Shown one piece after another: positions 1 to 64,000 of a stretch of 64,000 bases of DNA. The number at the start of each line of letters is the position of its first letter. Positions within the stretch are counted from its first letter, which is position 1. Source of the DNA: a virus (Duplodnaviria; Caudoviricetes). The notes below the pieces were generated by a model that had not been told where the DNA came from, ran no database searches, and was given only the letters and a program-made list of their open reading frames with translations. A program made the position numbers and the translations under genes. Where the stretch lies: positions 96,001 to 160,000 of the IMG/VR virus record IMGVR_UViG_3300037400_002732; one strand, 5' to 3'.

Positions 1-5
1 CTGGC

Positions 6-644
6 ATGAAATGGAAGATGAAGCACCAGTACGACAGTCTTTCCGCTGGACACCATTCAGATGCGCCGAAGGACGACAACGGCGAGGACATTGCACCTCG
101 CGTCCGTACGCCGCACTTGTGCGCCCACTTGATTGCAGCTTTCCAAGGTATGATTGCATGCGCTGGATCTATCATGAAGGATGCTAGAACGGCAACACCG
201 CCTACACACGAGGAAGAAGCTCCGCAACCCACGCAAGAAAAGCACCCGGTCATCGGCAAGCAGCAGTCGGAAGAAAAATCTAATGAAATTATAAGTAATG
301 CGGCAGATCAAAACGAAGCCGAAAAGGCTCGACAAGAAGCCATGGATTCATTCAGTCAAGGTGAAGGCGTCAAGACCGAAGAAACCCAAGCGGCCCTAAA
401 CGCGCTCGCTGACAACCTTAATCCGGAGGCCCAGCCGACTGAAGATGAGGAAGTCGAGGATCCCGGCCTTGGACTTATCGGTAAGCGTGACGCGGAAGAA
501 AACGATCCAGTCAAGCAAAGTAGTCTGTTCGCTTACGACGACAACGCCGACAATCCTATCTTCGACATCCCTCTTGATGAGGAAGAACCAGAAGAAGAAG
601 TTGACGGCGACAACGTCATCGAGGAACCTATCGAACTGCCATAG
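6..644 (+). CDS. Hypothetical protein with acidic low-complexity C-terminus; probably truncated by the window start
   Basis: The frame is open to the window edge; E/D-rich tail; converges on the ORF ending at 646. Confidence 0.6.
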   Translation: MKWKMKHQYDSLSAGHHSDAPKDDNGEDIAPRVRTPHLCAHLIAAFQGMIACAGSIMKDARTATPPTHEEEAPQPTQEKHPVIGKQQSEEKSNEIISNAADQNEAEKARQEAMDSFSQGEGVKTEETQAALNALADNLNPEAQPTEDEEVEDPGLGLIGKRDAEENDPVKQSSLFAYDDNADNPIFDIPLDEEEPEEEVDGDNVIEEPIELP

Positions 645-645
645 G

Positions 646-1143
646 CTAGTTCCAGATGGGTTCCATCGTCGCTACGGTAATCTGGTCGGACGTATTGTTC
701 CACTTGTAATTGTTACCGATTAGCGTCATGAGTACATCGTAAATGACTGCACGAACAACACCGTTCTTCACTGACTGAAGGACGGTATTTAAGTACATCT
801 TGTCGCATTCCTCGCGACCATACTCATTGAATCCGGATTCCTCGTACAACGCAGCAAGAACGATAGTTGCCGCTGGATCCAGCTTGACTCCTATAAGTTT
901 CAGCACCTTCGCAACAATGTGTGGAAGCGGATAGGTCGCCGTAAAGCCCTTGTGAATCGTCACTCGGCTGCGGACACTGGTAAAGTCAATACTGGTGAGA
1001 TCTTCGGTATCGTCATCGACATCGCCATTCAACACGACAATCTCAGCAACAAAGTCCTTGGTCAAGACCAACTTTCCGTCCTTCTTGACGATGGCCTTAC
1101 GATTTTTTTCATCGACGACAATATTACGAATATACTGGGACAT
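646..1143 (-). CDS. Hypothetical protein
   Basis: ORF with GGTGA SD-like sequence before ATG 1143; downstream of the polymerase-like gene. Confidence 0.7.
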   Translation of the reverse strand: MSQYIRNIVVDEKNRKAIVKKDGKLVLTKDFVAEIVVLNGDVDDDTEDLTSIDFTSVRSRVTIHKGFTATYPLPHIVAKVLKLIGVKLDPAATIVLAALYEESGFNEYGREECDKMYLNTVLQSVKNGVVRAVIYDVLMTLIGNNYKWNNTSDQITVATMEPIWN

Positions 1144-1183
1144 AATCACTCACCTTTTACTTTAGAAATTAGTCTAAAGTAGT

Positions 1184-2794
1184 TTAGGCGGCGTTAAAGT
1201 CCACCGGTTGGCAACTACGCTCATCCAATTCGTTGATGAAGCACTGGTCTGGGTTCGACGGCAAGGCAGCTTCGTATTCGTACTCGTACTCGATATCGGT
1301 ATGGGTCGGAATATCTTGGTTGAGAAGTTCCTCGTCCATAATGTAGCGGACATATTCGGCACAGTCTGCCGGAACAATGATGGAGTCGTGGACGGTGCAG
1401 AAATGACAGCCGATTTCTTCGATAATGCGCGGGCAAACCTTGTCGAAGACAAAGCTGCTTTCGATCTTCTGCATTTCGTACGCCAACGCAGCATGGCAAG
1501 ATTCCTTCATCGCCCACATGCACTCGTAGAGATTGTGGAAGTACTTCTTCCAGCAACGCTGAACTGCGGCACGGACTGGCTCACGCTTCTCATTGAAGTA
1601 AAGCGGAGAGAACAAGAAGGAAAGCATTCCCTTCTTAGCCTCGTCACGAGTAAGCTTGCGATTTAGGATAACGTCTTCGCTACATTCCTTCTGGAAGAAC
1701 TCATAGATCTTTCCATCGGCCACCAAGTTACGGTAAAGGTCGAGTTCGGATTCCATGTTGTCAAGCATGGTTGACTTCATGGATTCGTGCTTCCAGATCG
1801 GACGGAAACGGATAAATGTATCGCGGTTCTCGGCAAGGTCATTACGGTAGAAGTCGATATAACGGCGGAACACGGCAATGATGAACGCTGCCTGGGAAGA
1901 CTTGATATCGACTTCGGCAACAGACTCTCCATCGCAACGCAAGGCAGCATGACGGATTTCCTTCTTCATGTTCGTTACGTTGGTATGAATGCGGCCATAC
2001 TTGTCGTGCTTTACATACAAGTCACCATTAGCTTCGTCGCAGAGACCATTGAAGCGTTCGATCTTGGCTCTTTCCATAGCCTCGTTGGACGGAGTCATCT
2101 GCTTATTGGCCACCATTTCCTTGAGGGTCTTGTCAGCAACAGACTGGTCAACGCTGAAGTGGCTCAACTCGTTATAGCAAATCGCCACGACCGGATCTTC
2201 CATGGAGATACGCTTGCGTTCCTCGAAGGACTTGGCAATGCGCTTGAGAACAATCGGAGACGTAATGGCGTACTTCATCATGGAGCCATGCACCACGACT
2301 TCGGTATTCTTGAGCTTCTTGTCGGCACGAGTCTGCAAGTAAGTGGCGTAGCTGTTCTGGTAAGGAGCGCAGAGCCAGAAAGCCTTGCACTTACCCTTAC
2401 GGTTGGCATCACCTTTGATATAGGTTTCGGAACGGCCAATAAAACCGTTCTTGACCAAGCAGTTAATGGCAGTAATGTACTGATCGCCCAGCATCTTGTG
2501 AAGAAGGACTGCAGAAAGGTGGCAAGTCCAATACTTACGCGGAATGACCGGATTGACAATCATGTTGGTGGAAAAATCACTACGGAGCTGGCTAACGACC
2601 ATGTAAAGGACGAGGGCCATTGTATCGACAAGGGTCTTGGATGTAGGCGAGTGTCCGTTAGTTGTCATAAATTCGTGACAAAACTGACTAAATGCCTTGC
2701 ACAACATGGAAGGAAGTTCGATCTTGAACTCTTTGGAGGACTTATTCCTCTTCATTTGCGAGTGTTGGTTTAAAGGTTCTACGTTCACATCCAT
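1184..2794 (-). CDS. Family-A/T7-RNAP-superfamily polymerase-like protein (TV-Pol-like) with N-terminal winged-HTH-like region and no exonuclease domain
   Basis: Motifs YGRIHT, motif A EVDIKSSQ, motif B RDEAKKGMLSFLF, MQKIES and motif C TVHDSIIV occur in the right order. Confidence 0.7.
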   Translation of the reverse strand: MDVNVEPLNQHSQMKRNKSSKEFKIELPSMLCKAFSQFCHEFMTTNGHSPTSKTLVDTMALVLYMVVSQLRSDFSTNMIVNPVIPRKYWTCHLSAVLLHKMLGDQYITAINCLVKNGFIGRSETYIKGDANRKGKCKAFWLCAPYQNSYATYLQTRADKKLKNTEVVVHGSMMKYAITSPIVLKRIAKSFEERKRISMEDPVVAICYNELSHFSVDQSVADKTLKEMVANKQMTPSNEAMERAKIERFNGLCDEANGDLYVKHDKYGRIHTNVTNMKKEIRHAALRCDGESVAEVDIKSSQAAFIIAVFRRYIDFYRNDLAENRDTFIRFRPIWKHESMKSTMLDNMESELDLYRNLVADGKIYEFFQKECSEDVILNRKLTRDEAKKGMLSFLFSPLYFNEKREPVRAAVQRCWKKYFHNLYECMWAMKESCHAALAYEMQKIESSFVFDKVCPRIIEEIGCHFCTVHDSIIVPADCAEYVRYIMDEELLNQDIPTHTDIEYEYEYEAALPSNPDQCFINELDERSCQPVDFNAA

Positions 2795-2911
2795 AAGGTA
2801 GTAAAACTTTCCCTAGTTGTCAATCTCCATTGCAGGATTTAATTAAGACGAACCAGCGGTGCTAGTCCGGTCTTATCGCTGAGTTTATGGTCTCAGTGAT
2901 AACAGTGTACA

Positions 2912-2940
2912 AAGTTAAACTAAATCAATTTGAATTGCAA
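2912..2940 (-). promoter_or_regulatory. Sigma70-type promoter for the polymerase-like gene
   Basis: TTGCAA-17 nt-TAACTT on the minus strand. Confidence 0.5.
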
Positions 2941-3151
2941 GCAAACTTAACCTCCGGTACATCCGACCATTTTAATGTTTCGGAAATCAATAGATAGGAT
3001 TACCACATTATGTAAACTAAAATCATTGAATGTAAAGAAGAAGTTTACACACCGGAAAACAAAGTACTGACACACAGCCGCCATAGCGGCCCCCATTTAA
3101 ATGTTTCGAGTTTTTATAATATATATATAGAGTAATTTGCAATTCAAATTG
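2926..3151. repeat. Structured AT-rich intergenic region, candidate replication origin
   Basis: Perfect 15-bp inverted repeat (2926-2940 / 3137-3151); 15/16 direct repeat CCATTT(T/A)AATGTTTCG (2967-2982, 3093-3108); GCCGC-CATA-GCGGC hairpin (3077-3090); TA-rich run (3111-3129). Confidence 0.55.
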
Positions 3152-3165
3152 TTTATGGCTATCTT
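3137..3165 (+). promoter_or_regulatory. Sigma70-type promoter for the uvsW operon
   Basis: TTGCAA-17 nt-TATCTT, 8 nt before ATG 3174. Confidence 0.55.
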
Positions 3166-3173
3166 AGCATATT

Positions 3174-3677
3174 ATGCCTTATAACTCTACCATAACAATC
3201 GAATTGCTGTCAATGTTCCGCTGGAAGGAAACTGGATGGAAGACTCCAGTCTCCCTCATTTCCCCGGACGTCACCATCAAAATTGCAGCACATGACTCTT
3301 GCTTGAACCACCGTTGGTCTGTTCAGCTCGACAATGCGGAAGTCAACCTTCATAGCGAACTCGCCGATGAGTCGCTGAAGGACACGCTCGTCGCTGTAGT
3401 CAAGTCCAGATTGACCAAGGACATGAAGATTATCCAGATTTTCGGTGATTCTATGCGCCGAGGTGCTACCAAGCGTCTCAAGGCTCAAGCGAATATTTTC
3501 AGCGAGACCAACTACCGTATCGACTTTTCCCATAAATATCGATTCATCGTTGTTCTCGAAGGAACTTCTTTGGATAAACTGGACGGCGTCTATCTGGTTC
3601 CGTCGTATCTTCCGGCTCCGAAAGACGGATACGACGAGGATTCGTTCTACAAGATGCTTTGCTACGAGAGAGTATAA
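3174..3677 (+). CDS. Hypothetical protein
   Basis: 167-aa ORF, TAATG-coupled to uvsW. Confidence 0.7.
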   Translation: MPYNSTITIELLSMFRWKETGWKTPVSLISPDVTIKIAAHDSCLNHRWSVQLDNAEVNLHSELADESLKDTLVAVVKSRLTKDMKIIQIFGDSMRRGATKRLKAQANIFSETNYRIDFSHKYRFIVVLEGTSLDKLDGVYLVPSYLPAPKDGYDEDSFYKMLCYERV

Positions 3678-5458
3678 TGCAACCCCAACAACAGTTAATA
3701 CAGCCTTCCGTCGTTCGGTTCGCTTATTACGATCCGGTACTGTGTGAAGTTCAGATTACTTCGCCAGATCCCAAGACTGTACACTTGATTAACAGTTTTA
3801 TAGCCGCTTCGATGACTTTCTATGACAAGCAGAAGTCGAGACAGTGGGAAGTCAAGGAAGGCTTCAAGACCGCCTTTGTCACATTTTACGACAAGTCTAC
3901 CCATTTACTACCGATCGGACTGATTCCTCGCGTGAGTCGTCTGGTTATTAGCCGTTTCAAATCCAAGATCGACTTGTCCAAGGAAATTAAGGACTTGTTC
4001 GTCGCGCCGTACGGAACTCTTACTTCCAGTGAAATCATCGGATTTGCCAATACGTTGAATTTGCATAACGCGAACACGAACAAGCCGATCGTTCCGTATG
4101 AACACCAGTACAAGCTGGCCGAACGTGCGTTGAACGGACGTAGGATTTCATTACTAGCTTGTACGAGTGCTGGCAAGTCGCTGGCCATGTGCATTATCGC
4201 GAGATACTTGATTTCTAGGGAAAAAAAGAAGTTACTAATCGTTGTTCCGTCCACTAACTTGGTGAAGCAGCTATTCACCGATTTTCAAGATGACTACGGT
4301 TGGGCGGACGCTCGCAAGTACTGTACGCTAATTTATTCCGATTCTGACGACAAGCTAACGAAATCCAAGAAGGAGCAGCTTGCGAAGTATGGTCTCGGCG
4401 AAGACAGTGTACTGAAGCAGATTACGATTTCGACTTGGCAGTCATTACAACGTAAGCCGGACAAGTTTTTTGAGTGCTTTACCGCCGTCATGGTGGATGA
4501 AGCGCATTCGACTCGTGGTGTCAAGCTGCGCGACATTTTGACCAAGTGTGTTAATGCCGCCGATTTCAAGATTGGCGTGTCCGGTACTTTGCCGGATGAC
4601 GGCATCGATGCTGGCTATATCGAAAGCCAGCTGGGCCGTAAGGAAGAAATTGTTCGTTTGAAGGAACTCGTGTCCAAGGGCGTTCTGACTCCAGTAACGG
4701 TCAATGCAATCTTGATCCCATATCCGCCGCAGCTACGCAAGATGATCTGCCGTCAGACTTACGACGATGAAGTCGCATTCTGTTCGGCCAATACTTCTCG
4801 TCGCGATATCATCAAGATTTTGATCGATAAGAACAAGATAAACACTTCGCAGAATACTGTTATCTTGTTCAAGAATATCGAGCCACTGGAAGTCATGCAC
4901 GATTACTTGAAGGTAAACTATCCGCAGTTCCAGTACCACATCATCAAGGGTGACGTGTCGGTAGATGACCGCGAAAATATCCGTAAGTCGATCGAGTATT
5001 CGACCGGGCACATTATATTGGCTACCTACGGATGCATGAAGCAAGGCGTGAACATCAAGTTACTACACAACCTGGTATTTGCCGAGCCAGCGAAATCGAT
5101 TTACATGGTCGTGCAGTCTATTGGTCGTGTCGTCCGTCCGCATAAGGACAAGAAGATGGCTTACGTCTATGACTTGGTCGATGACGCTTCGTACCAGTAT
5201 ATGTCTCGCTCTGGTTATCCGTGCTTGAAGACGAACTACATGATGAAGCACTACGACATCCGCCGTTCTTACTACGACGCTGACGAAATTCCGGTAAACG
5301 AGATTAACTTCAGCGGTCTCTATGAAGCGAAGATCGACGAGGAAGTCATTGCCGAGCGCAAGCGCAAGGCTGCAGAGAAGGCGAAGGCAAAGGCCGAGAA
5401 GGTACAGAAGGCTGCCACCAAGAACGTATTCAAGAATAAATTTTTCCGTAAGGGTTAA
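3677..5458 (+). CDS. uvsW: UvsW-like SF2 DNA helicase
   Basis: PYEHQ Q-motif, TSAGKS, VVPSTNLVKQ, STWQS, VDEAH, GVSGT, GVNIKLLHNLVFA, QSIGRVVR, VYDLVDD. Confidence 0.9.
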   Translation: MQPQQQLIQPSVVRFAYYDPVLCEVQITSPDPKTVHLINSFIAASMTFYDKQKSRQWEVKEGFKTAFVTFYDKSTHLLPIGLIPRVSRLVISRFKSKIDLSKEIKDLFVAPYGTLTSSEIIGFANTLNLHNANTNKPIVPYEHQYKLAERALNGRRISLLACTSAGKSLAMCIIARYLISREKKKLLIVVPSTNLVKQLFTDFQDDYGWADARKYCTLIYSDSDDKLTKSKKEQLAKYGLGEDSVLKQITISTWQSLQRKPDKFFECFTAVMVDEAHSTRGVKLRDILTKCVNAADFKIGVSGTLPDDGIDAGYIESQLGRKEEIVRLKELVSKGVLTPVTVNAILIPYPPQLRKMICRQTYDDEVAFCSANTSRRDIIKILIDKNKINTSQNTVILFKNIEPLEVMHDYLKVNYPQFQYHIIKGDVSVDDRENIRKSIEYSTGHIILATYGCMKQGVNIKLLHNLVFAEPAKSIYMVVQSIGRVVRPHKDKKMAYVYDLVDDASYQYMSRSGYPCLKTNYMMKHYDIRRSYYDADEIPVNEINFSGLYEAKIDEEVIAERKRKAAEKAKAKAEKVQKAATKNVFKNKFFRKG

Positions 5459-5460
5459 TC

Positions 5461-6819
5461 ATGGAATTCAAGTCAAAGCCCATCAAGAGTTATCCGTACA
5501 AGAATAAGCGTCTCATGGTCATAGACTGGGCTTCGCTTTCATATCATCAGCTCTGGTCACTAAAGACGAAGAGCAGTAAGCAACGTCTCGGTAGCGTACT
5601 TGCCGAAGACGAGGAACTGACCGTATGGCGTTCAAAGATGTTCAACCGCATGCTCGACTATATCCGTCTGTTCAATCCACTGGATATCATTCTTTGCCTC
5701 GAAGGAAAGAATGCATGGCGCAAGAAGGTAGTGAAGGACTACTATTCCGAACATGCCATGATCTATTGGGATAACGTTGGTTACTATGTATCGAGCGACA
5801 ATTACACGTATCGCGTGACGAAGGAAGGCGAAGACTGCTATTCAGTCAACAAGGTTTCGCCTCGTGTGAAGGCCGTGTATGAATCGCTAGACCATCGTGT
5901 CCTTGGTAAGCTGCCGCAGAAGACTCAAGACATGCTGTGGAGTATCAAGACATCGACAGGTACTCCGGTTCTTCCGTCATACAAGGGAAAGCGTGGCGCG
6001 TCCGCGTGGGACTTCAGCGTTGACAAGAAGTACTGGCAAGCGTATAAGGATGAATACGCGATGGAACTGGCACCGTTCTTCCGTGCCAAGGCGGTCAAGT
6101 GCGCCATTGCCGAAGGTGACGATATGATCTACGCTGCTGTCAAGAAGTATAGCGGCGATTACGACGACATCATTGTCATCACACGCGACTCCGATATGTC
6201 CCAGATCGATGTGAAGAATGTAAAGATTTTTAATCATACGTCGGAAAGCTTTGTTGAATGTGCTTATCCTCAGCAGTACCTTGCTGCCAAGGTTCTGTCT
6301 GGCGATACCTCTGACAATATTCGAGGCATGGCCTTCGTGGACGCCAAGACTGGCGAGCTGAAACCCAGCAAAGCTAACGGCGTGTCCGAAAAAGAAGCCG
6401 TGATTCTTATGGAAAGCTGTCCAAATATTTACGCAGTTGCTGAGGCTAACGGCTGGGCAGACCAGTACATGAGAAACCGTACACTGATCGATCTCTCGAT
6501 GGTGCCGCGTAACGTGTCCGAGGCTATCGACGAGGTGCTGGAACAGCCAGCCCCAGCGTTGAACATCGACTGGGCTAAGGCTGCTGAATGGGGATTCCCA
6601 GAGGCCAAGGTTGACTATTATCGTACGCTGCAGCAGTTCGGATTCTTCTCGGTGATTGCTCGTGAAAATGCCAACCCAGAGTCGTTCCAAGGCGAAATGT
6701 TGGCTCGCAAGGAAACCGAAATGAACCAGAAGTTGCTTGACGAAACGTCCAGTGGGCTCGATTTTGGCGAAATTGGCGAAGAGTTCGGCATGCCCACATT
6801 TGACTTATCGGACATTTAA
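5461..6819 (+). CDS. rnh: T4 RNase H-like 5'-3' exonuclease (FEN family)
   Basis: VIDW, WRK...YKGKR, EGDDMI, TRDSDMSQ, LSGDTSDNIRG, RNRTLIDL. Confidence 0.85.
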   Translation: MEFKSKPIKSYPYKNKRLMVIDWASLSYHQLWSLKTKSSKQRLGSVLAEDEELTVWRSKMFNRMLDYIRLFNPLDIILCLEGKNAWRKKVVKDYYSEHAMIYWDNVGYYVSSDNYTYRVTKEGEDCYSVNKVSPRVKAVYESLDHRVLGKLPQKTQDMLWSIKTSTGTPVLPSYKGKRGASAWDFSVDKKYWQAYKDEYAMELAPFFRAKAVKCAIAEGDDMIYAAVKKYSGDYDDIIVITRDSDMSQIDVKNVKIFNHTSESFVECAYPQQYLAAKVLSGDTSDNIRGMAFVDAKTGELKPSKANGVSEKEAVILMESCPNIYAVAEANGWADQYMRNRTLIDLSMVPRNVSEAIDEVLEQPAPALNIDWAKAAEWGFPEAKVDYYRTLQQFGFFSVIARENANPESFQGEMLARKETEMNQKLLDETSSGLDFGEIGEEFGMPTFDLSDI

Positions 6820-6828
6820 AGTTATATT
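6800..6828 (+). promoter_or_regulatory. Sigma70-type promoter
   Basis: TTGACT-17 nt-TATATT, followed by GAGG SD and ATG 6845. Confidence 0.6.
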
Positions 6829-6844
6829 TTGATTGAGGTTTTAT

Positions 6845-8500
6845 ATGGCTAATACACCAGTAAACGCATTGGTTCGTGTAGCAACGAACAATGATCTTGA
6901 TTTTATTGAATGGCTCGAATACCATATCGCGCTAGGTTTTGACCGTATCTACGCATACGACACCGGGAACCATGGCTGGCTTCCGGAAGTATGCCGCAAG
7001 CATTCTGACCACGTCACTCTTATTCCGATGGCGAATAACGACTGGCGTAAGAAAAGTAACATCATCAAGGCGTATGTCGAGCAGACGTTGGATCCGTCTT
7101 GGGCTGTCTGTCTCGAAGACGATGAATATATCTGGATGGATTTGAGTATTTCTCGTTCCATCAGTAATTTCATCAACAAGCATGTCGCGCCACGCTCACT
7201 CGCCATGTCGGTCTATGTGAAGTACATGTCTTCTGAAAAGCCGATGAAGAGCCGTGTCGGTACTTTGATCGATTGCTTCCAGCATGTTCGACCGAATCCG
7301 CAAGGTTTTGTTCATCCGTGCCAGTTGACTCCGAACTGCTCCTTTACGTTCTTCTACGTGCCGAACAACAAGTGTGTGCCGATGAGCGGCCCACTTACTC
7401 CGAATGTGAAAATGTGGATCGACTCTCGTGGCAGTGCATTGGATAACGCCCACTTGGGCGCATATCTGGCTTCACAGAGCTACAACCCAGACATCTATCC
7501 GATTCGCGGTTACAAGTACGCTCTGAAGTCTGGCATTGAAATGGGCATGGCTCCAGGAACCAAGCCGGTCGGCTATACCGTCCGCGACAACCACATGCTT
7601 GAAGCAAGGGCTGCGTTGCTCCGCATTCCGGTCAACGAATCTACCGAGACTATTTATGCCAAGTCTGAAGTTCTTGTCGAAAAGCCAGCACTTCCGAAGC
7701 GCGAATTGTCTCCGGAAGAAACTGCCGAACTCGAATTGCCAGTACCGCTCGGCAAGATTGACACCTTTATCCTTTACGGCTATCCGCTTGAACATGTTAT
7801 CGAGTTTGCCGCGAAGAATGGTTACGAAGATACCGAAGAACATCGCGAGGTTATCAAGCGTGTCTATCGTCGCGAATGCTCCATGATTATTGAATCTACT
7901 CCGGTGTACAAGCGTCTGTACGAAATGGACAAGCTTGGCCATTACACTGACGACATGGTGTGCGCCGAATTGAAGATTAGCTATCCGGCGTTGGTGAAGA
8001 TGCGTAAGTGCATGTCGGTTCTCGACATCGAAGAACACGAACAGAAGAAGGAAGAAACCGCTAAGGTCGAAGCTGCCGCAGATGCCGAACAGGCAAAGGC
8101 TGTGGTTGATGCTGACAATATCGCCGACCTCACTTCCCAGTTCGATGCGACCGTGAATGCAAATCCGGTGTCTAAGGAAGACGAAAAACGTTTTGAAATC
8201 AAGGTCGAGGAACGTCGTGCGAAGCGTCGTGAACAGAACAAGAGGTCGAAGGAACGCAAGAAGGCTAACGAAGAAGCCAAGAAGCAGTCCCTCGAAGTAA
8301 CCACGCCGACTGAACCGATTGACACTAAGGTTGAAATGAAACCGAAGGCTGAGGCACTGAAGGTTATTGAGGAACCGAAGGATGAAGAGCCAGCTCAGAC
8401 TGCTGCTACTGCCGCAGAAGAGGAAGTGGTTCTCGATCTTGGTGCTGACGACTTGCTTTCCAATACTGACCTTTCTGCGTTTGGGAATGTAGATGCATAA
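6845..8500 (+). CDS. Glycosyltransferase-like protein (GT92/GT2_4-type N-terminus) with HTH-like segment and charged tail
   Basis: EWLEYHIALGFDRIYAYD and W..CLEDDEYI match the GT92-like pattern; TDDMVCAELKISYPALVKMRK resembles an HTH. Confidence 0.65.
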   Translation: MANTPVNALVRVATNNDLDFIEWLEYHIALGFDRIYAYDTGNHGWLPEVCRKHSDHVTLIPMANNDWRKKSNIIKAYVEQTLDPSWAVCLEDDEYIWMDLSISRSISNFINKHVAPRSLAMSVYVKYMSSEKPMKSRVGTLIDCFQHVRPNPQGFVHPCQLTPNCSFTFFYVPNNKCVPMSGPLTPNVKMWIDSRGSALDNAHLGAYLASQSYNPDIYPIRGYKYALKSGIEMGMAPGTKPVGYTVRDNHMLEARAALLRIPVNESTETIYAKSEVLVEKPALPKRELSPEETAELELPVPLGKIDTFILYGYPLEHVIEFAAKNGYEDTEEHREVIKRVYRRECSMIIESTPVYKRLYEMDKLGHYTDDMVCAELKISYPALVKMRKCMSVLDIEEHEQKKEETAKVEAAADAEQAKAVVDADNIADLTSQFDATVNANPVSKEDEKRFEIKVEERRAKRREQNKRSKERKKANEEAKKQSLEVTTPTEPIDTKVEMKPKAEALKVIEEPKDEEPAQTAATAAEEEVVLDLGADDLLSNTDLSAFGNVDA

Positions 8501-10754
8501 GATTATTTTCAAGGAATTGGAATTCCGTAACTTCATGAGTTACGGTAATACCAAGAACGTGTTTGAATTTCATGACGGCCTTACTTGGTTGAGCGGTGAC
8601 AACGGCTTCGGTAAGTCCGCCATCGTCGAAGCGATGACTTTCGCCTTGCTCGGTGTCTCCTACCGTGGCGGAAAGAAGGAAGAGCTTCGTAACTCAAAGA
8701 ATGCCGAAGATGGCGTACCGACCACGGTGATGCTGACGTTCGATACGGATGATCCGTTGGACGGTTTGAACTCGTATCGCGTAACTCGAACGATTTCCGG
8801 CAAGACATCTACGGTCAAGTTTGTCATCGAAAAGATGGAAGACGGCGACTGGGTGACTCAGAATAAGCGAGCTGGATTCAGCCAGCAAGACTTCCAAGAC
8901 AAGATTCTGCAATTCAACGAAATCTTGTTCAAGAATGTCATTGCGATGAATACTCAAGAAACTTTGCCGTTCTTCATGCTGCCTCCAGCAGAAAAGCGCA
9001 AGCTTCTTGAATCTATCATTTCGCTGTCCCTTGATGTATGGAAGAAGGCTAACAGCAAGCGTCTGTCGGAAGCTACTGTGTCTCTCAATGTGGCTCAAGC
9101 CGAGTCTGACCAGTTGAAGGACGAAATCGCCGAACTCGCCAAGATTCTCAATCAAATGAAGGAAGAGCGTTCCGACAACTTGGAGCAGATGAAAGCTGAC
9201 TTGGCTACAAATGAGGCTACGCTTGCCGAACTGAATGCCAAGATTGACGAGCTGAACAATACTCGCCGCCAATGGAATGAAGACCTTAACGGTCTCAGCA
9301 AGAAGCTTCGCAAGGAATCTTCCGTAGATGCTCGCATCGAAGAAATTCGCAATACGACGAATAGCGTGGCGCAACTGGAATCTGCTAAGACTCAGTTGGA
9401 TGAAGCTCAAGCTGAATATGACCGAGTTATCCGTGATACCGCCAAGGACACCGAGGAAGTCCAGCGGGCTCGCGATAATCAGATTATTCAGCGAGACAAC
9501 ATCGATAAGTTGACTGATGAGAAGAATCGTTTGGAACGATCCGTTGCCTCCAAGGGAACAACGTTGGATTTGACCATTAAGCGTCGCGACGGATATGCTG
9601 AAACCGCCAAGTCGTTTGTGGTGGGCACACCGTGTCCTACTTGCGGTCATATTTCCGACGAGTCCGACTTGGAACGCCACAAGGAAACGTTGAGAGTCCA
9701 GTGGACTGAAGCCAACAACGAGGTGAAGGCTCTCAAGAAGGAAATCGCAGACATCAACAACGATATTGCAGAGCATGATCGGTTGATTGAGGAAGCAGAC
9801 AAGCTTGAAGCCGATTACGGCGGCACTGTTACCGTGTATGACGAAAACATTGCTCCGTTGATCATGAAGGCCCAAGGTTCTCTGGATGCGGCGAAGAACA
9901 ACTATGCAAAGTTGAGCCGAATTGCGTCTGGGTTTGACGCCGATGCAATCAATGCTGAACTTGAGTCGTTGAAGGCTGAGAAGGCTAGCTTCCCGGCAAT
10001 TCGCGAGGCATACGAAACTAAGGCAACCGAAATCAACGAACTGACCGACCAGATTGGCGAAGTCAATGGACAGATCAACCATGCCGACCGAGAAATCGAC
10101 CGTTTGAAAGGCGAAATCGAAAAGGCTGAAAATGCTACCGACGACGCGATCGCGGTCATGGAAAGCAAGATTACTCGCAATAAGGCAATGCGCCAAGATG
10201 CGTTGAGCCGTATGCAGAAGGCGAGCGATACCATGTTGATCTGCGATGTCGTTACAAAGATTTGCGCAGACCAAGGCGGTATGAAGCAGATGGTCTTCTC
10301 GATGTTTGTTCCGGCATTCAACAAGGCTGTCGCTCGTAATTTGAAGAGAGCTAACTTGCCGTTCAGTGTCCAGTTTACCGACTCGATGGACTTTATCTAC
10401 ACGCCGTATCCGGGCGGCGCACCGTCCTACAAGATGCTGTCTCAAGGGCAGCATAGAAAGTTGGACTTTGCGGTCGCTATGGCATTCCGCGACTTCGTGG
10501 CCCTCATTGGAAACTTCAATGTCAACTTCTTGTCTCTCGACGAAGTGCTGGATATTTCCACTGACGACAACGCTATGCGCGACATGCTTGACTTGGTGAA
10601 GGACATGCTCGATGAAATCGGATGTGCCGTCATTATCACCCATCGTGGGTCTGTCGTGGCCGATAAGTTCGATTATCGTCAGAAGGTAACGAACAACGGT
10701 ATGTACTCCATGTTGACTCCGTTGAAGCCGATGTGGATGAAAGAAGCCAGTTAA
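8493..10754 (+). CDS. gp46: gp46/SbcC/Rad50-like recombination ATPase
   Basis: FRNFMSYGN, Walker A GDNGFGKS, long coiled coil with CPTCGH zinc hook, LSQGQ signature, LDE Walker B, IITH. Confidence 0.9.
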   Translation: MHKIIFKELEFRNFMSYGNTKNVFEFHDGLTWLSGDNGFGKSAIVEAMTFALLGVSYRGGKKEELRNSKNAEDGVPTTVMLTFDTDDPLDGLNSYRVTRTISGKTSTVKFVIEKMEDGDWVTQNKRAGFSQQDFQDKILQFNEILFKNVIAMNTQETLPFFMLPPAEKRKLLESIISLSLDVWKKANSKRLSEATVSLNVAQAESDQLKDEIAELAKILNQMKEERSDNLEQMKADLATNEATLAELNAKIDELNNTRRQWNEDLNGLSKKLRKESSVDARIEEIRNTTNSVAQLESAKTQLDEAQAEYDRVIRDTAKDTEEVQRARDNQIIQRDNIDKLTDEKNRLERSVASKGTTLDLTIKRRDGYAETAKSFVVGTPCPTCGHISDESDLERHKETLRVQWTEANNEVKALKKEIADINNDIAEHDRLIEEADKLEADYGGTVTVYDENIAPLIMKAQGSLDAAKNNYAKLSRIASGFDADAINAELESLKAEKASFPAIREAYETKATEINELTDQIGEVNGQINHADREIDRLKGEIEKAENATDDAIAVMESKITRNKAMRQDALSRMQKASDTMLICDVVTKICADQGGMKQMVFSMFVPAFNKAVARNLKRANLPFSVQFTDSMDFIYTPYPGGAPSYKMLSQGQHRKLDFAVAMAFRDFVALIGNFNVNFLSLDEVLDISTDDNAMRDMLDLVKDMLDEIGCAVIITHRGSVVADKFDYRQKVTNNGMYSMLTPLKPMWMKEAS

Positions 10755-10773
10755 GTTATGCCTCGGTTGCATG

Positions 10774-10785
10774 AACTGATAAACT
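10774..10785 (+). promoter_or_regulatory. Late promoter motif AACTGATAAACT
   Basis: Perfect copy 23 nt before ATG 10809, in the loop of a 14-bp stem (10760-10802). Confidence 0.75.
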
Positions 10786-10808
10786 AGGCGTGTAACCGAG
10801 GCTTTCTC

Positions 10809-13800
10809 ATGGCTGGATTATTTGACTTCGAACATTACTACAAGGAAATGAATATCAAAACTGACATCAAGCTCGATGTCAGTGATATTCCTATGAAGAG
10901 TTCCGCCACTTCGTCCGTTATGAACGAGGATGGTACGATCGATGAAGTCAACATGAATGAACTCGTCACGAATAACGTGATGTATAAGATTGCCGTTATT
11001 TATGTCAACGGCGCCAAAATTCCTACTGGCTCTCGTATCGTATTGACGACCAATTCTATTGAAGACGATTCAGCGGTCACTACGGTTAATACCTATTATC
11101 TGGCTGTTGGATATCCGTTGGATGACCTTGTGTCGTCCGGTCTGTATGATATACCGGAAACTCGTTCCGTACTTCCGAATATTACCTTGAATGTCGGCGA
11201 AACTCAACTTGACAATGGCGTAACTTTGGCTGGCATGAAGCTGTGCTCGAATAATGAAAGCGATACTCACGGAACCGACATCGCGTCGGTGACATTGCAA
11301 GTCATTCCTCGCGTTCGTCTGGAAAATCCAGACGCCAAGCTGGACATGACACCGTATGATCCGTCATATCCGAACACTGACCAAAATTTCTGGCATGAAG
11401 CCAATTACTTGAATACTGTTCGCGCTCTTGCTGGAGTTGGCTTGATGGGCAGTATGTACAAGGGTATGAAGTGGTATGATTCCAAGGCATACAAGGCCGC
11501 TGGCGTTTACGGTTATGATTCGTTTGTCAAAATGGTCAATAACTTGTCTAAGGTGGCAAAGGAAAATAACCTCGGTATCAAGACATGCTTCTATGACCGT
11601 TCATACATGGACAAGGTGACATACACTAACACGATGTCGAAGTGGGCTTACTTGAGGGCCACGATACGCGCTGACTGGACTAGGACGGATATTAAGAAGA
11701 ACGCCAAGGCGAATGCCGTGTACGGAAGCCCGGTTGCTGCGTTCGAGTCCAAATGTCGCTCACGTTCGGACGATCCTCTGCCGAACATTATCAAGGACGG
11801 TTCTACTGCTCTGATTCCGACCGTGTCGGACGTGTTCAAGAAATTGTATGAAAGCAAGGAAGACCTTGCGCAAGAATTTACTGACCAGTTTTTCGAGACT
11901 TACAAAAGCATCACCAGCATCAAGGGCGTAAGAAGGTTCATGTCGAGTTCGCTCAAGAGAAAGCTGGATTCGGCTAAGTGGGCCTTGAAGAAGGCCGGTA
12001 AAGGCGAACCCCAGTACATGTTGGATCTGGCGTCATGCCGAAATTATCTTGAGTATCTGGACGATCAGCCAGCGTTTACTCATCCAGTCGATGCGGTTGT
12101 CTCACATCCGTCCAATCCTACGTTATATCGTAACTTTACGAATTGCGTACGAATGATTAGCGAATGGGGTTTTAACGTCAAGGTAAATACTGGTGCCACC
12201 GCTGATTTGACGAAGTACTTTGTCGGTACTTATCATGGGCCGGACTACAACAAGGATCTGTATGCCTTGCATTATGACACTATGGGTGAAGATGGTTATG
12301 CCGATTGGCAAATTTCTTCGTCCAAGGTGAAACTGTCCGAAGTCAAACAGATGCTTTGCGATTACTATACCGGGTTTTACAACGCTAAGTTTAACCACGA
12401 GGAAGGTTCTGATCTTTACGTCAAGTGGTTCTACAACCCAGCTGGCAATTCTTCTGAAGAAAAGTATCGAGGCACCATCACGTACGATGACGGAACTGGT
12501 ACGATGGTTACCAAGGAATTTGGTATTGCCGATTACCAAGAAGGTAAAGACGGTTCGTTTGTTCAAGATCCAACCAATATTCGTGATGCAGTCATCAAGG
12601 GCAATACGGTTATACTTTATACTGGTACGTCTCGCGCATACATTGACATCATGCTTCGAATAATCAGTGCTCTGTACCAGTCCGTTGAATCTGATCGTGG
12701 TCTTGATTATTACGAATGGGTGAATTTCTATACCGCGTACTTCTCGAATGATGACTATGAAATCAGTATTGTCGATTGGGACAGTGCATCGACGGCAAGC
12801 GACCTCATTAACTTGAGCGAATTTTATCCGTCATACATGACACTTGATGACATGGGTCAGGCGGAGGATTATACGATTAACGACAGTGTCTACTTTGCCG
12901 AAAACGTGATGGAAGAAGCACTTGATGAAATCGATACCATATTGAGCGTACAAGGTTTATTGCTTGGGCCGACATTCTTGCTAATCCAGAAGTTGAGGCT
13001 GCGCGGAGCTAATAGCGAATACGCCGAGCTTCAGAATGTCATCAATAGGATAAAGTGGTATCAGATATACACGAATGAATCTGTGTTTGACAACAAGACC
13101 TTTATAGGCACTCGACTGGATTATTCATACGAAACGTGTCCGTACTTCTATATGCCAGCGCGTTTCCTTATTCCGGTAGAAATGTACCGAAGGGTTCGCA
13201 TAAAGTATAGACGCCTATTCCGTACTCGACATAAGACGGTGAAGCGTTCGATTGGCGTTCGTTGGTGTGAAGTTACTTTTGTAGACAACGATGTCTACGA
13301 AGCGTATCCGCAGAATTCGGATGTACCTCAGCAGTTCTACCCGATTGGCCGCAACGCAGCGGTTTCTACGGTTGGCGATACGACTACGTTCACGTTTGAT
13401 ACTCCGATTGAGGGCGATGCCGCCGATCAGATTGACGTAGGCGATGTTACTAAGTTTAATGAAGGCTCGCTATTGTTGGTGAGCATGGACGGCGTAGAAG
13501 TTCCAGTCAAGTTCAATAATGCGTACAAGTTTACCTCGGACGCAGTTGAAGGAATTGGTGCCTCCGTCTATGTTGTCGGAATTTATGTTCCGCTTGAAAA
13601 TACGGCTAAATCCGATGAACGAACCAAGGTTCGTGTCGAGTACAAGATGCCGTATATACCGTATGATTCCGAATTGCGCCGCTGGGCGTTCATGAACTAC
13701 GGTGCATTCGACCAAGACAAGTATGCCTCAGATACTCGTGAAGTTCCAGCAGACCCAGACAGCAAAACGCCGGGCTGGGTGATCTTCAAGAACAGTTCGA

Positions 13801-15485
13801 AGCGTATAGGCGACTTGCGAGCCAGCATGGGCATTTATGATGCGGTTGCCATCTTGATGGGCATCTTGAGAAATACGTTCGGCGTGTCATGCGTCGAGCT
13901 AGTCGAAACCATGCGCTCCAAGGATGACCAAGAACTGATGTGTTCTGGCGGCGGTGAAAGCACTTTCTTGTCATGGCACAACTATGGGTTGGCCGTCAAG
14001 ATTTTGATCAACGACCCTTCGACTGGAATGCCTATCGAGGACGGTTCGCCGCAGTTCTTGAAACTTATTGATGTTGCTGAAGGATTTACTAACGCTTGCT
14101 ACAACGGCGCGTTCGGTAAGCCGCTTAATGTCGTATGGTGTGGTCGTCTGAAACTTGGCGCGAATAACTTCGTGTGGGAATTCTTGCCCATTGGCGTAGG
14201 TCACAAGGATGCGATGAAATTCCGCGAAGCCCTTCTCAACCAGGAAGACCCGGTGAAAAGCGTTGGTTTCGTGAATGTAGATGCCGCTGGGTTGGTATAT
14301 CCAGCCAAGCCAGCAGATAAGGTGCCGTACATTTTGTCGTCAAGCTCGTCTTACAAGAATGCACTGATTATCAATGGGCAGCATTATGTAAGCCCAAGAA
14401 ACATCAGGAATTACAAGACTCCGCATGACCTCGTGCTTATGAATGTGATAGAATTCTGCAACTTGATCCGTACAAAGATGCAAGCCAATGGTTCGTCGCT
14501 GAATGCTCGCGGAAGCATGTATGAATGGAAGACTCTGAATGACCGTGCATACAAGCAGCTTTTGCTGTACTACGGATTGACCGGAAGCTTGACTGCGGCA
14601 AGGGCCCTCGTGTGTGGTGAATACGTGGAAACTTACAAGGATGCCATCGACCGCAAGTACACCGAAGACTTGGTGGAAATGGTTAAGGATGTTCTCGGAA
14701 ACCTTTATTCTGAAGCGAAGGTTTATGTCGAGGATGCCGCCGACGGCGGTGCATGGCTTACGTTGTCTGACGGTAAGTTGCATTTGAAGACAAGCGACAT
14801 CCGTCCAGTATATACCCAGAAGTCTAAGGACAACTTCTACGGCGAACGTATTGCTCCGCTGGAATGTACCGAACGCGGTCTGTATATTGACGGCGTATTC
14901 CGTAACGAGGAATGGCTGAAACTGAATGAAGCCGAACTAGCTAAGAAAGGATTTATGCTTGAAATGGTTAGCGACAAGAGCTTCATCGATGGGTTCAAGA
15001 ATGGTAAGGTGACTGGCGATGACGCGTTGCTGCTTCATTCTCTGGTGGCAACCCAGATCAAGGAAGAGTTCGACAAGTTGCGTGAACTGTTTGAAAATTA
15101 TGGTGGAAGCATTATGTATGACCATTTCGTCGATGGCCCGAATGCGTCCATGGCGGATATGGTCGAGAATGAGTTTGGCTTGATTTCCGGCCAAGACTTG
15201 ATAGATTTCGATAATCTTCGTGCGATTTTCGCCCAGAAGAACATCGAGGATAACGCTCGTCGTAATTCCGACGGAACCATTCAAGGTGCTGGTGGGGCAG
15301 AAAACGACATATTTGAAAAGGTCGTGTCCAATGCCGAACTGGCTGGCGTCCGCAAGGCAAGCTTGACCAAGGAACATATCAATGTCACGGTTACGCCGAA
15401 TACGATGACTACCGAAGAGCTGTACCGAGTCGTAATGCAAGGCAGTATGACTAGGGCGAACGACATGTTTAGTAAGAAGAAATAA
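10809..15485 (+). CDS. Large putative virion protein with a degenerate M15-peptidase-like domain
   Basis: 1558 aa with late promoter; ETMRSKDDQ..SWHNYGLAVK..VVWCG segment. Confidence 0.6.
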   Translation: MAGLFDFEHYYKEMNIKTDIKLDVSDIPMKSSATSSVMNEDGTIDEVNMNELVTNNVMYKIAVIYVNGAKIPTGSRIVLTTNSIEDDSAVTTVNTYYLAVGYPLDDLVSSGLYDIPETRSVLPNITLNVGETQLDNGVTLAGMKLCSNNESDTHGTDIASVTLQVIPRVRLENPDAKLDMTPYDPSYPNTDQNFWHEANYLNTVRALAGVGLMGSMYKGMKWYDSKAYKAAGVYGYDSFVKMVNNLSKVAKENNLGIKTCFYDRSYMDKVTYTNTMSKWAYLRATIRADWTRTDIKKNAKANAVYGSPVAAFESKCRSRSDDPLPNIIKDGSTALIPTVSDVFKKLYESKEDLAQEFTDQFFETYKSITSIKGVRRFMSSSLKRKLDSAKWALKKAGKGEPQYMLDLASCRNYLEYLDDQPAFTHPVDAVVSHPSNPTLYRNFTNCVRMISEWGFNVKVNTGATADLTKYFVGTYHGPDYNKDLYALHYDTMGEDGYADWQISSSKVKLSEVKQMLCDYYTGFYNAKFNHEEGSDLYVKWFYNPAGNSSEEKYRGTITYDDGTGTMVTKEFGIADYQEGKDGSFVQDPTNIRDAVIKGNTVILYTGTSRAYIDIMLRIISALYQSVESDRGLDYYEWVNFYTAYFSNDDYEISIVDWDSASTASDLINLSEFYPSYMTLDDMGQAEDYTINDSVYFAENVMEEALDEIDTILSVQGLLLGPTFLLIQKLRLRGANSEYAELQNVINRIKWYQIYTNESVFDNKTFIGTRLDYSYETCPYFYMPARFLIPVEMYRRVRIKYRRLFRTRHKTVKRSIGVRWCEVTFVDNDVYEAYPQNSDVPQQFYPIGRNAAVSTVGDTTTFTFDTPIEGDAADQIDVGDVTKFNEGSLLLVSMDGVEVPVKFNNAYKFTSDAVEGIGASVYVVGIYVPLENTAKSDERTKVRVEYKMPYIPYDSELRRWAFMNYGAFDQDKYASDTREVPADPDSKTPGWVIFKNSSKRIGDLRASMGIYDAVAILMGILRNTFGVSCVELVETMRSKDDQELMCSGGGESTFLSWHNYGLAVKILINDPSTGMPIEDGSPQFLKLIDVAEGFTNACYNGAFGKPLNVVWCGRLKLGANNFVWEFLPIGVGHKDAMKFREALLNQEDPVKSVGFVNVDAAGLVYPAKPADKVPYILSSSSSYKNALIINGQHYVSPRNIRNYKTPHDLVLMNVIEFCNLIRTKMQANGSSLNARGSMYEWKTLNDRAYKQLLLYYGLTGSLTAARALVCGEYVETYKDAIDRKYTEDLVEMVKDVLGNLYSEAKVYVEDAADGGAWLTLSDGKLHLKTSDIRPVYTQKSKDNFYGERIAPLECTERGLYIDGVFRNEEWLKLNEAELAKKGFMLEMVSDKSFIDGFKNGKVTGDDALLLHSLVATQIKEEFDKLRELFENYGGSIMYDHFVDGPNASMADMVENEFGLISGQDLIDFDNLRAIFAQKNIEDNARRNSDGTIQGAGGAENDIFEKVVSNAELAGVRKASLTKEHINVTVTPNTMTTEELYRVVMQGSMTRANDMFSKKK

Positions 15486-15488
15486 AGG

Positions 15489-15500
15489 AATTGATAAACT
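15489..15500 (+). promoter_or_regulatory. Late promoter motif variant AATTGATAAACT
   Basis: 23 nt before ATG 15524. Confidence 0.7.
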
Positions 15501-15523
15501 GCGTACAAAGCTATTGGGTAGTT

Positions 15524-17089
15524 ATGTCCGCACGTTTACTAATTAAAAAGTACACCGGAAAGGATGGCGACTTCGGTACGCCAGTTTCGTCTATTGGATT
15601 GAAGCGAGTTGACACTTGCGTTCCTTCGGTTTACAGCTCGGCTGCCTTGGAAGGCACTGGGCATACGGTTCCAGCGGACGACGCTTCTGAAGCCAATGCT
15701 TATTGTATTTATCGTCCAGACAATCCAGAGTGCTACTCGTACTCGATGGAAAGCGTTTTCAAGATCCATCTTGTGAAAGCTCCAGATGTCCAGCTTAGCA
15801 ACATTAGACTCTATCCAGTCGGAGAAAGGCCCACTTCACCTACTGCCGCAAAACTTTACATAGGCAACTCTATTTCTTATAGCCGCCCAACAGACCAGAA
15901 ATCTCAAATTGCACTCAATGACATCTGGAACTATTCCAAGGAACATCCATTCTACTTGACAGTCGCCGGACTGTTCGGACAAGTGCCAGACCCGCGTCTG
16001 AGCAAGACCGAATACAACGTAGACTATAAGGACTGTGGCTTTGGAAACTTGATTTATATTGACGGCGATCGTCAACCGACTCTAACGGTCGCAACTCGCA
16101 CGAACGATGATACTGTGGTGTACGAGTTCAAGAACCAGTCGTTCACCAAGGGAAAATACGAACACTCCTTTATTGAATTTGTTAAGGTTGACCCGACAAA
16201 ACCGACGTTTGAAGGAACCGCGAATGTCCTTGGATGGCCGTATGTCTATAATCCGACCGATTCTGAAGGAAACCTTGATTACGACACGGTTTGCTTGGTA
16301 GTGAAAGACAAGGCGCAAGGCATTGACTTGATTAAGGAATGTCCGGCTGGCCTCATTTACAAGCGTCCTACGGATGCTAAGGGTTATCACTTCGGAACTG
16401 GCGGCGCAATCCAGACGGTTTATCTCTACAACGGAAAGCCGGGTACTTATGGAGAGGCTAATCCAGCTTATGTTCCTACCGAATGGCATAAGACATTGAT
16501 TAACGAAAGTACTGGCGCAGTCACTACCGAGCCAGCAGCTTCTCCGTTCATCGGAACTGATCCGAAGACTGGTAAGCCTCTGTTCCAGTTTGACGTTTGT
16601 GTGGAGAATGACAACTTTGGCCACAGTGGATATGTCATGAATGGCGTACGCCGTCCTATGCTGACGTTCGACCTTAATGCGGTTTACGCATTCCGTAACC
16701 GTTCTGGCGCAGCGTTCCCATTGAGATTCATTGGCAATCCGTTCTCTCCTATAGCCAACTTCATCGACGACGTTGTTGTAGACGGCGTTACCGTCGTGGA
16801 CGGTGCGACCGACAACGAACTTATTTACGTCGATCCGGAGAAAGTATTCAAGGCTGGAAAGAAGATTAACGCATATCAGTGCGTGACGGCACCGGAATTG
16901 GGCAGCTTTGTCCATAATGCGCCGCTTTGCATGTGTGGAAACTACAACTTGTGCCGTGTAGACGGAGGCATTTACAACCCATTAAAGGCTGGCGAGACTG
17001 ACTATGTGTACTTGCAGCTAGAGGTTAGTGGCCAATCAGATCCAGGTTACAGCGTACCGGATATCGAAATCGAGTACGACGAAAATTAG
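15524..17089 (+). CDS. Putative virion structural protein
   Basis: Late promoter; beta-rich sequence; RPMLTFDLNAVYAFRN..FPLRF module; start moved to MSARLL. Confidence 0.6.
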   Translation: MSARLLIKKYTGKDGDFGTPVSSIGLKRVDTCVPSVYSSAALEGTGHTVPADDASEANAYCIYRPDNPECYSYSMESVFKIHLVKAPDVQLSNIRLYPVGERPTSPTAAKLYIGNSISYSRPTDQKSQIALNDIWNYSKEHPFYLTVAGLFGQVPDPRLSKTEYNVDYKDCGFGNLIYIDGDRQPTLTVATRTNDDTVVYEFKNQSFTKGKYEHSFIEFVKVDPTKPTFEGTANVLGWPYVYNPTDSEGNLDYDTVCLVVKDKAQGIDLIKECPAGLIYKRPTDAKGYHFGTGGAIQTVYLYNGKPGTYGEANPAYVPTEWHKTLINESTGAVTTEPAASPFIGTDPKTGKPLFQFDVCVENDNFGHSGYVMNGVRRPMLTFDLNAVYAFRNRSGAAFPLRFIGNPFSPIANFIDDVVVDGVTVVDGATDNELIYVDPEKVFKAGKKINAYQCVTAPELGSFVHNAPLCMCGNYNLCRVDGGIYNPLKAGETDYVYLQLEVSGQSDPGYSVPDIEIEYDEN

Positions 17090-17100
17090 AAAATGTGACC

Positions 17101-17112
17101 AATATATAAACT
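17101..17112 (+). promoter_or_regulatory. Late promoter variant AATATATAAACT
   Basis: ATAAACT core in the intergenic gap. Confidence 0.55.
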
Positions 17113-17158
17113 ATTCGAAAATTCGAGCCATACTGGCTTCATGATAAGGACTTACAAT

Positions 17159-18997
17159 ATGCAGACGCAGACAGAAACTATCCAACAGAAGGCTATGAAG
17201 GACATCTTCGCTTTGGACGAAGGTGTTAGCCTGTGTGAATCTTTCGGTAGCCAGCTTGACTTGGGCTTGCCGGATGCCGAAGATGATACTCCAAAGGACT
17301 TCAATGACATGCTCGAAGTCAATCCGAGTAATGAACCCATGGAATACGGTGAAAATTTCATGAGTGAAGGCGATGACATGGCCGACAAGCAGACACAGCA
17401 GTTTGTTGTGGACGAGTTTGCTAAGCAAGCTGCAGAACTTCCGGACGGAAGCATTAGTGCAGCTGACATTACTGGCATTTCCTCAATTATTCAGATGAAC
17501 AACCATATTACTGGTGACATCCGTTCCTTCATTGACCAGACTATCAAGCATGCAGTTCAGGCTCAACAGCAGCAGAACGTTTCTGATGCTCAGCCGAATG
17601 GTACTGTTGCTCAAGACATTGCCAAGACTGGCGATGAAACTGCCGACGCTGGCCTTGGTGCTGACGCTGGCTTGGGCGCAGAAGGTGGAATTCCGGCTAT
17701 GGAACCGATCGATCCGACGGCTGCTCCGGCTCTTGATGCCAAACCGGACGCTGGCCTTGGCGGCGACCTCGGTGGCGATGTAGGCGATCCGCTCGCCGAC
17801 ATGAACGGCATTGGCGATGACCTTAACGGCGTTGGCGATGACCTCGGCGGTGACCTCGGTGGAACTGACGACGGCCTTGGTGGCGACCTCGGTGGTGCCG
17901 ACACTGCTGGTGATGACCTCGGTGCTGGTCTTGACAGCATTAACGCTGATCTCGACGCTGAAGCTGGTGCTGATGCTGGTACTGATGCTGGTACTGACGC
18001 CGGTGCTGACGCTGGTACTGAACCAGCCGCAGACTCTGGCAGCACTGGTGGCGACGAACTTGACAACTTCCTCGACGCCGATGACGGTGCTGACGATGGT
18101 GCCAAGGATGCTGACACTGGTGACGACAAGGGTGCCGAAAAGGGTGACGACAAGGGTGCCGAAGGAACTGACGACAAGAAGTCTGAAGACGATGACGATT
18201 CCGACTTCAACTTCGAAGCCATTGCAACTAAGGCTCGTGGCCTTGTTGAAGGCAATGAAGCTCCGGTTACTAACACTGAAGTTCCGGCTGACGACGCTTC
18301 TACAGATGCTGGCGTACAAGCTGGCGGCGATACTGCTACTACTGACCTCGGCGATGCTGCTACCGATACACCGGCTGACCCGGCTGCTACGGATACTCCA
18401 GCAGATGAATGCGCTGACAAAGCAAGCAAGTTCGAAGCTCAGATTGAATCCATCGTATCTCAGACAAAGATGAAGATGGCTGCACAGAGGGCTCGCGCCG
18501 TTCTCGAATCCTTCCATAAGGAACGTGAACGCACCAATACTCTTGCCAAACTCGAAAGTATTGTTTCGAATCTGAAGAAGACTGCGAAGACTGAATCTAT
18601 CGTGTCTAACTTCGCCAAGGAATCCAAGAAGCAAGCTGCTCTCGAAGCCATGGCAGACAAGGTGTTGGCTAAGCCAGTACCCCAGCCGACTTTTGAATCC
18701 GTGATGAGCGCGATTGACTCCACTCTCGCCAAGAAGCCGACGATGAGCGTGTCTGCCGAAGCAGACAAGATCATCGCTCAGTTCGAAGCTCAGCATGGTG
18801 TAAAGAAGGCTCCGGTAGAAGACCCGCGTCTTAAGAAAATCAACAGTGTGCTTGAATGCGCTGCAGCTAAGGCAAAATCCGAAGAAAAGCTTTCTGAAGA
18901 CTTGACTAGTCTTCTTGAAAGTGCGCAGAATGCAAAGGCTACCTCTGACCTTGACAAGCAACTCATGGCACTTGTAGCTCAAGTAAAGAACGCTTAA
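17159..18997 (+). CDS. Acidic low-complexity putative prohead core/internal head protein
   Basis: AAGGA SD; G/D/A repeats (GGDLG, DAGTDAG, GDDKGAE); many (L/F)E(S/A) motifs; strongly biased codons. Confidence 0.6.
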   Translation: MQTQTETIQQKAMKDIFALDEGVSLCESFGSQLDLGLPDAEDDTPKDFNDMLEVNPSNEPMEYGENFMSEGDDMADKQTQQFVVDEFAKQAAELPDGSISAADITGISSIIQMNNHITGDIRSFIDQTIKHAVQAQQQQNVSDAQPNGTVAQDIAKTGDETADAGLGADAGLGAEGGIPAMEPIDPTAAPALDAKPDAGLGGDLGGDVGDPLADMNGIGDDLNGVGDDLGGDLGGTDDGLGGDLGGADTAGDDLGAGLDSINADLDAEAGADAGTDAGTDAGADAGTEPAADSGSTGGDELDNFLDADDGADDGAKDADTGDDKGAEKGDDKGAEGTDDKKSEDDDDSDFNFEAIATKARGLVEGNEAPVTNTEVPADDASTDAGVQAGGDTATTDLGDAATDTPADPAATDTPADECADKASKFEAQIESIVSQTKMKMAAQRARAVLESFHKERERTNTLAKLESIVSNLKKTAKTESIVSNFAKESKKQAALEAMADKVLAKPVPQPTFESVMSAIDSTLAKKPTMSVSAEADKIIAQFEAQHGVKKAPVEDPRLKKINSVLECAAAKAKSEEKLSEDLTSLLESAQNAKATSDLDKQLMALVAQVKNA

Positions 18998-19017
18998 ACT
19001 TCATATTGTTCTCCTGG

Positions 19018-19049
19018 GAGGCCGTCGCGAAAGCGGCGGCTTCTTTTTT
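19018..19049 (+). terminator. Rho-independent terminator
   Basis: GCCGTCGC-GAAA-GCGGCGGC followed by TTCTTTTTT. Confidence 0.85.
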
Positions 19050-19076
19050 GTCCTTTTAGGATAATTTAGGTATTGG

Positions 19077-19088
19077 AACTGATAAACT
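19077..19088 (+). promoter_or_regulatory. Late promoter motif AACTGATAAACT
   Basis: Perfect copy 9 nt before ATG 19098. Confidence 0.75.
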
Positions 19089-19097
19089 GCATGCATC

Positions 19098-21266
19098 ATG
19101 AATAATGGCCACTTTGCAGGACGAATAAAGAAGTTTGTTGAGGATGCAGTCAGCAAAGCTAAAGGAACCGAGGGCGAATTATACAAGATAATGAACGCTC
19201 ACGGCTTTTATGATGTTGCTGATGAAAACAACGGACTTACCGACTGGCAACGCGCAAGCGTACCCAGCTACAACCAGAATAGGATTTCTGAGTTGTGTAA
19301 TGCCATTGCCGAAATGTTCGGTCACATGCTTGCCAATGACGAATACGGAATTCTTTATCCAAATGTTGACGATGTTGTCGGAAAGCTAGACTTGAATGCG
19401 ACGAAGACGGCATCCGAAATGAACGTGATTGGCGGAGCATTAGGAGCCCTAACGTTTGGTGCGTCCGAAACTGCACGACAGTCGATGGGTCAGCTTACCG
19501 CTATCCTCATGGGCGGTTTCGCGTTTGACCCAGACATTCTTCCGCCGATCGCACTGAATTTGCCGGGACTTCCACTTACTCTAGCTAATGCGTATAAGCC
19601 GGGTTCGTACCCAGCCGACTGGACGTTTCTCTACGATCACGAAACGGTAAAGTCGAAGAATTATTATGAGGCGGATGATGGCGGAATCGCTATCGGAGCG
19701 AATATCAAGCTCAATTTAGGCCCATCAAGGCAGCAGATTCTGAAGCTGGTGTTCTCCGTTCCGGATGTTGACGAGAACGGTATGCCAAAGGGTGACGCGG
19801 TTGGTGGACTTTCGCCAGACCAGTTCAACAAGATGTTTACGCTGTCCGACAAGAAGTATAGCGAACTAACCGACGCTGACAAGGAATTTGAACTCGATTC
19901 AGACCAGATGCAGCTTGCGTTCTTCCGTTATATTCAACTGACACTGTGGGGAGCCATTAAGAATCCGGACAACTGGGCCTACTTGCACTGGGGTTCGATT
20001 ACGCACAACTCGTGCCCATGCGCCGTGAAGACGGCAATTTGTAGCTTCATTCATACCAACGGTTTTGCCGTAGATCCGAAAATTTGTCCGGAAGCTGGGT
20101 TCATTTCATACTGCATTTCTACTGGCATGTCATACTACACTGGCCGAACAAAGCCGACGCACATGTATGTGTTCGAAGGCATGTCCTATCTTGATGACAA
20201 GGGAAATAAGGTTGTCGCCGACAAGACAATCGGCTGGTCTAGCAATAACCAAGGTGTTCCGGTCGATAAAAAGCTGGCCAATTTACACTTTACGTTGGCG
20301 GCAGACTTGCTGTCTCATTTGACCTATGACACGAATCCGAACAAGGTTGCTCTCCGTAAGCAGCGTGTCGATGAAGCGAACTTGATTTACTCGTTCGTTG
20401 GGCTTCCTACTATGAAGTTCGGCGACGCAGTCATTCCGCCGGAATTGTCGGCGAACGCGATGGAAAAACGTGGCTTCCTCGAATTGATGAAGGCTACGAT
20501 CAAGGTTTACGACAACAAGAACTCTACGCTTCCGCTATCCGATGAAAACTTCAAGATTGTCAATCAAGCCGAAAAGGGAGCCAACCAGCTCTCGGAATTG
20601 ACGGTAAGGACAATCAAGTATATTCTGTCCAAGGCTGGACTCCAAGGAATCGTGGTTACTTCCGTGTACCGTTCTCCGGAGGCGCAAGCCAAGGCTATGT
20701 TTAATAACAGACAAAGTCACAACGGCGCGATTGCCGTTAACTATGCCGAAAAAGGCCGTTCTGTTGATGCTGAATATACGAAAGTGTCCGAAAGGGTAAA
20801 TGGTGCTGGTAACGGATGCAGAGTTCCTATTAAGGATCCGGCTGCCCAAGCGCAAGCGATCAAGAACATGCAAGCTAAGTGCCAAGAATATTTGGAAAAG
20901 GGTACTCCGGTATCTAATCACGGTTATGACCAGAGCAAGGTGCAAGCTGTCGATATGGGCCCCAAGAGCTCAAAGGCGTTTTTCAAGTACACCGATGACC
21001 AGATGAGAAAGTTCAATACGGCTTGCTGGGATGCATACCAAGAAGGCTACTTGAAAATCTATTTGGGCCCAGTTGAATATGGCGGCCCGAAGGTCAAGGA
21101 TCCGGCGTTCCATATAGAAGTGTGGCAAGACGACAACCATAAGCACCCAAGCGGATTCGGCTCTACGCCAGCCCCGCCTAGCATTGACTGCATGGTGCTT
21201 GACGAAAATTTGAAGAACAAGAATACATGGGATCTGGTTTACGTTCATGACCAGACGATCTCGTAG
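19098..21266 (+). CDS. Putative virion-associated peptidoglycan hydrolase: lysozyme/pesticin-like domain plus M15-like Zn peptidase
   Basis: FLYDHE..GGIAIG..QRVDEANLI; C-terminal VTSVYRSPEAQ..SNH..AVDM..FHIE. Confidence 0.6.
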   Translation: MNNGHFAGRIKKFVEDAVSKAKGTEGELYKIMNAHGFYDVADENNGLTDWQRASVPSYNQNRISELCNAIAEMFGHMLANDEYGILYPNVDDVVGKLDLNATKTASEMNVIGGALGALTFGASETARQSMGQLTAILMGGFAFDPDILPPIALNLPGLPLTLANAYKPGSYPADWTFLYDHETVKSKNYYEADDGGIAIGANIKLNLGPSRQQILKLVFSVPDVDENGMPKGDAVGGLSPDQFNKMFTLSDKKYSELTDADKEFELDSDQMQLAFFRYIQLTLWGAIKNPDNWAYLHWGSITHNSCPCAVKTAICSFIHTNGFAVDPKICPEAGFISYCISTGMSYYTGRTKPTHMYVFEGMSYLDDKGNKVVADKTIGWSSNNQGVPVDKKLANLHFTLAADLLSHLTYDTNPNKVALRKQRVDEANLIYSFVGLPTMKFGDAVIPPELSANAMEKRGFLELMKATIKVYDNKNSTLPLSDENFKIVNQAEKGANQLSELTVRTIKYILSKAGLQGIVVTSVYRSPEAQAKAMFNNRQSHNGAIAVNYAEKGRSVDAEYTKVSERVNGAGNGCRVPIKDPAAQAQAIKNMQAKCQEYLEKGTPVSNHGYDQSKVQAVDMGPKSSKAFFKYTDDQMRKFNTACWDAYQEGYLKIYLGPVEYGGPKVKDPAFHIEVWQDDNHKHPSGFGSTPAPPSIDCMVLDENLKNKNTWDLVYVHDQTIS

Positions 21267-21274
21267 GAGTAAGT

Positions 21275-22036
21275 ATGGCTGAATTGTACAAGAAGGAAAA
21301 GCAAGGATTTGACCAGATGGTCTATGCATACTTGGTAAAGCGTCTTCGTGAACCTATCGAGGACACCGATGCGTTCGGTACTGGCATCGTTGATGAACGC
21401 GGCGCGGAAAATCCGCAAGCCGCTAGTAACCCCAATGCATCGTGGGCGTACACCGACCTCGACAAGCTAGTGTTATTGCTGAAGTCCACCTTGGGTGACC
21501 AAGTGAATACCTTGCCCAATGTGTTTGACGGATTCGATTCCATGTTGCTGATGCGTCCGACCCAGCTGGCTGAAAATCTTCCGGTTTATCGAAAGGTAAT
21601 CGGTCTGGTTGAGGAAATTTCTTACTTGCCGCCAGAGAACCGTGGCGAGGGAAAGATGCAGCCTCAAGCAGAGGAAGATGGCATGACCATGGAAATGAGG
21701 ATGCAACGAGCATTCACTTGTGCATCGTTCTTGATGAGCTGCATCATCAACGGTGGCACGGTCAAGAGCGAAAACTTGATGAATTTCGACGAAGACGTGC
21801 TGGGCATTACCGAAGGTACGTTCGGAATCCGTGGGCTCGGTACATACAAGGACATCGTTGACTATCTGAAGGCCGGAAAGGTTATTGACTATGCTCATGT
21901 GAACCCAGAAGGCTACTTGCTTGCTGTCCGTATTGCGAAAGCTCTTGTGCCAGCAAACGATACGATTTTCATGGACAAGGAACTTGTCGGCAACGAATTT
22001 AGGTCGTGGAGGACTTTGGCGACGTATGAAAGATAA
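21275..22036 (+). CDS. Conserved T4-like phage hypothetical protein
   Basis: N-terminal YAYLVKRLREPIEDTDAFGTGIVDERG resembles a family conserved in T4-like phages; AGGAG SD. Confidence 0.6.
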   Translation: MAELYKKEKQGFDQMVYAYLVKRLREPIEDTDAFGTGIVDERGAENPQAASNPNASWAYTDLDKLVLLLKSTLGDQVNTLPNVFDGFDSMLLMRPTQLAENLPVYRKVIGLVEEISYLPPENRGEGKMQPQAEEDGMTMEMRMQRAFTCASFLMSCIINGGTVKSENLMNFDEDVLGITEGTFGIRGLGTYKDIVDYLKAGKVIDYAHVNPEGYLLAVRIAKALVPANDTIFMDKELVGNEFRSWRTLATYER

Positions 22037-22235
22037 GCAGCAAATGTTCAACGGCAAGCCTTGTTTCAAGGTAGATGCCGATGATTTCATGTACATAGCC
22101 GCATGCGCGACTATGGGTAAGCGTTTGTTGTCCAAGAACATCAAGAACGATGAACTCAGGGAGTACTATGTGAACAGCAGAGTGCCTGAGTTTGCTGTCG
22201 ATTACGATGGTGTAATTTTAACGTGGTATAGGTAA
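22026..22235 (+). CDS. Small hypothetical protein
   Basis: ATG 22026 overlaps the upstream gene end; 69 aa; stop 3 nt before the portal gene. Confidence 0.6.
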   Translation: MKDKQQMFNGKPCFKVDADDFMYIAACATMGKRLLSKNIKNDELREYYVNSRVPEFAVDYDGVILTWYR

Positions 22236-22238
22236 GAT

Positions 22239-23939
22239 ATGCTAATTAAAAAGCAACAAGAAAATGACAACATGGCGACTCGATTGCTGAGCCACGTTAG
22301 GGATTACGGCTTGGCTAACGAACGCGGTGCCATATTCGACCGAATATTCAACCGTGGTGACGTTATTCGTCAAATCAGGGCGTCTCGAAATGTTGTTGGT
22401 CAAGGCATCAATCAGATGCTGTCACCGGACGGATCCGCGATTGACGGATTCAGTATGTATATGCCAGCCCTTGGCATAAGCGGCGCGAACAAGATTGATC
22501 CGGACAAGATTCAGAACGCGATTGCCGAGAACCAAGCGCAGCTTTACTGGAAGAAGAACCAAGAACGCGCTCGCAAGTACGATACGGTCGCTTCTCGTTC
22601 CGAAGTGAACGAGTCACTAATCCAGATCTGTAACGAAGGAGTCTACAAGGACGACGTGGATGAAATCTGCTCGCTTGACATCGACCACGACGCCGCTATC
22701 GGCGATCCGGTGCGAAAGAAGCTGGGAAAGATTTTCCGTCAAGACGTTCTACGACGCATCATGCACTTCCACCAAGACGGCTGGGAATACATGAAATACT
22801 TGCTGACTCGCGGACGTATCTTCTTCGAAGTTATCTACGATCCCAAAACCGGAAAGATCGAAGGCGTGAACATGTTGCCCGAAGAGCACATGATTATCGT
22901 TGTCCAAGATAACTTGATTATCGGCTATCGTCAGATGCTTACTGGTGCGCTTGCGTCGCAGACGAACGGCAAGAATTATATCGACTTCTCTCCGAACCAA
23001 ATCTTGTATGCGTCGCTTGGCATGACTGGCCCAGGTGGCGTAAATGACCCTCGTTCTATTCTTGAACCAGCAATGAAGCCGTATAACCAACTGAATACGA
23101 TTGAGGATAGCGTGGTTATGTACCGTGTTCTCTGGGGTTCAGAAAAGCTCATCTTGAAGGTGGACGTGTCTGGTATGACCAAGGCGACTGCCGAAAAGTT
23201 CATGAAAGACCAAGCTAAGATGTTTAGCCGCCGTCTTGACTATAACTCGATGACTGGCGAAGTGACTAACTTCGGTACTTCTCCTGGATTGACTGAGCAC
23301 TTTGTTATTGGTGTCGGCAATGGCCGTACTGGTTCTGGTATTGAACGTATGGCTGGCGGTGAACAGCTTGGAAATATTGATGACTTGAAGTTCTTCAAGC
23401 GAAACCTTGTCAACTCCTTGATGGTTCCGCCGGGACGCATCACTGCACTCGCTGGCGACTCTAATAATTACTCACAAGGTAAGATCGGCGAAGTCACTCA
23501 AGCCGAAGTGTCTTTCGCTCGTCTAGTTCAACGCTATCAGACTCCGTTCGAGACGATTCTTATTCGTCTGTTCGTGATGGTGCTGAATACTGACAAGACT
23601 ATCGACGACTCGATCAAGCTCCAAGAGTTCTATACTGTACGCTTCAAGAAGTCCAATGGTTTCCAGAACTTCATTGACTCGGAAGTATGGACGACGAAGC
23701 TTGCGGTCTTCGACTCGATGATGAAACACGTTTCGTCCAAGGAAAACCCGAACGGCGCGTTGTCCAAGCAAGCTGCACTTCGTTGGGGCCTTCGCCTCAA
23801 TGATGAACAGTACAATCTCAACAAGGCATGGTGCCTTGAAGAAAAGAAGGAAGAATCTGGTGAAGCTACTGGCGATGACGGTGGCGATTCCGGTGCTGGT
23901 GGCGACATGGGTGCTGGCGGCGGTATGCCGGGTATGTAA
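22239..23939 (+). CDS. gp20: Portal protein (T4 gp20 family)
   Basis: SILEPAMKPYNQLNTIEDSVVMYR, KVDVSGM, GEQLGNIDDLKFFKRNLVNSLMVP, EVTQAEVSFARLV. Confidence 0.92.
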   Translation: MLIKKQQENDNMATRLLSHVRDYGLANERGAIFDRIFNRGDVIRQIRASRNVVGQGINQMLSPDGSAIDGFSMYMPALGISGANKIDPDKIQNAIAENQAQLYWKKNQERARKYDTVASRSEVNESLIQICNEGVYKDDVDEICSLDIDHDAAIGDPVRKKLGKIFRQDVLRRIMHFHQDGWEYMKYLLTRGRIFFEVIYDPKTGKIEGVNMLPEEHMIIVVQDNLIIGYRQMLTGALASQTNGKNYIDFSPNQILYASLGMTGPGGVNDPRSILEPAMKPYNQLNTIEDSVVMYRVLWGSEKLILKVDVSGMTKATAEKFMKDQAKMFSRRLDYNSMTGEVTNFGTSPGLTEHFVIGVGNGRTGSGIERMAGGEQLGNIDDLKFFKRNLVNSLMVPPGRITALAGDSNNYSQGKIGEVTQAEVSFARLVQRYQTPFETILIRLFVMVLNTDKTIDDSIKLQEFYTVRFKKSNGFQNFIDSEVWTTKLAVFDSMMKHVSSKENPNGALSKQAALRWGLRLNDEQYNLNKAWCLEEKKEESGEATGDDGGDSGAGGDMGAGGGMPGM

Positions 23940-23946
23940 TGGAATT

Positions 23947-23970
23947 TGGCGGTCAATGACCGCCATTTTT
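23947..23970 (+). terminator. Terminator after the portal gene
   Basis: TGGCGGTC-AAT-GACCGCCA followed by TTTTT. Confidence 0.75.
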
Positions 23971-24104
23971 CATTTCAATGTAGGTTTTTGACCATTTTTT
24001 CACGGCGTTTCGCGATATCCCTAAACAATATATCAAGAAACGCCTATCAGAGCATGTACCACGATGGTTATGCCGAGAAGGCAATAACTACGAAGGTACA
24101 ACTT

Positions 24105-25598
24105 ATGCAGACTCTTCAGAAAAAGAACCTCTCGAATAAGTGGCGCGCCATTCTTGAATCCAACCTTGGTCGTCCTATTCGTACTCGCGCTGAAGCCAGC
24201 GTGATCGCTACCTTGCTCGAAAACCAGAACAAGGTAAACCGTGGTGCTATGCTTGAATCCGCCAACGTTTCCGCTGACGTGGCTCAGTATCAGCAGTACG
24301 CTCTTCCGATGATTCGTCGTCAGTTCCCAGAACTTCTCGCGATGAACACGGTTACTGTCATCCCGACAACCACTCCGCAGGGCATCTACTTTGCTCTCCG
24401 TTACCTCTACGAAAATGAACCGCTCAAGACCACTGCCTTCCGTCAGGGTCAGAAGCAAGAAATCGGCTACGACCTCGTTGCTGATCACACTGGCTTCGCT
24501 GGCACGTTCAATCCGTGGACGACTGGCATGGGCGAAATGCTTTCCAACTACATGGAAGGTACTGGTGTTAGCGGTGCTTCTGCTAACGGCAACTCTTTCG
24601 ATCCGAATCAGCCGGGCCTCCTTTACAACAACTTCGGTGGTTCCTACCTCGCTGGTGATGACCAGTACGGTGCCTACAGCTTCAACATCAAGAAAGCCTC
24701 TATCAAGGTGATCTCTGGTGCTATCCGCGTTGGTACACGTGCTATCAAGTCTCACTACACCATCGAACTCCAGCAAGACATGGCTGCCGCTCACGGCCAG
24801 GATGTCGAAGCTCTCCTCCTCGAAGGTCTTCAGTTTGAAATTCAACAGAACATCGACCGTGAAATTCTTCAGGCCATGGTTCTCGTTGCTCAGACTCCGG
24901 CTCTCGGTGGTGAACCTGCTATCCAGATGGATCTTGCCGATCCGAACCGTCTCAATGCTGGTATGGGCCGCTGGGCTGCAGAACGCATCGCTGGTGGTAT
25001 CGTAAACACCATCATCGCTGTTTCTCGTAAGATCGCCCTCACGACTCGTATGGGTTGCGGTAACTTCGCAATCGTCTCTCCGGACATTGCCGCTGCTGTC
25101 GCTACCTTGAACAACGGTATCTACACGCCGACTTACCTCCAGACCGATGCTGCTGTGCAGCCGAACGGTGGTGTTGCTGATGCTGGTTCTCTTTTGAACG
25201 GCAACATCAAGCTCTACCAAGACATCTACGCTAACGCTTCTTATGCCCTCTTGGGTTACAAGGGCCCGCGTCAAGGTGAGTCTGGTATCATCATGATGCC
25301 TTATATCCCTTATATCTTCTGCAAGACCGCTGGTCAGGAAGATGGTAGCCCGCGCTTGATCGTGAAGTCTCGTTACGCCATTGTGGCTAACCTTCTCGGT
25401 GCTGGTCAGTTCTACCGCGTTATCCACTTCTCCAACGTTAACAGCGTAATCACTGGTATCGATCTGGAAAACAACCCGTGGCAGTCTAACGGCTCCATCG
25501 GTGGTGCTTCTCTCCAGGCTGGCCTCTCTTACGAAACTGTGCCGAACGGTGTGGTTAACGTTCCGGGTGGCTTGAGCTACGAAGACAACAACTGGTAA
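24105..25598 (+). CDS. gp23: Major capsid protein (T4 gp23 family)
   Basis: KWRAILE, LLENQ, PMIRRQFPELLA, YTIELQQDMAAAHGQDVE, IDREI, GNFAIVSP, GYKG, PYIP, KSRYA; extreme codon bias; GAAGGT SD. Confidence 0.95.
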   Translation: MQTLQKKNLSNKWRAILESNLGRPIRTRAEASVIATLLENQNKVNRGAMLESANVSADVAQYQQYALPMIRRQFPELLAMNTVTVIPTTTPQGIYFALRYLYENEPLKTTAFRQGQKQEIGYDLVADHTGFAGTFNPWTTGMGEMLSNYMEGTGVSGASANGNSFDPNQPGLLYNNFGGSYLAGDDQYGAYSFNIKKASIKVISGAIRVGTRAIKSHYTIELQQDMAAAHGQDVEALLLEGLQFEIQQNIDREILQAMVLVAQTPALGGEPAIQMDLADPNRLNAGMGRWAAERIAGGIVNTIIAVSRKIALTTRMGCGNFAIVSPDIAAAVATLNNGIYTPTYLQTDAAVQPNGGVADAGSLLNGNIKLYQDIYANASYALLGYKGPRQGESGIIMMPYIPYIFCKTAGQEDGSPRLIVKSRYAIVANLLGAGQFYRVIHFSNVNSVITGIDLENNPWQSNGSIGGASLQAGLSYETVPNGVVNVPGGLSYEDNNW

Positions 25599-25629
25599 TC
25601 TTTACCAGTCGTCTTAGAACGCCAAATTT

Positions 25630-25660
25630 AAAGGCAGTGGAGCAATCCGCTGCCTTTTTT
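25630..25660 (+). terminator. Terminator after the capsid gene
   Basis: AAAGGCAGTGGA-GCAA-TCCGCTGCCTTT followed by a T run. Confidence 0.85.
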
Positions 25661-25718
25661 GCGTTTGTTTTGGCCAAATAATCTGCATCGCGGTTTTGTT
25701 GATAAAATGTTAACATAA

Positions 25719-25730
25719 ACCTTATAAACT
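25719..25730 (+). promoter_or_regulatory. Late promoter variant ACCTTATAAACT
   Basis: 27 nt before ATG 25758. Confidence 0.6.
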
Positions 25731-25757
25731 ATTGCTTAACCGAGCGGTAGTTAATTG

Positions 25758-25934
25758 ATGAAAACCAAGGACACTAAACAGTTATTGACTGGAATTTTGA
25801 ACAACGACACGGCAACCGTCAAACGGATTGTCAATGCGTATTTCGAGTCTTGTTTTACTGCTGAGATAGATAAGGCGTCCAAGGCCGTCATGGAGTCTAT
25901 CGGCAAAGAGGGGAAGGCTTTGTATGGCAACTAA
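25758..25934 (+). CDS. Small prohead core protein, gp67-like (not in the ORF track)
   Basis: 58 aa MKTKDTKQLLTGILNNDTATVKRIVNAYFESCFTAEIDKASKAVMESIGKEGKALYGN; overlaps the protease start. Confidence 0.6.
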   Translation: MKTKDTKQLLTGILNNDTATVKRIVNAYFESCFTAEIDKASKAVMESIGKEGKALYGN

Positions 25935-26688
25935 CAACATTTACGGTGACGCTATATTTGAGGGTTCCAGTGCTGCCTTGGTCGATCGCAAGGACATTTT
26001 TGGTAATCTTGTCAAGCGTCTGATCATTGAAGGTACGGCTATCCGCTGTGATGTTCCTGGCATTAACAACCGTGCATATCCGAAACGCATTATTGAACGA
26101 GAAATGAACCGTCTTATCAAGGACTTCGTTGCTCGTGGCCGCTTGGCGGCGTCTTTGAATCACCCTCGTCTTGGTGCCGACGGCACGGCGAAGGACTATC
26201 CGATTTTTGAAATGGACTTGGACAGCATCTGCGCCTTGATCGAAGACCTTCACATGGAAGGCGACGTTCTGAAGGTTCGCATGGTGGTTCTGGAAGAGAC
26301 CAAGGCTGGTCATCAGCTTGCCGCCCTTATTCGTGGCGGTTATCATCCCGGCTTCTCTCTGCGTGGTGCTGGTAGCACCATCAACATGGGCGAGCATGAG
26401 GAAATTGCTGACGACTATACGATGATTACTATCGACGTTGTTGGTAACCCATCTTTCGGCCAAGAAGCAATCTTCACCGCTCGTCAAGAATCTGCAGAAG
26501 CTAACGGCGCGAAGGCTTTGACCGAAGCTGCGACAGGACCACGACCGCTGGTCGAGTCTGTAACGGACGTAATGGCTCGCTATGGCAAGGAAATTGAACG
26601 CACTTATACCAATTTCGTGCTAGGCCCAGGACGTTATGACAAAAACGGACTAATTTCTGCATTGCGAGGCTTCAATTCATGCAATTAA
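25924..26688 (+). CDS. gp21: Prohead protease (T4 gp21 family)
   Basis: LIIEG, NNRAYP, LNHP, GFSLRGAGS, IDVVGNPS. Confidence 0.9.
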   Translation: MATNNIYGDAIFEGSSAALVDRKDIFGNLVKRLIIEGTAIRCDVPGINNRAYPKRIIEREMNRLIKDFVARGRLAASLNHPRLGADGTAKDYPIFEMDLDSICALIEDLHMEGDVLKVRMVVLEETKAGHQLAALIRGGYHPGFSLRGAGSTINMGEHEEIADDYTMITIDVVGNPSFGQEAIFTARQESAEANGAKALTEAATGPRPLVESVTDVMARYGKEIERTYTNFVLGPGRYDKNGLISALRGFNSCN

Positions 26689-27605
26689 ACGCAGTACTTA
26701 CAGAAGAAGAAATGTCCGGCCTAAGTCCGGAAGTCGTTGCCAAGATCGAATCGGCTTGCAACGCAGAAGTGGCCGCCGCTACTGAAGGTAGCACGGATAA
26801 ACAGCGCAAGCAAGTCGAGAAGATGCTTGAGGCTGTGTCCGACAAGGCCGACAAGATGATTATGGAAGCGGTGGCTGAAAATGTCGAGAAGTTAAAGACA
26901 GACGCCATCAATGGCAAGATGTACAAGGCATTGAGCGCGATGTCAGCTGTATTGGAAAGCGTCGGCATCACTATTTCGCTCAACAACAGTACATCCGAAG
27001 AAACCAAGAAGCTGCGAGACTTGCTGGCTCAAGCCAATCTAAAGCTCAAGTCTGCTTATGCCGAGCGAGAGAATTTGAAGGACAAGCTCAATGATGCTGA
27101 GAAGAAGTCCTATATCATGCGTCTCGTACAAGGTATGAAGCCGAACGTGGTGCAAGCTGTTATGGATCACTTTGTCAAGTATGACGTGCGCGACATTACT
27201 TCCGACAGCATCATGAAGTTCATTGACGGTTCTTCCAACGACGTGTATATGATGGACGTCGATCCGGAACGCGACAGCAAGCTCAATATGGACAACGTCG
27301 TGAGTGCGCTCAAGGATATTGATGCGGAACTCGACCGTGAAACCAAGCTTGAAAGCGTCAAGGACATTGACGGAATGTTCGAGTGCGAGGAAGCGGATGA
27401 ACCGACTGTCGAACCGCAGCTGGAATCGCTTACCAAGGGACTCAAGCCGCAACGCGCCTCTCTCGCGAACAATACCGACGCTCTGTTCGAGGATGCAAAC
27501 GCCGAGGGCCTTACCGACATCCAGACGGACGACGCATCCGATATTGCAGCAGCCATGTCTAACGTCCAAGCTTTTGAAAATCTTGGACTTGGAAAATTTG
27601 CCTAA
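26679..27605 (+). CDS. gp22: Prohead core scaffold protein (gp22-like)
   Basis: Acidic helical protein directly after the protease; GLSPEVVAKIE N-terminus. Confidence 0.7.
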   Translation: MQLNAVLTEEEMSGLSPEVVAKIESACNAEVAAATEGSTDKQRKQVEKMLEAVSDKADKMIMEAVAENVEKLKTDAINGKMYKALSAMSAVLESVGITISLNNSTSEETKKLRDLLAQANLKLKSAYAERENLKDKLNDAEKKSYIMRLVQGMKPNVVQAVMDHFVKYDVRDITSDSIMKFIDGSSNDVYMMDVDPERDSKLNMDNVVSALKDIDAELDRETKLESVKDIDGMFECEEADEPTVEPQLESLTKGLKPQRASLANNTDALFEDANAEGLTDIQTDDASDIAAAMSNVQAFENLGLGKFA

Positions 27606-27625
27606 TCTCTCCTTAGTTGGCTCCG

Positions 27626-27657
27626 AAGGGGCTCGGTCGAAAGGCCGGGCCTCTTTT
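27626..27657 (+). terminator. Rho-independent terminator
   Basis: GGGGCTCGGTC-GAAA-GGCCGGGCCTC followed by TTTT. Confidence 0.8.
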
Positions 27658-27690
27658 GATATAATTTCTTAGGTTGGACTGAAACTGCCT

Positions 27691-27702
27691 AACTGATAAA
27701 CT
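27691..27702 (+). promoter_or_regulatory. Late promoter motif AACTGATAAACT
   Basis: Perfect copy; 21 nt (AACTGATAAACTAGGCGTGTA) identical to the copy at 10774. Confidence 0.8.
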
Positions 27703-27722
27703 AGGCGTGTAGAAGAGGAAAT

Positions 27723-28418
27723 ATGCAACAAACAGACTATTCAACCATTGCTCCACGCGGACAAGCTCCACAGCCGCAGTACCCGCCACAGAATCCGGGT
27801 TATGCTCCGCAGCAAGGATATCCGCAACAAGGATACCCACAGCAAGGTTATCCGCAGCAAGGATATCCGCAACAAGGCTATCCTCAGCAAGCCGCATATC
27901 CACAGCAAGGTTACTATCAGCAACCTCAGCAGCCAGCCCCTCAGTATGCACAGCCAGCTCCGCAGCAGCCGCCTCCGAATGGCAACTATTTCATTCCGCA
28001 GTCTGCGATGAACGGCATGGAATATTCCGAAGAATTCCGTCGTGCTTATGAAACTAACAAGGCGGCGTTCGACGAAATAAACAAGAAGATCAAGGCTGGC
28101 GTAAACGAAAGCGAAGCTGTAAAGCGTGTCAAGGAAATGACCGCCTACAAGACCAAGGTCGATGCCACATTGAAGGAAATGGGCTGCGCGACCAACATTA
28201 GTCAAGTGCTGGCGATTATTGAAGACCTCTGTCTGTCCCTTGAGCATCCGGATCAGTGGATTCCGGCGGCTCGTTCCAAATATGTCGAACCGATGCGTAA
28301 GCAGTCTGCGCCGATTGTCGATGTACTGAGAAAGACTGCAGCAACAATTAAGAAGCTGTCCGTTCCGGCAGCTGGGGCCCAACAAGCCCAGCCAGCCGCG
28401 CCAGCAGCTGAAGGATAA
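27723..28418 (+). CDS. Late protein with a PQQGY-repeat N-terminus
   Basis: Q/P/Y/G low-complexity region followed by a helical domain; GAGG SD. Confidence 0.75.
27807..27914 (+). repeat. 15-bp coding tandem repeat (PQQGY x5, [11 protein letters not shown])
   Basis: CCRCARCAAGGHTAY units that differ at synonymous positions. Confidence 0.9.
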
Positions 28419-28422
28419 GTAA

Positions 28423-31221
28423 ATGGACGCACCGTCAATCAGTTTGCTGAATTACACATTCCCTTTTGAAAAGGACGACTTTAGTACAGCCGTCCAGTTC
28501 AAGAATGCCGACAAGGTTGACGTAAGTGCGTACGTTCGATCCGTTGAACTTGAATCAATAAATGGAGCCGCCAACGGATGTTGGCTAACGCTCGAAGGCG
28601 ATGACAATGTACTGCTTAATTTTCCTAGCATTACTCCAGTTGAAAAAGAAACGTACCGCAAAATTCCGCTAAAGTTCGTTGTCGGCTATACCGACTACGA
28701 TGACGAAGATTACGACGATGCCGACGTAATGTACACGACCAACGTTATCAATGTGTATGCGACCGAGTTCGGCGATGCCGACCCAGTTATATACTACATC
28801 GAGAACCTTGCCAGCAAGGCTGGCGAAAGCGAAAGCGTAGTAATTCATGGCGGCAACCTCACTGACGGATTGAGTATAAAGTTATTCGACGGCGAAAATG
28901 AATATGTAATTCCTCCGGAGGACATCGTATTCGATATTGAGAAAGGAACCGCTACGTTCACTATCGCGCCAGGTATGCTCGACATGAACGATGACGGCAC
29001 TGAACCGTGTGGCCAGTATGAAATTTATTTCAGCTACGGCGACCAGAATTACGGCAACTCCGGTCTGGCTCTGATACGGTATAAGTACGATGCCGAAACC
29101 GAAGAAATGCAAAGATATTCAGTCGAGGCCGTAACTCGCGAGAAGGCTTGCTACGACACTGGCGAATTCTCTCTGGTGTTTGACAACGTCGATGAAAATG
29201 GCAATGCCGTTCTGAACGCCAAGGCGGATCCTCGATATGGCGAGTCCGTTGTTGTACGACGTCAGACGGCTTCGTATTACGAACAGAATCACTACGTCTA
29301 TCACGAGAACATCGACTCGCTATATGGCTTCATGAAGTTGAAGAACACGCTGGATGAATACGGAAATCCGACTATCCAGATTATGCAGTATGGCGAACTA
29401 TACAACGTCGATGACGACTATGCCGAGGTAAATCTTTGGCAAGGCTATCCCATCTACCTTGATGGCCAGACAAATTCAGAAGAGAATGGTCTCTGGTTCG
29501 TTACTGGCGGCGTATGGGTAAGGGATCCTTGCGAAGCTTTCGTATATACGATGGTTCGCGTAAAGCATAACAAGAATCTTACGCACAAGGCTGGCTTGCT
29601 GAAGCTGGACGGTGTGCAGTTGTATGATGGTGACGTGGTATGGCTATCCCACCAGCTCCGTGAAGAGGAGAACGGTTTGTGGGTTGTTCGAATTGGCGAA
29701 TGGGAAGGGTTCAATCCGTATGAGTACAATCCGATTTCTCCGGAACCGCTTGACTGTCCGGCCAACTGTCACAAGGAAGAAGTTGCCTTCCCAGTCACCG
29801 ACTTTGTATTGGTAGACTTGGGCGCGAAGGCTACTTACCAAGTAGACTATGTATGCCGTGACGATGTTCCATACAAGTGTGGGACTAGAACTATTTGCAA
29901 TTACAAGGTGTCGCCGGGCCATGTAGTCGCTCTGCTGAATCAGAAGGACGGTGGCGACGGAATTTATCTGGTGAAGTGTGGCGAATGGGAAAAGATTGGC
30001 GATGTTAGCGAAAGCGATGTCAGCGGAACCACCATTGACTTTAGCCATCAAGTCATCGTTCAGAACGATATTGACTTCTGTCAGTGTGGCGGAGTATTCC
30101 ATATTGATTATTTCTTCCTTACTCCGTCGTGCTATTTGAACCATCTTCAGCGCAGCGTGAAGATTATGTGCGGCGATGCGTCCATTGCTCCGAACCCAGC
30201 TGAATCTCAGTTCAGTATTACCGAATATGTTATCCGTGTCGGCGAGGAAGATGCGTTGATTGGTTACCAAGGCCGTACTCCAGGCGATCCGGTCAAGGAA
30301 GACTGTGTGGAAGCTAATGATGATTTTGAATACGATTTCGGTTTGACCCTTGTCGAACGCAGACAGTATGTCAAGAATCCGAGCTGCTTGCGCTCGCCTA
30401 TTTGCGAACCGATATGCGACGTGCCTCGCATATTCAACTTGCGTACTACCAAGGACTATACGAACAGTAACGACCGTAATGGGTTTACGATAAAGTTCTG
30501 GCGTCATGAAGAAGACGGCTGGCACCTTTATGCCTACATCGGTTCTGGTATGCAAAATACTGGCATGGACTACTATGTGTATCACCTTCATGTGAAAGGC
30601 AAGGCGACCGAGAACCAAGTCGATGTGAACGAGCACGACTGGTTTACTGTGACGACTGGCTACATTGCCGATGGCGACGGATTAGTGTACGATGATGAAA
30701 ACCATATAATTGGATCAGATTCGTTCGGACTCTATGATGACAAGTGGGAATTCGAGGTGGTTGATAGCAACGGTGATTCGCATATTGAACATACGTTAAA
30801 CCGCGACACATTGTATATGCCGTGGCGTATTTCGTGTACTACGAATCTGTTGGCTCATGGCTCCCTTTATGATCATGAACCGAGGACAACTTGCCAAGAC
30901 ATGGAAATGGGTTCAAAGACCATCGAAGCGATTGGCGACGTATGCGATTACTGCAACGGTACTGGGATAGATGACAATGGTGACAAATGCGCGGTGTGCG
31001 ATGGTACTGGTCGTTCGCCGTCTGGATATCTGGTTGGCATGTTGCATGTATTCGACGTAGCCTACTACACAACGGCCATGACAAAATCGCAGTTTGTCGC
31101 AGAGTACAACAAGTACGCCAGCAGCAAGACGGATTGCATCTGGTATGAATTTAACGAAGTCATCGCAACCGATGATGAAGATCCGATTGTAACGGATGAT
31201 AATGAACTTATAAGGAGATAG
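28423..31221 (+). CDS. Cys-rich fibre/virion protein
   Basis: Three Q..(N/D)G(L/I)(W/Y).V..G.W modules typical of fibre N-termini; two CxxCxGxG motifs near the C-terminus. Confidence 0.6.
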   Translation: MDAPSISLLNYTFPFEKDDFSTAVQFKNADKVDVSAYVRSVELESINGAANGCWLTLEGDDNVLLNFPSITPVEKETYRKIPLKFVVGYTDYDDEDYDDADVMYTTNVINVYATEFGDADPVIYYIENLASKAGESESVVIHGGNLTDGLSIKLFDGENEYVIPPEDIVFDIEKGTATFTIAPGMLDMNDDGTEPCGQYEIYFSYGDQNYGNSGLALIRYKYDAETEEMQRYSVEAVTREKACYDTGEFSLVFDNVDENGNAVLNAKADPRYGESVVVRRQTASYYEQNHYVYHENIDSLYGFMKLKNTLDEYGNPTIQIMQYGELYNVDDDYAEVNLWQGYPIYLDGQTNSEENGLWFVTGGVWVRDPCEAFVYTMVRVKHNKNLTHKAGLLKLDGVQLYDGDVVWLSHQLREEENGLWVVRIGEWEGFNPYEYNPISPEPLDCPANCHKEEVAFPVTDFVLVDLGAKATYQVDYVCRDDVPYKCGTRTICNYKVSPGHVVALLNQKDGGDGIYLVKCGEWEKIGDVSESDVSGTTIDFSHQVIVQNDIDFCQCGGVFHIDYFFLTPSCYLNHLQRSVKIMCGDASIAPNPAESQFSITEYVIRVGEEDALIGYQGRTPGDPVKEDCVEANDDFEYDFGLTLVERRQYVKNPSCLRSPICEPICDVPRIFNLRTTKDYTNSNDRNGFTIKFWRHEEDGWHLYAYIGSGMQNTGMDYYVYHLHVKGKATENQVDVNEHDWFTVTTGYIADGDGLVYDDENHIIGSDSFGLYDDKWEFEVVDSNGDSHIEHTLNRDTLYMPWRISCTTNLLAHGSLYDHEPRTTCQDMEMGSKTIEAIGDVCDYCNGTGIDDNGDKCAVCDGTGRSPSGYLVGMLHVFDVAYYTTAMTKSQFVAEYNKYASSKTDCIWYEFNEVIATDDEDPIVTDDNELIRR

Positions 31222-31225
31222 CTGT

Positions 31226-32272
31226 ATGTCCAACTTGAACGAGATAAAATATGTTACGATTTGGAAATTGGACACGCGAGAAGGTGCTACCGCGACCGAG
31301 TCTCGCGACTGGTTACCAGTAACACATATTGACAAGATTCGTGGCCGTATTACAGTCAAGGCACCGTATCCGATTGGTGATTACGATGTCGTGACCGCCG
31401 AGAGCAAGGAATGCGAAACTTGTGAGGGACTTGGCTATCTGCAGAAGGTTGCGTGTCCTACGTGCAATGATACTCATTTAATGGAATGCCCGGTATGCCA
31501 TGGAAGGAAAACCGCTGGCTGCGATACTCAAGAATTGTGCGCATATTGCGGCGGATCTGGTCGAGTTCCTTGTGAGACATGCTATAGCGGTTCCAAGGAA
31601 TTCTGGGTTCCGACTGACCATTGCACTGGCGATGATTGCGTTCCGTGTCCAGACTGTAATGGTACTGGATATGCTGGTGGCGGTGGCGTCATATCGGTTA
31701 CTCCGGAAGGCGTTATCACTCTGCGATACGATTCAGTGACTTTGGGCATTACCGACGACGGTAGACTCTTTGCTCGTTTGAAGGTAAAGTCGGATGGCGG
31801 CATTGGAATCACGGAAGATAGCGAACTGTTTGTTAAGGTAGATGAATCTACTATTCGCTTAGTGAACGGACAACTGACTGCCGTGTATCATCCAGCAACC
31901 ATGAAGGCGTCTGGCGAAGCAGATACAGTTGAACAGCAGTCCCAACGTATTGATACTGCTCTGGTTGTTACAGATGAGTCGGTAAAACGTGTTCATGCAT
32001 TTTTGTCACTTGATCTGCATTCACTTAATTATGACGAAGCTGCTTCCATGTACAATATTACCGTGTCGTTGGTCGCTGGTCGTGATGGCGCAGTTAATGT
32101 ACAGTTCAGCCCGATAACATGGGATTTGACGGTGCCGTACACTATGTTGAATTTCGATACGATTATCGACAACATTCCGTATGGGTATGAGTTTTATGTT
32201 CAGCTTGACTGCGACGAGAACATGCCCGTCGGAAACAAGATCAACTGGTCGATGAACGTTGTTTCTTGCTAA
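31226..32272 (+). CDS. Fibre-like protein with DnaJ-type CxxCxGxG zinc-finger repeats
   Basis: CETCEGLG, CPTC, CPVCHG, CAYCGGSG, CETC, CPDCNGTG, then fibre-like repeats (VKVDESTIRLVNGQL). Confidence 0.65.
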   Translation: MSNLNEIKYVTIWKLDTREGATATESRDWLPVTHIDKIRGRITVKAPYPIGDYDVVTAESKECETCEGLGYLQKVACPTCNDTHLMECPVCHGRKTAGCDTQELCAYCGGSGRVPCETCYSGSKEFWVPTDHCTGDDCVPCPDCNGTGYAGGGGVISVTPEGVITLRYDSVTLGITDDGRLFARLKVKSDGGIGITEDSELFVKVDESTIRLVNGQLTAVYHPATMKASGEADTVEQQSQRIDTALVVTDESVKRVHAFLSLDLHSLNYDEAASMYNITVSLVAGRDGAVNVQFSPITWDLTVPYTMLNFDTIIDNIPYGYEFYVQLDCDENMPVGNKINWSMNVVSC

Positions 32273-32312
32273 ATGAAGTAATTTATCAAGTAGATGTAAC
32301 ATTGGATTACAG

Positions 32313-33095
32313 ATGGCGAATAAGAATATTAACGGGCCGAAGAAGCGTCCGGCCAATCCAGCGGTGTTTGACGAAAAGGGCCGTCAGACAGTCGCTTCAA
32401 TGAAGTACGACAAGATTGATAAAGATTACCTCACCAAGCTACTCTTGGAACATAAGCGTGACGTTGAACTGTACGGAAAAGGCTACCCAGTTTCGGACGA
32501 CCTAGCCACTGCCATTCAAGTGGTCATCAAGAAGACTGCTGGCATGATGTCATGGCGAAAGTACACCGATCCTTGGAAGGAAGAAATGTACGCCCGCGCA
32601 CAGTTCTGTACCCTCAAGTATTGCCATTCGTTCGACCCGAACAAGATGGCGGAAAATTCGAAGAACAAGGATCCGTACTACTACCTCGGACAGATAGTCT
32701 CTCGCGCTTTCATGCAGCAAGTGACAGACCTCAAGAAGAAGTCCAAGTACATCAAGTTTACCTCGCTCAACGAAAATATTCTCCATACTTGCGTGAACAT
32801 CGACGAATATGCTGGCGTCATCGAACGCGAAGAGCAGCGTAAGAAGGATGAAGTAAATGCTAACCTTGCCATGGAACACAGCAACATTGCTGACGCAGTT
32901 GACGTTCTTGAGAAGGTTGATCCGTACATGGATCAGAAGGTGCTAGACCTTGCCAAGAAGCTTGTCGATGAAGAAGGTATCAGCGAGGATGCTGCATACA
33001 AGGAAGCAAAACGAATTTTGGCCGCTCGCAAGCAGAAGGCCGCCAAGGAAAAGAAATCTGCGGCAGCAAAGAAGCTTGCGGAGACCAAAAAATAG
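32313..33095 (+). CDS. gp55: Late transcription sigma factor (T4 gp55 family)
   Basis: YTDPWKEEM..KYCHSFDPNK..DPYYYLGQIVSRAFMQ resembles the gp55 YT..WK.EM / NP.AY.TQ...NAF.Q pattern. Confidence 0.8.
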   Translation: MANKNINGPKKRPANPAVFDEKGRQTVASMKYDKIDKDYLTKLLLEHKRDVELYGKGYPVSDDLATAIQVVIKKTAGMMSWRKYTDPWKEEMYARAQFCTLKYCHSFDPNKMAENSKNKDPYYYLGQIVSRAFMQQVTDLKKKSKYIKFTSLNENILHTCVNIDEYAGVIEREEQRKKDEVNANLAMEHSNIADAVDVLEKVDPYMDQKVLDLAKKLVDEEGISEDAAYKEAKRILAARKQKAAKEKKSAAAKKLAETKK

Positions 33096-33128
33096 AACAA
33101 CATTCATAGTGTTCTCCTTTAGGTTCAG

Positions 33129-33158
33129 AAGGTCGCTGGGGTAACCTGGCGGCCTTTT
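33129..33158 (+). terminator. Terminator after gp55
   Basis: AAGGTCGCTGGG-GTAA-CCTGGCGGCCTT followed by TT. Confidence 0.8.
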
Positions 33159-33204
33159 GTTTATGCAACATTTGATGCTTTTAAATGAAACTAAACTTGT
33201 TTCA

Positions 33205-33216
33205 ATGTGATAAACT
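33205..33216 (+). promoter_or_regulatory. Late promoter variant ATGTGATAAACT
   Basis: 24 nt before ATG 33241. Confidence 0.7.
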
Positions 33217-33240
33217 ACGTTCAAAGTCAAGGATAAAATT

Positions 33241-33720
33241 ATGGCTCAGAAAATTGACAGCGGAAATGTATTGGGAATGTATGCGACGAATTTCGACACG
33301 CATCCAGATTGGAAGCACGACATCTATGTTCAAACACAGAGCCTTATTCCTGGCGTAATGGATATCAAGTCTGGTAAGGCCAATGACTTCGTGAAACGTG
33401 CCGAGACCCAGATGTACTGGCATACGGAAGACCGTCTAGCGGCTGAACAAGACAAATTCCTCGAAAATGACCCAGTGAACAACACGCCGGGACGTGGTCA
33501 GAAGAATTATCGCCGCATGGAATACGATATTACCAAGAATCCTAACGGCAAGGGCGCGGAAGAAGACCGTGAAGAGGCCGAGAACCGCGAGGTTCTGACC
33601 AAGGATGAACTGATGAACATCCTCAACAACGTGCGCTACACGGTATGTTCTACGGCGTCGGCATGGGGCGACAAGCCCATCCAGCAGAAGGATTATCAAG
33701 ACCAGATCAAGCTTAGGTAG
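33241..33720 (+). CDS. Hypothetical late protein
   Basis: Own late promoter, AAGGA SD and terminator. Confidence 0.75.
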   Translation: MAQKIDSGNVLGMYATNFDTHPDWKHDIYVQTQSLIPGVMDIKSGKANDFVKRAETQMYWHTEDRLAAEQDKFLENDPVNNTPGRGQKNYRRMEYDITKNPNGKGAEEDREEAENREVLTKDELMNILNNVRYTVCSTASAWGDKPIQQKDYQDQIKLR

Positions 33721-33746
33721 TGGTTTTCTTCCTTTTACACTACCTT

Positions 33747-33780
33747 GGAGGTCGCCGTGAGGCGGCCTCCTCTCTTTTTT
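33747..33780 (+). terminator. Rho-independent terminator
   Basis: GGAGGTCGCC-GTGA-GGCGGCCTCC followed by TCTCTTTTTT. Confidence 0.85.
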
Positions 33781-33795
33781 GGCATGGATTTTGCT
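33780..33795 (+). promoter_or_regulatory. Sigma54 (-24/-12) promoter
   Basis: TGGCATGGATTTTGCT = GG-N10-GC, 45 nt before the hsp20 ATG. Confidence 0.65.
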
Positions 33796-33840
33796 TATGA
33801 TATGGCAAAAGGAAATAATTTTCACTCAAAAGGAGTTTTT

Positions 33841-34284
33841 ATGATTAATCCGTTATTCTCTGTCCCTACGTTCAATCTCTTCGGCGTTGACCCGTTCGAT
33901 CACGGCGAGTCCAATGTAGCAAATGGTTTCACCCAGTTGGTGAACGACTTGTCTGCGATGATAGATACGCCAACGCCGAATGCTGACGCACTAAAGTTCC
34001 GTAGGCCGAATGGCCGTGCCGAACGCACTCCGGAAGTGGATACGTTCTGGCTAGAATTGCCTGGATGTAAAAAGGAAGACCTCGACATTACTTACGAAAA
34101 TGATGTCATTACGGTTGTCGCAAAGCGCGTTGTCGGTCAAAAGGAAACAACGTTCAAGACGCCGATTGTCACCGACAAGGATGTCGCGAACGCCAAGCTT
34201 AACTATGAAGATGGCTTGTTGACCATCACGGTATATCCGAAGGCAAAAAAGGAACCCGAAGTGAAAAAGCTTGAGGTTCGATAG
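33841..34284 (+). CDS. hsp20: Small heat-shock protein (Hsp20/alpha-crystallin)
   Basis: LELPGCKKEDLDITYENDVITV..AKLNYEDGLLTITVYPK; AAAGGAG SD sets the start at 33841. Confidence 0.9.
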   Translation: MINPLFSVPTFNLFGVDPFDHGESNVANGFTQLVNDLSAMIDTPTPNADALKFRRPNGRAERTPEVDTFWLELPGCKKEDLDITYENDVITVVAKRVVGQKETTFKTPIVTDKDVANAKLNYEDGLLTITVYPKAKKEPEVKKLEVR

Positions 34285-34323
34285 TAGAGATTCACTTAAC
34301 CAAGGAAAAGTCAAAAGAAAACG

Positions 34324-34351
34324 AAAAGACCGCTGGAAGGCGGTCTTTTTT
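34324..34351. terminator. Bidirectional terminator
   Basis: AAAAGACCGCT-GGAA-GGCGGTCTTTTTT between convergent genes. Confidence 0.85.
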
Positions 34352-34370
34352 GTCATGAATGAAATCTATT

Positions 34371-35099
34371 CTAATTGAGGTTGTCTGCTGGAGTAGCGAT
34401 GTATGCTACAACATCGTAGTTGTTTGTTCTATTGGATTTTCTTGCAAATGCAACGTGATCTGAGTCTTCGTCAATCCATTCTAGTCTTTCTTTAAACTCA
34501 GGGGAAGACAGAGAAGCGGACTTAATTTTATGTATTTTGCTGGCAATCCATTCTCGACTCTCTTCTAGTGTATGTCCGCTGTCTGAGTGGACGTATGCTG
34601 AATTTTCGGTGAGACCGTGAGTACCATCTGCTCCGCAGAAGTCACGTAGACGCTGGATAGTTGCCATCACAGACTGTTGGTCGCCGTCATTGGTTATAAT
34701 GTGAATTGTTGTCAATGCATAGTTTTCGTCTGTTGTATCAATCGGATTTCGGCCAAAGCTGAGACTTTCTAGTGTAACTTTGTTTGGGTTTTCCGAAAGC
34801 CAGTTGCGGTAGTAGTTGATGCTCCTACGGACGGATTGGAAGTTTTCCGTTCCGGCGGCCTTCATCGCTTCCATGGTGAGCGATTCTAGGAATACCTTCG
34901 GCTCGGTGTCGCCGCGCAGCTTTTCGAGTGCTTCGATCGACTCGAACTTTGCTTTGTCTGCATCGGACAGCGTTGGGTCGATATCATGGATAAGACCGAA
35001 CGCCTTTACGACGGCTTCCAGCTTTGCTGAGTTGTTCTCGTTTATGAGCTGACGAGTTTTGAAGATGAAATACTTTTCTGGTTCGGTAGCTTGACGCAT
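34371..35099 (-). CDS. Hypothetical late protein, possible internal head protein
   Basis: GGAG SD before MRQATE; minus-strand late promoter; repeated LEA/FES/LES motifs. Confidence 0.65.
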   Translation of the reverse strand: MRQATEPEKYFIFKTRQLINENNSAKLEAVVKAFGLIHDIDPTLSDADKAKFESIEALEKLRGDTEPKVFLESLTMEAMKAAGTENFQSVRRSINYYRNWLSENPNKVTLESLSFGRNPIDTTDENYALTTIHIITNDGDQQSVMATIQRLRDFCGADGTHGLTENSAYVHSDSGHTLEESREWIASKIHKIKSASLSSPEFKERLEWIDEDSDHVAFARKSNRTNNYDVVAYIATPADNLN

Positions 35100-35124
35100 G
35101 GTATGGTCTCCGTATTCTGAATGC

Positions 35125-35136
35125 AGTTTATCGGTT
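35125..35136 (-). promoter_or_regulatory. Late promoter variant AACCGATAAACT
   Basis: 25 nt before minus-strand ATG 35099. Confidence 0.7.
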
Positions 35137-35149
35137 TTAAAAATGGCTG

Positions 35150-35161
35150 CACAGATAAACT
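35150..35161 (+). promoter_or_regulatory. Late promoter variant CACAGATAAACT
   Basis: 20 nt before the gp15 ATG. Confidence 0.7.
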
Positions 35162-35181
35162 GACCATGTAGAGGATAACGC

Positions 35182-36780
35182 ATGACACCGTATTACTACG
35201 TTAGGGAAATTGAAAAGATTATGATCGCGATAATGGACGTGTTCAATAATCTAAGAGTCAAGAAATACAAGGATCTGAACCGCAAGGATGCAGACCGTAC
35301 CGTAGCAGTGCCTATCGTTACGCATAATAGCAGCAATTTTACGAATCTCTGGGCATCTACGCAGACCCAGCAAGAACCTATGCCAGTACCCATTATTGGA
35401 TTTCGGTTCACTGGGAACTCGCATGACGATGCCAACATGGTTCAGCCTTGCTACGCTCGCGAAATTCTTTCGCCGTCAATGCAGAAATTCATCCGCGACA
35501 TCCAGCCGACTCCGCAATTATTCAAGTTTGAAATGACTGCGCTGTCGAACAATATTTCTGACTATTACCAGATCAAGGAAAACATTGAAGCCTACTTCAA
35601 CAAGTACCGTACAGTCCGAATAAAGGAGTTCGACTTTGCTCCAGAAATTGAACGTCCTATTCCGTTCAGCGTTACTTGGGCCGATTCAATCGAAGACGAG
35701 AAGGCGAACGACAGTAAGGAATACCAGCTGTTCAAGACGACCTATACGATCGAAGCGCATGGCGTGTATCACCGTAGGTATGAAATTCCGGCTATCATCA
35801 AGTATGCACAAATGAATTTTAATATCAACAACGAGTTGATAGATTCGCTGCAAGTATTTGTATATCCGGACGAGATTGCCCAGCAGAAGAAGCAGCTGTG
35901 GGAAACTATCGAGCCGTCCATCAGAGAAGGCTGGTCGCTTTTGAAGACGTTCACTCGTACGCTTGTCCGTAAAGTTGATGAGGATGGCGACGAATACTGG
36001 AAGGATGAAACGCTGAAGCACTATGACTTGACGTACGTCGAACCTACTGAATACAACAAGGTAGGCAACCCCATTGCTGGTTATAACCCTACCATGAAGG
36101 GGTACAAGACCGACGCCGACGGCAATTACATCAAGGACAAGGATGGCGATCTCATTCCTATATACGACTGGGAAGAAGTCGTTGTCGGCGATGTCAACCG
36201 CCCAGTAGAGGTGCCGTCGTTTGATCTGCTGCATTTGAATTTTGACGAGGATTCCGATACGGAGCATGACTTTAGCGGAATGAATCGTGACTTTGTTGCG
36301 GTTAATTCTGCAGCTCGTGAATTTGTTCCGGACATGGCTCCAGGAAACGGTAGTTATGCACCAGACGGCTATGCGGCTGGTACTGACTGGTCGCAAATCC
36401 TTAACTGGTTCGGCGACAACAAGGATGGAAAGATTGAGTCATCGTACACATTCAAGGCGACGTTGCAGTTCAAGCGTCCGAATGTCGATACGGTGTTCCA
36501 GTATTTATACAATCCGAAGTCGGTTACGCTCAGCGACGGAACTGTCATTCCGGCAGAAGCTGTATGGTTTGACTGGGGTATTCAAGACAATAGGCTTTAT
36601 TTTACCTACCATACCACTACGCAATATAGGCGTTTCGTCAGCGCGAAGACAGTCTTCGATGACAAGACGATCTATTCGATTTACTTCGTTCTGTACAATG
36701 AAGGACAGAACGGCGCGTTCGGTATTCGTACAAACTTCTCCGATACCATGATTGCGTTGGAGACAAAGGAAGCTAAATGA
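35182..36780 (+). CDS. gp15: Tail sheath stabilizer/terminator (gp15-like) with a long C-terminal extension
   Basis: YYYVREIEKIMIAIMDVFNNLRV..VPI, PIIGFRFTG, QIKENIEAYFN. Confidence 0.75.
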   Translation: MTPYYYVREIEKIMIAIMDVFNNLRVKKYKDLNRKDADRTVAVPIVTHNSSNFTNLWASTQTQQEPMPVPIIGFRFTGNSHDDANMVQPCYAREILSPSMQKFIRDIQPTPQLFKFEMTALSNNISDYYQIKENIEAYFNKYRTVRIKEFDFAPEIERPIPFSVTWADSIEDEKANDSKEYQLFKTTYTIEAHGVYHRRYEIPAIIKYAQMNFNINNELIDSLQVFVYPDEIAQQKKQLWETIEPSIREGWSLLKTFTRTLVRKVDEDGDEYWKDETLKHYDLTYVEPTEYNKVGNPIAGYNPTMKGYKTDADGNYIKDKDGDLIPIYDWEEVVVGDVNRPVEVPSFDLLHLNFDEDSDTEHDFSGMNRDFVAVNSAAREFVPDMAPGNGSYAPDGYAAGTDWSQILNWFGDNKDGKIESSYTFKATLQFKRPNVDTVFQYLYNPKSVTLSDGTVIPAEAVWFDWGIQDNRLYFTYHTTTQYRRFVSAKTVFDDKTIYSIYFVLYNEGQNGAFGIRTNFSDTMIALETKEAK

Positions 36781-37106
36781 TAGACTTTGACGCGATGCTG
36801 AGAAAGAAGGAGGCGGAGCACAAGGCTTCTTTGAACCAGAACCCAGCAGAAATGCCTCACGCCAACATTTCCATTCCCAAGATGGACGCTATAAAGAATT
36901 TCTTCGAAGACCGAGAATATGACGGTAAGCCGGTAAAGATTGACGGAATTCCGAGCATGGCGGCGGTCAACAAGATGATTCGTGAAGAGCAGAACGAAGA
37001 GTTCATGCATCGCGACGATAAGCTTCAAACATTCCACTTTGTTAAAGAAACTAACAACCAGCATCCCTACGATGCGTATTTCCAAAGGAAAAGAGAAAAT
37101 GATTGA
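36777..37106 (+). CDS. Hypothetical protein
   Basis: ATGA overlap with gp15. Confidence 0.65.
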   Translation: MIDFDAMLRKKEAEHKASLNQNPAEMPHANISIPKMDAIKNFFEDREYDGKPVKIDGIPSMAAVNKMIREEQNEEFMHRDDKLQTFHFVKETNNQHPYDAYFQRKREND

Positions 37107-37746
37107 TTTGGTCAGTAGACTGAAAGTCACACGCGCTACGACTTGCGCACCAGCACCCGCACCGAAGGAAGTCGTCAAAGCACCTTCGGTAGTTAAAATC
37201 CCGGCTCCGACTGTAGCCAAGGTTGCACCGATCGTGCCAGACGCAAGTGCTGGTCACAAGATCTGCTACTCCAAGTCTCGTGACGAGGCGTTGATCAATG
37301 CGGCTGTGGCCCACAAGCTTGCCGAGGCTACCCATTGTGACGAACGCCAGTTCAACGAGACGGTTCTTGCCGCGCTCAGGAACGAGTATCAGCAGTGGCT
37401 TATTGACAATGCCGATTTGTTCAACGACGCAGAACCGTTGTTCTTTACGCCGAAGCCGCTTGGCGTTGGTGGCGAGATCGACAATGACCCGGTTCCGCCG
37501 TCCGCACCGATTCCGATGGTCAACGGAATTTCTGTCGGCGAGGAAGCTGGCGACACGCTTGTAGTGACTGCTCCGACTCCCAAGAAGAAGAGCTCACGCA
37601 AGAAGAAGACCGAGGAGGCCCCAGTAGTCGAAGCTCCGGCTGAGGAAACCGTTACAGCTAGTGAACCGACTGTAGTGGAGGCCGCCGAAGAAACAGCTGT
37701 CTCCGATCCGCTTGGTACGCTGCTCGGTGAACCGTCCGAAACGTAA
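37099..37746 (+). CDS. Hypothetical Pro/Ala/Glu-rich protein
   Basis: Start MIDLVS overlaps the upstream stop. Confidence 0.65.
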   Translation: MIDLVSRLKVTRATTCAPAPAPKEVVKAPSVVKIPAPTVAKVAPIVPDASAGHKICYSKSRDEALINAAVAHKLAEATHCDERQFNETVLAALRNEYQQWLIDNADLFNDAEPLFFTPKPLGVGGEIDNDPVPPSAPIPMVNGISVGEEAGDTLVVTAPTPKKKSSRKKKTEEAPVVEAPAEETVTASEPTVVEAAEETAVSDPLGTLLGEPSET

Positions 37747-37772
37747 ATTTCCGTTTACCTAAAATGTAAACA

Positions 37773-37803
37773 AAAGCTGACTTGTGACCCAAGTCAGCCT
37801 TTC
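37773..37803 (+). terminator. Terminator hairpin
   Basis: GCTGACTTG-TGACC-CAAGTCAGC followed by CTTTC. Confidence 0.65.
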
Positions 37804-37846
37804 TTGTACTAGATAAGCTATATTATGACTGTAGAGGGGAATCGAA

Positions 37847-38074
37847 ATGGACTTGAAGGAATACAACATGCGCCAGATCGACGAGATTGAGAAGCACAAG
37901 TGGATCGAGTCTGAAAAGGCTGGACATGACTTGGGCGAGGCTGCTCGTATTGACTGGGTCAAGAAATATGCGGCCAAGTTTCGAGAAGAGAACCCGCTAG
38001 ATGAGCCAACTGATAAACTGCCTACAGAAAATGAACTGAAGGCAGATAATGGCGTTTCAACAGATATTCATTGA
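37847..38074 (+). CDS. DUF4032-like small protein
   Basis: EIEKHKWIESEKAGHDLG..A..DWVKKY; GAGGGG SD. Confidence 0.75.
   Translation: MDLKEYNMRQIDEIEKHKWIESEKAGHDLGEAARIDWVKKYAAKFREENPLDEPTDKLPTENELKADNGVSTDIH
38008..38019 (+). promoter_or_regulatory. Late promoter motif AACTGATAAACT inside a coding sequence
   Basis: Perfect copy 29 nt before ATG 38049. Confidence 0.75.
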
Positions 38075-38546
38075 ATCACTGAATAATATTTGCGGTTCCA
38101 AGGCTGGCCTCGTGGCCGCTTCATTTGCTCCGCAGATGGAAGCTGCTGATGGTCAAGGATCTGGTTACGAGACCTTGAAGGAACTTGCTGTATGGCTTCT
38201 TGTCGAGAGCAATGTCCTTAATCAGCTACACTGGAATACCGACAAGAATTTAAAGCACGAATTGCTCAGCGAAGCTTACGAGCTTTGTCGCGATACTGGC
38301 GACAAGCTTGCCGAGACCTATATCGCATTAACTGGAAAGCCGTGCGACAAGGAATTTCCGAAGGCGAGCTCCGGAGCCTCCTTGAAGGATTCCGACACTC
38401 TTGCATTGCTCAAGAAAATCAATGAACACATGAACGATGCTTGCGCCAAGAATGACAAGTTCAGTGAAGGTGTGAAGAATATTTTCGCCGATTTCGACGA
38501 AAGTCTGACGACGATCATCTACAAGTACACTCAGTTCAGCGCGTAA
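38049..38546 (+). CDS. Ferritin/Dps-like four-helix protein (DUF5856-like)
   Basis: QLHWNT....HELLSEAYE....GDKLAETY. Confidence 0.65.
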   Translation: MAFQQIFIESLNNICGSKAGLVAASFAPQMEAADGQGSGYETLKELAVWLLVESNVLNQLHWNTDKNLKHELLSEAYELCRDTGDKLAETYIALTGKPCDKEFPKASSGASLKDSDTLALLKKINEHMNDACAKNDKFSEGVKNIFADFDESLTTIIYKYTQFSA

Positions 38547-38555
38547 GGATATCCG

Positions 38556-39308
38556 ATGGAACTAATTACTACAGATGATATGGTCGAATATGTCAAGAGT
38601 AGGATGGGCTGGCCCGTTACCGAAATTGAAATGGTTGTCGAGGAGCGCGGCGGTCTCGGCCATATCCACATGGCTATCAAGGACACTCTCGACTGGTTTT
38701 ACCGTATCAACATGGATGAGGCTTCGTACAAGGACATCATGAAGATTAACCTTCGTGCTGGCATTATCCAGTATAGAGTTCCGGACGAAATCATGGAAGT
38801 TGTCGATGTGCAGCCGTCTTACGGTAACACCTTCTCGCCCATGATGGCATGGGACGTAGGCCCCGGCGAATCGCTCATGGGTGTAGGCGGTGCTGGTCTG
38901 GGTGGCCTCGGCCAGTTCGATCTTGTCACTTATGCTGGCGCAATCCGTTACCTTAATGACGTGAAGAAGCTCGTGGGAACCCAGTACAGCATCAAGCTGC
39001 ATCCGGTTGACCACATCTTGCGTGTTTACCCTACGCCGAAGTCCGATAGGGTTGCCATGGCTACGGTCTACGTGAAAGCAAAGAAGTACGAAGTATTTGC
39101 CAATCCGCTGTTCCGCGACATGGTTGTTGCTCGTGCAGAAATGCAGCTGGGCAAGATTCTCAAGAAGGACGACATTACGTTGCCCGGTGGCGCGAAGGTG
39201 AACGGCCAGCAGATATACAGCGATGCCAAGGAAGACTGGAAGGAACTGATGCAAGAACTTAAGGATCAGTCCGCACAGCCTTTCATGATGACTGACTTGA
39301 ATAGCTAG
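38556..39308 (+). CDS. gp13: Neck protein (gp13-like)
   Basis: VEYVKSRMGWPVTEIEM; QLGKILKK..ITLPGGAKVNGQQIYSDA. Confidence 0.85.
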   Translation: MELITTDDMVEYVKSRMGWPVTEIEMVVEERGGLGHIHMAIKDTLDWFYRINMDEASYKDIMKINLRAGIIQYRVPDEIMEVVDVQPSYGNTFSPMMAWDVGPGESLMGVGGAGLGGLGQFDLVTYAGAIRYLNDVKKLVGTQYSIKLHPVDHILRVYPTPKSDRVAMATVYVKAKKYEVFANPLFRDMVVARAEMQLGKILKKDDITLPGGAKVNGQQIYSDAKEDWKELMQELKDQSAQPFMMTDLNS

Positions 39309-39337
39309 TTGCCAAACCCATACACGTTTGCTATATT
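39309..39337 (+). promoter_or_regulatory. Sigma70-type promoter
   Basis: TTGCCA-17 nt-TATATT with extended TG. Confidence 0.6.
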
Positions 39338-39367
39338 GAATCTCGTCTATTAAGGCGGGATTCTTTT
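39338..39367 (+). terminator. Terminator or RBS-occluding hairpin
   Basis: GAATCTCGTCT-ATTA-AGGCGGGATTC followed by TTTT, then ATG. Confidence 0.6.
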
Positions 39368-39487
39368 ATGTTGGCAAAAATTGGTAAAATTCTATGGAAG
39401 GCGCAGTACGTGGTGTACGCAGGGATTGTCGTCGCTATCGTGAAACGCATGGTTACAAAAATCAAGAAGGAAATCGACTCGGTATAA
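39368..39487 (+). CDS. 39-aa putative membrane peptide (not in the ORF track)
   Basis: MLAKIGKILWKAQYVVYAGIVVAIVKRMVTKIKKEIDSV; stop 2 nt before ATG 39490. Confidence 0.55.
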   Translation: MLAKIGKILWKAQYVVYAGIVVAIVKRMVTKIKKEIDSV

Positions 39488-39489
39488 TT

Positions 39490-41262
39490 ATGCTTGATTT
39501 GATTACGAATAATTTCGGATTACTAACTCGTGACGAGGCGCGTAATGTCGTTGGGCGCATTGGCCGAGTATCTATCAATGAAAAGGACGACAAGGACTCA
39601 ATCGATACTTTCCGCGAACTTACTAGGACTATCGAAGAACTTATCGAAAATCTTCCGTCCATCACGATTCCGTCTACGATTGTCGGCAAGACTAAGTTTG
39701 AAGGCTTCAAGGAAATCTGCAAGCTGTACAAGAAGCAGAACTTGAACAAAGTGTTCTTGCTGTCTTGTACGATGATGAACTTGATCGCTCGTCACAGCGG
39801 CGCAAAGGAACTGTCCAAGGTCGCTGGCTTCATGCAGAACTGCTTGGCCCTATATTCTATCGGCGATAGCCTCTGCTCTCACATTTCGTTCAACTGGGAT
39901 TATGCCGACACGATGTACATCATCGCCAACGGCGACCTTCCTGGCGGAACTGGCATTACGATGGCCCAGTATCGCGAAATTGGTGCGAAGTACGAAAAGG
40001 CTAACTACGAAGGAATCACCCTTACCAATTCCAGCATTTTTGTATTGGCCAACATGGTTGCTAAAGGAAATGAACAGACGTGGTTCTCTTCCGCAGACCA
40101 GAAGGAACATCACATTGCTACTGGCCGAACCAATGTGAAGGACGTCGCCCGCCAGTGGGTGAAGAACGACGATAACAGTGAAAGCTATGAACTCCGTTAT
40201 ACTTTTACTGACGATGCCCTTACTGCCGGAAAACCGAGCAATGCCGTGTTTGAACTGATGTTCGACGATGTACAGCTTTATGTCGTGCAGTCGGTCAACT
40301 CGTTTGCTGACGAAGAAAATGCCAATGTGACCCAGTTCGAGCCGAACCGTGAAATCCGTTACTTCTGGATTCCGAAGGCTGGCGTAGTGCTGACTACCAA
40401 GGAAGTCAATGAACTTAACGAAAATATTCAGCAGTACTTGAACATGCTCTTCGTGAACAACATTGACACACAGCGTTTCATGTTCACGTTCGACGAAAAT
40501 GGCGAAATCGTGGAAATCGTCCGTCCGAAGGCTATTCCGGAGCATTTCGTTTCGAACAAGATTCCGGACATCATCAACGGTATCAAGATCCTTCATGACA
40601 AGAAGTTGTCCAGAAGCTATGCACTTGTCGGCCAAGCCGGTACTGGTAAGACGATTGGTGCGCAGCAGATCTCCAACTCGTTCATGGATGTCTGCACGTT
40701 CAAGATTACGAAGACCGTGATTGAGAATGAGGATATTCGCAAGCACATGCTCGAATACATCCGCGCAATCAAGCGTTGCATCATTATTTTGGACGATATG
40801 GATCGCAGCAACTTGTCTGAAAAGAACGACTCAGTGTGCGCCTACTTGAACTTCTTCGACGACCTTAATTTGGCTGCAAAGAACGACCAAGTGTCCTATG
40901 TCTTCGTGGCTACGATTAACGATCCTAACAAGATCAACAAGGTCATCATGCAGCGTAGCGGACGTATCGACGAAATGGTCGAAATCGGTTACCCCGACAC
41001 TGAGGCGATGCGTTACTTGTTCCATTACAATGACATGGAAAACAACGCGGATCATCTGGCTGACTTTAACGATCCTAGTTTCGATGCTGCGTTCAAGGAA
41101 GCTATCGACGTGCATATCACGGCGGCGGATGTCAAGAATATCTTTACTGATATGATTATCTACGGCGATCCGGGTCAGAAGGTTACGCCAGAGGCCATCC
41201 ATAACGCAATCGCTCGCGTCAAGGATCGAAACGAAAAGGCTGGCCGTAATTACTTGGATTAG
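39490..41262 (+). CDS. AAA+ ATPase with a large N-terminal domain
   Basis: GQAGTGKT, IIILDDMD, ATIN, QRSGRIDE (second region of homology). Confidence 0.85.
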   Translation: MLDLITNNFGLLTRDEARNVVGRIGRVSINEKDDKDSIDTFRELTRTIEELIENLPSITIPSTIVGKTKFEGFKEICKLYKKQNLNKVFLLSCTMMNLIARHSGAKELSKVAGFMQNCLALYSIGDSLCSHISFNWDYADTMYIIANGDLPGGTGITMAQYREIGAKYEKANYEGITLTNSSIFVLANMVAKGNEQTWFSSADQKEHHIATGRTNVKDVARQWVKNDDNSESYELRYTFTDDALTAGKPSNAVFELMFDDVQLYVVQSVNSFADEENANVTQFEPNREIRYFWIPKAGVVLTTKEVNELNENIQQYLNMLFVNNIDTQRFMFTFDENGEIVEIVRPKAIPEHFVSNKIPDIINGIKILHDKKLSRSYALVGQAGTGKTIGAQQISNSFMDVCTFKITKTVIENEDIRKHMLEYIRAIKRCIIILDDMDRSNLSEKNDSVCAYLNFFDDLNLAAKNDQVSYVFVATINDPNKINKVIMQRSGRIDEMVEIGYPDTEAMRYLFHYNDMENNADHLADFNDPSFDAAFKEAIDVHITAADVKNIFTDMIIYGDPGQKVTPEAIHNAIARVKDRNEKAGRNYLD

Positions 41263-42282
41263 TTACCACTGGCCAAGAAGGTTGCCGCAAGCATAGTAGC
41301 TCGGATCGTTGGTGATGTCCTTGACACAAGGGTCAACTTCCGGCGGTCTGAACAACACGTCCTTCTTGAGTTCGTCGATGGTTTTGGAAACGTCCAGAGA
41401 ATAACCGTTCTCTGGCGTTTTTGCATTTGGATCTTCTGCGTCGGTCGAATTGCCTAGCGTATTGCGACCAAGCAACATGTCGATAAAGTGTTCTTGGTTC
41501 GGATCGTTGATTACTTCCTCGCTGACCTTCTTGCCATCGTCGATTGCGACTTCCAAGAATGCCTTCCAATAATATTTGCGCCACTTGTACTCGTAGTCGG
41601 GTACGTCGTCTGTAATGGACGTGATTGTGTATAGCTTGTTGTCGTATTCAGGCTTTACCAAGTCGCCAGCCTTCGGAAAGATCTGGGCAGCCGAGTAGCC
41701 GTGGTAATTGAATTTCTCGTATCCTCTCTGCCACCAGATAGGATTGTGCGCCTTCTCGTCGGTGCTGCAGAGAGGTTTGACGCCGTGCTCTCGGAGCGAA
41801 CGGTAGTTGCATTCCAAGAACAAGCTCATGGGGAAGAATACTTCGGTCTTTGCCGTGTATTGTATGCCGAAACGAGCGTACAGTTCGTTCTGCGGCGTAA
41901 AGGTAATCGAGCCCTTCATATCGAACATGCGGTCGATATTTCTGCTGTTGTCTTCGTGGAACAGCGGGTCTGCCTTGGTATCGTATGTCGTCGTGTAGTA
42001 CTTGAACGTAGTGCCTTGTCTCTTCATTTGTGCGTTGATCACGATATCGTACTTCTCGTGGTCATGGAACGAGTTTTCGGCACGGAAGTATTTGCTCATG
42101 CCGAGACGTGTGTCGTGTTCGAAATCCGGATGGTTGATCTGGGATTTTTCGGAACGCTCGACAAAACCGCCCAGACGGTCATTCCACAATGGTCTGGAAA
42201 CGGAAGCTAGGACGCTGAAGTTCTGGACGACCATGTTGGACGCACGAACATTTCCGGCAAGATGTAGCTTAAAATTTGGCAT
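41263..42282 (-). CDS. gp14: Neck/head completion protein (gp14-like)
   Basis: DPLFHED, YARFGIQ, PKAGDLV..KLYTI. Confidence 0.7.
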   Translation of the reverse strand: MPNFKLHLAGNVRASNMVVQNFSVLASVSRPLWNDRLGGFVERSEKSQINHPDFEHDTRLGMSKYFRAENSFHDHEKYDIVINAQMKRQGTTFKYYTTTYDTKADPLFHEDNSRNIDRMFDMKGSITFTPQNELYARFGIQYTAKTEVFFPMSLFLECNYRSLREHGVKPLCSTDEKAHNPIWWQRGYEKFNYHGYSAAQIFPKAGDLVKPEYDNKLYTITSITDDVPDYEYKWRKYYWKAFLEVAIDDGKKVSEEVINDPNQEHFIDMLLGRNTLGNSTDAEDPNAKTPENGYSLDVSKTIDELKKDVLFRPPEVDPCVKDITNDPSYYACGNLLGQW

Positions 42283-42299
42283 TCGATACCTCGAACATC

Positions 42300-42311
42300 A
42301 GTTTATCATGT
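42300..42311 (-). promoter_or_regulatory. Late promoter variant ACATGATAAACT
   Basis: 17 nt before the gp14 ATG. Confidence 0.7.
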
Positions 42312-42326
42312 CGTCCAGCCGCTGAG

Positions 42327-42338
42327 AACTGATAAACT
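42327..42338 (+). promoter_or_regulatory. Late promoter motif AACTGATAAACT
   Basis: Perfect copy 26 nt before the gp6 ATG. Confidence 0.75.
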
Positions 42339-42364
42339 GCATACGACTTATTGGATCGGATAAT

Positions 42365-44923
42365 ATGGCGAGTAATGCACTAGATCAACGCAAGTATGCG
42401 AAATTGTCATTTGAGTCTGTTCGTGAACAGCTCGTGACTATCATGAAGGCCAAGGGTGGCAACTTTGCAGATGCATCGGACAGCTCTTATGGTCGTTTGA
42501 TGATTGACTTGTTCTCCGGAACGTCGGACTTGATGGGTTACTATACCGAATCGTCCTTCATGAATGCGTTCATGGAGCCATCGTCGAACTCTACTCCGTC
42601 CATCTACGCCAACGCTCGTATGTTGGGCTACAGCGTACGTCGTCCGGTTCCGGCGAAGGCTGGTATCGGTATTGCGGCTACACAGACTGGTAAGTATTCT
42701 AGCATCCGTGTCAGAATACCGAAGGGAACTGAATTTACCATTGGCGGATTAACGCTGACTGCCATGGATGACATGGAATTTTACTACAACAGAAATAACG
42801 ATCCGTCCAATACTGGTCTAATGACCTTGGTTTCTGGTAAAGCGGTAGTAGCTGAAGGACAGTTCAAGACCGAAACTCTAGTATCTACTGGAAAGCAGAA
42901 CCAGATCCATATTGTCAACGATACGACGTTCTCCGATTACTTTGGTGACAATGACCCTAACTTTGATGACGACGGTAACGTAGCTCATCGTGCGGCAGCA
43001 TTCACAACGGTTACATCCGACGCGACCTTGATGGACAACGTCGATCCGAGTGTAGTGTCCCATGACAAATTGTACTGGCGTATATCTCGCCGTGGACTTA
43101 TTGATCCAGCAAAGGAAAGCGTATTGAATGATATTGAACAGTTCGTAGCTGGACAAGATAACTATACCGACAACTACACCGTTGAAATCACTACGGCGAA
43201 CGACGGTAACGTTCAGTTGAAGTTCGGCGACGGCTTGAATTCCGCCATTCCGTATGGCCTTATCAACGTCACTTATTTCTCCACATTGGGTGAAGGCGGT
43301 AACTTGCTCGATGTTGCTGGTAGCGTATTGGCTACGAGCGATTCGAAGATCGTCATTACTCAAGGTGATGGAACTGAAAGCGACATTACGCTCGAAGACT
43401 TGAACATCGCGCTGACTACTGACATCCGTAACGGCATGGATATCCAGTCCAACGAATCGATCAAGGCGGATGCACCGTATATTTTCAATTCACTGGACAA
43501 GCTCGTAAACCGTTTGAGCTACAAGATTTTCTTGCGTCGTTATGCCGACGTGAAGTACGCGACAGCATACGGCGAGGATATCTTGAATACCAAGCTGGAA
43601 AACGGCGGTATTGACGTGAAGTTCATGAACCAGATCCGTTTCAGCGTGTTGAAGAGCTTGTATCGTAAGAAGGATAACAACTACTATCCTACTACGTCGA
43701 ACGAGTATTTCCTCGAAGGCTTCAAGATTAACGGCCTTATGTACACATGGCAATACGACTATGGCGAATTGTCCAAGAAGGGCCTTGACCAAGGCCATGT
43801 CGCGCTGGCAGACCGAGTAAAGAAGGCTCTTATTGCTGCTGGCGTTACTGCTGAACAGCAGACGTCCGTCATGATGGCCATCATGCCGGAGTTCCCAATG
43901 GATTACCAAGTGTATTCCGCCAAGCTTACGCCGCTTGACTTTGTCGAGGATGGTTCTGAACTGTACTCGGTAATGACTGCGCTGAACCAGCGCGGCATGA
44001 TTACTGTGGGTGGCGGCTATCACAACTACGTCTATCCTAGTGTACATGAAATGCAGTGCCATTTGGATGTTACCTTGTATCGAGGCAACAACTTTACTGA
44101 TGTCAAGGAACGCATCCAAAACGTAATATACAAGTACTTGAGCGACAATACCGAGTTCGCTTCGCCAGTGTACCGTTCTCGCATCGAAGCCCTAGTACAT
44201 GGGCTCACCGAAGTCGAAGGCGTCGATGTGCGCTTCGCTCCGGTAGAGAGCCAGTACAACCAGCTTGACATTAACCAACTTAAGTGGCTTGGTAGTGTGA
44301 CTGGAGAATTTATCGCGCCTGGGTCTATCACCATGGATCCAGTTGACTTCACGTTGCAATATACGGTCGTCGGCCCTAATGCCAAGACAACCTTGATAGA
44401 TACGTTTACTCTTCCAGACCAAACGGCTATGCAGTGCCGCGTTGCCGACTACTGCAAGAACTTTATCGCAGATAATTTTGAAAGTGTTACTGATATGGAA
44501 ATAGACAAGTTTGTTGCTTATATTTGGTCTCAAGTGATGCAACAGATTTATACGCCGATTACCGACGCGCTTAATTCGGCTCGTAATAAAGGTGAAATCG
44601 AAACTGCAAAGGCGTTGAATAGCTTGATTAATGCAATAAAGGGCTGGGAACTGGGGCCAGACGCAGTTTCCTTCAAGAATACCGATACGATCGTGTCGAT
44701 GACTGAAGTGAACGGCAGCGTTCTATATGATTATCTGAAGTACGGTCTCAACTATATCAAACTTGTCCGTAACGTACTCGCTTATTACGTAACCAAGAGT
44801 TTAATTGACGAGAACGGAAACATTACGAATTACACCAATGACAATGAGATTGTCCAGATTGTCGTTCCGGTGGATGAAATCGATCTGAAGGTGTCTCTGG
44901 ACTCTGTATTGCTCACTGAATAG
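42365..44923 (+). CDS. gp6: Baseplate wedge protein (gp6-like)
   Basis: LSFESVREQL, ARMLGYS, LKFGDG..IP, YFSTLGEGGN, ESIKADAP. Confidence 0.85.
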   Translation: MASNALDQRKYAKLSFESVREQLVTIMKAKGGNFADASDSSYGRLMIDLFSGTSDLMGYYTESSFMNAFMEPSSNSTPSIYANARMLGYSVRRPVPAKAGIGIAATQTGKYSSIRVRIPKGTEFTIGGLTLTAMDDMEFYYNRNNDPSNTGLMTLVSGKAVVAEGQFKTETLVSTGKQNQIHIVNDTTFSDYFGDNDPNFDDDGNVAHRAAAFTTVTSDATLMDNVDPSVVSHDKLYWRISRRGLIDPAKESVLNDIEQFVAGQDNYTDNYTVEITTANDGNVQLKFGDGLNSAIPYGLINVTYFSTLGEGGNLLDVAGSVLATSDSKIVITQGDGTESDITLEDLNIALTTDIRNGMDIQSNESIKADAPYIFNSLDKLVNRLSYKIFLRRYADVKYATAYGEDILNTKLENGGIDVKFMNQIRFSVLKSLYRKKDNNYYPTTSNEYFLEGFKINGLMYTWQYDYGELSKKGLDQGHVALADRVKKALIAAGVTAEQQTSVMMAIMPEFPMDYQVYSAKLTPLDFVEDGSELYSVMTALNQRGMITVGGGYHNYVYPSVHEMQCHLDVTLYRGNNFTDVKERIQNVIYKYLSDNTEFASPVYRSRIEALVHGLTEVEGVDVRFAPVESQYNQLDINQLKWLGSVTGEFIAPGSITMDPVDFTLQYTVVGPNAKTTLIDTFTLPDQTAMQCRVADYCKNFIADNFESVTDMEIDKFVAYIWSQVMQQIYTPITDALNSARNKGEIETAKALNSLINAIKGWELGPDAVSFKNTDTIVSMTEVNGSVLYDYLKYGLNYIKLVRNVLAYYVTKSLIDENGNITNYTNDNEIVQIVVPVDEIDLKVSLDSVLLTE

Positions 44924-44931
44924 GACATAGC

Positions 44932-47900
44932 ATGAATCCGATAGTCTATAACAAGAATGGTCAATATCGTTTTACCGATTTCGTAGGCTACTTGCCAGAA
45001 TTTCTGCGTTCTGAACCGGACGTGGTTACATTTCTGCAAGTGATGTCCGACTACATAAACAACGCCTACCGTAATGTGAATGTTACGGAAGAGTTTGAGC
45101 TGGTCAAGGTATGTTCGAGCACCGACAGAACAATCGTTGAAAAGTGGATGAACAAGCTGAACAATATGTTCCGTTTGGCTTGTGACCGCAGTGAGTCGGT
45201 GCTGTACTTGTCGGTGCCTCGTAATAACGTAAAAAATAACGTGGCGCTCGGTAACGGAAATGCCGAGTATGTTAGGACGATTGAGGTAGACTTGGCTGAC
45301 ATAGTTGACAGTCTGCCATCAGCTTCCGAAAGAATTGGCGGCGCATCTGCAATGGATGACGGTGACGTGGTTTATGTAAAGTATCGTAAGAGAAAACTAT
45401 CCGAAATGGTTGCGTATTACTATGCCAAGGACAGCAATACGTTGATAAAGGATCCGAAAGCGACGTCACAAGATCCGTTTACCGAGACATACAACAATCC
45501 TTCTACTGCCGTCCAGTTTGATGTTATTGACGTTGGTAACGTGGTTTGCCGTTATGGCGGAAAGCATGACGATGTCGTATATTACGAAGTGTATTTTCCT
45601 CTTCATGTGACTAATGTAAAACGAGTGGCCGAATCTGGCATTGCGAAGTACGATGTCAATTCCGATGGAAAGGATGATGAAATCTATGTCGATTACTACA
45701 ACTTGACAAGCGCGGTCAATACGGACGACGGAACGTACAATACCTATATCAAGTTCGGCAAGAGTAAGGGGTTTAACTGGACTGGAGAAATCCCTACTGG
45801 AATGTTCTATTTTCGTGACAGTAGTGCAGCTAAGCTTGCCAATCTGTCGGGCTCTAGCACGATGGAAATTGCTGATACGCTTACGGCTCCGTCTGTCGAT
45901 CGTTACCGTATCAAGAAAGTTATTAAAACGGCTGGGACGTACCGTGCATACATGGAAGCGTTCCCCGGCGTGTACGCCAATGCTCTGTTCTACATTGTGA
46001 ACGGTGCAAAGAACTGTGGTGTGTACCGCATGAATGGCGATATTACTGCCCAGTCTCGTTTTGACGATGGCGAACTATATATTGACTTGGTGAATGTATC
46101 CGGTAATGACTACGACCGCGATATTCTTAACGATAACAATACGCTGACCTTGATTTCAATACCGCTTGCGGCAAGTAAGTACATTATCAATTTCAATGAC
46201 AGTATGCCGTTGGTCAAGTGGTCGAATGAAATTACTGGGTTGGGCGAATCTGTAATTGGCCTTGCATCTAATATTATGATGCAACGTGCAAAGATTACAC
46301 GTAACCCCTTGTTGTACAAGGGAACTGTTGATCGTCTGACCAGGGATACTATCCAGCTTCCTATCGACTTGACTGGAATCGTTGTATCTGGCAACCTTAT
46401 TTGTTCTACGGCATTCCAGAACGACGATAACGTGTCACCGTATTACGCGACAGTTACATCAGCTTACTGGGATCCGAATATCGACCGTTTCCGACTGACT
46501 GTTGCACCGGGTGCAAATCTCAATTTGTCTGAAATTCAGTCTAACCCATCGATTGAGATTTATGGGGTTACTGCCGGATATTTGACCTCTTTGGCGGAAG
46601 ATTATGCATATAGCCCAGAAAGTGAACTAGTGTGCTTTAAAGGAAAGTGGCGTATCGACATAGAACCGAATGACTTGCTGAGAGTCACTCTACCAATGGG
46701 GGACGAAACAAAGGATTGCTTGCTAACGGTCGTCAAAGCGGACATGTACAAAGAGCTGGTGTATGTCAAGAAACCAGCTGGATTTACTTTCAGCTTTGAT
46801 GTTGACGATATGCTGATGGCTTCGATTGAGCGAGTTGCGGTTGATTTAGATGATCGCAAGGCATCCATTAACAAAGTCAACTATGTAAAGGAACTTGCCG
46901 ACGGAACAGTCATGGCTGCAGTGAATAACCGTTCATACGAGGGCGATATTTATACTGCCGAGGACTTTCTGGAACATAGTCAGCATTTCTACATGCTTGC
47001 CAACATTATCGGTTCGGATGAATACAGCTTACTCGAAATGGATACTGACGTGCTCAAGTTTGTTCCGGGTCATGCGTATTCGGCTAACCAGTATGTCTAT
47101 AACGACAATGACAAGAAAATCTACAAGATTATTCGGCAGACTACAGTCCAGCCAGACGGTACGACGATCGATTCCAATGCGTCTGCAGAAGACCGCATAG
47201 TCCATTACTCGGTTGGATTTATTGAAATACAGAACTCCTATATGCCGTATTGTGGCCCAGTGGCGTCCCTTGACTATGAAGAAAAGCCGAATTACATGGG
47301 CGATATGTCGGAAGTCCGTATTCCGTTGTATATCAAGAAGATTAACGACGTCCGCTTGAAATATGGCTGGAATCAGCGTCAGTATGTCTATTACAACGAC
47401 GATATTGGCGTTGCCCCGCTTGACCGAGCTGGATTTATCGAAATGTATGCGGACAAGGTGTCTACTAATGCTGATAGAAATCCAGTTGAGTTGAACTTAC
47501 GTAAGAGAGCTCACGTTCTTCCAGCTAACGCGATGCGATATGGTTGCGGCAGTCAATATTACGTTCTTGATATCGACTCTCCTCCGGTGGCGCAGCGCAG
47601 CGATGATGGCTCATGGGTCATTACCGTAAAGTCTAGCGGTCACGGTCTGTCTGATGGCGTAATAGTGTCGGCGAGCGTAGATACCGGCACTGGTGACACA
47701 GAAGCTGAGATTAAGGAAGCGGTGTTTAACTCGGATAATGCTGTTGTGACGGTTATATCGCCGGATGTCATTCAATATACCACGGCAGCCCCATCGATAT
47801 CTGGGTATATTGTTAGCTTGGGCGGTGATGACAAACTTACCGTTACTTACGACCGTTCATACTTGGATGACCCGACGGCATACCCGACTGAAGGCGATGT

Positions 47901-49893
47901 TGTCGTTATGGGAGCCGAACTGTGCAGTACTAGTCAAGTATTGGATTATGACCATCGGTTCGATACTTATCCAAAAGTCGGCGATGCTGAGATCTATGTT
48001 GGCGGCACGACGTATCTTGTTACAAGTGGTACATGGAAAGTTATTGACCCGTCGGAACTACTGACTCCGACGACGATTTACTGCCGTCATAACTTATTTG
48101 ACGAAAGTACTACCAATCCGACGTTCGCTATGGGGGATTCATTCGTAATCAATAAGATTACTGTGCCAAGCCAAGGTGCTAATTATGCGGAAATTCAGAC
48201 ATCTAAGCGTATTCCGGAATTGGATGTAGATAATGCGAACGGTATCTATGCCGACAAGGGTCGCGTGTACATTGAAAACGTGAACCAAGGCGTGTTCTGT
48301 GGATGGCATACAATTAAGGAAATTCATAACGGCGGTTCATTTAGCATTTACATTGATACTACCATACCGGTTGGAGATTACATTGCACCCATAACGAACC
48401 GCCAGATGACTGTTCGCGTTGGTCGATGGTACAAATATACGCTAAGTGGCTATGATTGGTCGAAGAGAAGTAACTTGACTTCTTATGTTACGACGAACAA
48501 GATACTCGAAATCGGTACGAATACCGCTCGTATTAAGACCAAGTACGCACATAACCTCAATGTAGGCGATCATGTCTTGATTGATCCGACTGGTAGTACT
48601 GTCTACAATGTTTCTGCTGCCAATGTCGATACTATTATTCAGACGAAGGTGACTGCGGTCATCGACGATTATACTGTTGAGCTTGAAAGAGCAATGGAAC
48701 CAAACGAAGGCGGCTACATTTTCCGTGGCTATATCATTAACAACGGAAAGAACCTTAGCCGTCTTAGTGGCGAATACTTTATCAGTATCAATGGAGAGAC
48801 GGTCAAGCTGTCTGATGGTGACGTGGTTGTTACTATGGGTCAAGTGTGCTTGGATGAGCGCAGGGCATGGCGTGTCACTGAAAAGACTGCATGGATACCG
48901 ATGATGGATAAGCGTACGTTCAAGATTGATCGTATGGCAGTAGATATGCAACACAACCCAGCATATGATATCGGTGATGATTTCGATACGGAATCGGAAT
49001 ATAAGTATGTTACTTACGCTGATTCCGATGTATCGGCTGACGAGTCTGCATATCAGATAGGATGGGCCAGTGCTCGTAACTATCACTTCGAACATCCGTA
49101 TGTCGAAAACCTTGACACTACACAGAAGACAGAGCTTGAGTATTCCTCGAAGTATGACTATGCTACGGTGGCACCTCGTGACGATATGGATCCTACGTTC
49201 AATGGCGTCCCTGATATGGGATATCCGCTTGCGGAACGTATCGAGCGACTGGCGTATCTTCGTGACCCAGAAGTCATTGATCTTGACTTGATCGGTTACT
49301 TGGCTCGATTCATGGGCTATGACATTACTGCCGTCGCCGACGACATTCGCTCTAGCAACATTTACCGTAACAGCGAAGAACGCGAGAAGGCTGTTCGAGA
49401 GACTGTCGCTCATTTGCCGCAATTCTATGCGCTGAATGGTACTAAGGCTGGCATCAATATGCTGATGGCTACTTTTGGTCTTGTTGGCGAACTCATCACC
49501 CAGTGGACTAATACGGACGATCCGTATGGCGAGTTGATTCGCCAAGATGAAGTGGCTGACCGTATGGATGCCGACTTGAAACATGGTATTACGACATCGT
49601 CATGGGTTCCTACTCCTCACGTTACCCTCGATATCTTGGAAAATGAAAATTTCAACAGTGTTCTGCTTGGTAACGAAGAAATTTCACGGATGAAAGAGCA
49701 GATTCGTTGCTGCAAGCCGATTAACGTCGTGTTTGACGGCATTCGAGTCGTGTATGACGTGACTATACCGGCGGATGTGCAGTTGGTAGTCGGAGAATCC
49801 GAATTGGTTGATTCTACATACCTTCTGGACGCTGATGATGCTGACATTGAGTTGAATAGAGACCCTTGCGTGGGCGAAGATTGCGACTTTTAG
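44932..49893 (+). CDS. Large baseplate wedge protein (gp7/P2-I-like)
   Basis: N-terminal YLPEFLR..FLQ; C-terminal LRDPEVID..YLARFMG, FYALNGTKAGI, KPINV; follows gp6. Confidence 0.7.
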   Translation: MNPIVYNKNGQYRFTDFVGYLPEFLRSEPDVVTFLQVMSDYINNAYRNVNVTEEFELVKVCSSTDRTIVEKWMNKLNNMFRLACDRSESVLYLSVPRNNVKNNVALGNGNAEYVRTIEVDLADIVDSLPSASERIGGASAMDDGDVVYVKYRKRKLSEMVAYYYAKDSNTLIKDPKATSQDPFTETYNNPSTAVQFDVIDVGNVVCRYGGKHDDVVYYEVYFPLHVTNVKRVAESGIAKYDVNSDGKDDEIYVDYYNLTSAVNTDDGTYNTYIKFGKSKGFNWTGEIPTGMFYFRDSSAAKLANLSGSSTMEIADTLTAPSVDRYRIKKVIKTAGTYRAYMEAFPGVYANALFYIVNGAKNCGVYRMNGDITAQSRFDDGELYIDLVNVSGNDYDRDILNDNNTLTLISIPLAASKYIINFNDSMPLVKWSNEITGLGESVIGLASNIMMQRAKITRNPLLYKGTVDRLTRDTIQLPIDLTGIVVSGNLICSTAFQNDDNVSPYYATVTSAYWDPNIDRFRLTVAPGANLNLSEIQSNPSIEIYGVTAGYLTSLAEDYAYSPESELVCFKGKWRIDIEPNDLLRVTLPMGDETKDCLLTVVKADMYKELVYVKKPAGFTFSFDVDDMLMASIERVAVDLDDRKASINKVNYVKELADGTVMAAVNNRSYEGDIYTAEDFLEHSQHFYMLANIIGSDEYSLLEMDTDVLKFVPGHAYSANQYVYNDNDKKIYKIIRQTTVQPDGTTIDSNASAEDRIVHYSVGFIEIQNSYMPYCGPVASLDYEEKPNYMGDMSEVRIPLYIKKINDVRLKYGWNQRQYVYYNDDIGVAPLDRAGFIEMYADKVSTNADRNPVELNLRKRAHVLPANAMRYGCGSQYYVLDIDSPPVAQRSDDGSWVITVKSSGHGLSDGVIVSASVDTGTGDTEAEIKEAVFNSDNAVVTVISPDVIQYTTAAPSISGYIVSLGGDDKLTVTYDRSYLDDPTAYPTEGDVVVMGAELCSTSQVLDYDHRFDTYPKVGDAEIYVGGTTYLVTSGTWKVIDPSELLTPTTIYCRHNLFDESTTNPTFAMGDSFVINKITVPSQGANYAEIQTSKRIPELDVDNANGIYADKGRVYIENVNQGVFCGWHTIKEIHNGGSFSIYIDTTIPVGDYIAPITNRQMTVRVGRWYKYTLSGYDWSKRSNLTSYVTTNKILEIGTNTARIKTKYAHNLNVGDHVLIDPTGSTVYNVSAANVDTIIQTKVTAVIDDYTVELERAMEPNEGGYIFRGYIINNGKNLSRLSGEYFISINGETVKLSDGDVVVTMGQVCLDERRAWRVTEKTAWIPMMDKRTFKIDRMAVDMQHNPAYDIGDDFDTESEYKYVTYADSDVSADESAYQIGWASARNYHFEHPYVENLDTTQKTELEYSSKYDYATVAPRDDMDPTFNGVPDMGYPLAERIERLAYLRDPEVIDLDLIGYLARFMGYDITAVADDIRSSNIYRNSEEREKAVRETVAHLPQFYALNGTKAGINMLMATFGLVGELITQWTNTDDPYGELIRQDEVADRMDADLKHGITTSSWVPTPHVTLDILENENFNSVLLGNEEISRMKEQIRCCKPINVVFDGIRVVYDVTIPADVQLVVGESELVDSTYLLDADDADIELNRDPCVGEDCDF

Positions 49894-49912
49894 TCGTGTG
49901 TTCCGTGTTGGA

Positions 49913-49924
49913 AACTAATAAACT
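49913..49924 (+). promoter_or_regulatory. Late promoter variant AACTAATAAACT
   Basis: 27 nt before ATG 49952; within the hairpin GAAACTA-ATAAAC-TAGTTTC. Confidence 0.7.
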
Positions 49925-49951
49925 AGTTTCTGCATAACATTGGAACATGCG

Positions 49952-52900
49952 ATGAAGAAAGTAATTACCGACAATGGCCTCAATTTGATCAACCAGACTC
50001 GTGCTGATGGCACTACCCAGTACTGGATTGGATATTACGGTCTGGCGTATGTGCCGGACGAAACTCGTGATAATGATCCTATTACCGCCAGCATGACTCA
50101 GCTGACTAAGACTGGTGACAACATCTACAATATCTTCCAAGGATCGATGACGCCGGTAGGCTTTGATACCGACATAGGTGATTCTGCTGCATACCGTCTG
50201 TTCAATGAATGCATGTACACGGCGAACATTGCTCAGAAGTTCCGCTATGTATTGGACGAAAACGGAAATAACCAGCTTATTGTGTTCGCCGATGCTGCTA
50301 ATTTGACAGCAGATCAGTCCGCTGGATTGGTTGAATATCAACGTTATAAAGGTGTTCAATATGATCCGCAAAATAATGATGAGGTGAATGCATCTGAATT
50401 GCCAATTCCGGCACCACTGTACTACTTGGGTGAACCGGTCGATTACAATGTGACTGCTGAACAAGCTGACCGAGCAATGAATGCTGCCACCGTATCATGT
50501 GATACTCGTGTGTATAAGGGCAATGCCACTACGCAGCCGCCTTCTGTTCAGACGGAGACTAATGTCTGGGCAAGTAACTCTGATAAATATTCATGGGCCG
50601 ACAGCAAGGGCAACACTTACGACGACCAAGTATCTACGTCAAACAACTTTAAGTATCTGAAGCGATATTGGCAGTATCAGAGCGTGTCAAACTTTAACCG
50701 TTTCCATGCACCGGCTAACTCTGCTGGTTACTTTGTTGATAGTGAGCCAGCTTGCAGCAATTTGGCTAAAGCGACACGTCTGTTCCCAATTTCGCACTAT
50801 GACGTGATTAACACCAAAGATGATGAAAAGGTTGACTCCGTCAAGTACACCATTTCGCTTGATTTGGGCGATATGTTGACTAAGACGACTAACCGTAGTA
50901 CCAAGTATTATCAGCCGTCTGACGGAAATACGACGTTGACCGAAACGAGCGGCGACAATTATCGTATGGGCGTAAAATTCAACCGTATTGGTATATATGC
51001 GGTTCCGGTGTCCTTGCGTGTGTTTGATGATGATGCAGTCGGCTCGTCGAACTGCGGCGACCATAATATCCAGATGCAGATCTCTGGTAATGAAGACCCG
51101 ATTTTGTTCGCGGTTATGGACTTACCGTCACCGATTGTACTTAGTGAAGATGGCTTGCAAAAGTATGTGTTCCATTTCCAAGTACAAATGAAAGGCGGCA
51201 ATGTAGTTGATGATGCATCAATCTATTACAACTTGTATGAAAATGACGCGATTACGTGGTATAAGAATCAGCTGATAGCAAACGCCAGCACCGCCGAAGC
51301 AGTAACTTCGCTTGGTGTTCAGATGGCGTACTTGCGTCAGCAGATTAACGACATGAATTCTGGCAGCGATGCATGCGGTATTGGCGACGATGGCGATCGT
51401 TATGCCCTCGAAGGTCATACGCATGATTACATGAAGAACATCGTTGACTCGCAAGGCGCTGGAAATGGTGCAGTACGAGGAATCTATACAAAAGAAGAAG
51501 GCCGACCGATTAAGATTTACCAAATTGCTGACAGAGGTGTGCAATTCGACGAAGTCACTCAAACTCTTCGATATACCGACGATAATACGCAAGTGCCTCT
51601 ATTGATCAATTCTGCAAGCTATATGTCTGGTAAGGACTCGATGACTCTTGGGTCTGACAGCGCGACTATCGGTAGTTATTCCATCAACATGAGCGACTAC
51701 GGTATTCTAGGTCAAGATTCCAAGAGTGTTCTTTTGATGGGCGGTCGTGGTAAAAGCGGCGATTATGATGATTTCCATTTGGCTGTAGATAACACTCGCA
51801 ATAGTATTATTAACATCGAACACGGCGAAATCCGTTCTATGAGGGGTAGCCTGTGGTTGGGCGATGTTCAGAATATTTGTTCCGGCAATGTATTACATAC
51901 CATTGGTGTCGGCAAGAACGATGTTACCGATAATCGTTGGAACCAGTATAGCAATATTGAGGGTGTGCACAGCGGATCATCAAGTTATAACGTGTTGGTC
52001 GGTTATAATCGCCTTATGGGATATTTGCAACGCTCGGTTATTGTTGGTATAGATGAAAGTGGTTCACCACAGAATGTAGCTATGTATAATCCGTTTGCCG
52101 ACATGGATGCGGAGTACATGAAGTATGTGAATTACTTGTCTGAAAAGTCTAAGCTTTTCCCCACTAAGGGAAGAGGCGTGGAAGATGTCGTTTCTGCTGG
52201 TTATAGGAATGATTTTGGAACTGGGTTATCGACCGCCTTGGTTATTGGTAAGGATCTGGACGGTCTTGTCGGTACGGTAAACAGTATTATGGTTGGTTCT
52301 CGACAAAATAACGCACTGCCGTACTACAACCCAAATATTGTTCTGACCGTCGATGAGTTTAACGCACGATACGGCACTGATGACACGGAACCGTATCCGG
52401 CTGACGATCCGATTTGGTATAGCCACGATGATGGTGATATCATGGTTGTCGGGGATGGTAAATTATATTTCCGTGATGGGGTAGGTTCATCTAGCAGTGT
52501 CAAAACGCGTGATGTAAGGGGTGTCACTCTGTATATTACTTATACCAATAATGAGTGGGATACTGGTATAACTATTGGTAGAAATCGTGACAATCCAGAC
52601 GATCCCACCATATTTAACGAAGGATCTCGTGCTAAAAGGTATGCCGACCTATACAGTAAACCTGGCCATAACAAAAACATGGTCATGCTTGGCGATGACA
52701 TTAACGTAGGTTATGGCAGCGAAAGCAGTATTGTCATGGGTGACTATAGCGGTACGCGTAAGATTACCGTGAAGAACTCGTTTATTAATTTCCTTGGTGA
52801 CCAGACGGCGTTTAACGCCAACTCGACCAGCGGGCCGTGCTCCACATTTGACAATGTATGGTGGATTGGTCACGCTAAGGGTAAGGACTCGACTTCGAAT

Positions 52901-54487
52901 AATAATTGTACTGGTCATATTGTTGGCGCACAAGCCGATTCGAACTATGATAATGGCGTGTATCGCGACCGCTTCGTATTCATCGGCGAAAATGATAAGG
53001 ATTTCGCTCATTCGTATTGGTACGGCATGGCTGACAATAACAGACCGAAAGACATCGTGAAATTACCGAATTCGCTTGAATGGGAATACTCTTACCAAGA
53101 TGTATATCAGACGACAAAGTCGCCGATGATTTACACTGGCGGTATTGCGCTTGGCGGATATGGTGTGGAGGAATGCAACTTTATGTTGCTTAAAGTTGGT
53201 TACTCACGTGGTTCTTCGTCGTTCGTTGATCCAACTATGGTAGCGATTAACGTTGCAGAAGGTATAAATACTACTCCAAATATATCTACGCCAGACACTA
53301 CAGTTGGTAAAATTATACGCAGTAATAAGCTTTGCGGGCCGTGGACAGAAGGCGCTGATAATACGACGACGTCATATATACTTCATCCGTACAAGGAGAA
53401 GGTTGGTGTATTGGCCGCTGGGTCAACTTCTCTGGAAGCCAATATCGAACCGACTGGATATACGTTAAAAGAGATTGTTTCCGCAAAGTTTGTCATAAGA
53501 GCACTGAATTCTCCATCTAATTCTGAGCCGATTGCCACGGTGGATGCTACTTGGGCGGCAACTAGCCTTGTATGGGCGACGTTGGACGCTCCGTATTCGG
53601 TTGCCTATGATTATTACATCGAGGCTAATATCGAGTATTCTGATGCTGTGACTGTATATGATTACTTTGATGATACCGGTGATGCAGCACATCATTTCAT
53701 GGTGGATTGTCCGTATAAGGGTATGTCGCTCGTGGTTCAAGACAAGCAAGAGCTTGACGGTACGTTGCATGTTGGCCTCGGTATGGCTAATGTCCATGAA
53801 TACGGAAATACCAGGTACCTCAGCATTGCATGCCAGTATATTTCGGATAATTATACGTTGCATGTTAGTGGCAACATGTCCGGAAGTCTGAAACTGGATT
53901 GTACGTTTGATTCTGCGACTCAACAGTTGAACACAGATTACCGCGTATATGATACTTTGGATGGACTAAAGTTGTATGGCTATGTAAGATATACTCAAGA
54001 AGGGGCTGGCACAGAGCCATGCCCGCCAGTAACCGGAAGTTCCACGCCTATCATATGTCACTTGAGCAATGTCCACCTATTTATTCCTATGGATAAGGGT
54101 TATTTGGTGGATATGTTTAAGCTGACTGATTCTGGCGGCCAGAATATCGATTATGGCGATAGATCTGACAACTGGATCATGTTCACTGGAGGTAGCATGT
54201 TAATTCCGTCCTACCTATCCATTAGAAATATGAATGAAATGTTCCCAGAATTCGTGCATATAACCGCGCAACTGCAACAGTACTATATCGGAAGCACTGA
54301 TCCTCATAAAATTAGGTTTACGGCAAATCATATGTACAAGTTTACTCCAGTCGAATGGCGTCGAGGCGATGGTAGTGTTGTCACTAGCAGTTATGATAGT
54401 TCTGAAACTACGTACATTACTCGCTATGAAGATTGGTCTGCCGATCGGATAGCGGTTGAAGGGCTCACTCTTGAAGGCATCAGTTAA
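49952..54487 (+). CDS. Baseplate-attached tail fibre/spike protein
   Basis: MKKVITDNGLNLI N-terminus, FNRIGIYA..LFAV, GHTHD, beta-helix-like G/N/S repeats. Confidence 0.65.
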   Translation: MKKVITDNGLNLINQTRADGTTQYWIGYYGLAYVPDETRDNDPITASMTQLTKTGDNIYNIFQGSMTPVGFDTDIGDSAAYRLFNECMYTANIAQKFRYVLDENGNNQLIVFADAANLTADQSAGLVEYQRYKGVQYDPQNNDEVNASELPIPAPLYYLGEPVDYNVTAEQADRAMNAATVSCDTRVYKGNATTQPPSVQTETNVWASNSDKYSWADSKGNTYDDQVSTSNNFKYLKRYWQYQSVSNFNRFHAPANSAGYFVDSEPACSNLAKATRLFPISHYDVINTKDDEKVDSVKYTISLDLGDMLTKTTNRSTKYYQPSDGNTTLTETSGDNYRMGVKFNRIGIYAVPVSLRVFDDDAVGSSNCGDHNIQMQISGNEDPILFAVMDLPSPIVLSEDGLQKYVFHFQVQMKGGNVVDDASIYYNLYENDAITWYKNQLIANASTAEAVTSLGVQMAYLRQQINDMNSGSDACGIGDDGDRYALEGHTHDYMKNIVDSQGAGNGAVRGIYTKEEGRPIKIYQIADRGVQFDEVTQTLRYTDDNTQVPLLINSASYMSGKDSMTLGSDSATIGSYSINMSDYGILGQDSKSVLLMGGRGKSGDYDDFHLAVDNTRNSIINIEHGEIRSMRGSLWLGDVQNICSGNVLHTIGVGKNDVTDNRWNQYSNIEGVHSGSSSYNVLVGYNRLMGYLQRSVIVGIDESGSPQNVAMYNPFADMDAEYMKYVNYLSEKSKLFPTKGRGVEDVVSAGYRNDFGTGLSTALVIGKDLDGLVGTVNSIMVGSRQNNALPYYNPNIVLTVDEFNARYGTDDTEPYPADDPIWYSHDDGDIMVVGDGKLYFRDGVGSSSSVKTRDVRGVTLYITYTNNEWDTGITIGRNRDNPDDPTIFNEGSRAKRYADLYSKPGHNKNMVMLGDDINVGYGSESSIVMGDYSGTRKITVKNSFINFLGDQTAFNANSTSGPCSTFDNVWWIGHAKGKDSTSNNNCTGHIVGAQADSNYDNGVYRDRFVFIGENDKDFAHSYWYGMADNNRPKDIVKLPNSLEWEYSYQDVYQTTKSPMIYTGGIALGGYGVEECNFMLLKVGYSRGSSSFVDPTMVAINVAEGINTTPNISTPDTTVGKIIRSNKLCGPWTEGADNTTTSYILHPYKEKVGVLAAGSTSLEANIEPTGYTLKEIVSAKFVIRALNSPSNSEPIATVDATWAATSLVWATLDAPYSVAYDYYIEANIEYSDAVTVYDYFDDTGDAAHHFMVDCPYKGMSLVVQDKQELDGTLHVGLGMANVHEYGNTRYLSIACQYISDNYTLHVSGNMSGSLKLDCTFDSATQQLNTDYRVYDTLDGLKLYGYVRYTQEGAGTEPCPPVTGSSTPIICHLSNVHLFIPMDKGYLVDMFKLTDSGGQNIDYGDRSDNWIMFTGGSMLIPSYLSIRNMNEMFPEFVHITAQLQQYYIGSTDPHKIRFTANHMYKFTPVEWRRGDGSVVTSSYDSSETTYITRYEDWSADRIAVEGLTLEGIS

Positions 54488-54540
54488 TAAACATAAAATG
54501 AAGTAATTTAATTAACGAAACAACAAAAAGGAATACATAT

Positions 54541-55077
54541 ATGCAGATTTCTCGTCGCAAGGTTATTGAGCTTGGTCTTACTTTGATGCAAGCTGAAAGC
54601 CTTTTCAAGCTTCCGATTTCCGGTAGGTTCTATTACGCTTGTGTGAAGAACCGCGAATTGGGCCGTGAAGAATACAAGCTCTCCATGGAGGCTAATCCGT
54701 ATCCTCAGCAGTTCAACGAATATGAAACCAAGCGTGTCGCCATTCTCAACGAAGTCGGAGAATCGGTTAAGCCGGGATTTTCCAAGATGGATGATCGCGA
54801 ACGTGACGCAATCGTCAATTCTCGTGATGAAAAGGTCATGCCGACTGAAAAGCGTGAAATGCTTCTAAAGCGTTTGAATGACCTCTCCACAGAATATAAA
54901 GACCTTCTCCAAGAGGTTGATGCGGTGAATGTTCGCCGTAAGGAATTCTTGGACGAAGTTGATGATTATCCGATCAAGACGGTCAAGTTGTCTGATATTC
55001 CGGAAGTCGTGAAAGGAAACGGTTTCGATATCTTCCTTTCTCTCGATCCGATGATTATCGACGACGCCGAGGCATAA
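54541..55077 (+). CDS. Small helical protein, possible fibre chaperone
   Basis: AAGGA SD; lies between fibre genes; TAATAAAC upstream. Confidence 0.6.
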   Translation: MQISRRKVIELGLTLMQAESLFKLPISGRFYYACVKNRELGREEYKLSMEANPYPQQFNEYETKRVAILNEVGESVKPGFSKMDDRERDAIVNSRDEKVMPTEKREMLLKRLNDLSTEYKDLLQEVDAVNVRRKEFLDEVDDYPIKTVKLSDIPEVVKGNGFDIFLSLDPMIIDDAEA

Positions 55078-56207
55078 TGAGTACACTCAGCGGATGCCTT
55101 GTTGTTCGTAATGGAAAGAAAAGCGTCGTGCGTTGTCTCGACGCTTTACTTCCAGTTGTGAACGAGTATGTCATTATTGACACTGGCTCGAAGGATGGAA
55201 CTATCGAACTTATCAAGTCTTGGTCTGGTAATCATCCGAATACCAGGATTGTCTTGGTGAACGTGGGTCGAAAGTTTCATGACGATGACGGTATTTTTGA
55301 CTTTGGCGCAGCAAAGAACTACGCTATTTCGAGGGCTACTTGTGATTATGTGATGTGGATCGACGTTAATGACGAGGTGCTTCGTCCGAACGAAGTCCGT
55401 ATTGCATTCGACAAGATTACGGCCAAGATGCCTCATGCGAGCATAACGATGCTTACCGAGGTGGATAGGACGTTTGCGTTTCCTCGTGTCCGTATTGCTC
55501 CGAGGGCTACCGCGAAGTTCATTGGGGCTATCCATGAATACATGGTCAATGAAGACCCAGAAAACGTCATTGTCACGACGCGGTTTCGTATAAGGAACGT
55601 AAAGACGTGCCGAGATATTGCTCGAAACGTCGCCAGTCTGATGAAGGAATGGAAGATTGCCCATACCCAGCGAATCGCATTCTATCTAGGCAATTCGGCG
55701 AGGGACATGAATGATTTCTTTACTGCGCTTGACTGGTACACGGTGACTGTGGATGAATTTCCAGATTCACTGAACGAGGAAAGGGCAAAGTCCATCGAAG
55801 CGTTGTGCGATATAGCTCTACGTGAAAACATGCTGGATATTCTGAACGACCGTTCGATGCAGCTCATTAACGAGTTGCCTGATAGGCCGGAAGGTTACTA
55901 TTACCGAGCGAAGTATCAGTATGCCATGAAGAACTACAAGCTGGCTATCAAGTCGCTGGAGAAGCTGATGCAGCTCAATGTAAGGGTTCGCCCCACTCAC
56001 ATGTGGATCAATCCTAACATCTACGATAGGCATGAGCATCTTGAAATGCTGAAGGAAGCCCAAGCAAAGGCCGAATACAGTAACATGACTCCAATCGCCC
56101 CTTGTATCGAGGACGCCAATATGGCGTTGCAGAATGGGCGCTACGTTGGGCGGATGAGCACTGCGTTAGGTGACTTCGGCACTCCGATGTTCCAATACTC
56201 GAATTAA
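55077..56207 (+). CDS. GT2 glycosyltransferase with TPR repeats (SunS-like architecture)
   Basis: LSGCLVVRN, IDTGSKDGT, DFGAAKNYA, WIDVND, FIGAIHE; TPR-like FYLGNS..., PDRPEGYY..A. Confidence 0.85.
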   Translation: MSTLSGCLVVRNGKKSVVRCLDALLPVVNEYVIIDTGSKDGTIELIKSWSGNHPNTRIVLVNVGRKFHDDDGIFDFGAAKNYAISRATCDYVMWIDVNDEVLRPNEVRIAFDKITAKMPHASITMLTEVDRTFAFPRVRIAPRATAKFIGAIHEYMVNEDPENVIVTTRFRIRNVKTCRDIARNVASLMKEWKIAHTQRIAFYLGNSARDMNDFFTALDWYTVTVDEFPDSLNEERAKSIEALCDIALRENMLDILNDRSMQLINELPDRPEGYYYRAKYQYAMKNYKLAIKSLEKLMQLNVRVRPTHMWINPNIYDRHEHLEMLKEAQAKAEYSNMTPIAPCIEDANMALQNGRYVGRMSTALGDFGTPMFQYSN

Positions 56208-56213
56208 ATGATC

Positions 56214-56239
56214 AATCCGGCGGAAACGTCGGATTTTTC
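56214..56239 (+). terminator. Rho-independent terminator
   Basis: AATCCGGCG-GAAA-CGTCGGATT followed by TTT. Confidence 0.8.
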
Positions 56240-56249
56240 AGTCCCCATG

Positions 56250-56261
56250 AACTGATAAACT
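56250..56261 (+). promoter_or_regulatory. Late promoter motif AACTGATAAACT
   Basis: Perfect copy 25 nt before ATG 56287. Confidence 0.75.
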
Positions 56262-56286
56262 ATGAACAAACTGATTTTGGACGCTT

Positions 56287-59200
56287 ATGGCTAACCAACA
56301 CGCTAACTTACATGAATTGACGAAGCAGCTAGATGTACTGACATGGAATGCTCGCAGCGTGCTTAACGCACTTATTCGCTCGGCTATGAAGGCTGGGTCT
56401 AGCAGTGGTTTTACTGTGCAACGTGCCGGTGAAACCATACAGATGACGAAGGAAGACATTTTCAAGATTTACAACTTCTACGAGAAGTGGGAAAGCCTCG
56501 GCTATCCGAACGACGAAGAAACTTTTAATGCGCTCCTTGATGCTGAAAATGCTTACTACCAAGGATCCGACGAAGTTACCGAGTCGTTGGTCAAGCATGC
56601 GAAGACTATCTGGCAAGATACCACGAATAAGGGTTCTGATACGGAATATTGGATTAACCGAATCAGAACGACTGAAAATGTGAAGTGGTTTACCAATACG
56701 GCGCCGATTCCGTTGAATATCCGTACGCCTATTTATGACGAAAACTTGTCTACAAAGACGTACGACTCGTACGAAACATATTTGTTCCCAAGCAGTTACT
56801 ACGCTATTGACACCCTTGGTTATGTTGGTGATGGAAGTACCCATACGGCTGGCGGCAATGAATGGCTGTTCGATGTCCAGAATAGGTTCAGCGTTCATAC
56901 GGACGTGATTCAGCTTGGGTATCAAGATAATGATATAGTTGAACTTTATGCTTCTCTGTACTCTGACAAGACGCCGAAGTGTGCCCTTGAGGGTGGCATC
57001 AATTCCGGTGCATTCGACGAATGCTCGTTTGCATATGGTATCGACAACCAAGTGAATAATGTATGTGCGGTTGCTATTGGTGGTAAATACAATCTTGTGA
57101 CTGGATCGAGTGCTGGCATTATTGCTGGTCATGATAATACCGCCGCTATGGGTAATGGAGTTATTGCTGGCGGTGTATATAACAAACTCGGCAGCGGAAC
57201 TGAAGGCTTTGCTGCGAACAGCTATAACAATGTAGGCGGATATAGTTACGAATTTACTCGTTATATCGGTAATAGCGGAAGCGTTACCGAATGTGATCCG
57301 ACTTATACTCCACCGGATCGTCCGAATTGTACATACTATTATGCTGGCCTAGATGCAACAACTGGGGCCGGTGGTTCTTCGTTGGGTCTCAATCAGTTCT
57401 ATGTGTCGAATAAGACTGTGACTGCGTCCGGAATGCTAGGTGCGGGTTTACAAATAAGTTCTGGAAGTGAAAATGGGCAAACGTCTCCGTTTGACTTCAA
57501 AATTTCAGACTTGGTTACATTGTTTGCAATTTCTGTAACTAATAGACACGCTAAAGGCTGCAAGAGCGTTGTTGCAACAGTGACGAATATTGAGAAGCAT
57601 ACTGCCAAGGGCATTGTTCCGATGAGTAGTCCGGACTTGGCTGATGGATATGTTGTGACTATCAATAAGGACTTTACTGCAAAGACATTCACCGACTTGG
57701 GTGGATACAGTATTAGTGGTGGCTATGTTTGTAGACACGTTGCACAAGATTATCCGATGGTAAATACATTTAATGAATGGATTGATACTTACCCTCACCA
57801 GTGCTCTGATAGTGCTGCACTTGGTTACAACAATATTGCTGCTGGCCGAGGACAAGTTGTGGTCGGCGCGTCCAATATCGAGCTGTTACGTCCTAATTTC
57901 ATTGTTGGTTCCGGTTCTTCCTATATTAATGCAAATGATTTCCATCGCGAAAATTCATTCGTGTCGTCTCCGCATTATACTTACATGATGTCGTCTCGGT
58001 ATATCGTCAGCGGTGTTGCTCAATTTACTACCGCATACATTCACGGCGATCCGGACTGGGAAAGTGCTCGCGAATACGATGAAGACTATCTGCACGGCGT
58101 TGAAAAATATGCTGGCTTCTTTGCATATTCGAATAACTGGTATTACGAAGACGAAGGTCGCGCAGTCCTTCGCGTATTCCACGAAAAGAGTGTGCTCGCA
58201 ATAGGCGAAAATGGCTTGGTTCTATATGAACCGAAGACGGAAAAGAATGAACAGACTCGTACCGTCTGGAATGAACTGTATTCTCGGAATGGCGGAATTG
58301 CACTCCATAGCGGATCGTTCTTGGAAAGTGGAGAACAGACTGTTGATAACAACTGGCTGGACTTCTATAACAACTGGACTGGCCGTACCGCTACTCCGGG
58401 CGACGATCATTCGATTACTATATGGGCCAAGGGCGACGTTGGCATGCATGGCGGAACAATGTGGCTACACTCCAGCAATTATATCCACATGGAATGCAAT
58501 GCATTGACTATTAGTGGCAACACTCGTGCGGCTCTGTCAGCACAGCCGACGAACTACGGCGTGGAATGCTACAATAAGGCCGCTGCACGAATTGATACAA
58601 TCAAGGATTGTGGCCACTTCTACGTGGATAAATCTGAATCTGGAATGTTGAATGATTATGACTTGGGTACGCAGTTCAAAAATTTACAGTCGAACAGCTA
58701 TCATGTGTTTACGTCAAGCAAGCTGATTAGCCATGCTGCTAGTGGTGATACGTATGATGTGGCTCAGATCGTAATTCCGGCCAACCTATTGCCGTCATGT
58801 AATCGCGCTATACGTGGCTCTGATATGATTCCTCACCCGATGGTGATTTCTAACCGTATGACGCATTACCCGACTAATATTCAGAATGATGTTACTGGCC
58901 GTGATTCGAATTTAGGTGGTTATTTGTATGAGGAACTTGCATACTTGTCTGACATCAAGACGATGCAGACTAAGGTAATGCAAAACATGTCAGCGCCAGC
59001 ATATACATCTTACTATGGTAATGTATGCCGTGTTGATATGGATTCTGTAGTTGCTGGATATTCTGCCGCTAGCGTACAAGATACGTACTTAGCTTCGCTT
59101 ACTGATGCGGCTGCGGCCACGTCATTCAATGCGGCTAATACGGTGTCTAGCTATTCAGCTGGTTCTGATGGCGGTTATAAGCTCGTCCGCTCGTCTGGAT

Positions 59201-60063
59201 TTAGCGGCGTTGTAAACAAGACGACGACCGTAGATCAAATTTATTCAGACTGGAAATCGGTGTACTTGCATGGTGTTGAGCTGAACCCGGCATTCCGTAT
59301 GGAAATTATTAATGCGAATAATCGTGTGGCTGGTGTTACTTACTTGGCTTATGCGCCAGCTCTGCCTACAACCAATACTATTTATTCATATTACCAAGCG
59401 AACCTAAGTGCTTCGGAAGGTGCGGTTCCATCAGTAACCTTGTTTACGTCTAAATTTAGTCATGGTGGCGCTGGCGTTGAACCGACAAACCTGAAGGATG
59501 TGTGGGCTGTTACTCTGAATCAAGCGAGCGTGTCTTCTGCGCCGCAAGCTACATGGAAACGTATTATTCGCGACTTAATCATTACGGTTTCTGGCGGCAC
59601 CATTACGGTTGAATTTTTCATCTGTCGTGGAATGTTGCGTACGAGCTATTCGCTGCCGTCGAAGCTTGGTACTGCAGCATCGACAACAAATCGTCTCGTA
59701 GCCAATACGGCGAGCGGCGCACCTTGTGCAAATTTGGCTAGCAATTCTCAAGTGATCCATCTTCCGATCGACCCAGTAACTGCCGCTAAATTGTCTACGG
59801 CGGTAAATGGGGCTGGTGTAGTTAGTCAGTTGCATGGACGCGCATACTTTACTGGTAATGTCAATGTGTCGGTCGTAGGAACGTTTGCCCAGTCAACTCC
59901 GGCGCTTGTTTATGATCGTTCGTCGGATACCGACTCGATGAACACGTTGGGCAATACATATTATGGCCCTACATTGGCTATTAACATTGGTGGTTTGAAT
60001 AATAGTGATCTTTCTGATATTGATTACTACGTTTGCCTAGAAGGAGCAGTACAAAATGGCTAG
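56287..60063 (+). CDS. Tail fibre/adhesin-like protein
   Basis: YadA-head-like repeats (AIGGKYN, IIAGHDN, VIAGGVYN, ALGYNN); S/T/A-rich C-terminus. Confidence 0.65.
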   Translation: MANQHANLHELTKQLDVLTWNARSVLNALIRSAMKAGSSSGFTVQRAGETIQMTKEDIFKIYNFYEKWESLGYPNDEETFNALLDAENAYYQGSDEVTESLVKHAKTIWQDTTNKGSDTEYWINRIRTTENVKWFTNTAPIPLNIRTPIYDENLSTKTYDSYETYLFPSSYYAIDTLGYVGDGSTHTAGGNEWLFDVQNRFSVHTDVIQLGYQDNDIVELYASLYSDKTPKCALEGGINSGAFDECSFAYGIDNQVNNVCAVAIGGKYNLVTGSSAGIIAGHDNTAAMGNGVIAGGVYNKLGSGTEGFAANSYNNVGGYSYEFTRYIGNSGSVTECDPTYTPPDRPNCTYYYAGLDATTGAGGSSLGLNQFYVSNKTVTASGMLGAGLQISSGSENGQTSPFDFKISDLVTLFAISVTNRHAKGCKSVVATVTNIEKHTAKGIVPMSSPDLADGYVVTINKDFTAKTFTDLGGYSISGGYVCRHVAQDYPMVNTFNEWIDTYPHQCSDSAALGYNNIAAGRGQVVVGASNIELLRPNFIVGSGSSYINANDFHRENSFVSSPHYTYMMSSRYIVSGVAQFTTAYIHGDPDWESAREYDEDYLHGVEKYAGFFAYSNNWYYEDEGRAVLRVFHEKSVLAIGENGLVLYEPKTEKNEQTRTVWNELYSRNGGIALHSGSFLESGEQTVDNNWLDFYNNWTGRTATPGDDHSITIWAKGDVGMHGGTMWLHSSNYIHMECNALTISGNTRAALSAQPTNYGVECYNKAAARIDTIKDCGHFYVDKSESGMLNDYDLGTQFKNLQSNSYHVFTSSKLISHAASGDTYDVAQIVIPANLLPSCNRAIRGSDMIPHPMVISNRMTHYPTNIQNDVTGRDSNLGGYLYEELAYLSDIKTMQTKVMQNMSAPAYTSYYGNVCRVDMDSVVAGYSAASVQDTYLASLTDAAAATSFNAANTVSSYSAGSDGGYKLVRSSGFSGVVNKTTTVDQIYSDWKSVYLHGVELNPAFRMEIINANNRVAGVTYLAYAPALPTTNTIYSYYQANLSASEGAVPSVTLFTSKFSHGGAGVEPTNLKDVWAVTLNQASVSSAPQATWKRIIRDLIITVSGGTITVEFFICRGMLRTSYSLPSKLGTAASTTNRLVANTASGAPCANLASNSQVIHLPIDPVTAAKLSTAVNGAGVVSQLHGRAYFTGNVNVSVVGTFAQSTPALVYDRSSDTDSMNTLGNTYYGPTLAINIGGLNNSDLSDIDYYVCLEGAVQNG

Positions 60064-61981
60064 TAAGCAGTTAGACTTGCTTGATGTTAACCCGCTTGAG
60101 CATATTACTGGCGATGTTGCGATATCGCAGCACAATTACGAGTCTGTGATGAACGGACTTGTCCAGTGGGATCAGAGCCGCGCAGACAAAGTTACTATCC
60201 GTATCGCTACTAGGACGGAACCTTACTTTGTTGACTATACGATCCCTACTAAGTATTTCTATGACAAGAACTACGGTGTAATAAATACTGCGGTTCTACT
60301 CGACCCAAGCAATTTCGCCTACAAGAATCGCATGAAGATGACTGCGGCAAAGGACGACGATGTCACGCTTCGTATAAATTCAGTCGATACTGGCGACGTC
60401 CCTTGGAAACTGTATGAAGATGTTACTGTATATGACGAAGTAAAGTATGAACCGTATGTGGATGATGGAGTTGTCATTGAAAATACCTATGTCGTCCACA
60501 GACAAGCGAAGTTTACTCGTTCGTATGCAACTGGTCTCTATTTCCGTACATACGACGAAAATGCGCACCGTTTTGTAATTTACAAGACGCTAGTCGATAT
60601 TGAGGCGAATGCCGACTTGCCTACATTGGAAGTTGATGGCCGATTGGTTGATACATCGACTACGCCTCCTACAGATTTGGCTATTCGTGTGTGCATGGAA
60701 GGTGACTCGATAAAACCGACACCGCTTGCGATTTCTACGTCTATGTACTATAGCACCGCTGCGATGTATAACAGTGTGTTCGTCAGAATTCTCAACTCAC
60801 AAGTCAGTATGACTAGTAGATTCACCGCATCGAATAGCGGTTATGAACAGTATTGCGCGTACTACGACATGGACAAGGCGGCTTTATATACCGAAGGAAC
60901 CTTGGTTTATTATGAAGGCGACTTTTTCGTATGTTTAGTCGATCATCCTACGACAACTCCGGTGTATATTGCGCCGACTGTAGATGGAGATACTTGTGGG
61001 TTCCATCCAAATGAATGGGCTCGTGTGCTTCCTATGCCGTTTACTAGGGCGACCATTGAGGGCTCTGGTACAATCCGTTATAAGGCTACCACCGATGTCA
61101 ACGGTTATATTTTCCGTAACGTAGGTACTCGTGCATCAGGTGACCATACTAGCATTTCGGTAACCGGAAATATCGCGATTGCTGGAAATAGTACCCCGCA
61201 GCCTACTGGGCTTAATGTGTTGCAGACCAGTAACTATGCAAACTGGCCGGAGCATATGTCAAGCAAGTGGCTTGACGGTTCAAGCTATCGTACTATTGAC
61301 TCCATTAGCGCGTTTGGCAAGCAAGACTATTCCGCTGTTATGGTGTTTAAACATTTTGGCGACGAGGAACATTTCCGTTACAAGAATATCATCAACTACG
61401 ACGGCCCAGACCTTGACCAAGGATTATGCATTATGCTTCCGGTCAAGATTACCGACAGTCAGAACGTCATGCATGAGCCGATGGACGGTATGGTTATTGA
61501 GTTCATGTTCAATATATGGCCTAACCACAAGTACGACGGTCGAGACGTGAATGATCTTATTATCAACAAATCTCAAATTTATGTGTATAGCGTTCCGGAC
61601 TATACTGAATATCTCATCAATGGGTTTACCGTTCGTACGGTTGAACCTATCGCAAAGTTCAGTATGGCTCGATTGACGAACTTCTACATCTTTGCCGAGA
61701 ATGTCGGTGTGCCCGATAGGCCGGTATGCTACAAGGCTCGATTCATTTATTCGAAGAAGGAACAGCGCTGGAAGACATATGACTACTACCAGCTTCCAGA
61801 CCATATATTCCTATCTCCGAACGGATTTGTTGATCCGTCGCAGCCGGAAGCGTACGGTGTACAGACCGGAGGATTCCCTCTTTATCAGAATCCTTTCAGT
61901 AGCTATGACTTGTCTGCAATCCATGTCGATGAAAACTATCGAAATCAGTTGCAACGACCTGGCGAAGATCCAGAAGCTTAA
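60056..61981 (+). CDS. Putative virion/fibre-associated protein
   Basis: Overlaps the upstream gene; carbohydrate-binding-like YTEGTLVYYEGDFFVCL..P..W module. Confidence 0.55.
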   Translation: MASKQLDLLDVNPLEHITGDVAISQHNYESVMNGLVQWDQSRADKVTIRIATRTEPYFVDYTIPTKYFYDKNYGVINTAVLLDPSNFAYKNRMKMTAAKDDDVTLRINSVDTGDVPWKLYEDVTVYDEVKYEPYVDDGVVIENTYVVHRQAKFTRSYATGLYFRTYDENAHRFVIYKTLVDIEANADLPTLEVDGRLVDTSTTPPTDLAIRVCMEGDSIKPTPLAISTSMYYSTAAMYNSVFVRILNSQVSMTSRFTASNSGYEQYCAYYDMDKAALYTEGTLVYYEGDFFVCLVDHPTTTPVYIAPTVDGDTCGFHPNEWARVLPMPFTRATIEGSGTIRYKATTDVNGYIFRNVGTRASGDHTSISVTGNIAIAGNSTPQPTGLNVLQTSNYANWPEHMSSKWLDGSSYRTIDSISAFGKQDYSAVMVFKHFGDEEHFRYKNIINYDGPDLDQGLCIMLPVKITDSQNVMHEPMDGMVIEFMFNIWPNHKYDGRDVNDLIINKSQIYVYSVPDYTEYLINGFTVRTVEPIAKFSMARLTNFYIFAENVGVPDRPVCYKARFIYSKKEQRWKTYDYYQLPDHIFLSPNGFVDPSQPEAYGVQTGGFPLYQNPFSSYDLSAIHVDENYRNQLQRPGEDPEA

Positions 61982-61983
61982 TC

Positions 61984-62013
61984 AAGAACCTTGCCAATAG
62001 GCAAGGTTTTCTT
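61984..62013 (+). terminator. Rho-independent terminator
   Basis: AACCTTGCC-AATA-GGCAAGGTT followed by TTCTT. Confidence 0.8.
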
Positions 62014-62029
62014 CTGTGTCCTCGATACG

Positions 62030-62041
62030 AACTGATAAACT
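62030..62041 (+). promoter_or_regulatory. Late promoter motif AACTGATAAACT
   Basis: Perfect copy 26 nt before ATG 62068. Confidence 0.75.
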
Positions 62042-62067
62042 GCGTATAGCTTTTGAAACTATGCGAC

Positions 62068-64000
62068 ATGGACGAACGCGAACTGCCGACTAACAAAATA
62101 CACGACTATGTGACATGGCCTACTACGACGCCGATTTTTGAAGATGGCCGTGGTGGTCTTGCGTTCCCTGAACAGAATAACAGTAATTGTCATTTTGATG
62201 AAAATGGGGATTTGGTAACTGACCGTAAACTGGTATCAGCTAACGTGTCGGCTGGCGTTGTTTATACAGACGGTAATAATCCGATTACTTCGTCGGATAT
62301 TGTCTATCAGCCTAGTTATTCGGTTGAAATTAGACCGGATGTACTAAGCTTTAAGGTAAAATCATTTACGTATAGCAACGGTTCTGGTACGATTACACTG
62401 GTCGATAGCTTGACTAGCCAGCTGGTGCCGTACTTGAATACGTCAGCAACGTTTTTTGCGGCAACTCCAGATACATTGGAATGTACTAAATTGGTGTCGG
62501 CTGATATTGCTGTAAATCCAGTTGAAGGCGATACAATCGAGTTTACTACTTCCGACTTGGTCGTTGACGGCGTAGATGTGCCGTTCGACATGACTACAGG
62601 CATATCGTTCGACTTGCTGATTTCGCTGAAGGATATTAGCTCGGATACTATATATGCATACTTGGCTAATCAAGACGATTCCTCGCAGAATGGCGTTTAT
62701 GCTTATACGTCTGGCCACGTAACAAGGGTTGCATCTAGCCCGATTGATCCGGACATCGATGCGAATCAGTTGTTGTCTGATCCTACTGTAAATGACAATG
62801 TCGAATGTTGTCACCATTACCGCAAGTCATACTCGCATAAAGAAGTTCATGACCGTGTCTACAACTTGGTCGGAAAGGTTACTGGTTTTGGTGTCAAGTC
62901 GATGTCATTCTCGAATTGTGATGGCGGCTTGATTGATTGGTTTACTTCGATAGGAAAGGTGAATTTAGGTAATGGGCATTCAAGTGTGTTCGTTAACGGA
63001 TTTGGTCTAGGTCAGATGTACAAGGCCGCATTGTCTAGCGAAGCCGAATATCCTGTACTTCCTAAAGATGGTTTTGATGAGAATGATGGCGTACTACATC
63101 CATGGCTTCAATGGGCATACGGTACACGATATGACGCCAAGACTAGTACGGATATTTGCGCATTGCCTCGTGACTGGCCGTTTACTCATTTAACGGCGAC
63201 CGAGGAACAGCCTATTTTCAACAAGCTTACTGATACGAATAACATAACTCTGGTAAGAAAGTGTTCTGCCGGTGTTGGCAATTTGGAAATGGATCGTATC
63301 GAGTATGATGACGAGACCGGAGATCCCAAAATCGATCCGGATACTGGTGAACCTATTACTAGCAAGGTATATTACAACAAGCACCACATTGTGCTGTATC
63401 CAGACTATACCGCAATCACTAACAAGGAAGGTTATTCCGACGGAAGTGTAGTGGTTAAACCGTTGTTTGTCCATCTGCCAGCGCCGATCGATACAAAGGA
63501 CGGCGAAACTATCGATATTACGTTCTCTATACAGAATGTCGATCCTAATGCATTCGGAGATACTAGTACATCGGAGAACGCGAAGAAAGCGTTGAGCGGT
63601 TATTATGCGGCCATGTCTCGTCCGCGTGTTTATGTGATGGGTGGCGTACAAAAGTTCAGCAATAAGAAGCTACCGATTACGGTCGATCTGGTTAATGGTG
63701 AATATGTCGCTACGTCTACGAAGCTCGCGTATGCAAACGACGGAATTACGCCTCTTGCTGTTGTTGGCGAGGAAGGAACCGCCATACGAGCTAATGTTAT
63801 CGTAATGAACAGAAACTCGACTGGCGAGCGTCACTCATTTACTATGTATGGGTGGTTGACTAAGAACAGTGTTGAAGATGGCGGAGCTACCATAAAGTTC
63901 GATACATCCGATGGGAAGTATTTCCCGTATGACAACGTCAGCGGCCCAGATAGAAGTGCGCTGGAGTTTGCTATATGCGGAATGGCGTACCTGGAGGCTG
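62068..64000 (+). CDS. Large putative virion protein, running off the window end (not in the ORF track)
   Basis: Manually translated from MDERELPTNK with no stop seen; contains the NQDDSSQNGVY fibre-type module. Confidence 0.75.
   Translation, partial: MDERELPTNKIHDYVTWPTTTPIFEDGRGGLAFPEQNNSNCHFDENGDLVTDRKLVSANVSAGVVYTDGNNPITSSDIVYQPSYSVEIRPDVLSFKVKSFTYSNGSGTITLVDSLTSQLVPYLNTSATFFAATPDTLECTKLVSADIAVNPVEGDTIEFTTSDLVVDGVDVPFDMTTGISFDLLISLKDISSDTIYAYLANQDDSSQNGVYAYTSGHVTRVASSPIDPDIDANQLLSDPTVNDNVECCHHYRKSYSHKEVHDRVYNLVGKVTGFGVKSMSFSNCDGGLIDWFTSIGKVNLGNGHSSVFVNGFGLGQMYKAALSSEAEYPVLPKDGFDENDGVLHPWLQWAYGTRYDAKTSTDICALPRDWPFTHLTATEEQPIFNKLTDTNNITLVRKCSAGVGNLEMDRIEYDDETGDPKIDPDTGEPITSKVYYNKHHIVLYPDYTAITNKEGYSDGSVVVKPLFVHLPAPIDTKDGETIDITFSIQNVDPNAFGDTSTSENAKKALSGYYAAMSRPRVYVMGGVQKFSNKKLPITVDLVNGEYVATSTKLAYANDGITPLAVVGEEGTAIRANVIVMNRNSTGERHSFTMYGWLTKNSVEDGGATIKFDTSDGKYFPYDNVSGPDRSALEFAICGMAYLEA

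Follow-up and report, generated by a model that had tools for sequence, protein, structure and literature searches.

Phage and Locus

The DNA analysed here (the window) is a stretch of 64,000 nt within a viral record of 174,807 bp from an uncultured giant T4-like phage of the cattle rumen; CAGG and CCTG were counted in both the window and the whole record. The record (G000) is a fragment, 46% complete, and was compared with three relatives, G001, G002, and G003, the last of which is 81% complete. The clade to which they belong is an abundant one of rumen jumbo phages of about 350 kb, present in at least 10 cattle-gut studies. A megablast search of a phage database found no near relative of the record, and a protein search of the phage database returned T4-like capsids at about 30% identity and nothing closer. 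An Rfam scan of the region at 33-39 kb gave no match. The features of the window considered here are the following.

1..64000, both strands: window-wide depletion of CAGG/CCTG (56 sites) and CCCG/CGGG (85 sites), with ratios of 0.20 and 0.30 to the codon-shuffle expectation
1891, 2833, 5071, 5957, 7554, and 8090 (1891..8093): the six CAGG/CCTG sites of the first 10.8 kb
22157..26630: densest cluster of surviving sites (16 of 56), in the portal-capsid region; one 5-kb bin holds 11
23946..25598, + strand: major capsid gene, encoding a gp23-like major head protein; a local exception with 7 surviving sites
24378, 24444, 24798, 24870, 25335, and 25515: six of these seven capsid sites, of the CAG|G type
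27807..27915, + strand: PQQGY repeat, in which all six Gln-Gly junctions are CAA|GG

Extent and Level of the Depletion

An earlier note, based on a scan by eye, had described a purge of CAGG/CCTG across the window, and the purge is real. The 56 copies in the window compare with 446.6 expected from base composition and 313 expected from a second-order Markov model; for the record the count is 180, against 1228 and 878, respectively, and is even across 5-kb bins. About 85% of the sites are gone, from both strands and by way of silent changes, so that the phage genome itself retains about 1 site per kb. Among all 136 tetramers, CAGG+CCTG is the lowest under the base-composition, Markov, and within-gene synonymous-codon-shuffle nulls. 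Coding sequence of the record contains 167 copies where the codon shuffle predicts 842 (ratio 0.20, z = -34), a ratio far from 1; on the sense strand CAGG occurs 87 times (464 expected) and CCTG 80 times (379 expected). The first 10.8 kb, for which about six sites had been noted, has exactly six.

The codon choices through which the earlier note saw the purge operate are also borne out. CAG makes up 74-83% of Gln codons when A, C, or T follows and 7% when G follows, and Leu following a codon that ends in C is TTG 480 times and CTG 14 times. The fourth base is decisive: CAGA, CAGC, and CAGT stand at 1.0-1.3, and swapping the fourth base alone abolishes the effect. Context-conditional codon ratios are 0.08-0.34 in G000 and G001, versus 1.0-1.4 in G003. 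Within the PQQGY repeat, units mostly use CAG for their first Gln, and the uniform CAA|GG at the Gln-Gly junctions is as first described.

All three codon phases are depleted, and non-coding DNA contains 13 copies of CAGG+CCTG where 38.5 are expected (control words, 35-67). The effect thus extends to both strands, every codon phase, and non-coding DNA, which places the pressure at the level of double-stranded DNA, exerted by way of synonymous codons as had been proposed, and excludes a codon or mRNA effect.

The capsid gene, with seven surviving sites, bears out the earlier estimate of about six; of its 10 Gln codons followed by G, 6 are CAG, whereas other large genes have 0-2 of 6-13. The capsid CAG|G sites are kept across close relatives, two of them clade-wide; survivors outside the capsid gene are mostly unshared with relatives. 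About half of all survivors had been placed in CCWGG, and the counts bear this out (window, 26 of 56; record, 88 of 180).

Breadth of the Target Word

CCCG/CGGG is co-depleted with CAGG/CCTG and covaries with it (r = 0.89); because the two are depleted alongside each other, CCCG/CGGG is probably part of the same target, the full form of which would be CCYG/CRGG. The base preceding CAGG matters, as the earlier suggestion of DCAGG anticipated: sites preceded by G are far more depleted than those preceded by A or T, and those preceded by C are the least depleted. Information in the flanks is confined to this position, and no other flank position is informative. GCAGGH (equivalent to DCCTGC) is near elimination, with 5, 11, and 8 copies in the three depleted genomes versus 550 in G003. 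The target is therefore broader and more layered than the plain tetramer, with DCCTGC under much stronger selection.

The depletion in this genome is nonetheless irreducible to a few longer sites, an explanation that was checked and is insufficient: relative to their density in G003, the twelve D-CAGG-N contexts without exception fall to 0.00-0.23 in G000 and G001. The sparing of CCWGG had been attributed to overlapping C5 methylation. The sparing itself is seen, but the methylation part of the claim is indistinguishable from the preceding-base preference, CCSGG is spared too, and CCWGG is the most depleted context in G002 (0.06, compared with 0.11 for GCAGG and 0.67 for TCAGG).

Distribution among Related Phages

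In a capsid tree, all depleted loci fall in one clade of rumen jumbo phages. G003 (L015) is nested within this clade and is back to about 1.0 (0.88), and relatives at 76% capsid identity or less have values of 0.87-1.2 for CAGG/CCTG and lack GATC instead. The depletion is thus lineage-specific, belonging to one clade, with a reversal in G003. Across the clade, CAGG/CCTG avoidance is steadier than avoidance of GGWCC, GATC, or CATG. The depleted genomes are also nearly without GGWCC, a dozen hexamer palindromes, CCTNAGG, and CACN4GTG; CCTNAGG and CCTN5AGG have zero copies, and the FsuI-type site GACN3GTC shows no avoidance. This set of avoided sites is a classic multi-enzyme avoidance profile.

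Contigs from three other cattle studies represent strains at about 98-99% identity. Gain of sites was assessed between G001 and MAG-binned strains about 96% identical to it (about 3.7% apart). New CAGG sites arise between these strains at about 0.73 of the neutral expectation, so selection per site against the bare tetramer is weak at present or may be easing; the corresponding rates are 0.17 for GGWCC and 0.22 for DCCTGC (2 new sites, 8.9 expected).

Candidate Hosts

Ruminal MAGs of Fibrobacter and Prevotella include co-binned phage contigs. A bias shared with the host chromosome was checked in these candidates, and neither is depleted: the Fibrobacter MAG has 2337 copies of CAGG+CCTG (2602 expected) and the Prevotella MAG 1314 (905 expected). 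Tetranucleotide similarity is higher to Fibrobacter (r = 0.72) than to Prevotella (r = 0.48-0.53), which favours Fibrobacter indecisively. In a CRISPR-type search, 20 kb of the window was compared with 296 genomes of Fibrobacterota; no spacer-like array was found, and the matches were further binned phage contigs and a shared terminator. This 25-nt terminator, present in just one of the 296 Fibrobacterota genomes and in none of 401 from Bacteroidota, is too weak to serve as a host marker. The phage TnpB was likewise rejected as a host link, as its 85%-identical matches, within MAGs of ruminal Fibrobacter and Prevotella, sit on binned phage contigs and not on chromosomal insertion sequences. 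The literature on Fibrobacter methylomes offered nothing usable.

Possible Causes of the Depletion

Because the pressure acts on double-stranded DNA, is lineage-specific, leaves candidate hosts undepleted, and is irreducible to longer sites, the best reading is evasion of a sequence-specific DNA-targeting system. That much of the earlier proposal stands, with a broader target (CCYG, DCCTGC) than was proposed; the responsible host or phage system was not found. The explanation to which we assign a probability of about one half is that the phages avoid a restriction system of the host whose site is short and asymmetric. Long-standing purifying selection on double-stranded DNA would have acted against CCTG/CAGG in the rumen jumbo T4-like clade, probably with CCCG/CGGG in the same target, most strongly where G precedes CAGG and most weakly where C does. 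We infer the nuclease, its host origin, and its type: the selecting agent would be one or more host-encoded sequence-specific nucleases, most likely a restriction-modification system of the orthodox Type II kind (IIS-like) that the host lineage has conserved; survey work shows site avoidance by phages to be directed mostly at systems of the orthodox Type II kind (Rusinov et al., 2018; PMC6286503). The risk per site would be small, since several hundred sites remain, and fitness would climb smoothly as the number of sites drops, so that the purge could be deep yet incomplete and codon preference in the capsid gene could override it. Several points count against this explanation: a classic Type II enzyme would not tolerate about 1 remaining site per kb, new CAGG sites are suppressed only weakly between close strains, and the clade-wide stability of the avoidance would also fit a phage-carried cause. 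A search of the literature on CAGG/CCTG avoidance or a CAGG methylation motif found no enzyme with such a specificity, and to our knowledge none specific for CCTG/CCYG has been described. A considerably less probable, tentative proposal is that the agent is an undescribed system reading four-letter CCNG-type words (here CCYG, favouring CCTGC), which could be a nuclease, nickase, or deaminase, either conserved within a lineage of rumen hosts or belonging to the phage clade, with a low probability of hitting any one site.

Somewhat more doubtful than this is a composite or relic, in which successive enzymes with longer sites sharing a CCTG core (DCCTGC, CCWGG, CCTNAGG, and others) depleted the tetramer and only those sites are strongly selected today. 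The near loss of GCAGGH/DCCTGC from all three depleted genomes, the scarcity of new DCCTGC sites between close strains, the concentration of the G002 deficit in GCAGG and CCWGG, the absence of CCTNAGG and CCTN5AGG, and the weak short-range selection on the plain tetramer would all be expected of it; yet the D-CAGG-N contexts of G000 and G001 are uniformly low, at least 8 separate hexamer specificities would be required, flank information lies solely at the position before the word, and CCCG/CGGG drops in parallel. An improbable cause, in our judgement, is a nuclease or restriction-modification-like module of the clade itself that reads CCYG/CRGG, for example in degrading host DNA or excluding rivals; incomplete self-protection would keep the clade's own sites few. 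The trait spans the clade, is steadier than other avoidances, and is cleanly reversed once, in G003; the relatives also have C5 methyltransferases, one of which (in G001) shows translational coupling to an AAA_21/AAA_15 ATPase. However, the G000 fragment yielded no C5, N4/N6, or D12 methylase; the G001 methylases and ATPase are without homologues in G000, G002, and G003; and the G002 methylases are of a different type, the intein-bearing one having a similarly split, intein-bearing counterpart in undepleted G003, so that it does not track the depletion. Among 40 ORFs common to G001 and G002 and absent from G003, the 13 scanned included no nuclease or methylase, and within genomes that are 46% (G000) and 81% (G003) complete, where most candidate ORFs are unannotated, no methylase or nuclease was found that is common to the depleted genomes and missing from G003. 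The version of this idea in the earlier note, in which a phage-encoded nuclease leaves self DNA uncut for want of sites, is unlikely, given that sites persist at about 1 per kb and that the search for a common nuclease or methylase gene found none.

The least probable of the causes given a weight, and a very unlikely one, is mutational: cytosine in CCYG would be methylated or enzymatically deaminated, converting CCTG to CTTG and CAGG to CAAG much as CpG decays in vertebrates. The main replacements are indeed C-to-T products, with CAAG/CTTG the most over-represented tetramer (1.5-fold); CTG lost after C goes nearly all to TTG; the depletion is deepest (0.06-0.13) in the phases where the transition is silent; and selection per site looks weak. 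Against this, a 3- to 4-fold depletion persists where C-to-T or G-to-A changes are non-synonymous (CCT|G, 0.34; nCA|GG, 0.23; nnC|AGG, 0.27), and there the depletion is brought about by other silent changes (e.g., nCT|GG, which climbs to 73%). The CAAG/CTTG excess is also present in the undepleted Fibrobacter MAG, and no methylase common to the depleted genomes was found. Very-short-patch repair was rejected, as it is established to raise CAGG/CCTG and not to lower it, and avoidance of a CRISPR PAM seems implausible as a cause of depletion this deep.

Comparison with Known Systems

Site avoidance in lytic double-stranded DNA phages (Rusinov et al., 2018; PMC6286503) resembles the present case in its silent changes, its action on both strands, its differences between relatives, and the many other Type II sites avoided. 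The present case differs in that the word is 4 nt long, non-palindromic, and probably degenerate, and the depletion is at 0.13-0.3 and not near-total. In that survey avoidance is almost only for orthodox Type II sites and is rare for Type III, IIG, or I (PMC6286503).

In uncultured systems, where a defence escapes direct observation, site avoidance serves as its footprint; the one described here points to CCYG/CRGG with a hard core of DCCTGC, a specificity that could not be matched to any described enzyme. Were the agent identified, the known restriction specificities would gain a very short asymmetric one, these phages would have a host marker, and the strong barriers to transforming rumen fibre degraders would be in part explained. 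Selection that is soft on the tetramer and hard on GGWCC/DCCTGC offers a usable model of how the cost per site determines the completeness of a purge.

Among Type IIS enzymes, short asymmetric sites include those of MnlI (CCTC), AciI (CCGC), Sth132I (CCCG), FauI (CCCGC), and BspMI/BfuAI (ACCTGC); Type IIS systems with sites of 4-5 nt have a one-sided site and a separate nuclease and methylases. The Sth132I and FauI sites cover the CCCG half of the CCYG motif, and ACCTGC is contained in the DCCTGC that is nearly eliminated here.

A Type III system was among the candidates originally put forward. The orientation of adjacent surviving sites equals that in random shuffles in G000, G001, and G002, and head-to-head pairs are not avoided; without such biases among the survivors, the strand-asymmetry escape of the Type III style is not used here. 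Phage DNA in which sites are sparse is resistant to two-site enzymes, as with EcoRII on T3 and T7 DNA, and to Type III enzymes. Both kinds of enzyme reward a lower density of sites and not their full removal, which fits a purge that stops at this density.

Extent of the CAGG/CCTG Deficit

The record belongs to a very divergent T4-like phage encoding a gp23-like capsid protein, a portal, gp46/47-like nucleases, and a helicase; the top capsid match in a phage database has about 31% identity. Sequencing runs containing the window sequence are bovine gut metagenomes from 10 studies. The contig (G000; IMG/VR viral, 174,807 bp, CheckV completeness 46%) includes the window as bases 96001-160000.

CAGG and CCTG together occur 56 times in the window, where base composition predicts 446.6 and a Markov model 313, the lowest observed/expected ratio among all 136 strand-merged tetramers; the window-wide purge claimed in the earlier note is thus real, and the first 10.8 kb, where few sites had been noticed, contains exactly 6. 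Across the whole contig the sites are evenly spread and number 180 (1228 expected from composition, 878 from Markov). When synonymous codons are shuffled within genes, preserving protein sequence and codon usage, coding DNA has 167 sites vs. 842 expected (z = -34), with 87 CAGG and 80 CCTG on the sense strand. The codon habits described from the sequence also hold: before A, C, or T glutamine is written CAG 74-83% of the time, before G only 7%; leucine after a C-ending codon is TTG 480 times and CTG 14 times; and in the PQQGY repeat each of the six Gln-Gly junctions reads CAA|GG (the bar marks a codon boundary).

The depletion is no codon artefact: it belongs to the double-stranded DNA. It is present in all six phase-by-strand combinations (ratios 0.06-0.44), while the sister words CAGA, CAGC, and CAGT, as well as CCTA and CCTC split as CCT|A and CCT|C, reach or exceed expectation. 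Context-conditional codon ratios, in which every genome serves as its own control, are low in G000 and its relative G001, and the same six are 1.0-1.4 in the relative G003. Intergenic DNA has 13 sites vs. 38.5 expected in G000 and 44 vs. 167 in G001.

Context-conditional codon ratios in G000 and G001
CCT|G: 0.34
CAG|G: 0.09-0.16
nCA|GG: 0.20-0.23
nCC|TG: 0.08-0.14
nnC|AGG: 0.27-0.31
nnC|CTG: 0.09-0.13

Distribution Among Relatives

IMG/VR contains 43 related loci, and three large relatives allow comparison at genome scale.

Large relatives (size; capsid identity; codon-shuffle ratio for CAGG/CCTG; for CCCG/CGGG)
G001 (about 74% nucleotide identity to G000, collinear): 348 kb; 95%; 0.24; 0.37
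G002: 355 kb; 84%; 0.31; 0.61
G003: 308 kb; 82%; about 1.0; about 1.0

In the capsid tree every depleted locus (0.13-0.57) falls in a single clade with two subclades. L015 (G003) is nested within this clade yet has a ratio of 0.88, which is read as secondary relaxation. Loci with capsid identity of 76% or less have ratios of 0.87-1.2, and many have no GATC at all; distant relatives L028-L033, L036, L037, L039, L041, and L042 have none in up to 21 kb. Two G001 genes were not found in G003:

L066:933-2882, glutamine-dependent NAD synthetase-like gene, common to G001 and G002
L050:16902-18110, RtcB RNA ligase, common to G000, G001, and G002

Sequence Context of the Avoided Word

The second most depleted tetramer is CCCG/CGGG (0.30 by codon shuffle); over 33 related loci its ratio rises and falls with that of CAGG/CCTG (r = 0.89). 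Part of the CCCG deficit reflects an overall scarcity of GGG/CCC runs; a single merged motif, CCYG/CRGG, is therefore given about even odds.

The deficit is layered, with a hard core within a soft shell. Only the base preceding CAGG is informative: G is strongly disfavored and C is enriched in survivors. In a two-flank table GCAGGH (equivalent to DCCTGC) is nearly gone from the three depleted genomes, which have 5, 11, and 8 copies where G003 has 550. The remaining D-CAGG-N contexts in G000 and G001 are at 0.04-0.23 of G003 density and C-CAGG-N contexts at 0.2-0.5. About half of the surviving sites do lie in CCWGG, as the earlier note had it, but sparing is not confined to that word: CCGGG is also relatively spared in G000 (C precedes 40% of CGGG survivors vs. 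18% of all NCGG), so sparing tracks a preceding C in general (CCNGG). The hard DCCTGC core and the pattern in G002 would suit a tetramer deficit that is a composite of longer sites; this is nevertheless rather unlikely, as all D-CAGG-N contexts are uniformly depleted in G000 and G001, and the G000 deficit is irreducible to a few longer sites.

Over the whole record GCTGG/CCAGC is in 1.8-fold and CCAG/CTGG in 1.4-fold excess over codon shuffle, more than CAGG replacement can account for; a Chi-like or otherwise favored word might be involved.

Other Avoided Sites

GGWCC occurs once in the window and twice in 175 kb, vs. about 292 expected. GTCGAC, CGGCCG, CTCGAG, GTATAC, AGGCCT, CCGCGG, CGCGCG, and GCACGC/GCGTGC are at or near zero in window and record; CCTNAGG, CCTN5AGG, CACN4GTG, and a dozen palindromic hexamers are likewise missing from these genomes. 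The avoided set differs lineage by lineage: ratios among close relatives are 0.00-0.65 for GGWCC and 0.2-1.25 for GATC, and G002 alone is depleted of CATG (0.03; 33 vs. 1388 expected) and CCWGG (0.06; 38 vs. 666). Such a broad multi-enzyme profile is that of phages living among many restriction systems.

Strength of Selection

The capsid gene retains 7 sites, in line with the first reading. Six CAG|G sites in it are kept across close relatives, two of them clade-wide, and glutamine before G is CAG at 6 of 10 positions, where other large genes have 0-2 of 6-13. Site avoidance thus gives way to codon preference in the most highly expressed gene.

G001 and the strains binned in metagenome-assembled genomes (MAGs) are about 3.7% apart (1227 differences in 32.9 kb). 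Against a null of random differences, which reproduced control words, new sites number 30 vs. 41 expected for CAGG/CCTG, 2 vs. 11.9 for GGWCC, 2 vs. 8.9 for DCCTGC, and 11 vs. 23.5 for twelve absent hexamers. For the plain tetramer this means either weak per-site selection or relaxing avoidance in these strains, between which the unpolarized comparison does not distinguish. On a simple reading, the probability of escape would drop multiplicatively as sites are added; hundreds remain, so that no single one would cost more than a fraction of a percent, which would suffice for a purge in the long run but not in the short run.

Mechanism

The reading given about an even chance (roughly 0.5) is that the phages avoid a nuclease encoded by the host and directed at a short asymmetric site; an orthodox Type IIS-like restriction-modification system is the likeliest kind, such systems being those that phages are known to avoid (PMC6286503). 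Orientation escape from a Type III system is not seen: survivors are randomly oriented. Pure mutational decay would fit the C-to-T-like replacement products but is very improbable, because depletion remains where such a change would be non-synonymous. A phage-borne system could explain a trait stable clade-wide, and is also improbable, if less extremely so: no DNA methylase was found in the 46% complete G000 contig, the two DNMT3-like C5 methylases and coupled AAA ATPase of G001 lack homologues in G000, G002, and G003, no N4, N6, or D12 methylase is present in G001-G003, and among 40 ORFs common to G001 and G002 but missing in G003 the 13 scanned included no nuclease or methylase.

The methylase genes of the relatives have features of their own:

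L059:2660-5917 (G001 182,660-185,917), 430-aa DNMT3-like C5 methyltransferase in translational coupling with a 335-aa AAA_21/AAA_15 ATPase, and after these a 288-aa protein of unknown family; may be a phage-borne defense or restriction-like module, absent from G000, G002, and G003
L045:1474-3474 (G003), C5 DNA methyltransferase interrupted by an intein with N- and C-terminal splicing motifs
G002 289,717-292,008, C5 methyltransferase with Pfam matches split likewise, probably by an intein

Site avoidance is already known as a phenomenon. The target is unusual in being a non-palindromic, probably degenerate four-letter word whose depletion is deep yet soft; it is not known to match any described enzyme.

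Candidate Hosts

A scan for the phage TnpB, with one genome per species, gave 85%-identical matches in two ruminal MAGs, one of Fibrobacter and one of Prevotella. The flanks of these matches are 92-97% identical to G001, and the matches are therefore phage contigs binned with bacteria. Both MAGs contain several phage contigs, and a second Fibrobacterota genome contains one long phage-like contig. Phage pieces in public MAGs are a contamination issue as well as a possible host hint.

Binned phage pieces (92-97% nucleotide identity to G001 or matching k-mer signature)
L104-L106, L141, L163-L165, L174, L175, L189: Fibrobacter MAG_346 and Prevotella MAG_415 (GTDB)
G151:C67: contig of a bacterial genome

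An equal depletion in the host, named in the earlier note as counter-evidence, is absent from both MAGs, which are candidates only: clean chromosomal samples have 2337 CAGG/CCTG sites vs. 2602 expected (Fibrobacter, 380 kb) and 1314 vs. 905 (Prevotella, 144 kb). As weaker hints, the tetranucleotide signature is closer to Fibrobacter (r = 0.72) than to Prevotella (0.48-0.53), and G001 and G002 encode Fib_succ_major domains (PF09603), typical of Fibrobacter/Bacteroidota surface proteins, which hint at a host in the FCB group:

G001:273701-274093, Fib_succ_major ORF
G002:256237-257993, Fib_succ_major ORF

The window also has an intrinsic terminator:

34322-34352, GACCGC-loop-GCGGTC hairpin, then a T run

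It was not found among 401 Bacteroidota genomes; one Fibrobacterota genome (G145:C76) has a terminator that matches it exactly over 28 nt, and six others have near-identical ones.

Follow-up and report, generated by a model that had tools for sequence, protein, structure and literature searches.

Anti-RBS elements ahead of late terminators in an uncultured T4-like phage: a possible cis-acting brake on translation

Why does the 3' untranslated region (UTR) of a phage late sigma factor gene carry, just before its terminator, a sequence that reads as a ribosome-binding site (RBS) in reverse complement? The question is raised by the gp55 locus of an uncultured, T4-like phage. The window analyzed here, 64,000 nucleotides long, comprises bases 96001-160000 of one 174,807-bp genome (47.5% G+C) and encodes a gp20 portal, a Gp23-family capsid protein, a gp21-type prohead protease, and the gp55-like late sigma factor. 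Positions are those of the window unless given as genome positions. When a phage collection was searched at the DNA level, no match to this genome was obtained. Nor is there a near relative among cultured phages: the gp55 protein gave only distant tblastn matches (25-31% identity), namely, to its counterparts in Acinetobacter phage Ac42 and Caulobacter phage Cr30. Relatives for comparison were drawn from IMG/VR and metagenome assemblies. The coordinates of the main features are collected in Table 1.

Table 1. Features of the gp55 locus and of the sites compared with it
Feature	Position	Strand	Remarks
gp55-like late sigma factor gene	32313..33095	+	phrog_234, E = 9e-16; 3' UTR bears copy 2
Copy 2, anti-RBS motif TTCATAGTGTTCTCCTTT	33103..33120	+	gp55 3' UTR, between stop and intrinsic terminator
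Intrinsic terminator of gp55 transcription unit	33126..33162	+	core hairpin 33131-33154, then UUUUGUUU; own hairpin search
Late-promoter motif TGATAAACT of downstream 159-aa gene	33208..33216	+	motif scan
54-aa antisense frame	32943..33107	-	rejected as gene; codon-aligned shadow of the Lys/Ala/Glu-rich tail of gp55
Start region of 348-aa zinc-finger-repeat late gene	31203..31228	+	candidate cis partner of copy 2
3'-UTR stretch predicted to pair with the 348-aa start region	33106..33127	+	partner 31203-31225, 20 bp
Copy 1, anti-RBS spacer behind 618-aa head-region gene	18998..19017	+	motif 19000-19017
Terminator behind copy 1	19018..19049	+	GAAA loop, U6
618-aa gene start region	17147..17161	+	SD AGGA 17147-17150, AUG 17159-17161; candidate cis partner of copy 1
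Third anti-SD spacer UCUCUCCUU, without anti-AUG	27606..27627	+	behind 308-aa scaffold-position gene; terminator 27628-27653

The motif, its class, and its surroundings

The gp55 element (copy 2) contains an anti-AUG, CAU (33105-33107), and an anti-Shine-Dalgarno (anti-SD) sequence, UCUCCUU (33113-33119), and its reverse complement is a canonical SD-spacer-ATG-AA. This likeness to an RBS had been recognized in the original prediction, which also placed the element between the gp55 stop and its terminator; both statements were confirmed, with the stop codon TAG at 33093-33095 on one side and the hairpin on the other. The terminator has an extended stem (33126-33159), and the 86-nt piece folds at -29 kcal/mol (z = -4.4). 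A generic sigma-70/terminator scan of 32900-33400 returned nothing, and it was a separate hairpin search that detected the terminator. An Rfam scan of 32800-33500 gave no family at the gathering threshold and only two sub-threshold chance hits. A resemblance of AUUGUU to a RegA operator was rejected, the hexamer not being conserved among variants. A local antiterminator, with CUCC pairing to the purine-rich base of the terminator stem, was also discarded on inspection of the sequences: either the loop would lack the necessary length or the helix would have no more than 4-6 bp, and the two copies did not behave consistently.

With up to three mismatches, the motif occurred twice in the window, against 0.04 occurrences expected, and the same two sites were the only ones in the whole genome to carry it in the sense of the local transcript, in line with the claim that copy 2 is one of two copies. 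Its twin, copy 1, shares 15 of 16 core positions and the same layout of stop, motif, and terminator. It follows a 618-aa head-region gene whose product is acidic and unrelated to gp55. Inside this gene, a 499-aa antisense "shadow" ORF runs on the minus strand (17483-18982), out of frame with the copy-1 ATG; it is a codon-bias effect and no gene.

For an unbiased count, genes and terminators were called genome-wide, and pentamers were counted in the 37 spacers (709 nt) between stop codon and hairpin. CTCCT was found in 5 spacers against 0.18 expected (~28-fold; Poisson p = 1.5e-6) and was the top pentamer after A-tract words. The five are copies 1 and 2, the third spacer of Table 1, whose 308-aa gene follows the prohead protease gene, and two spacers outside the window (genome 20517 and 61110). 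The density of CTCCT was ~7 per kb in spacers versus 0.32 per kb in coding sense strands, where it was two-fold depleted. The assignment of the element to a recurrent, selected class is supported.

According to whole-genome gene calls, the late genes are SD-poor with short leaders, and the early genes have strong AAGGAG SDs. Many late genes had been described as having short leaders without GGAG; late genes are indeed SD-poor but not SD-free, with AGGA, GAGG, and AAGG common and AAGGAGA before the 348-aa gene. The early-region promoters read TTTG-N20-TAnnTTTG inside a conserved TTGCAATTCAAAT box (window 2940-3137; genome 4177-4301, 58502-58618, 69643-69773, and 73816-73924), which by sequence is a Bacteroidota-type sigma-A consensus. 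The strong SDs of the early genes occur despite these promoters, and AGGAG is 4.6-fold depleted in coding strands. A further promoter-like class, (G/C/A)TAATTT(A), recurs genome-wide 3' of terminators and 12-26 nt upstream of the late motif (window examples 19061, 27661, 32278, and 54503). It stands alone before gp55 and before the gene at 54541, with ATGAAGTAATTTA common to both, and may be a middle-class promoter, yielding tandem middle and late promoters. Two of the called gene starts are also in doubt. A strong terminator at 33721-33785 (GGAGGTCGCC GTGA GGCGGCCTCC plus T-run), preceded by a spacer that is likewise pyrimidine-rich (UUUUCUUCCUUUU), sits inside the longest ORF called for hsp20 (33745), so the hsp20 start must be further downstream. 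In addition, a late-promoter motif (GATAAACTGCAT, ~35133, minus strand) falls within the longest ORF called for a minus-strand gene, 34371-35183 (window 35099-35140), whose true start is probably an internal Met near 35099.

Variation among relatives

At the 618-aa locus, nine relatives were compared out of ~100 homologous loci. A 15-nt block was invariant in six of the nine near-clade relatives: CATATTGTTCTCCTG is identical in the window, L009, L011, L051, L058, and L065, and L057 and L059 have a version shortened by one base. The relatives that share it have proteins only 52-77% identical and terminator stems altered with compensatory substitutions; the block is better conserved than both the adjoining stem and the protein. 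A more distant clade (33-35% protein identity) has another element at this site, (CAU)AGUAUCCUC.

The gp55 site is more variable. Three unrelated solutions combining an anti-SD with CAU were found, namely, the one in the window, the one in L001/L002, and the one in L031. Six further 3'-UTR types have no anti-SD at all, yet the strong SD of the 348-aa gene is conserved. The copy-2 (type-A) sequence was sought in 8 viral and 18 metagenome loci and found in none, and a search with the 722-aa downstream gene for more relatives of the copy-2 type yielded a fragment only. At the 308-aa site, most relatives have CUCC or CCUCC, often with CAU at SD-like spacing; no such element was found at the terminators behind the capsid gene and hsp20 in those loci. 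Across sites and genomes, the elements differ except for the CUCC core. Conservation in related genomes, which had been proposed as a check, is thus seen at the level of the class, with the 15-nt block kept at the 618-aa site and sequences that differ between sites.

Several arrangements in these regions recur. The intergenic modules (window 18998-19100 and 27606-27722, and relatives) keep the order anti-SD spacer, terminator, TAATTT motif, and late promoter. Spacer variants that are almost the same occupy different sites in different genomes, for example, in L010 the 618-aa site and in L015 the 308-aa site, a movement that looks like an exchange of regulatory cassettes. A nearly identical start cassette, AAGGAGAACTA(T)ATGGGAAT, precedes an AAA+ ATPase gene of this phage (genome 13650-13670, minus strand) and a FISUMP-like gene of a 348-kb relative (L029:1498-1520), which hints that start-region cassettes are exchanged between phages as well. 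In L043 and L044, a hairpin lies ~60-150 nt past the gp55 stop, and the start region there is 0.92 paired in the read-through RNA and 0.32 paired in the late transcript.

Predicted pairing and the alternatives

The best partner of copy 2 lies two genes upstream, at the start of the 348-aa gene, where the SD AAGGAGA (31212-31218) is followed by the stop codon of the upstream 932-aa gene (31219-31221) and the AUG (31226-31228). The statement in the original prediction that the window holds no perfect target was wrong, as 20 bp can form between the two stretches. The predicted helix consists of 5 + 7 + 8 bp with one bulge, one 2x2 loop, and 3 G-U pairs (-26.1 kcal/mol); it covers the SD and encloses the stop codon of the 932-aa gene. 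Judging from promoter and terminator motifs only, the 348-aa start and copy 2 (31226 and 33120) would be on one transcript. Among 331 start-region windows genome-wide, this one ranked best for copy 2 (best-of-all shuffle p = about 0.01), and p was 0.002 when only the flanks of the anti-SD core were shuffled. The helix had a base-pair probability of 0.98-1.0 in a 2-kb fold, and cofolding of the UTR alone gave a net gain of -10.4 kcal/mol with the 348-aa start versus -1.7 with the 159-aa start and -0.7 with the gp55 start. The start region of gp55 itself (-8 kcal/mol) was rejected as a partner. In a 4-kb fold, the helix was absent from the MFE structure, replaced by a local hairpin with the last codons of gp55. 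The partner assignment is supported by this genome alone: the gp55-site elements of L001/L002 are not specifically complementary to the start regions of their own 348-aa genes (p about 0.7).

Pairing against all phage start regions, proposed earlier as a check, thus singled out a partner for copy 2 but not for copy 1, whose best partner in that scan was no better than shuffled (p = 0.64). Against its own gene start, copy 1 forms 8 + 4 bp (CAUAUUGU/ACAAUAUG plus UCCU/AGGA), with a shuffle p of 0.016 in full and 0.002 when anchored, and a base-pair probability of 0.92-0.96 in the full-length fold. The longest-ORF start of this gene (17141) is probably wrong; both the SD AAGGA and the comparison with relatives suggest the AUG at 17159. 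In the leader of the late transcript, this AUG is preceded by a 5' hairpin (GAGCC...GGCUU). In the distant 618-aa clade, AGUAUCCU pairs with AGGAUACU in a different start region, again that of the gene itself (shuffle p below 0.0003). The pairing of 5' and 3' ends was retained in the full-length MFE structure of 7 of 8 homologous 618-aa mRNAs (base-pair probabilities 0.92-1.0), which is weak evidence because shuffled spacers also paired with the 5' start region in ~40% of full-length folds.

Other elements gave mixed results. The L010/L060-type, L057, and L061 elements at the 618-aa site had no significant complementarity to their own starts, and a C-to-G change in the L057 start region is uncompensated. 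In the full-length fold, the third element pairs with 25745-25761, the first start region of its mRNA; this complementarity is weakly significant (p = 0.015), and the shuffled-spacer control shows spurious end pairing to be common. For the CTCCT spacers at genome 20517 and 61110, own-start pairing was not significant, and most 308-aa-site elements had no significant cis partner. In three independent comparisons, complementarity to start regions of the same transcript exceeded chance. Two different partners do not account for the 15/16 identity between copies 1 and 2. As specific trans targets, the start regions at genome 5437-5454 (small secreted protein), genome 13670 (AAA+ ATPase), and L029 of G001 (FISUMP-like) were rejected; they belong to unrelated genes.

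Taken in the sense of the transcript, the element may be a cis-acting anti-RBS in the 3' UTR of late mRNAs that folds back on a start region of its own mRNA, a reading that we favor tentatively and with slightly less than even confidence. In vivo, we infer, the pyrimidine-rich stretch just before the terminator hairpin of the completed transcript would pair over ~1.9 kb with a start region that bears an SD. On the late polycistronic transcript, the copy 2 helix would mask the 348-aa start. With the stop codon of the 932-aa gene inside this helix, de novo initiation would be blocked and translation coupled to the upstream gene, so that most translation of the 348-aa gene would come from ribosomes moving on from the 932-aa gene. 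Copy 1 would mask the start region of the 618-aa gene itself. Each mRNA would then be expected to undergo fewer rounds of initiation and to decay faster, an arrangement that would limit expression from within the transcript.

Read on the opposite strand, the motif would instead be an RBS from which a short antisense ORF, 54 aa long in this genome, or a translated leader would begin. An SD, a 4-7 nt spacer, an ATG, and a second codon starting with AA do occur together in most instances while the spacer sequence varies, and the strong avoidance of AGGAG elsewhere in this genome also speaks for a minus-strand RBS. However, the antisense frames are 9, 13, 13, 17, 28, 33, 44, 53, 54, and 190 aa long, fall into all three frame classes relative to the sense gene, and share no conserved peptide; the ATG is missing in the third element, L012-14, L053/55/62, and L056. 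Minus-strand late-type promoter motifs are present in the window only at 35133 and 42308, the nearest being 16 kb from copy 1, and spacer-specific complementarity to a gene's own start in two clades is not expected of an independent start site. Hence, of the alternative put forward earlier, a 54-aa antisense ORF from 33107, the length was correct, but its standing as a gene was lost with varying frames and starts and no minus-strand promoter motif nearby; we regard it as highly improbable. An anti-RBS in plus-strand RNA is a better reading of the element than the start of an antisense gene; this reading is supported, and the G-U pairs in the predicted helices would fit it. A plus-strand element could also act forward, on read-through RNA: by pairing with the start of the next late gene (33226-33243), it would leave only transcripts from the intervening late promoter translatable. 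In the MFE structure of the read-through RNA, 33105-33119 pairs with the SD and AUG of the 159-aa gene (probability 0.58), as also happens in L031, L002, and several 308-aa-site relatives. This phage uses RBS occlusion elsewhere (hairpin 10760-10802, with a promoter in its loop), and in the 61%-identical relatives L043 and L044, the RBS of the 159-aa gene is occluded by a local hairpin whose loop contains the late promoter. Moreover, anti-RBS elements at the gp55 site are confined to relatives with a co-directional 159-aa gene downstream. Yet the duplex with the 159-aa start (-10.2 kcal/mol) is not above chance (p = 0.14; relatives, p = 0.15-0.87), the cofold gain is only the -1.7 kcal/mol given above, and pairing is just as good with spacers of relatives whose downstream gene is convergent. 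The gene downstream of copy 1 is near-leaderless, without an SD, and unpaired (probability 0.07 or less), and two of the five CTCCT spacers face convergent genes. Such forward occlusion is very unlikely.

The mechanism originally proposed was an RNA acting in trans, in which terminator-protected 3' fragments of abundant late mRNAs would silence early phage or host mRNAs through their SDs and spare the SD-poor late mRNAs. The contrast between strong AAGGAG SDs on early genes and weak or absent SDs with short leaders on late genes would suit such a division, and a pyrimidine stretch directly before a hairpin and U-tract is the layout of 3'-UTR-derived sRNAs. Several 3' ends show the anti-SD enrichment, some early start regions come close to full complementarity (such as genome 5437-5454, with 16/18 positions matching copy 2, and genome 13670), and the identity of copies 1 and 2 would suit a shared target. 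Against this, no seed beyond CUCC is conserved across sites or genomes, the early matches reflect a generic likeness to strong RBSs on unrelated genes, and copy 1 did no better than shuffled sequence in the scan of phage start regions. The significant partners are late start regions in cis, and an anti-SD of 5-8 nt would presumably have to compete with far more abundant ribosomes. The proposal of a trans-acting shut-off of early or host mRNAs was therefore not upheld, given the absence of a common seed, the result for copy 1, and the partners in cis; we consider it unlikely. A version in which the late 3' fragments would form a global trans switch on SD-led early and host mRNAs, with the cis complementarities as feedback targets, appears quite unlikely. 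Finally, the sequence may have no base-pairing role: it could serve to bind a protein, reflect a preference of this terminator class for purine-rich extensions of the 5' stem with pyrimidine flanks, or be a relic that recombination has spread among intergenic terminator-promoter cassettes. Four of the five CTCCT spacers do precede terminators whose 5' arm opens with a G/A-rich extension, related variants appear at different sites and genomes as if cassettes moved (L010 and L015), the element is missing in many relatives, and several elements have no significant partner. This explanation is doubtful, since the 15-nt block is more conserved than terminator stem and protein, the enrichment is specific to the anti-SD pentamer, and the three comparisons above gave complementarity to same-transcript starts beyond chance.

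Relation to known systems and meaning

The cis-acting anti-RBS that we tentatively favor has a precedent in the icaR mRNA of Staphylococcus aureus, in which the 3' UTR base-pairs with the SD of that mRNA (Ruiz de los Mozos et al. 2013, PMC3868564). The phage element resembles it in that the 3' UTR bears a short, pyrimidine-rich anti-SD predicted to pair with an SD of its own mRNA, with a block of initiation as the predicted outcome. In contrast to the long icaR 3' UTR, the phage motif lies 10-30 nt from the stop and abuts the terminator; it often adds an anti-AUG, and the candidate partner of copy 2 is not a 5' UTR but an internal start of a polycistronic late mRNA. In Bacillus subtilis, synthetic anti-SD-like 8-mers inserted far downstream, also within a 3' UTR, base-pair with the RBS, prevent initiation, and hasten decay; natural genes are depleted of such sequences (Gill et al. 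2025 preprint, PMC12697547). The phage element is proposed to work by this physical mechanism. There, however, synthetic inserts act over hundreds of nucleotides, whereas here the distance is ~1.9 kb and the sequences are native ones, with an enrichment and conservation at one particular position that implies selection for self-limitation. The 5'/3'-UTR interaction of B. subtilis hbs, which protects against RNase Y (Braun et al. 2017, PMC5737220), likewise couples translation with stability through pairing of mRNA ends, but it involves no anti-SD mask.

In phage T4, RBS-occluding hairpins with a late promoter in the loop are known for e, soc, and I-TevI (reviewed in PMC3014915). In that design, of which the hairpin at 10760-10802 is a textbook example in this phage, an upstream anti-RBS masks the late RBS on longer transcripts. 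Work by McPheeters et al. in 1986 is said to have dealt with such T4 hairpins. Unlike them, copy 2 stands upstream of a terminator, it is no more complementary to the downstream RBS than expected by chance, and its favored partner is upstream. Small RNAs derived from 3' UTRs, such as CpxQ, SroC, and DapZ, hold a single-stranded seed directly before their own terminator hairpin and U-tail. The phage elements share this position but have no conserved seed and, among the phage start regions scanned, no significant trans target; the host group, given the Bacteroidota-like promoters, may lack Hfq. Thus, the mechanism itself has precedent. The novelty lies in elements that are native to phage late mRNAs, enriched and conserved there at a fixed place, and often joined by an anti-AUG.

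In bacterial mRNAs, anti-SD-like sequences are normally selected against, as they fold back on the RBS and lower expression (PMC12697547). This phage lineage departs from that rule at a single spot, between stop and terminator of the head-region and gp55 transcripts, where the anti-SD is both enriched and conserved. The elements are short, and natural variants are available in many metagenomic relatives. If the cis-acting reading is true, they would be the first phage example of an icaR-type 5'/3' interaction and would provide phages with a natural, genetically compact means of limiting how much each late mRNA yields or of imposing translational coupling within late operons.
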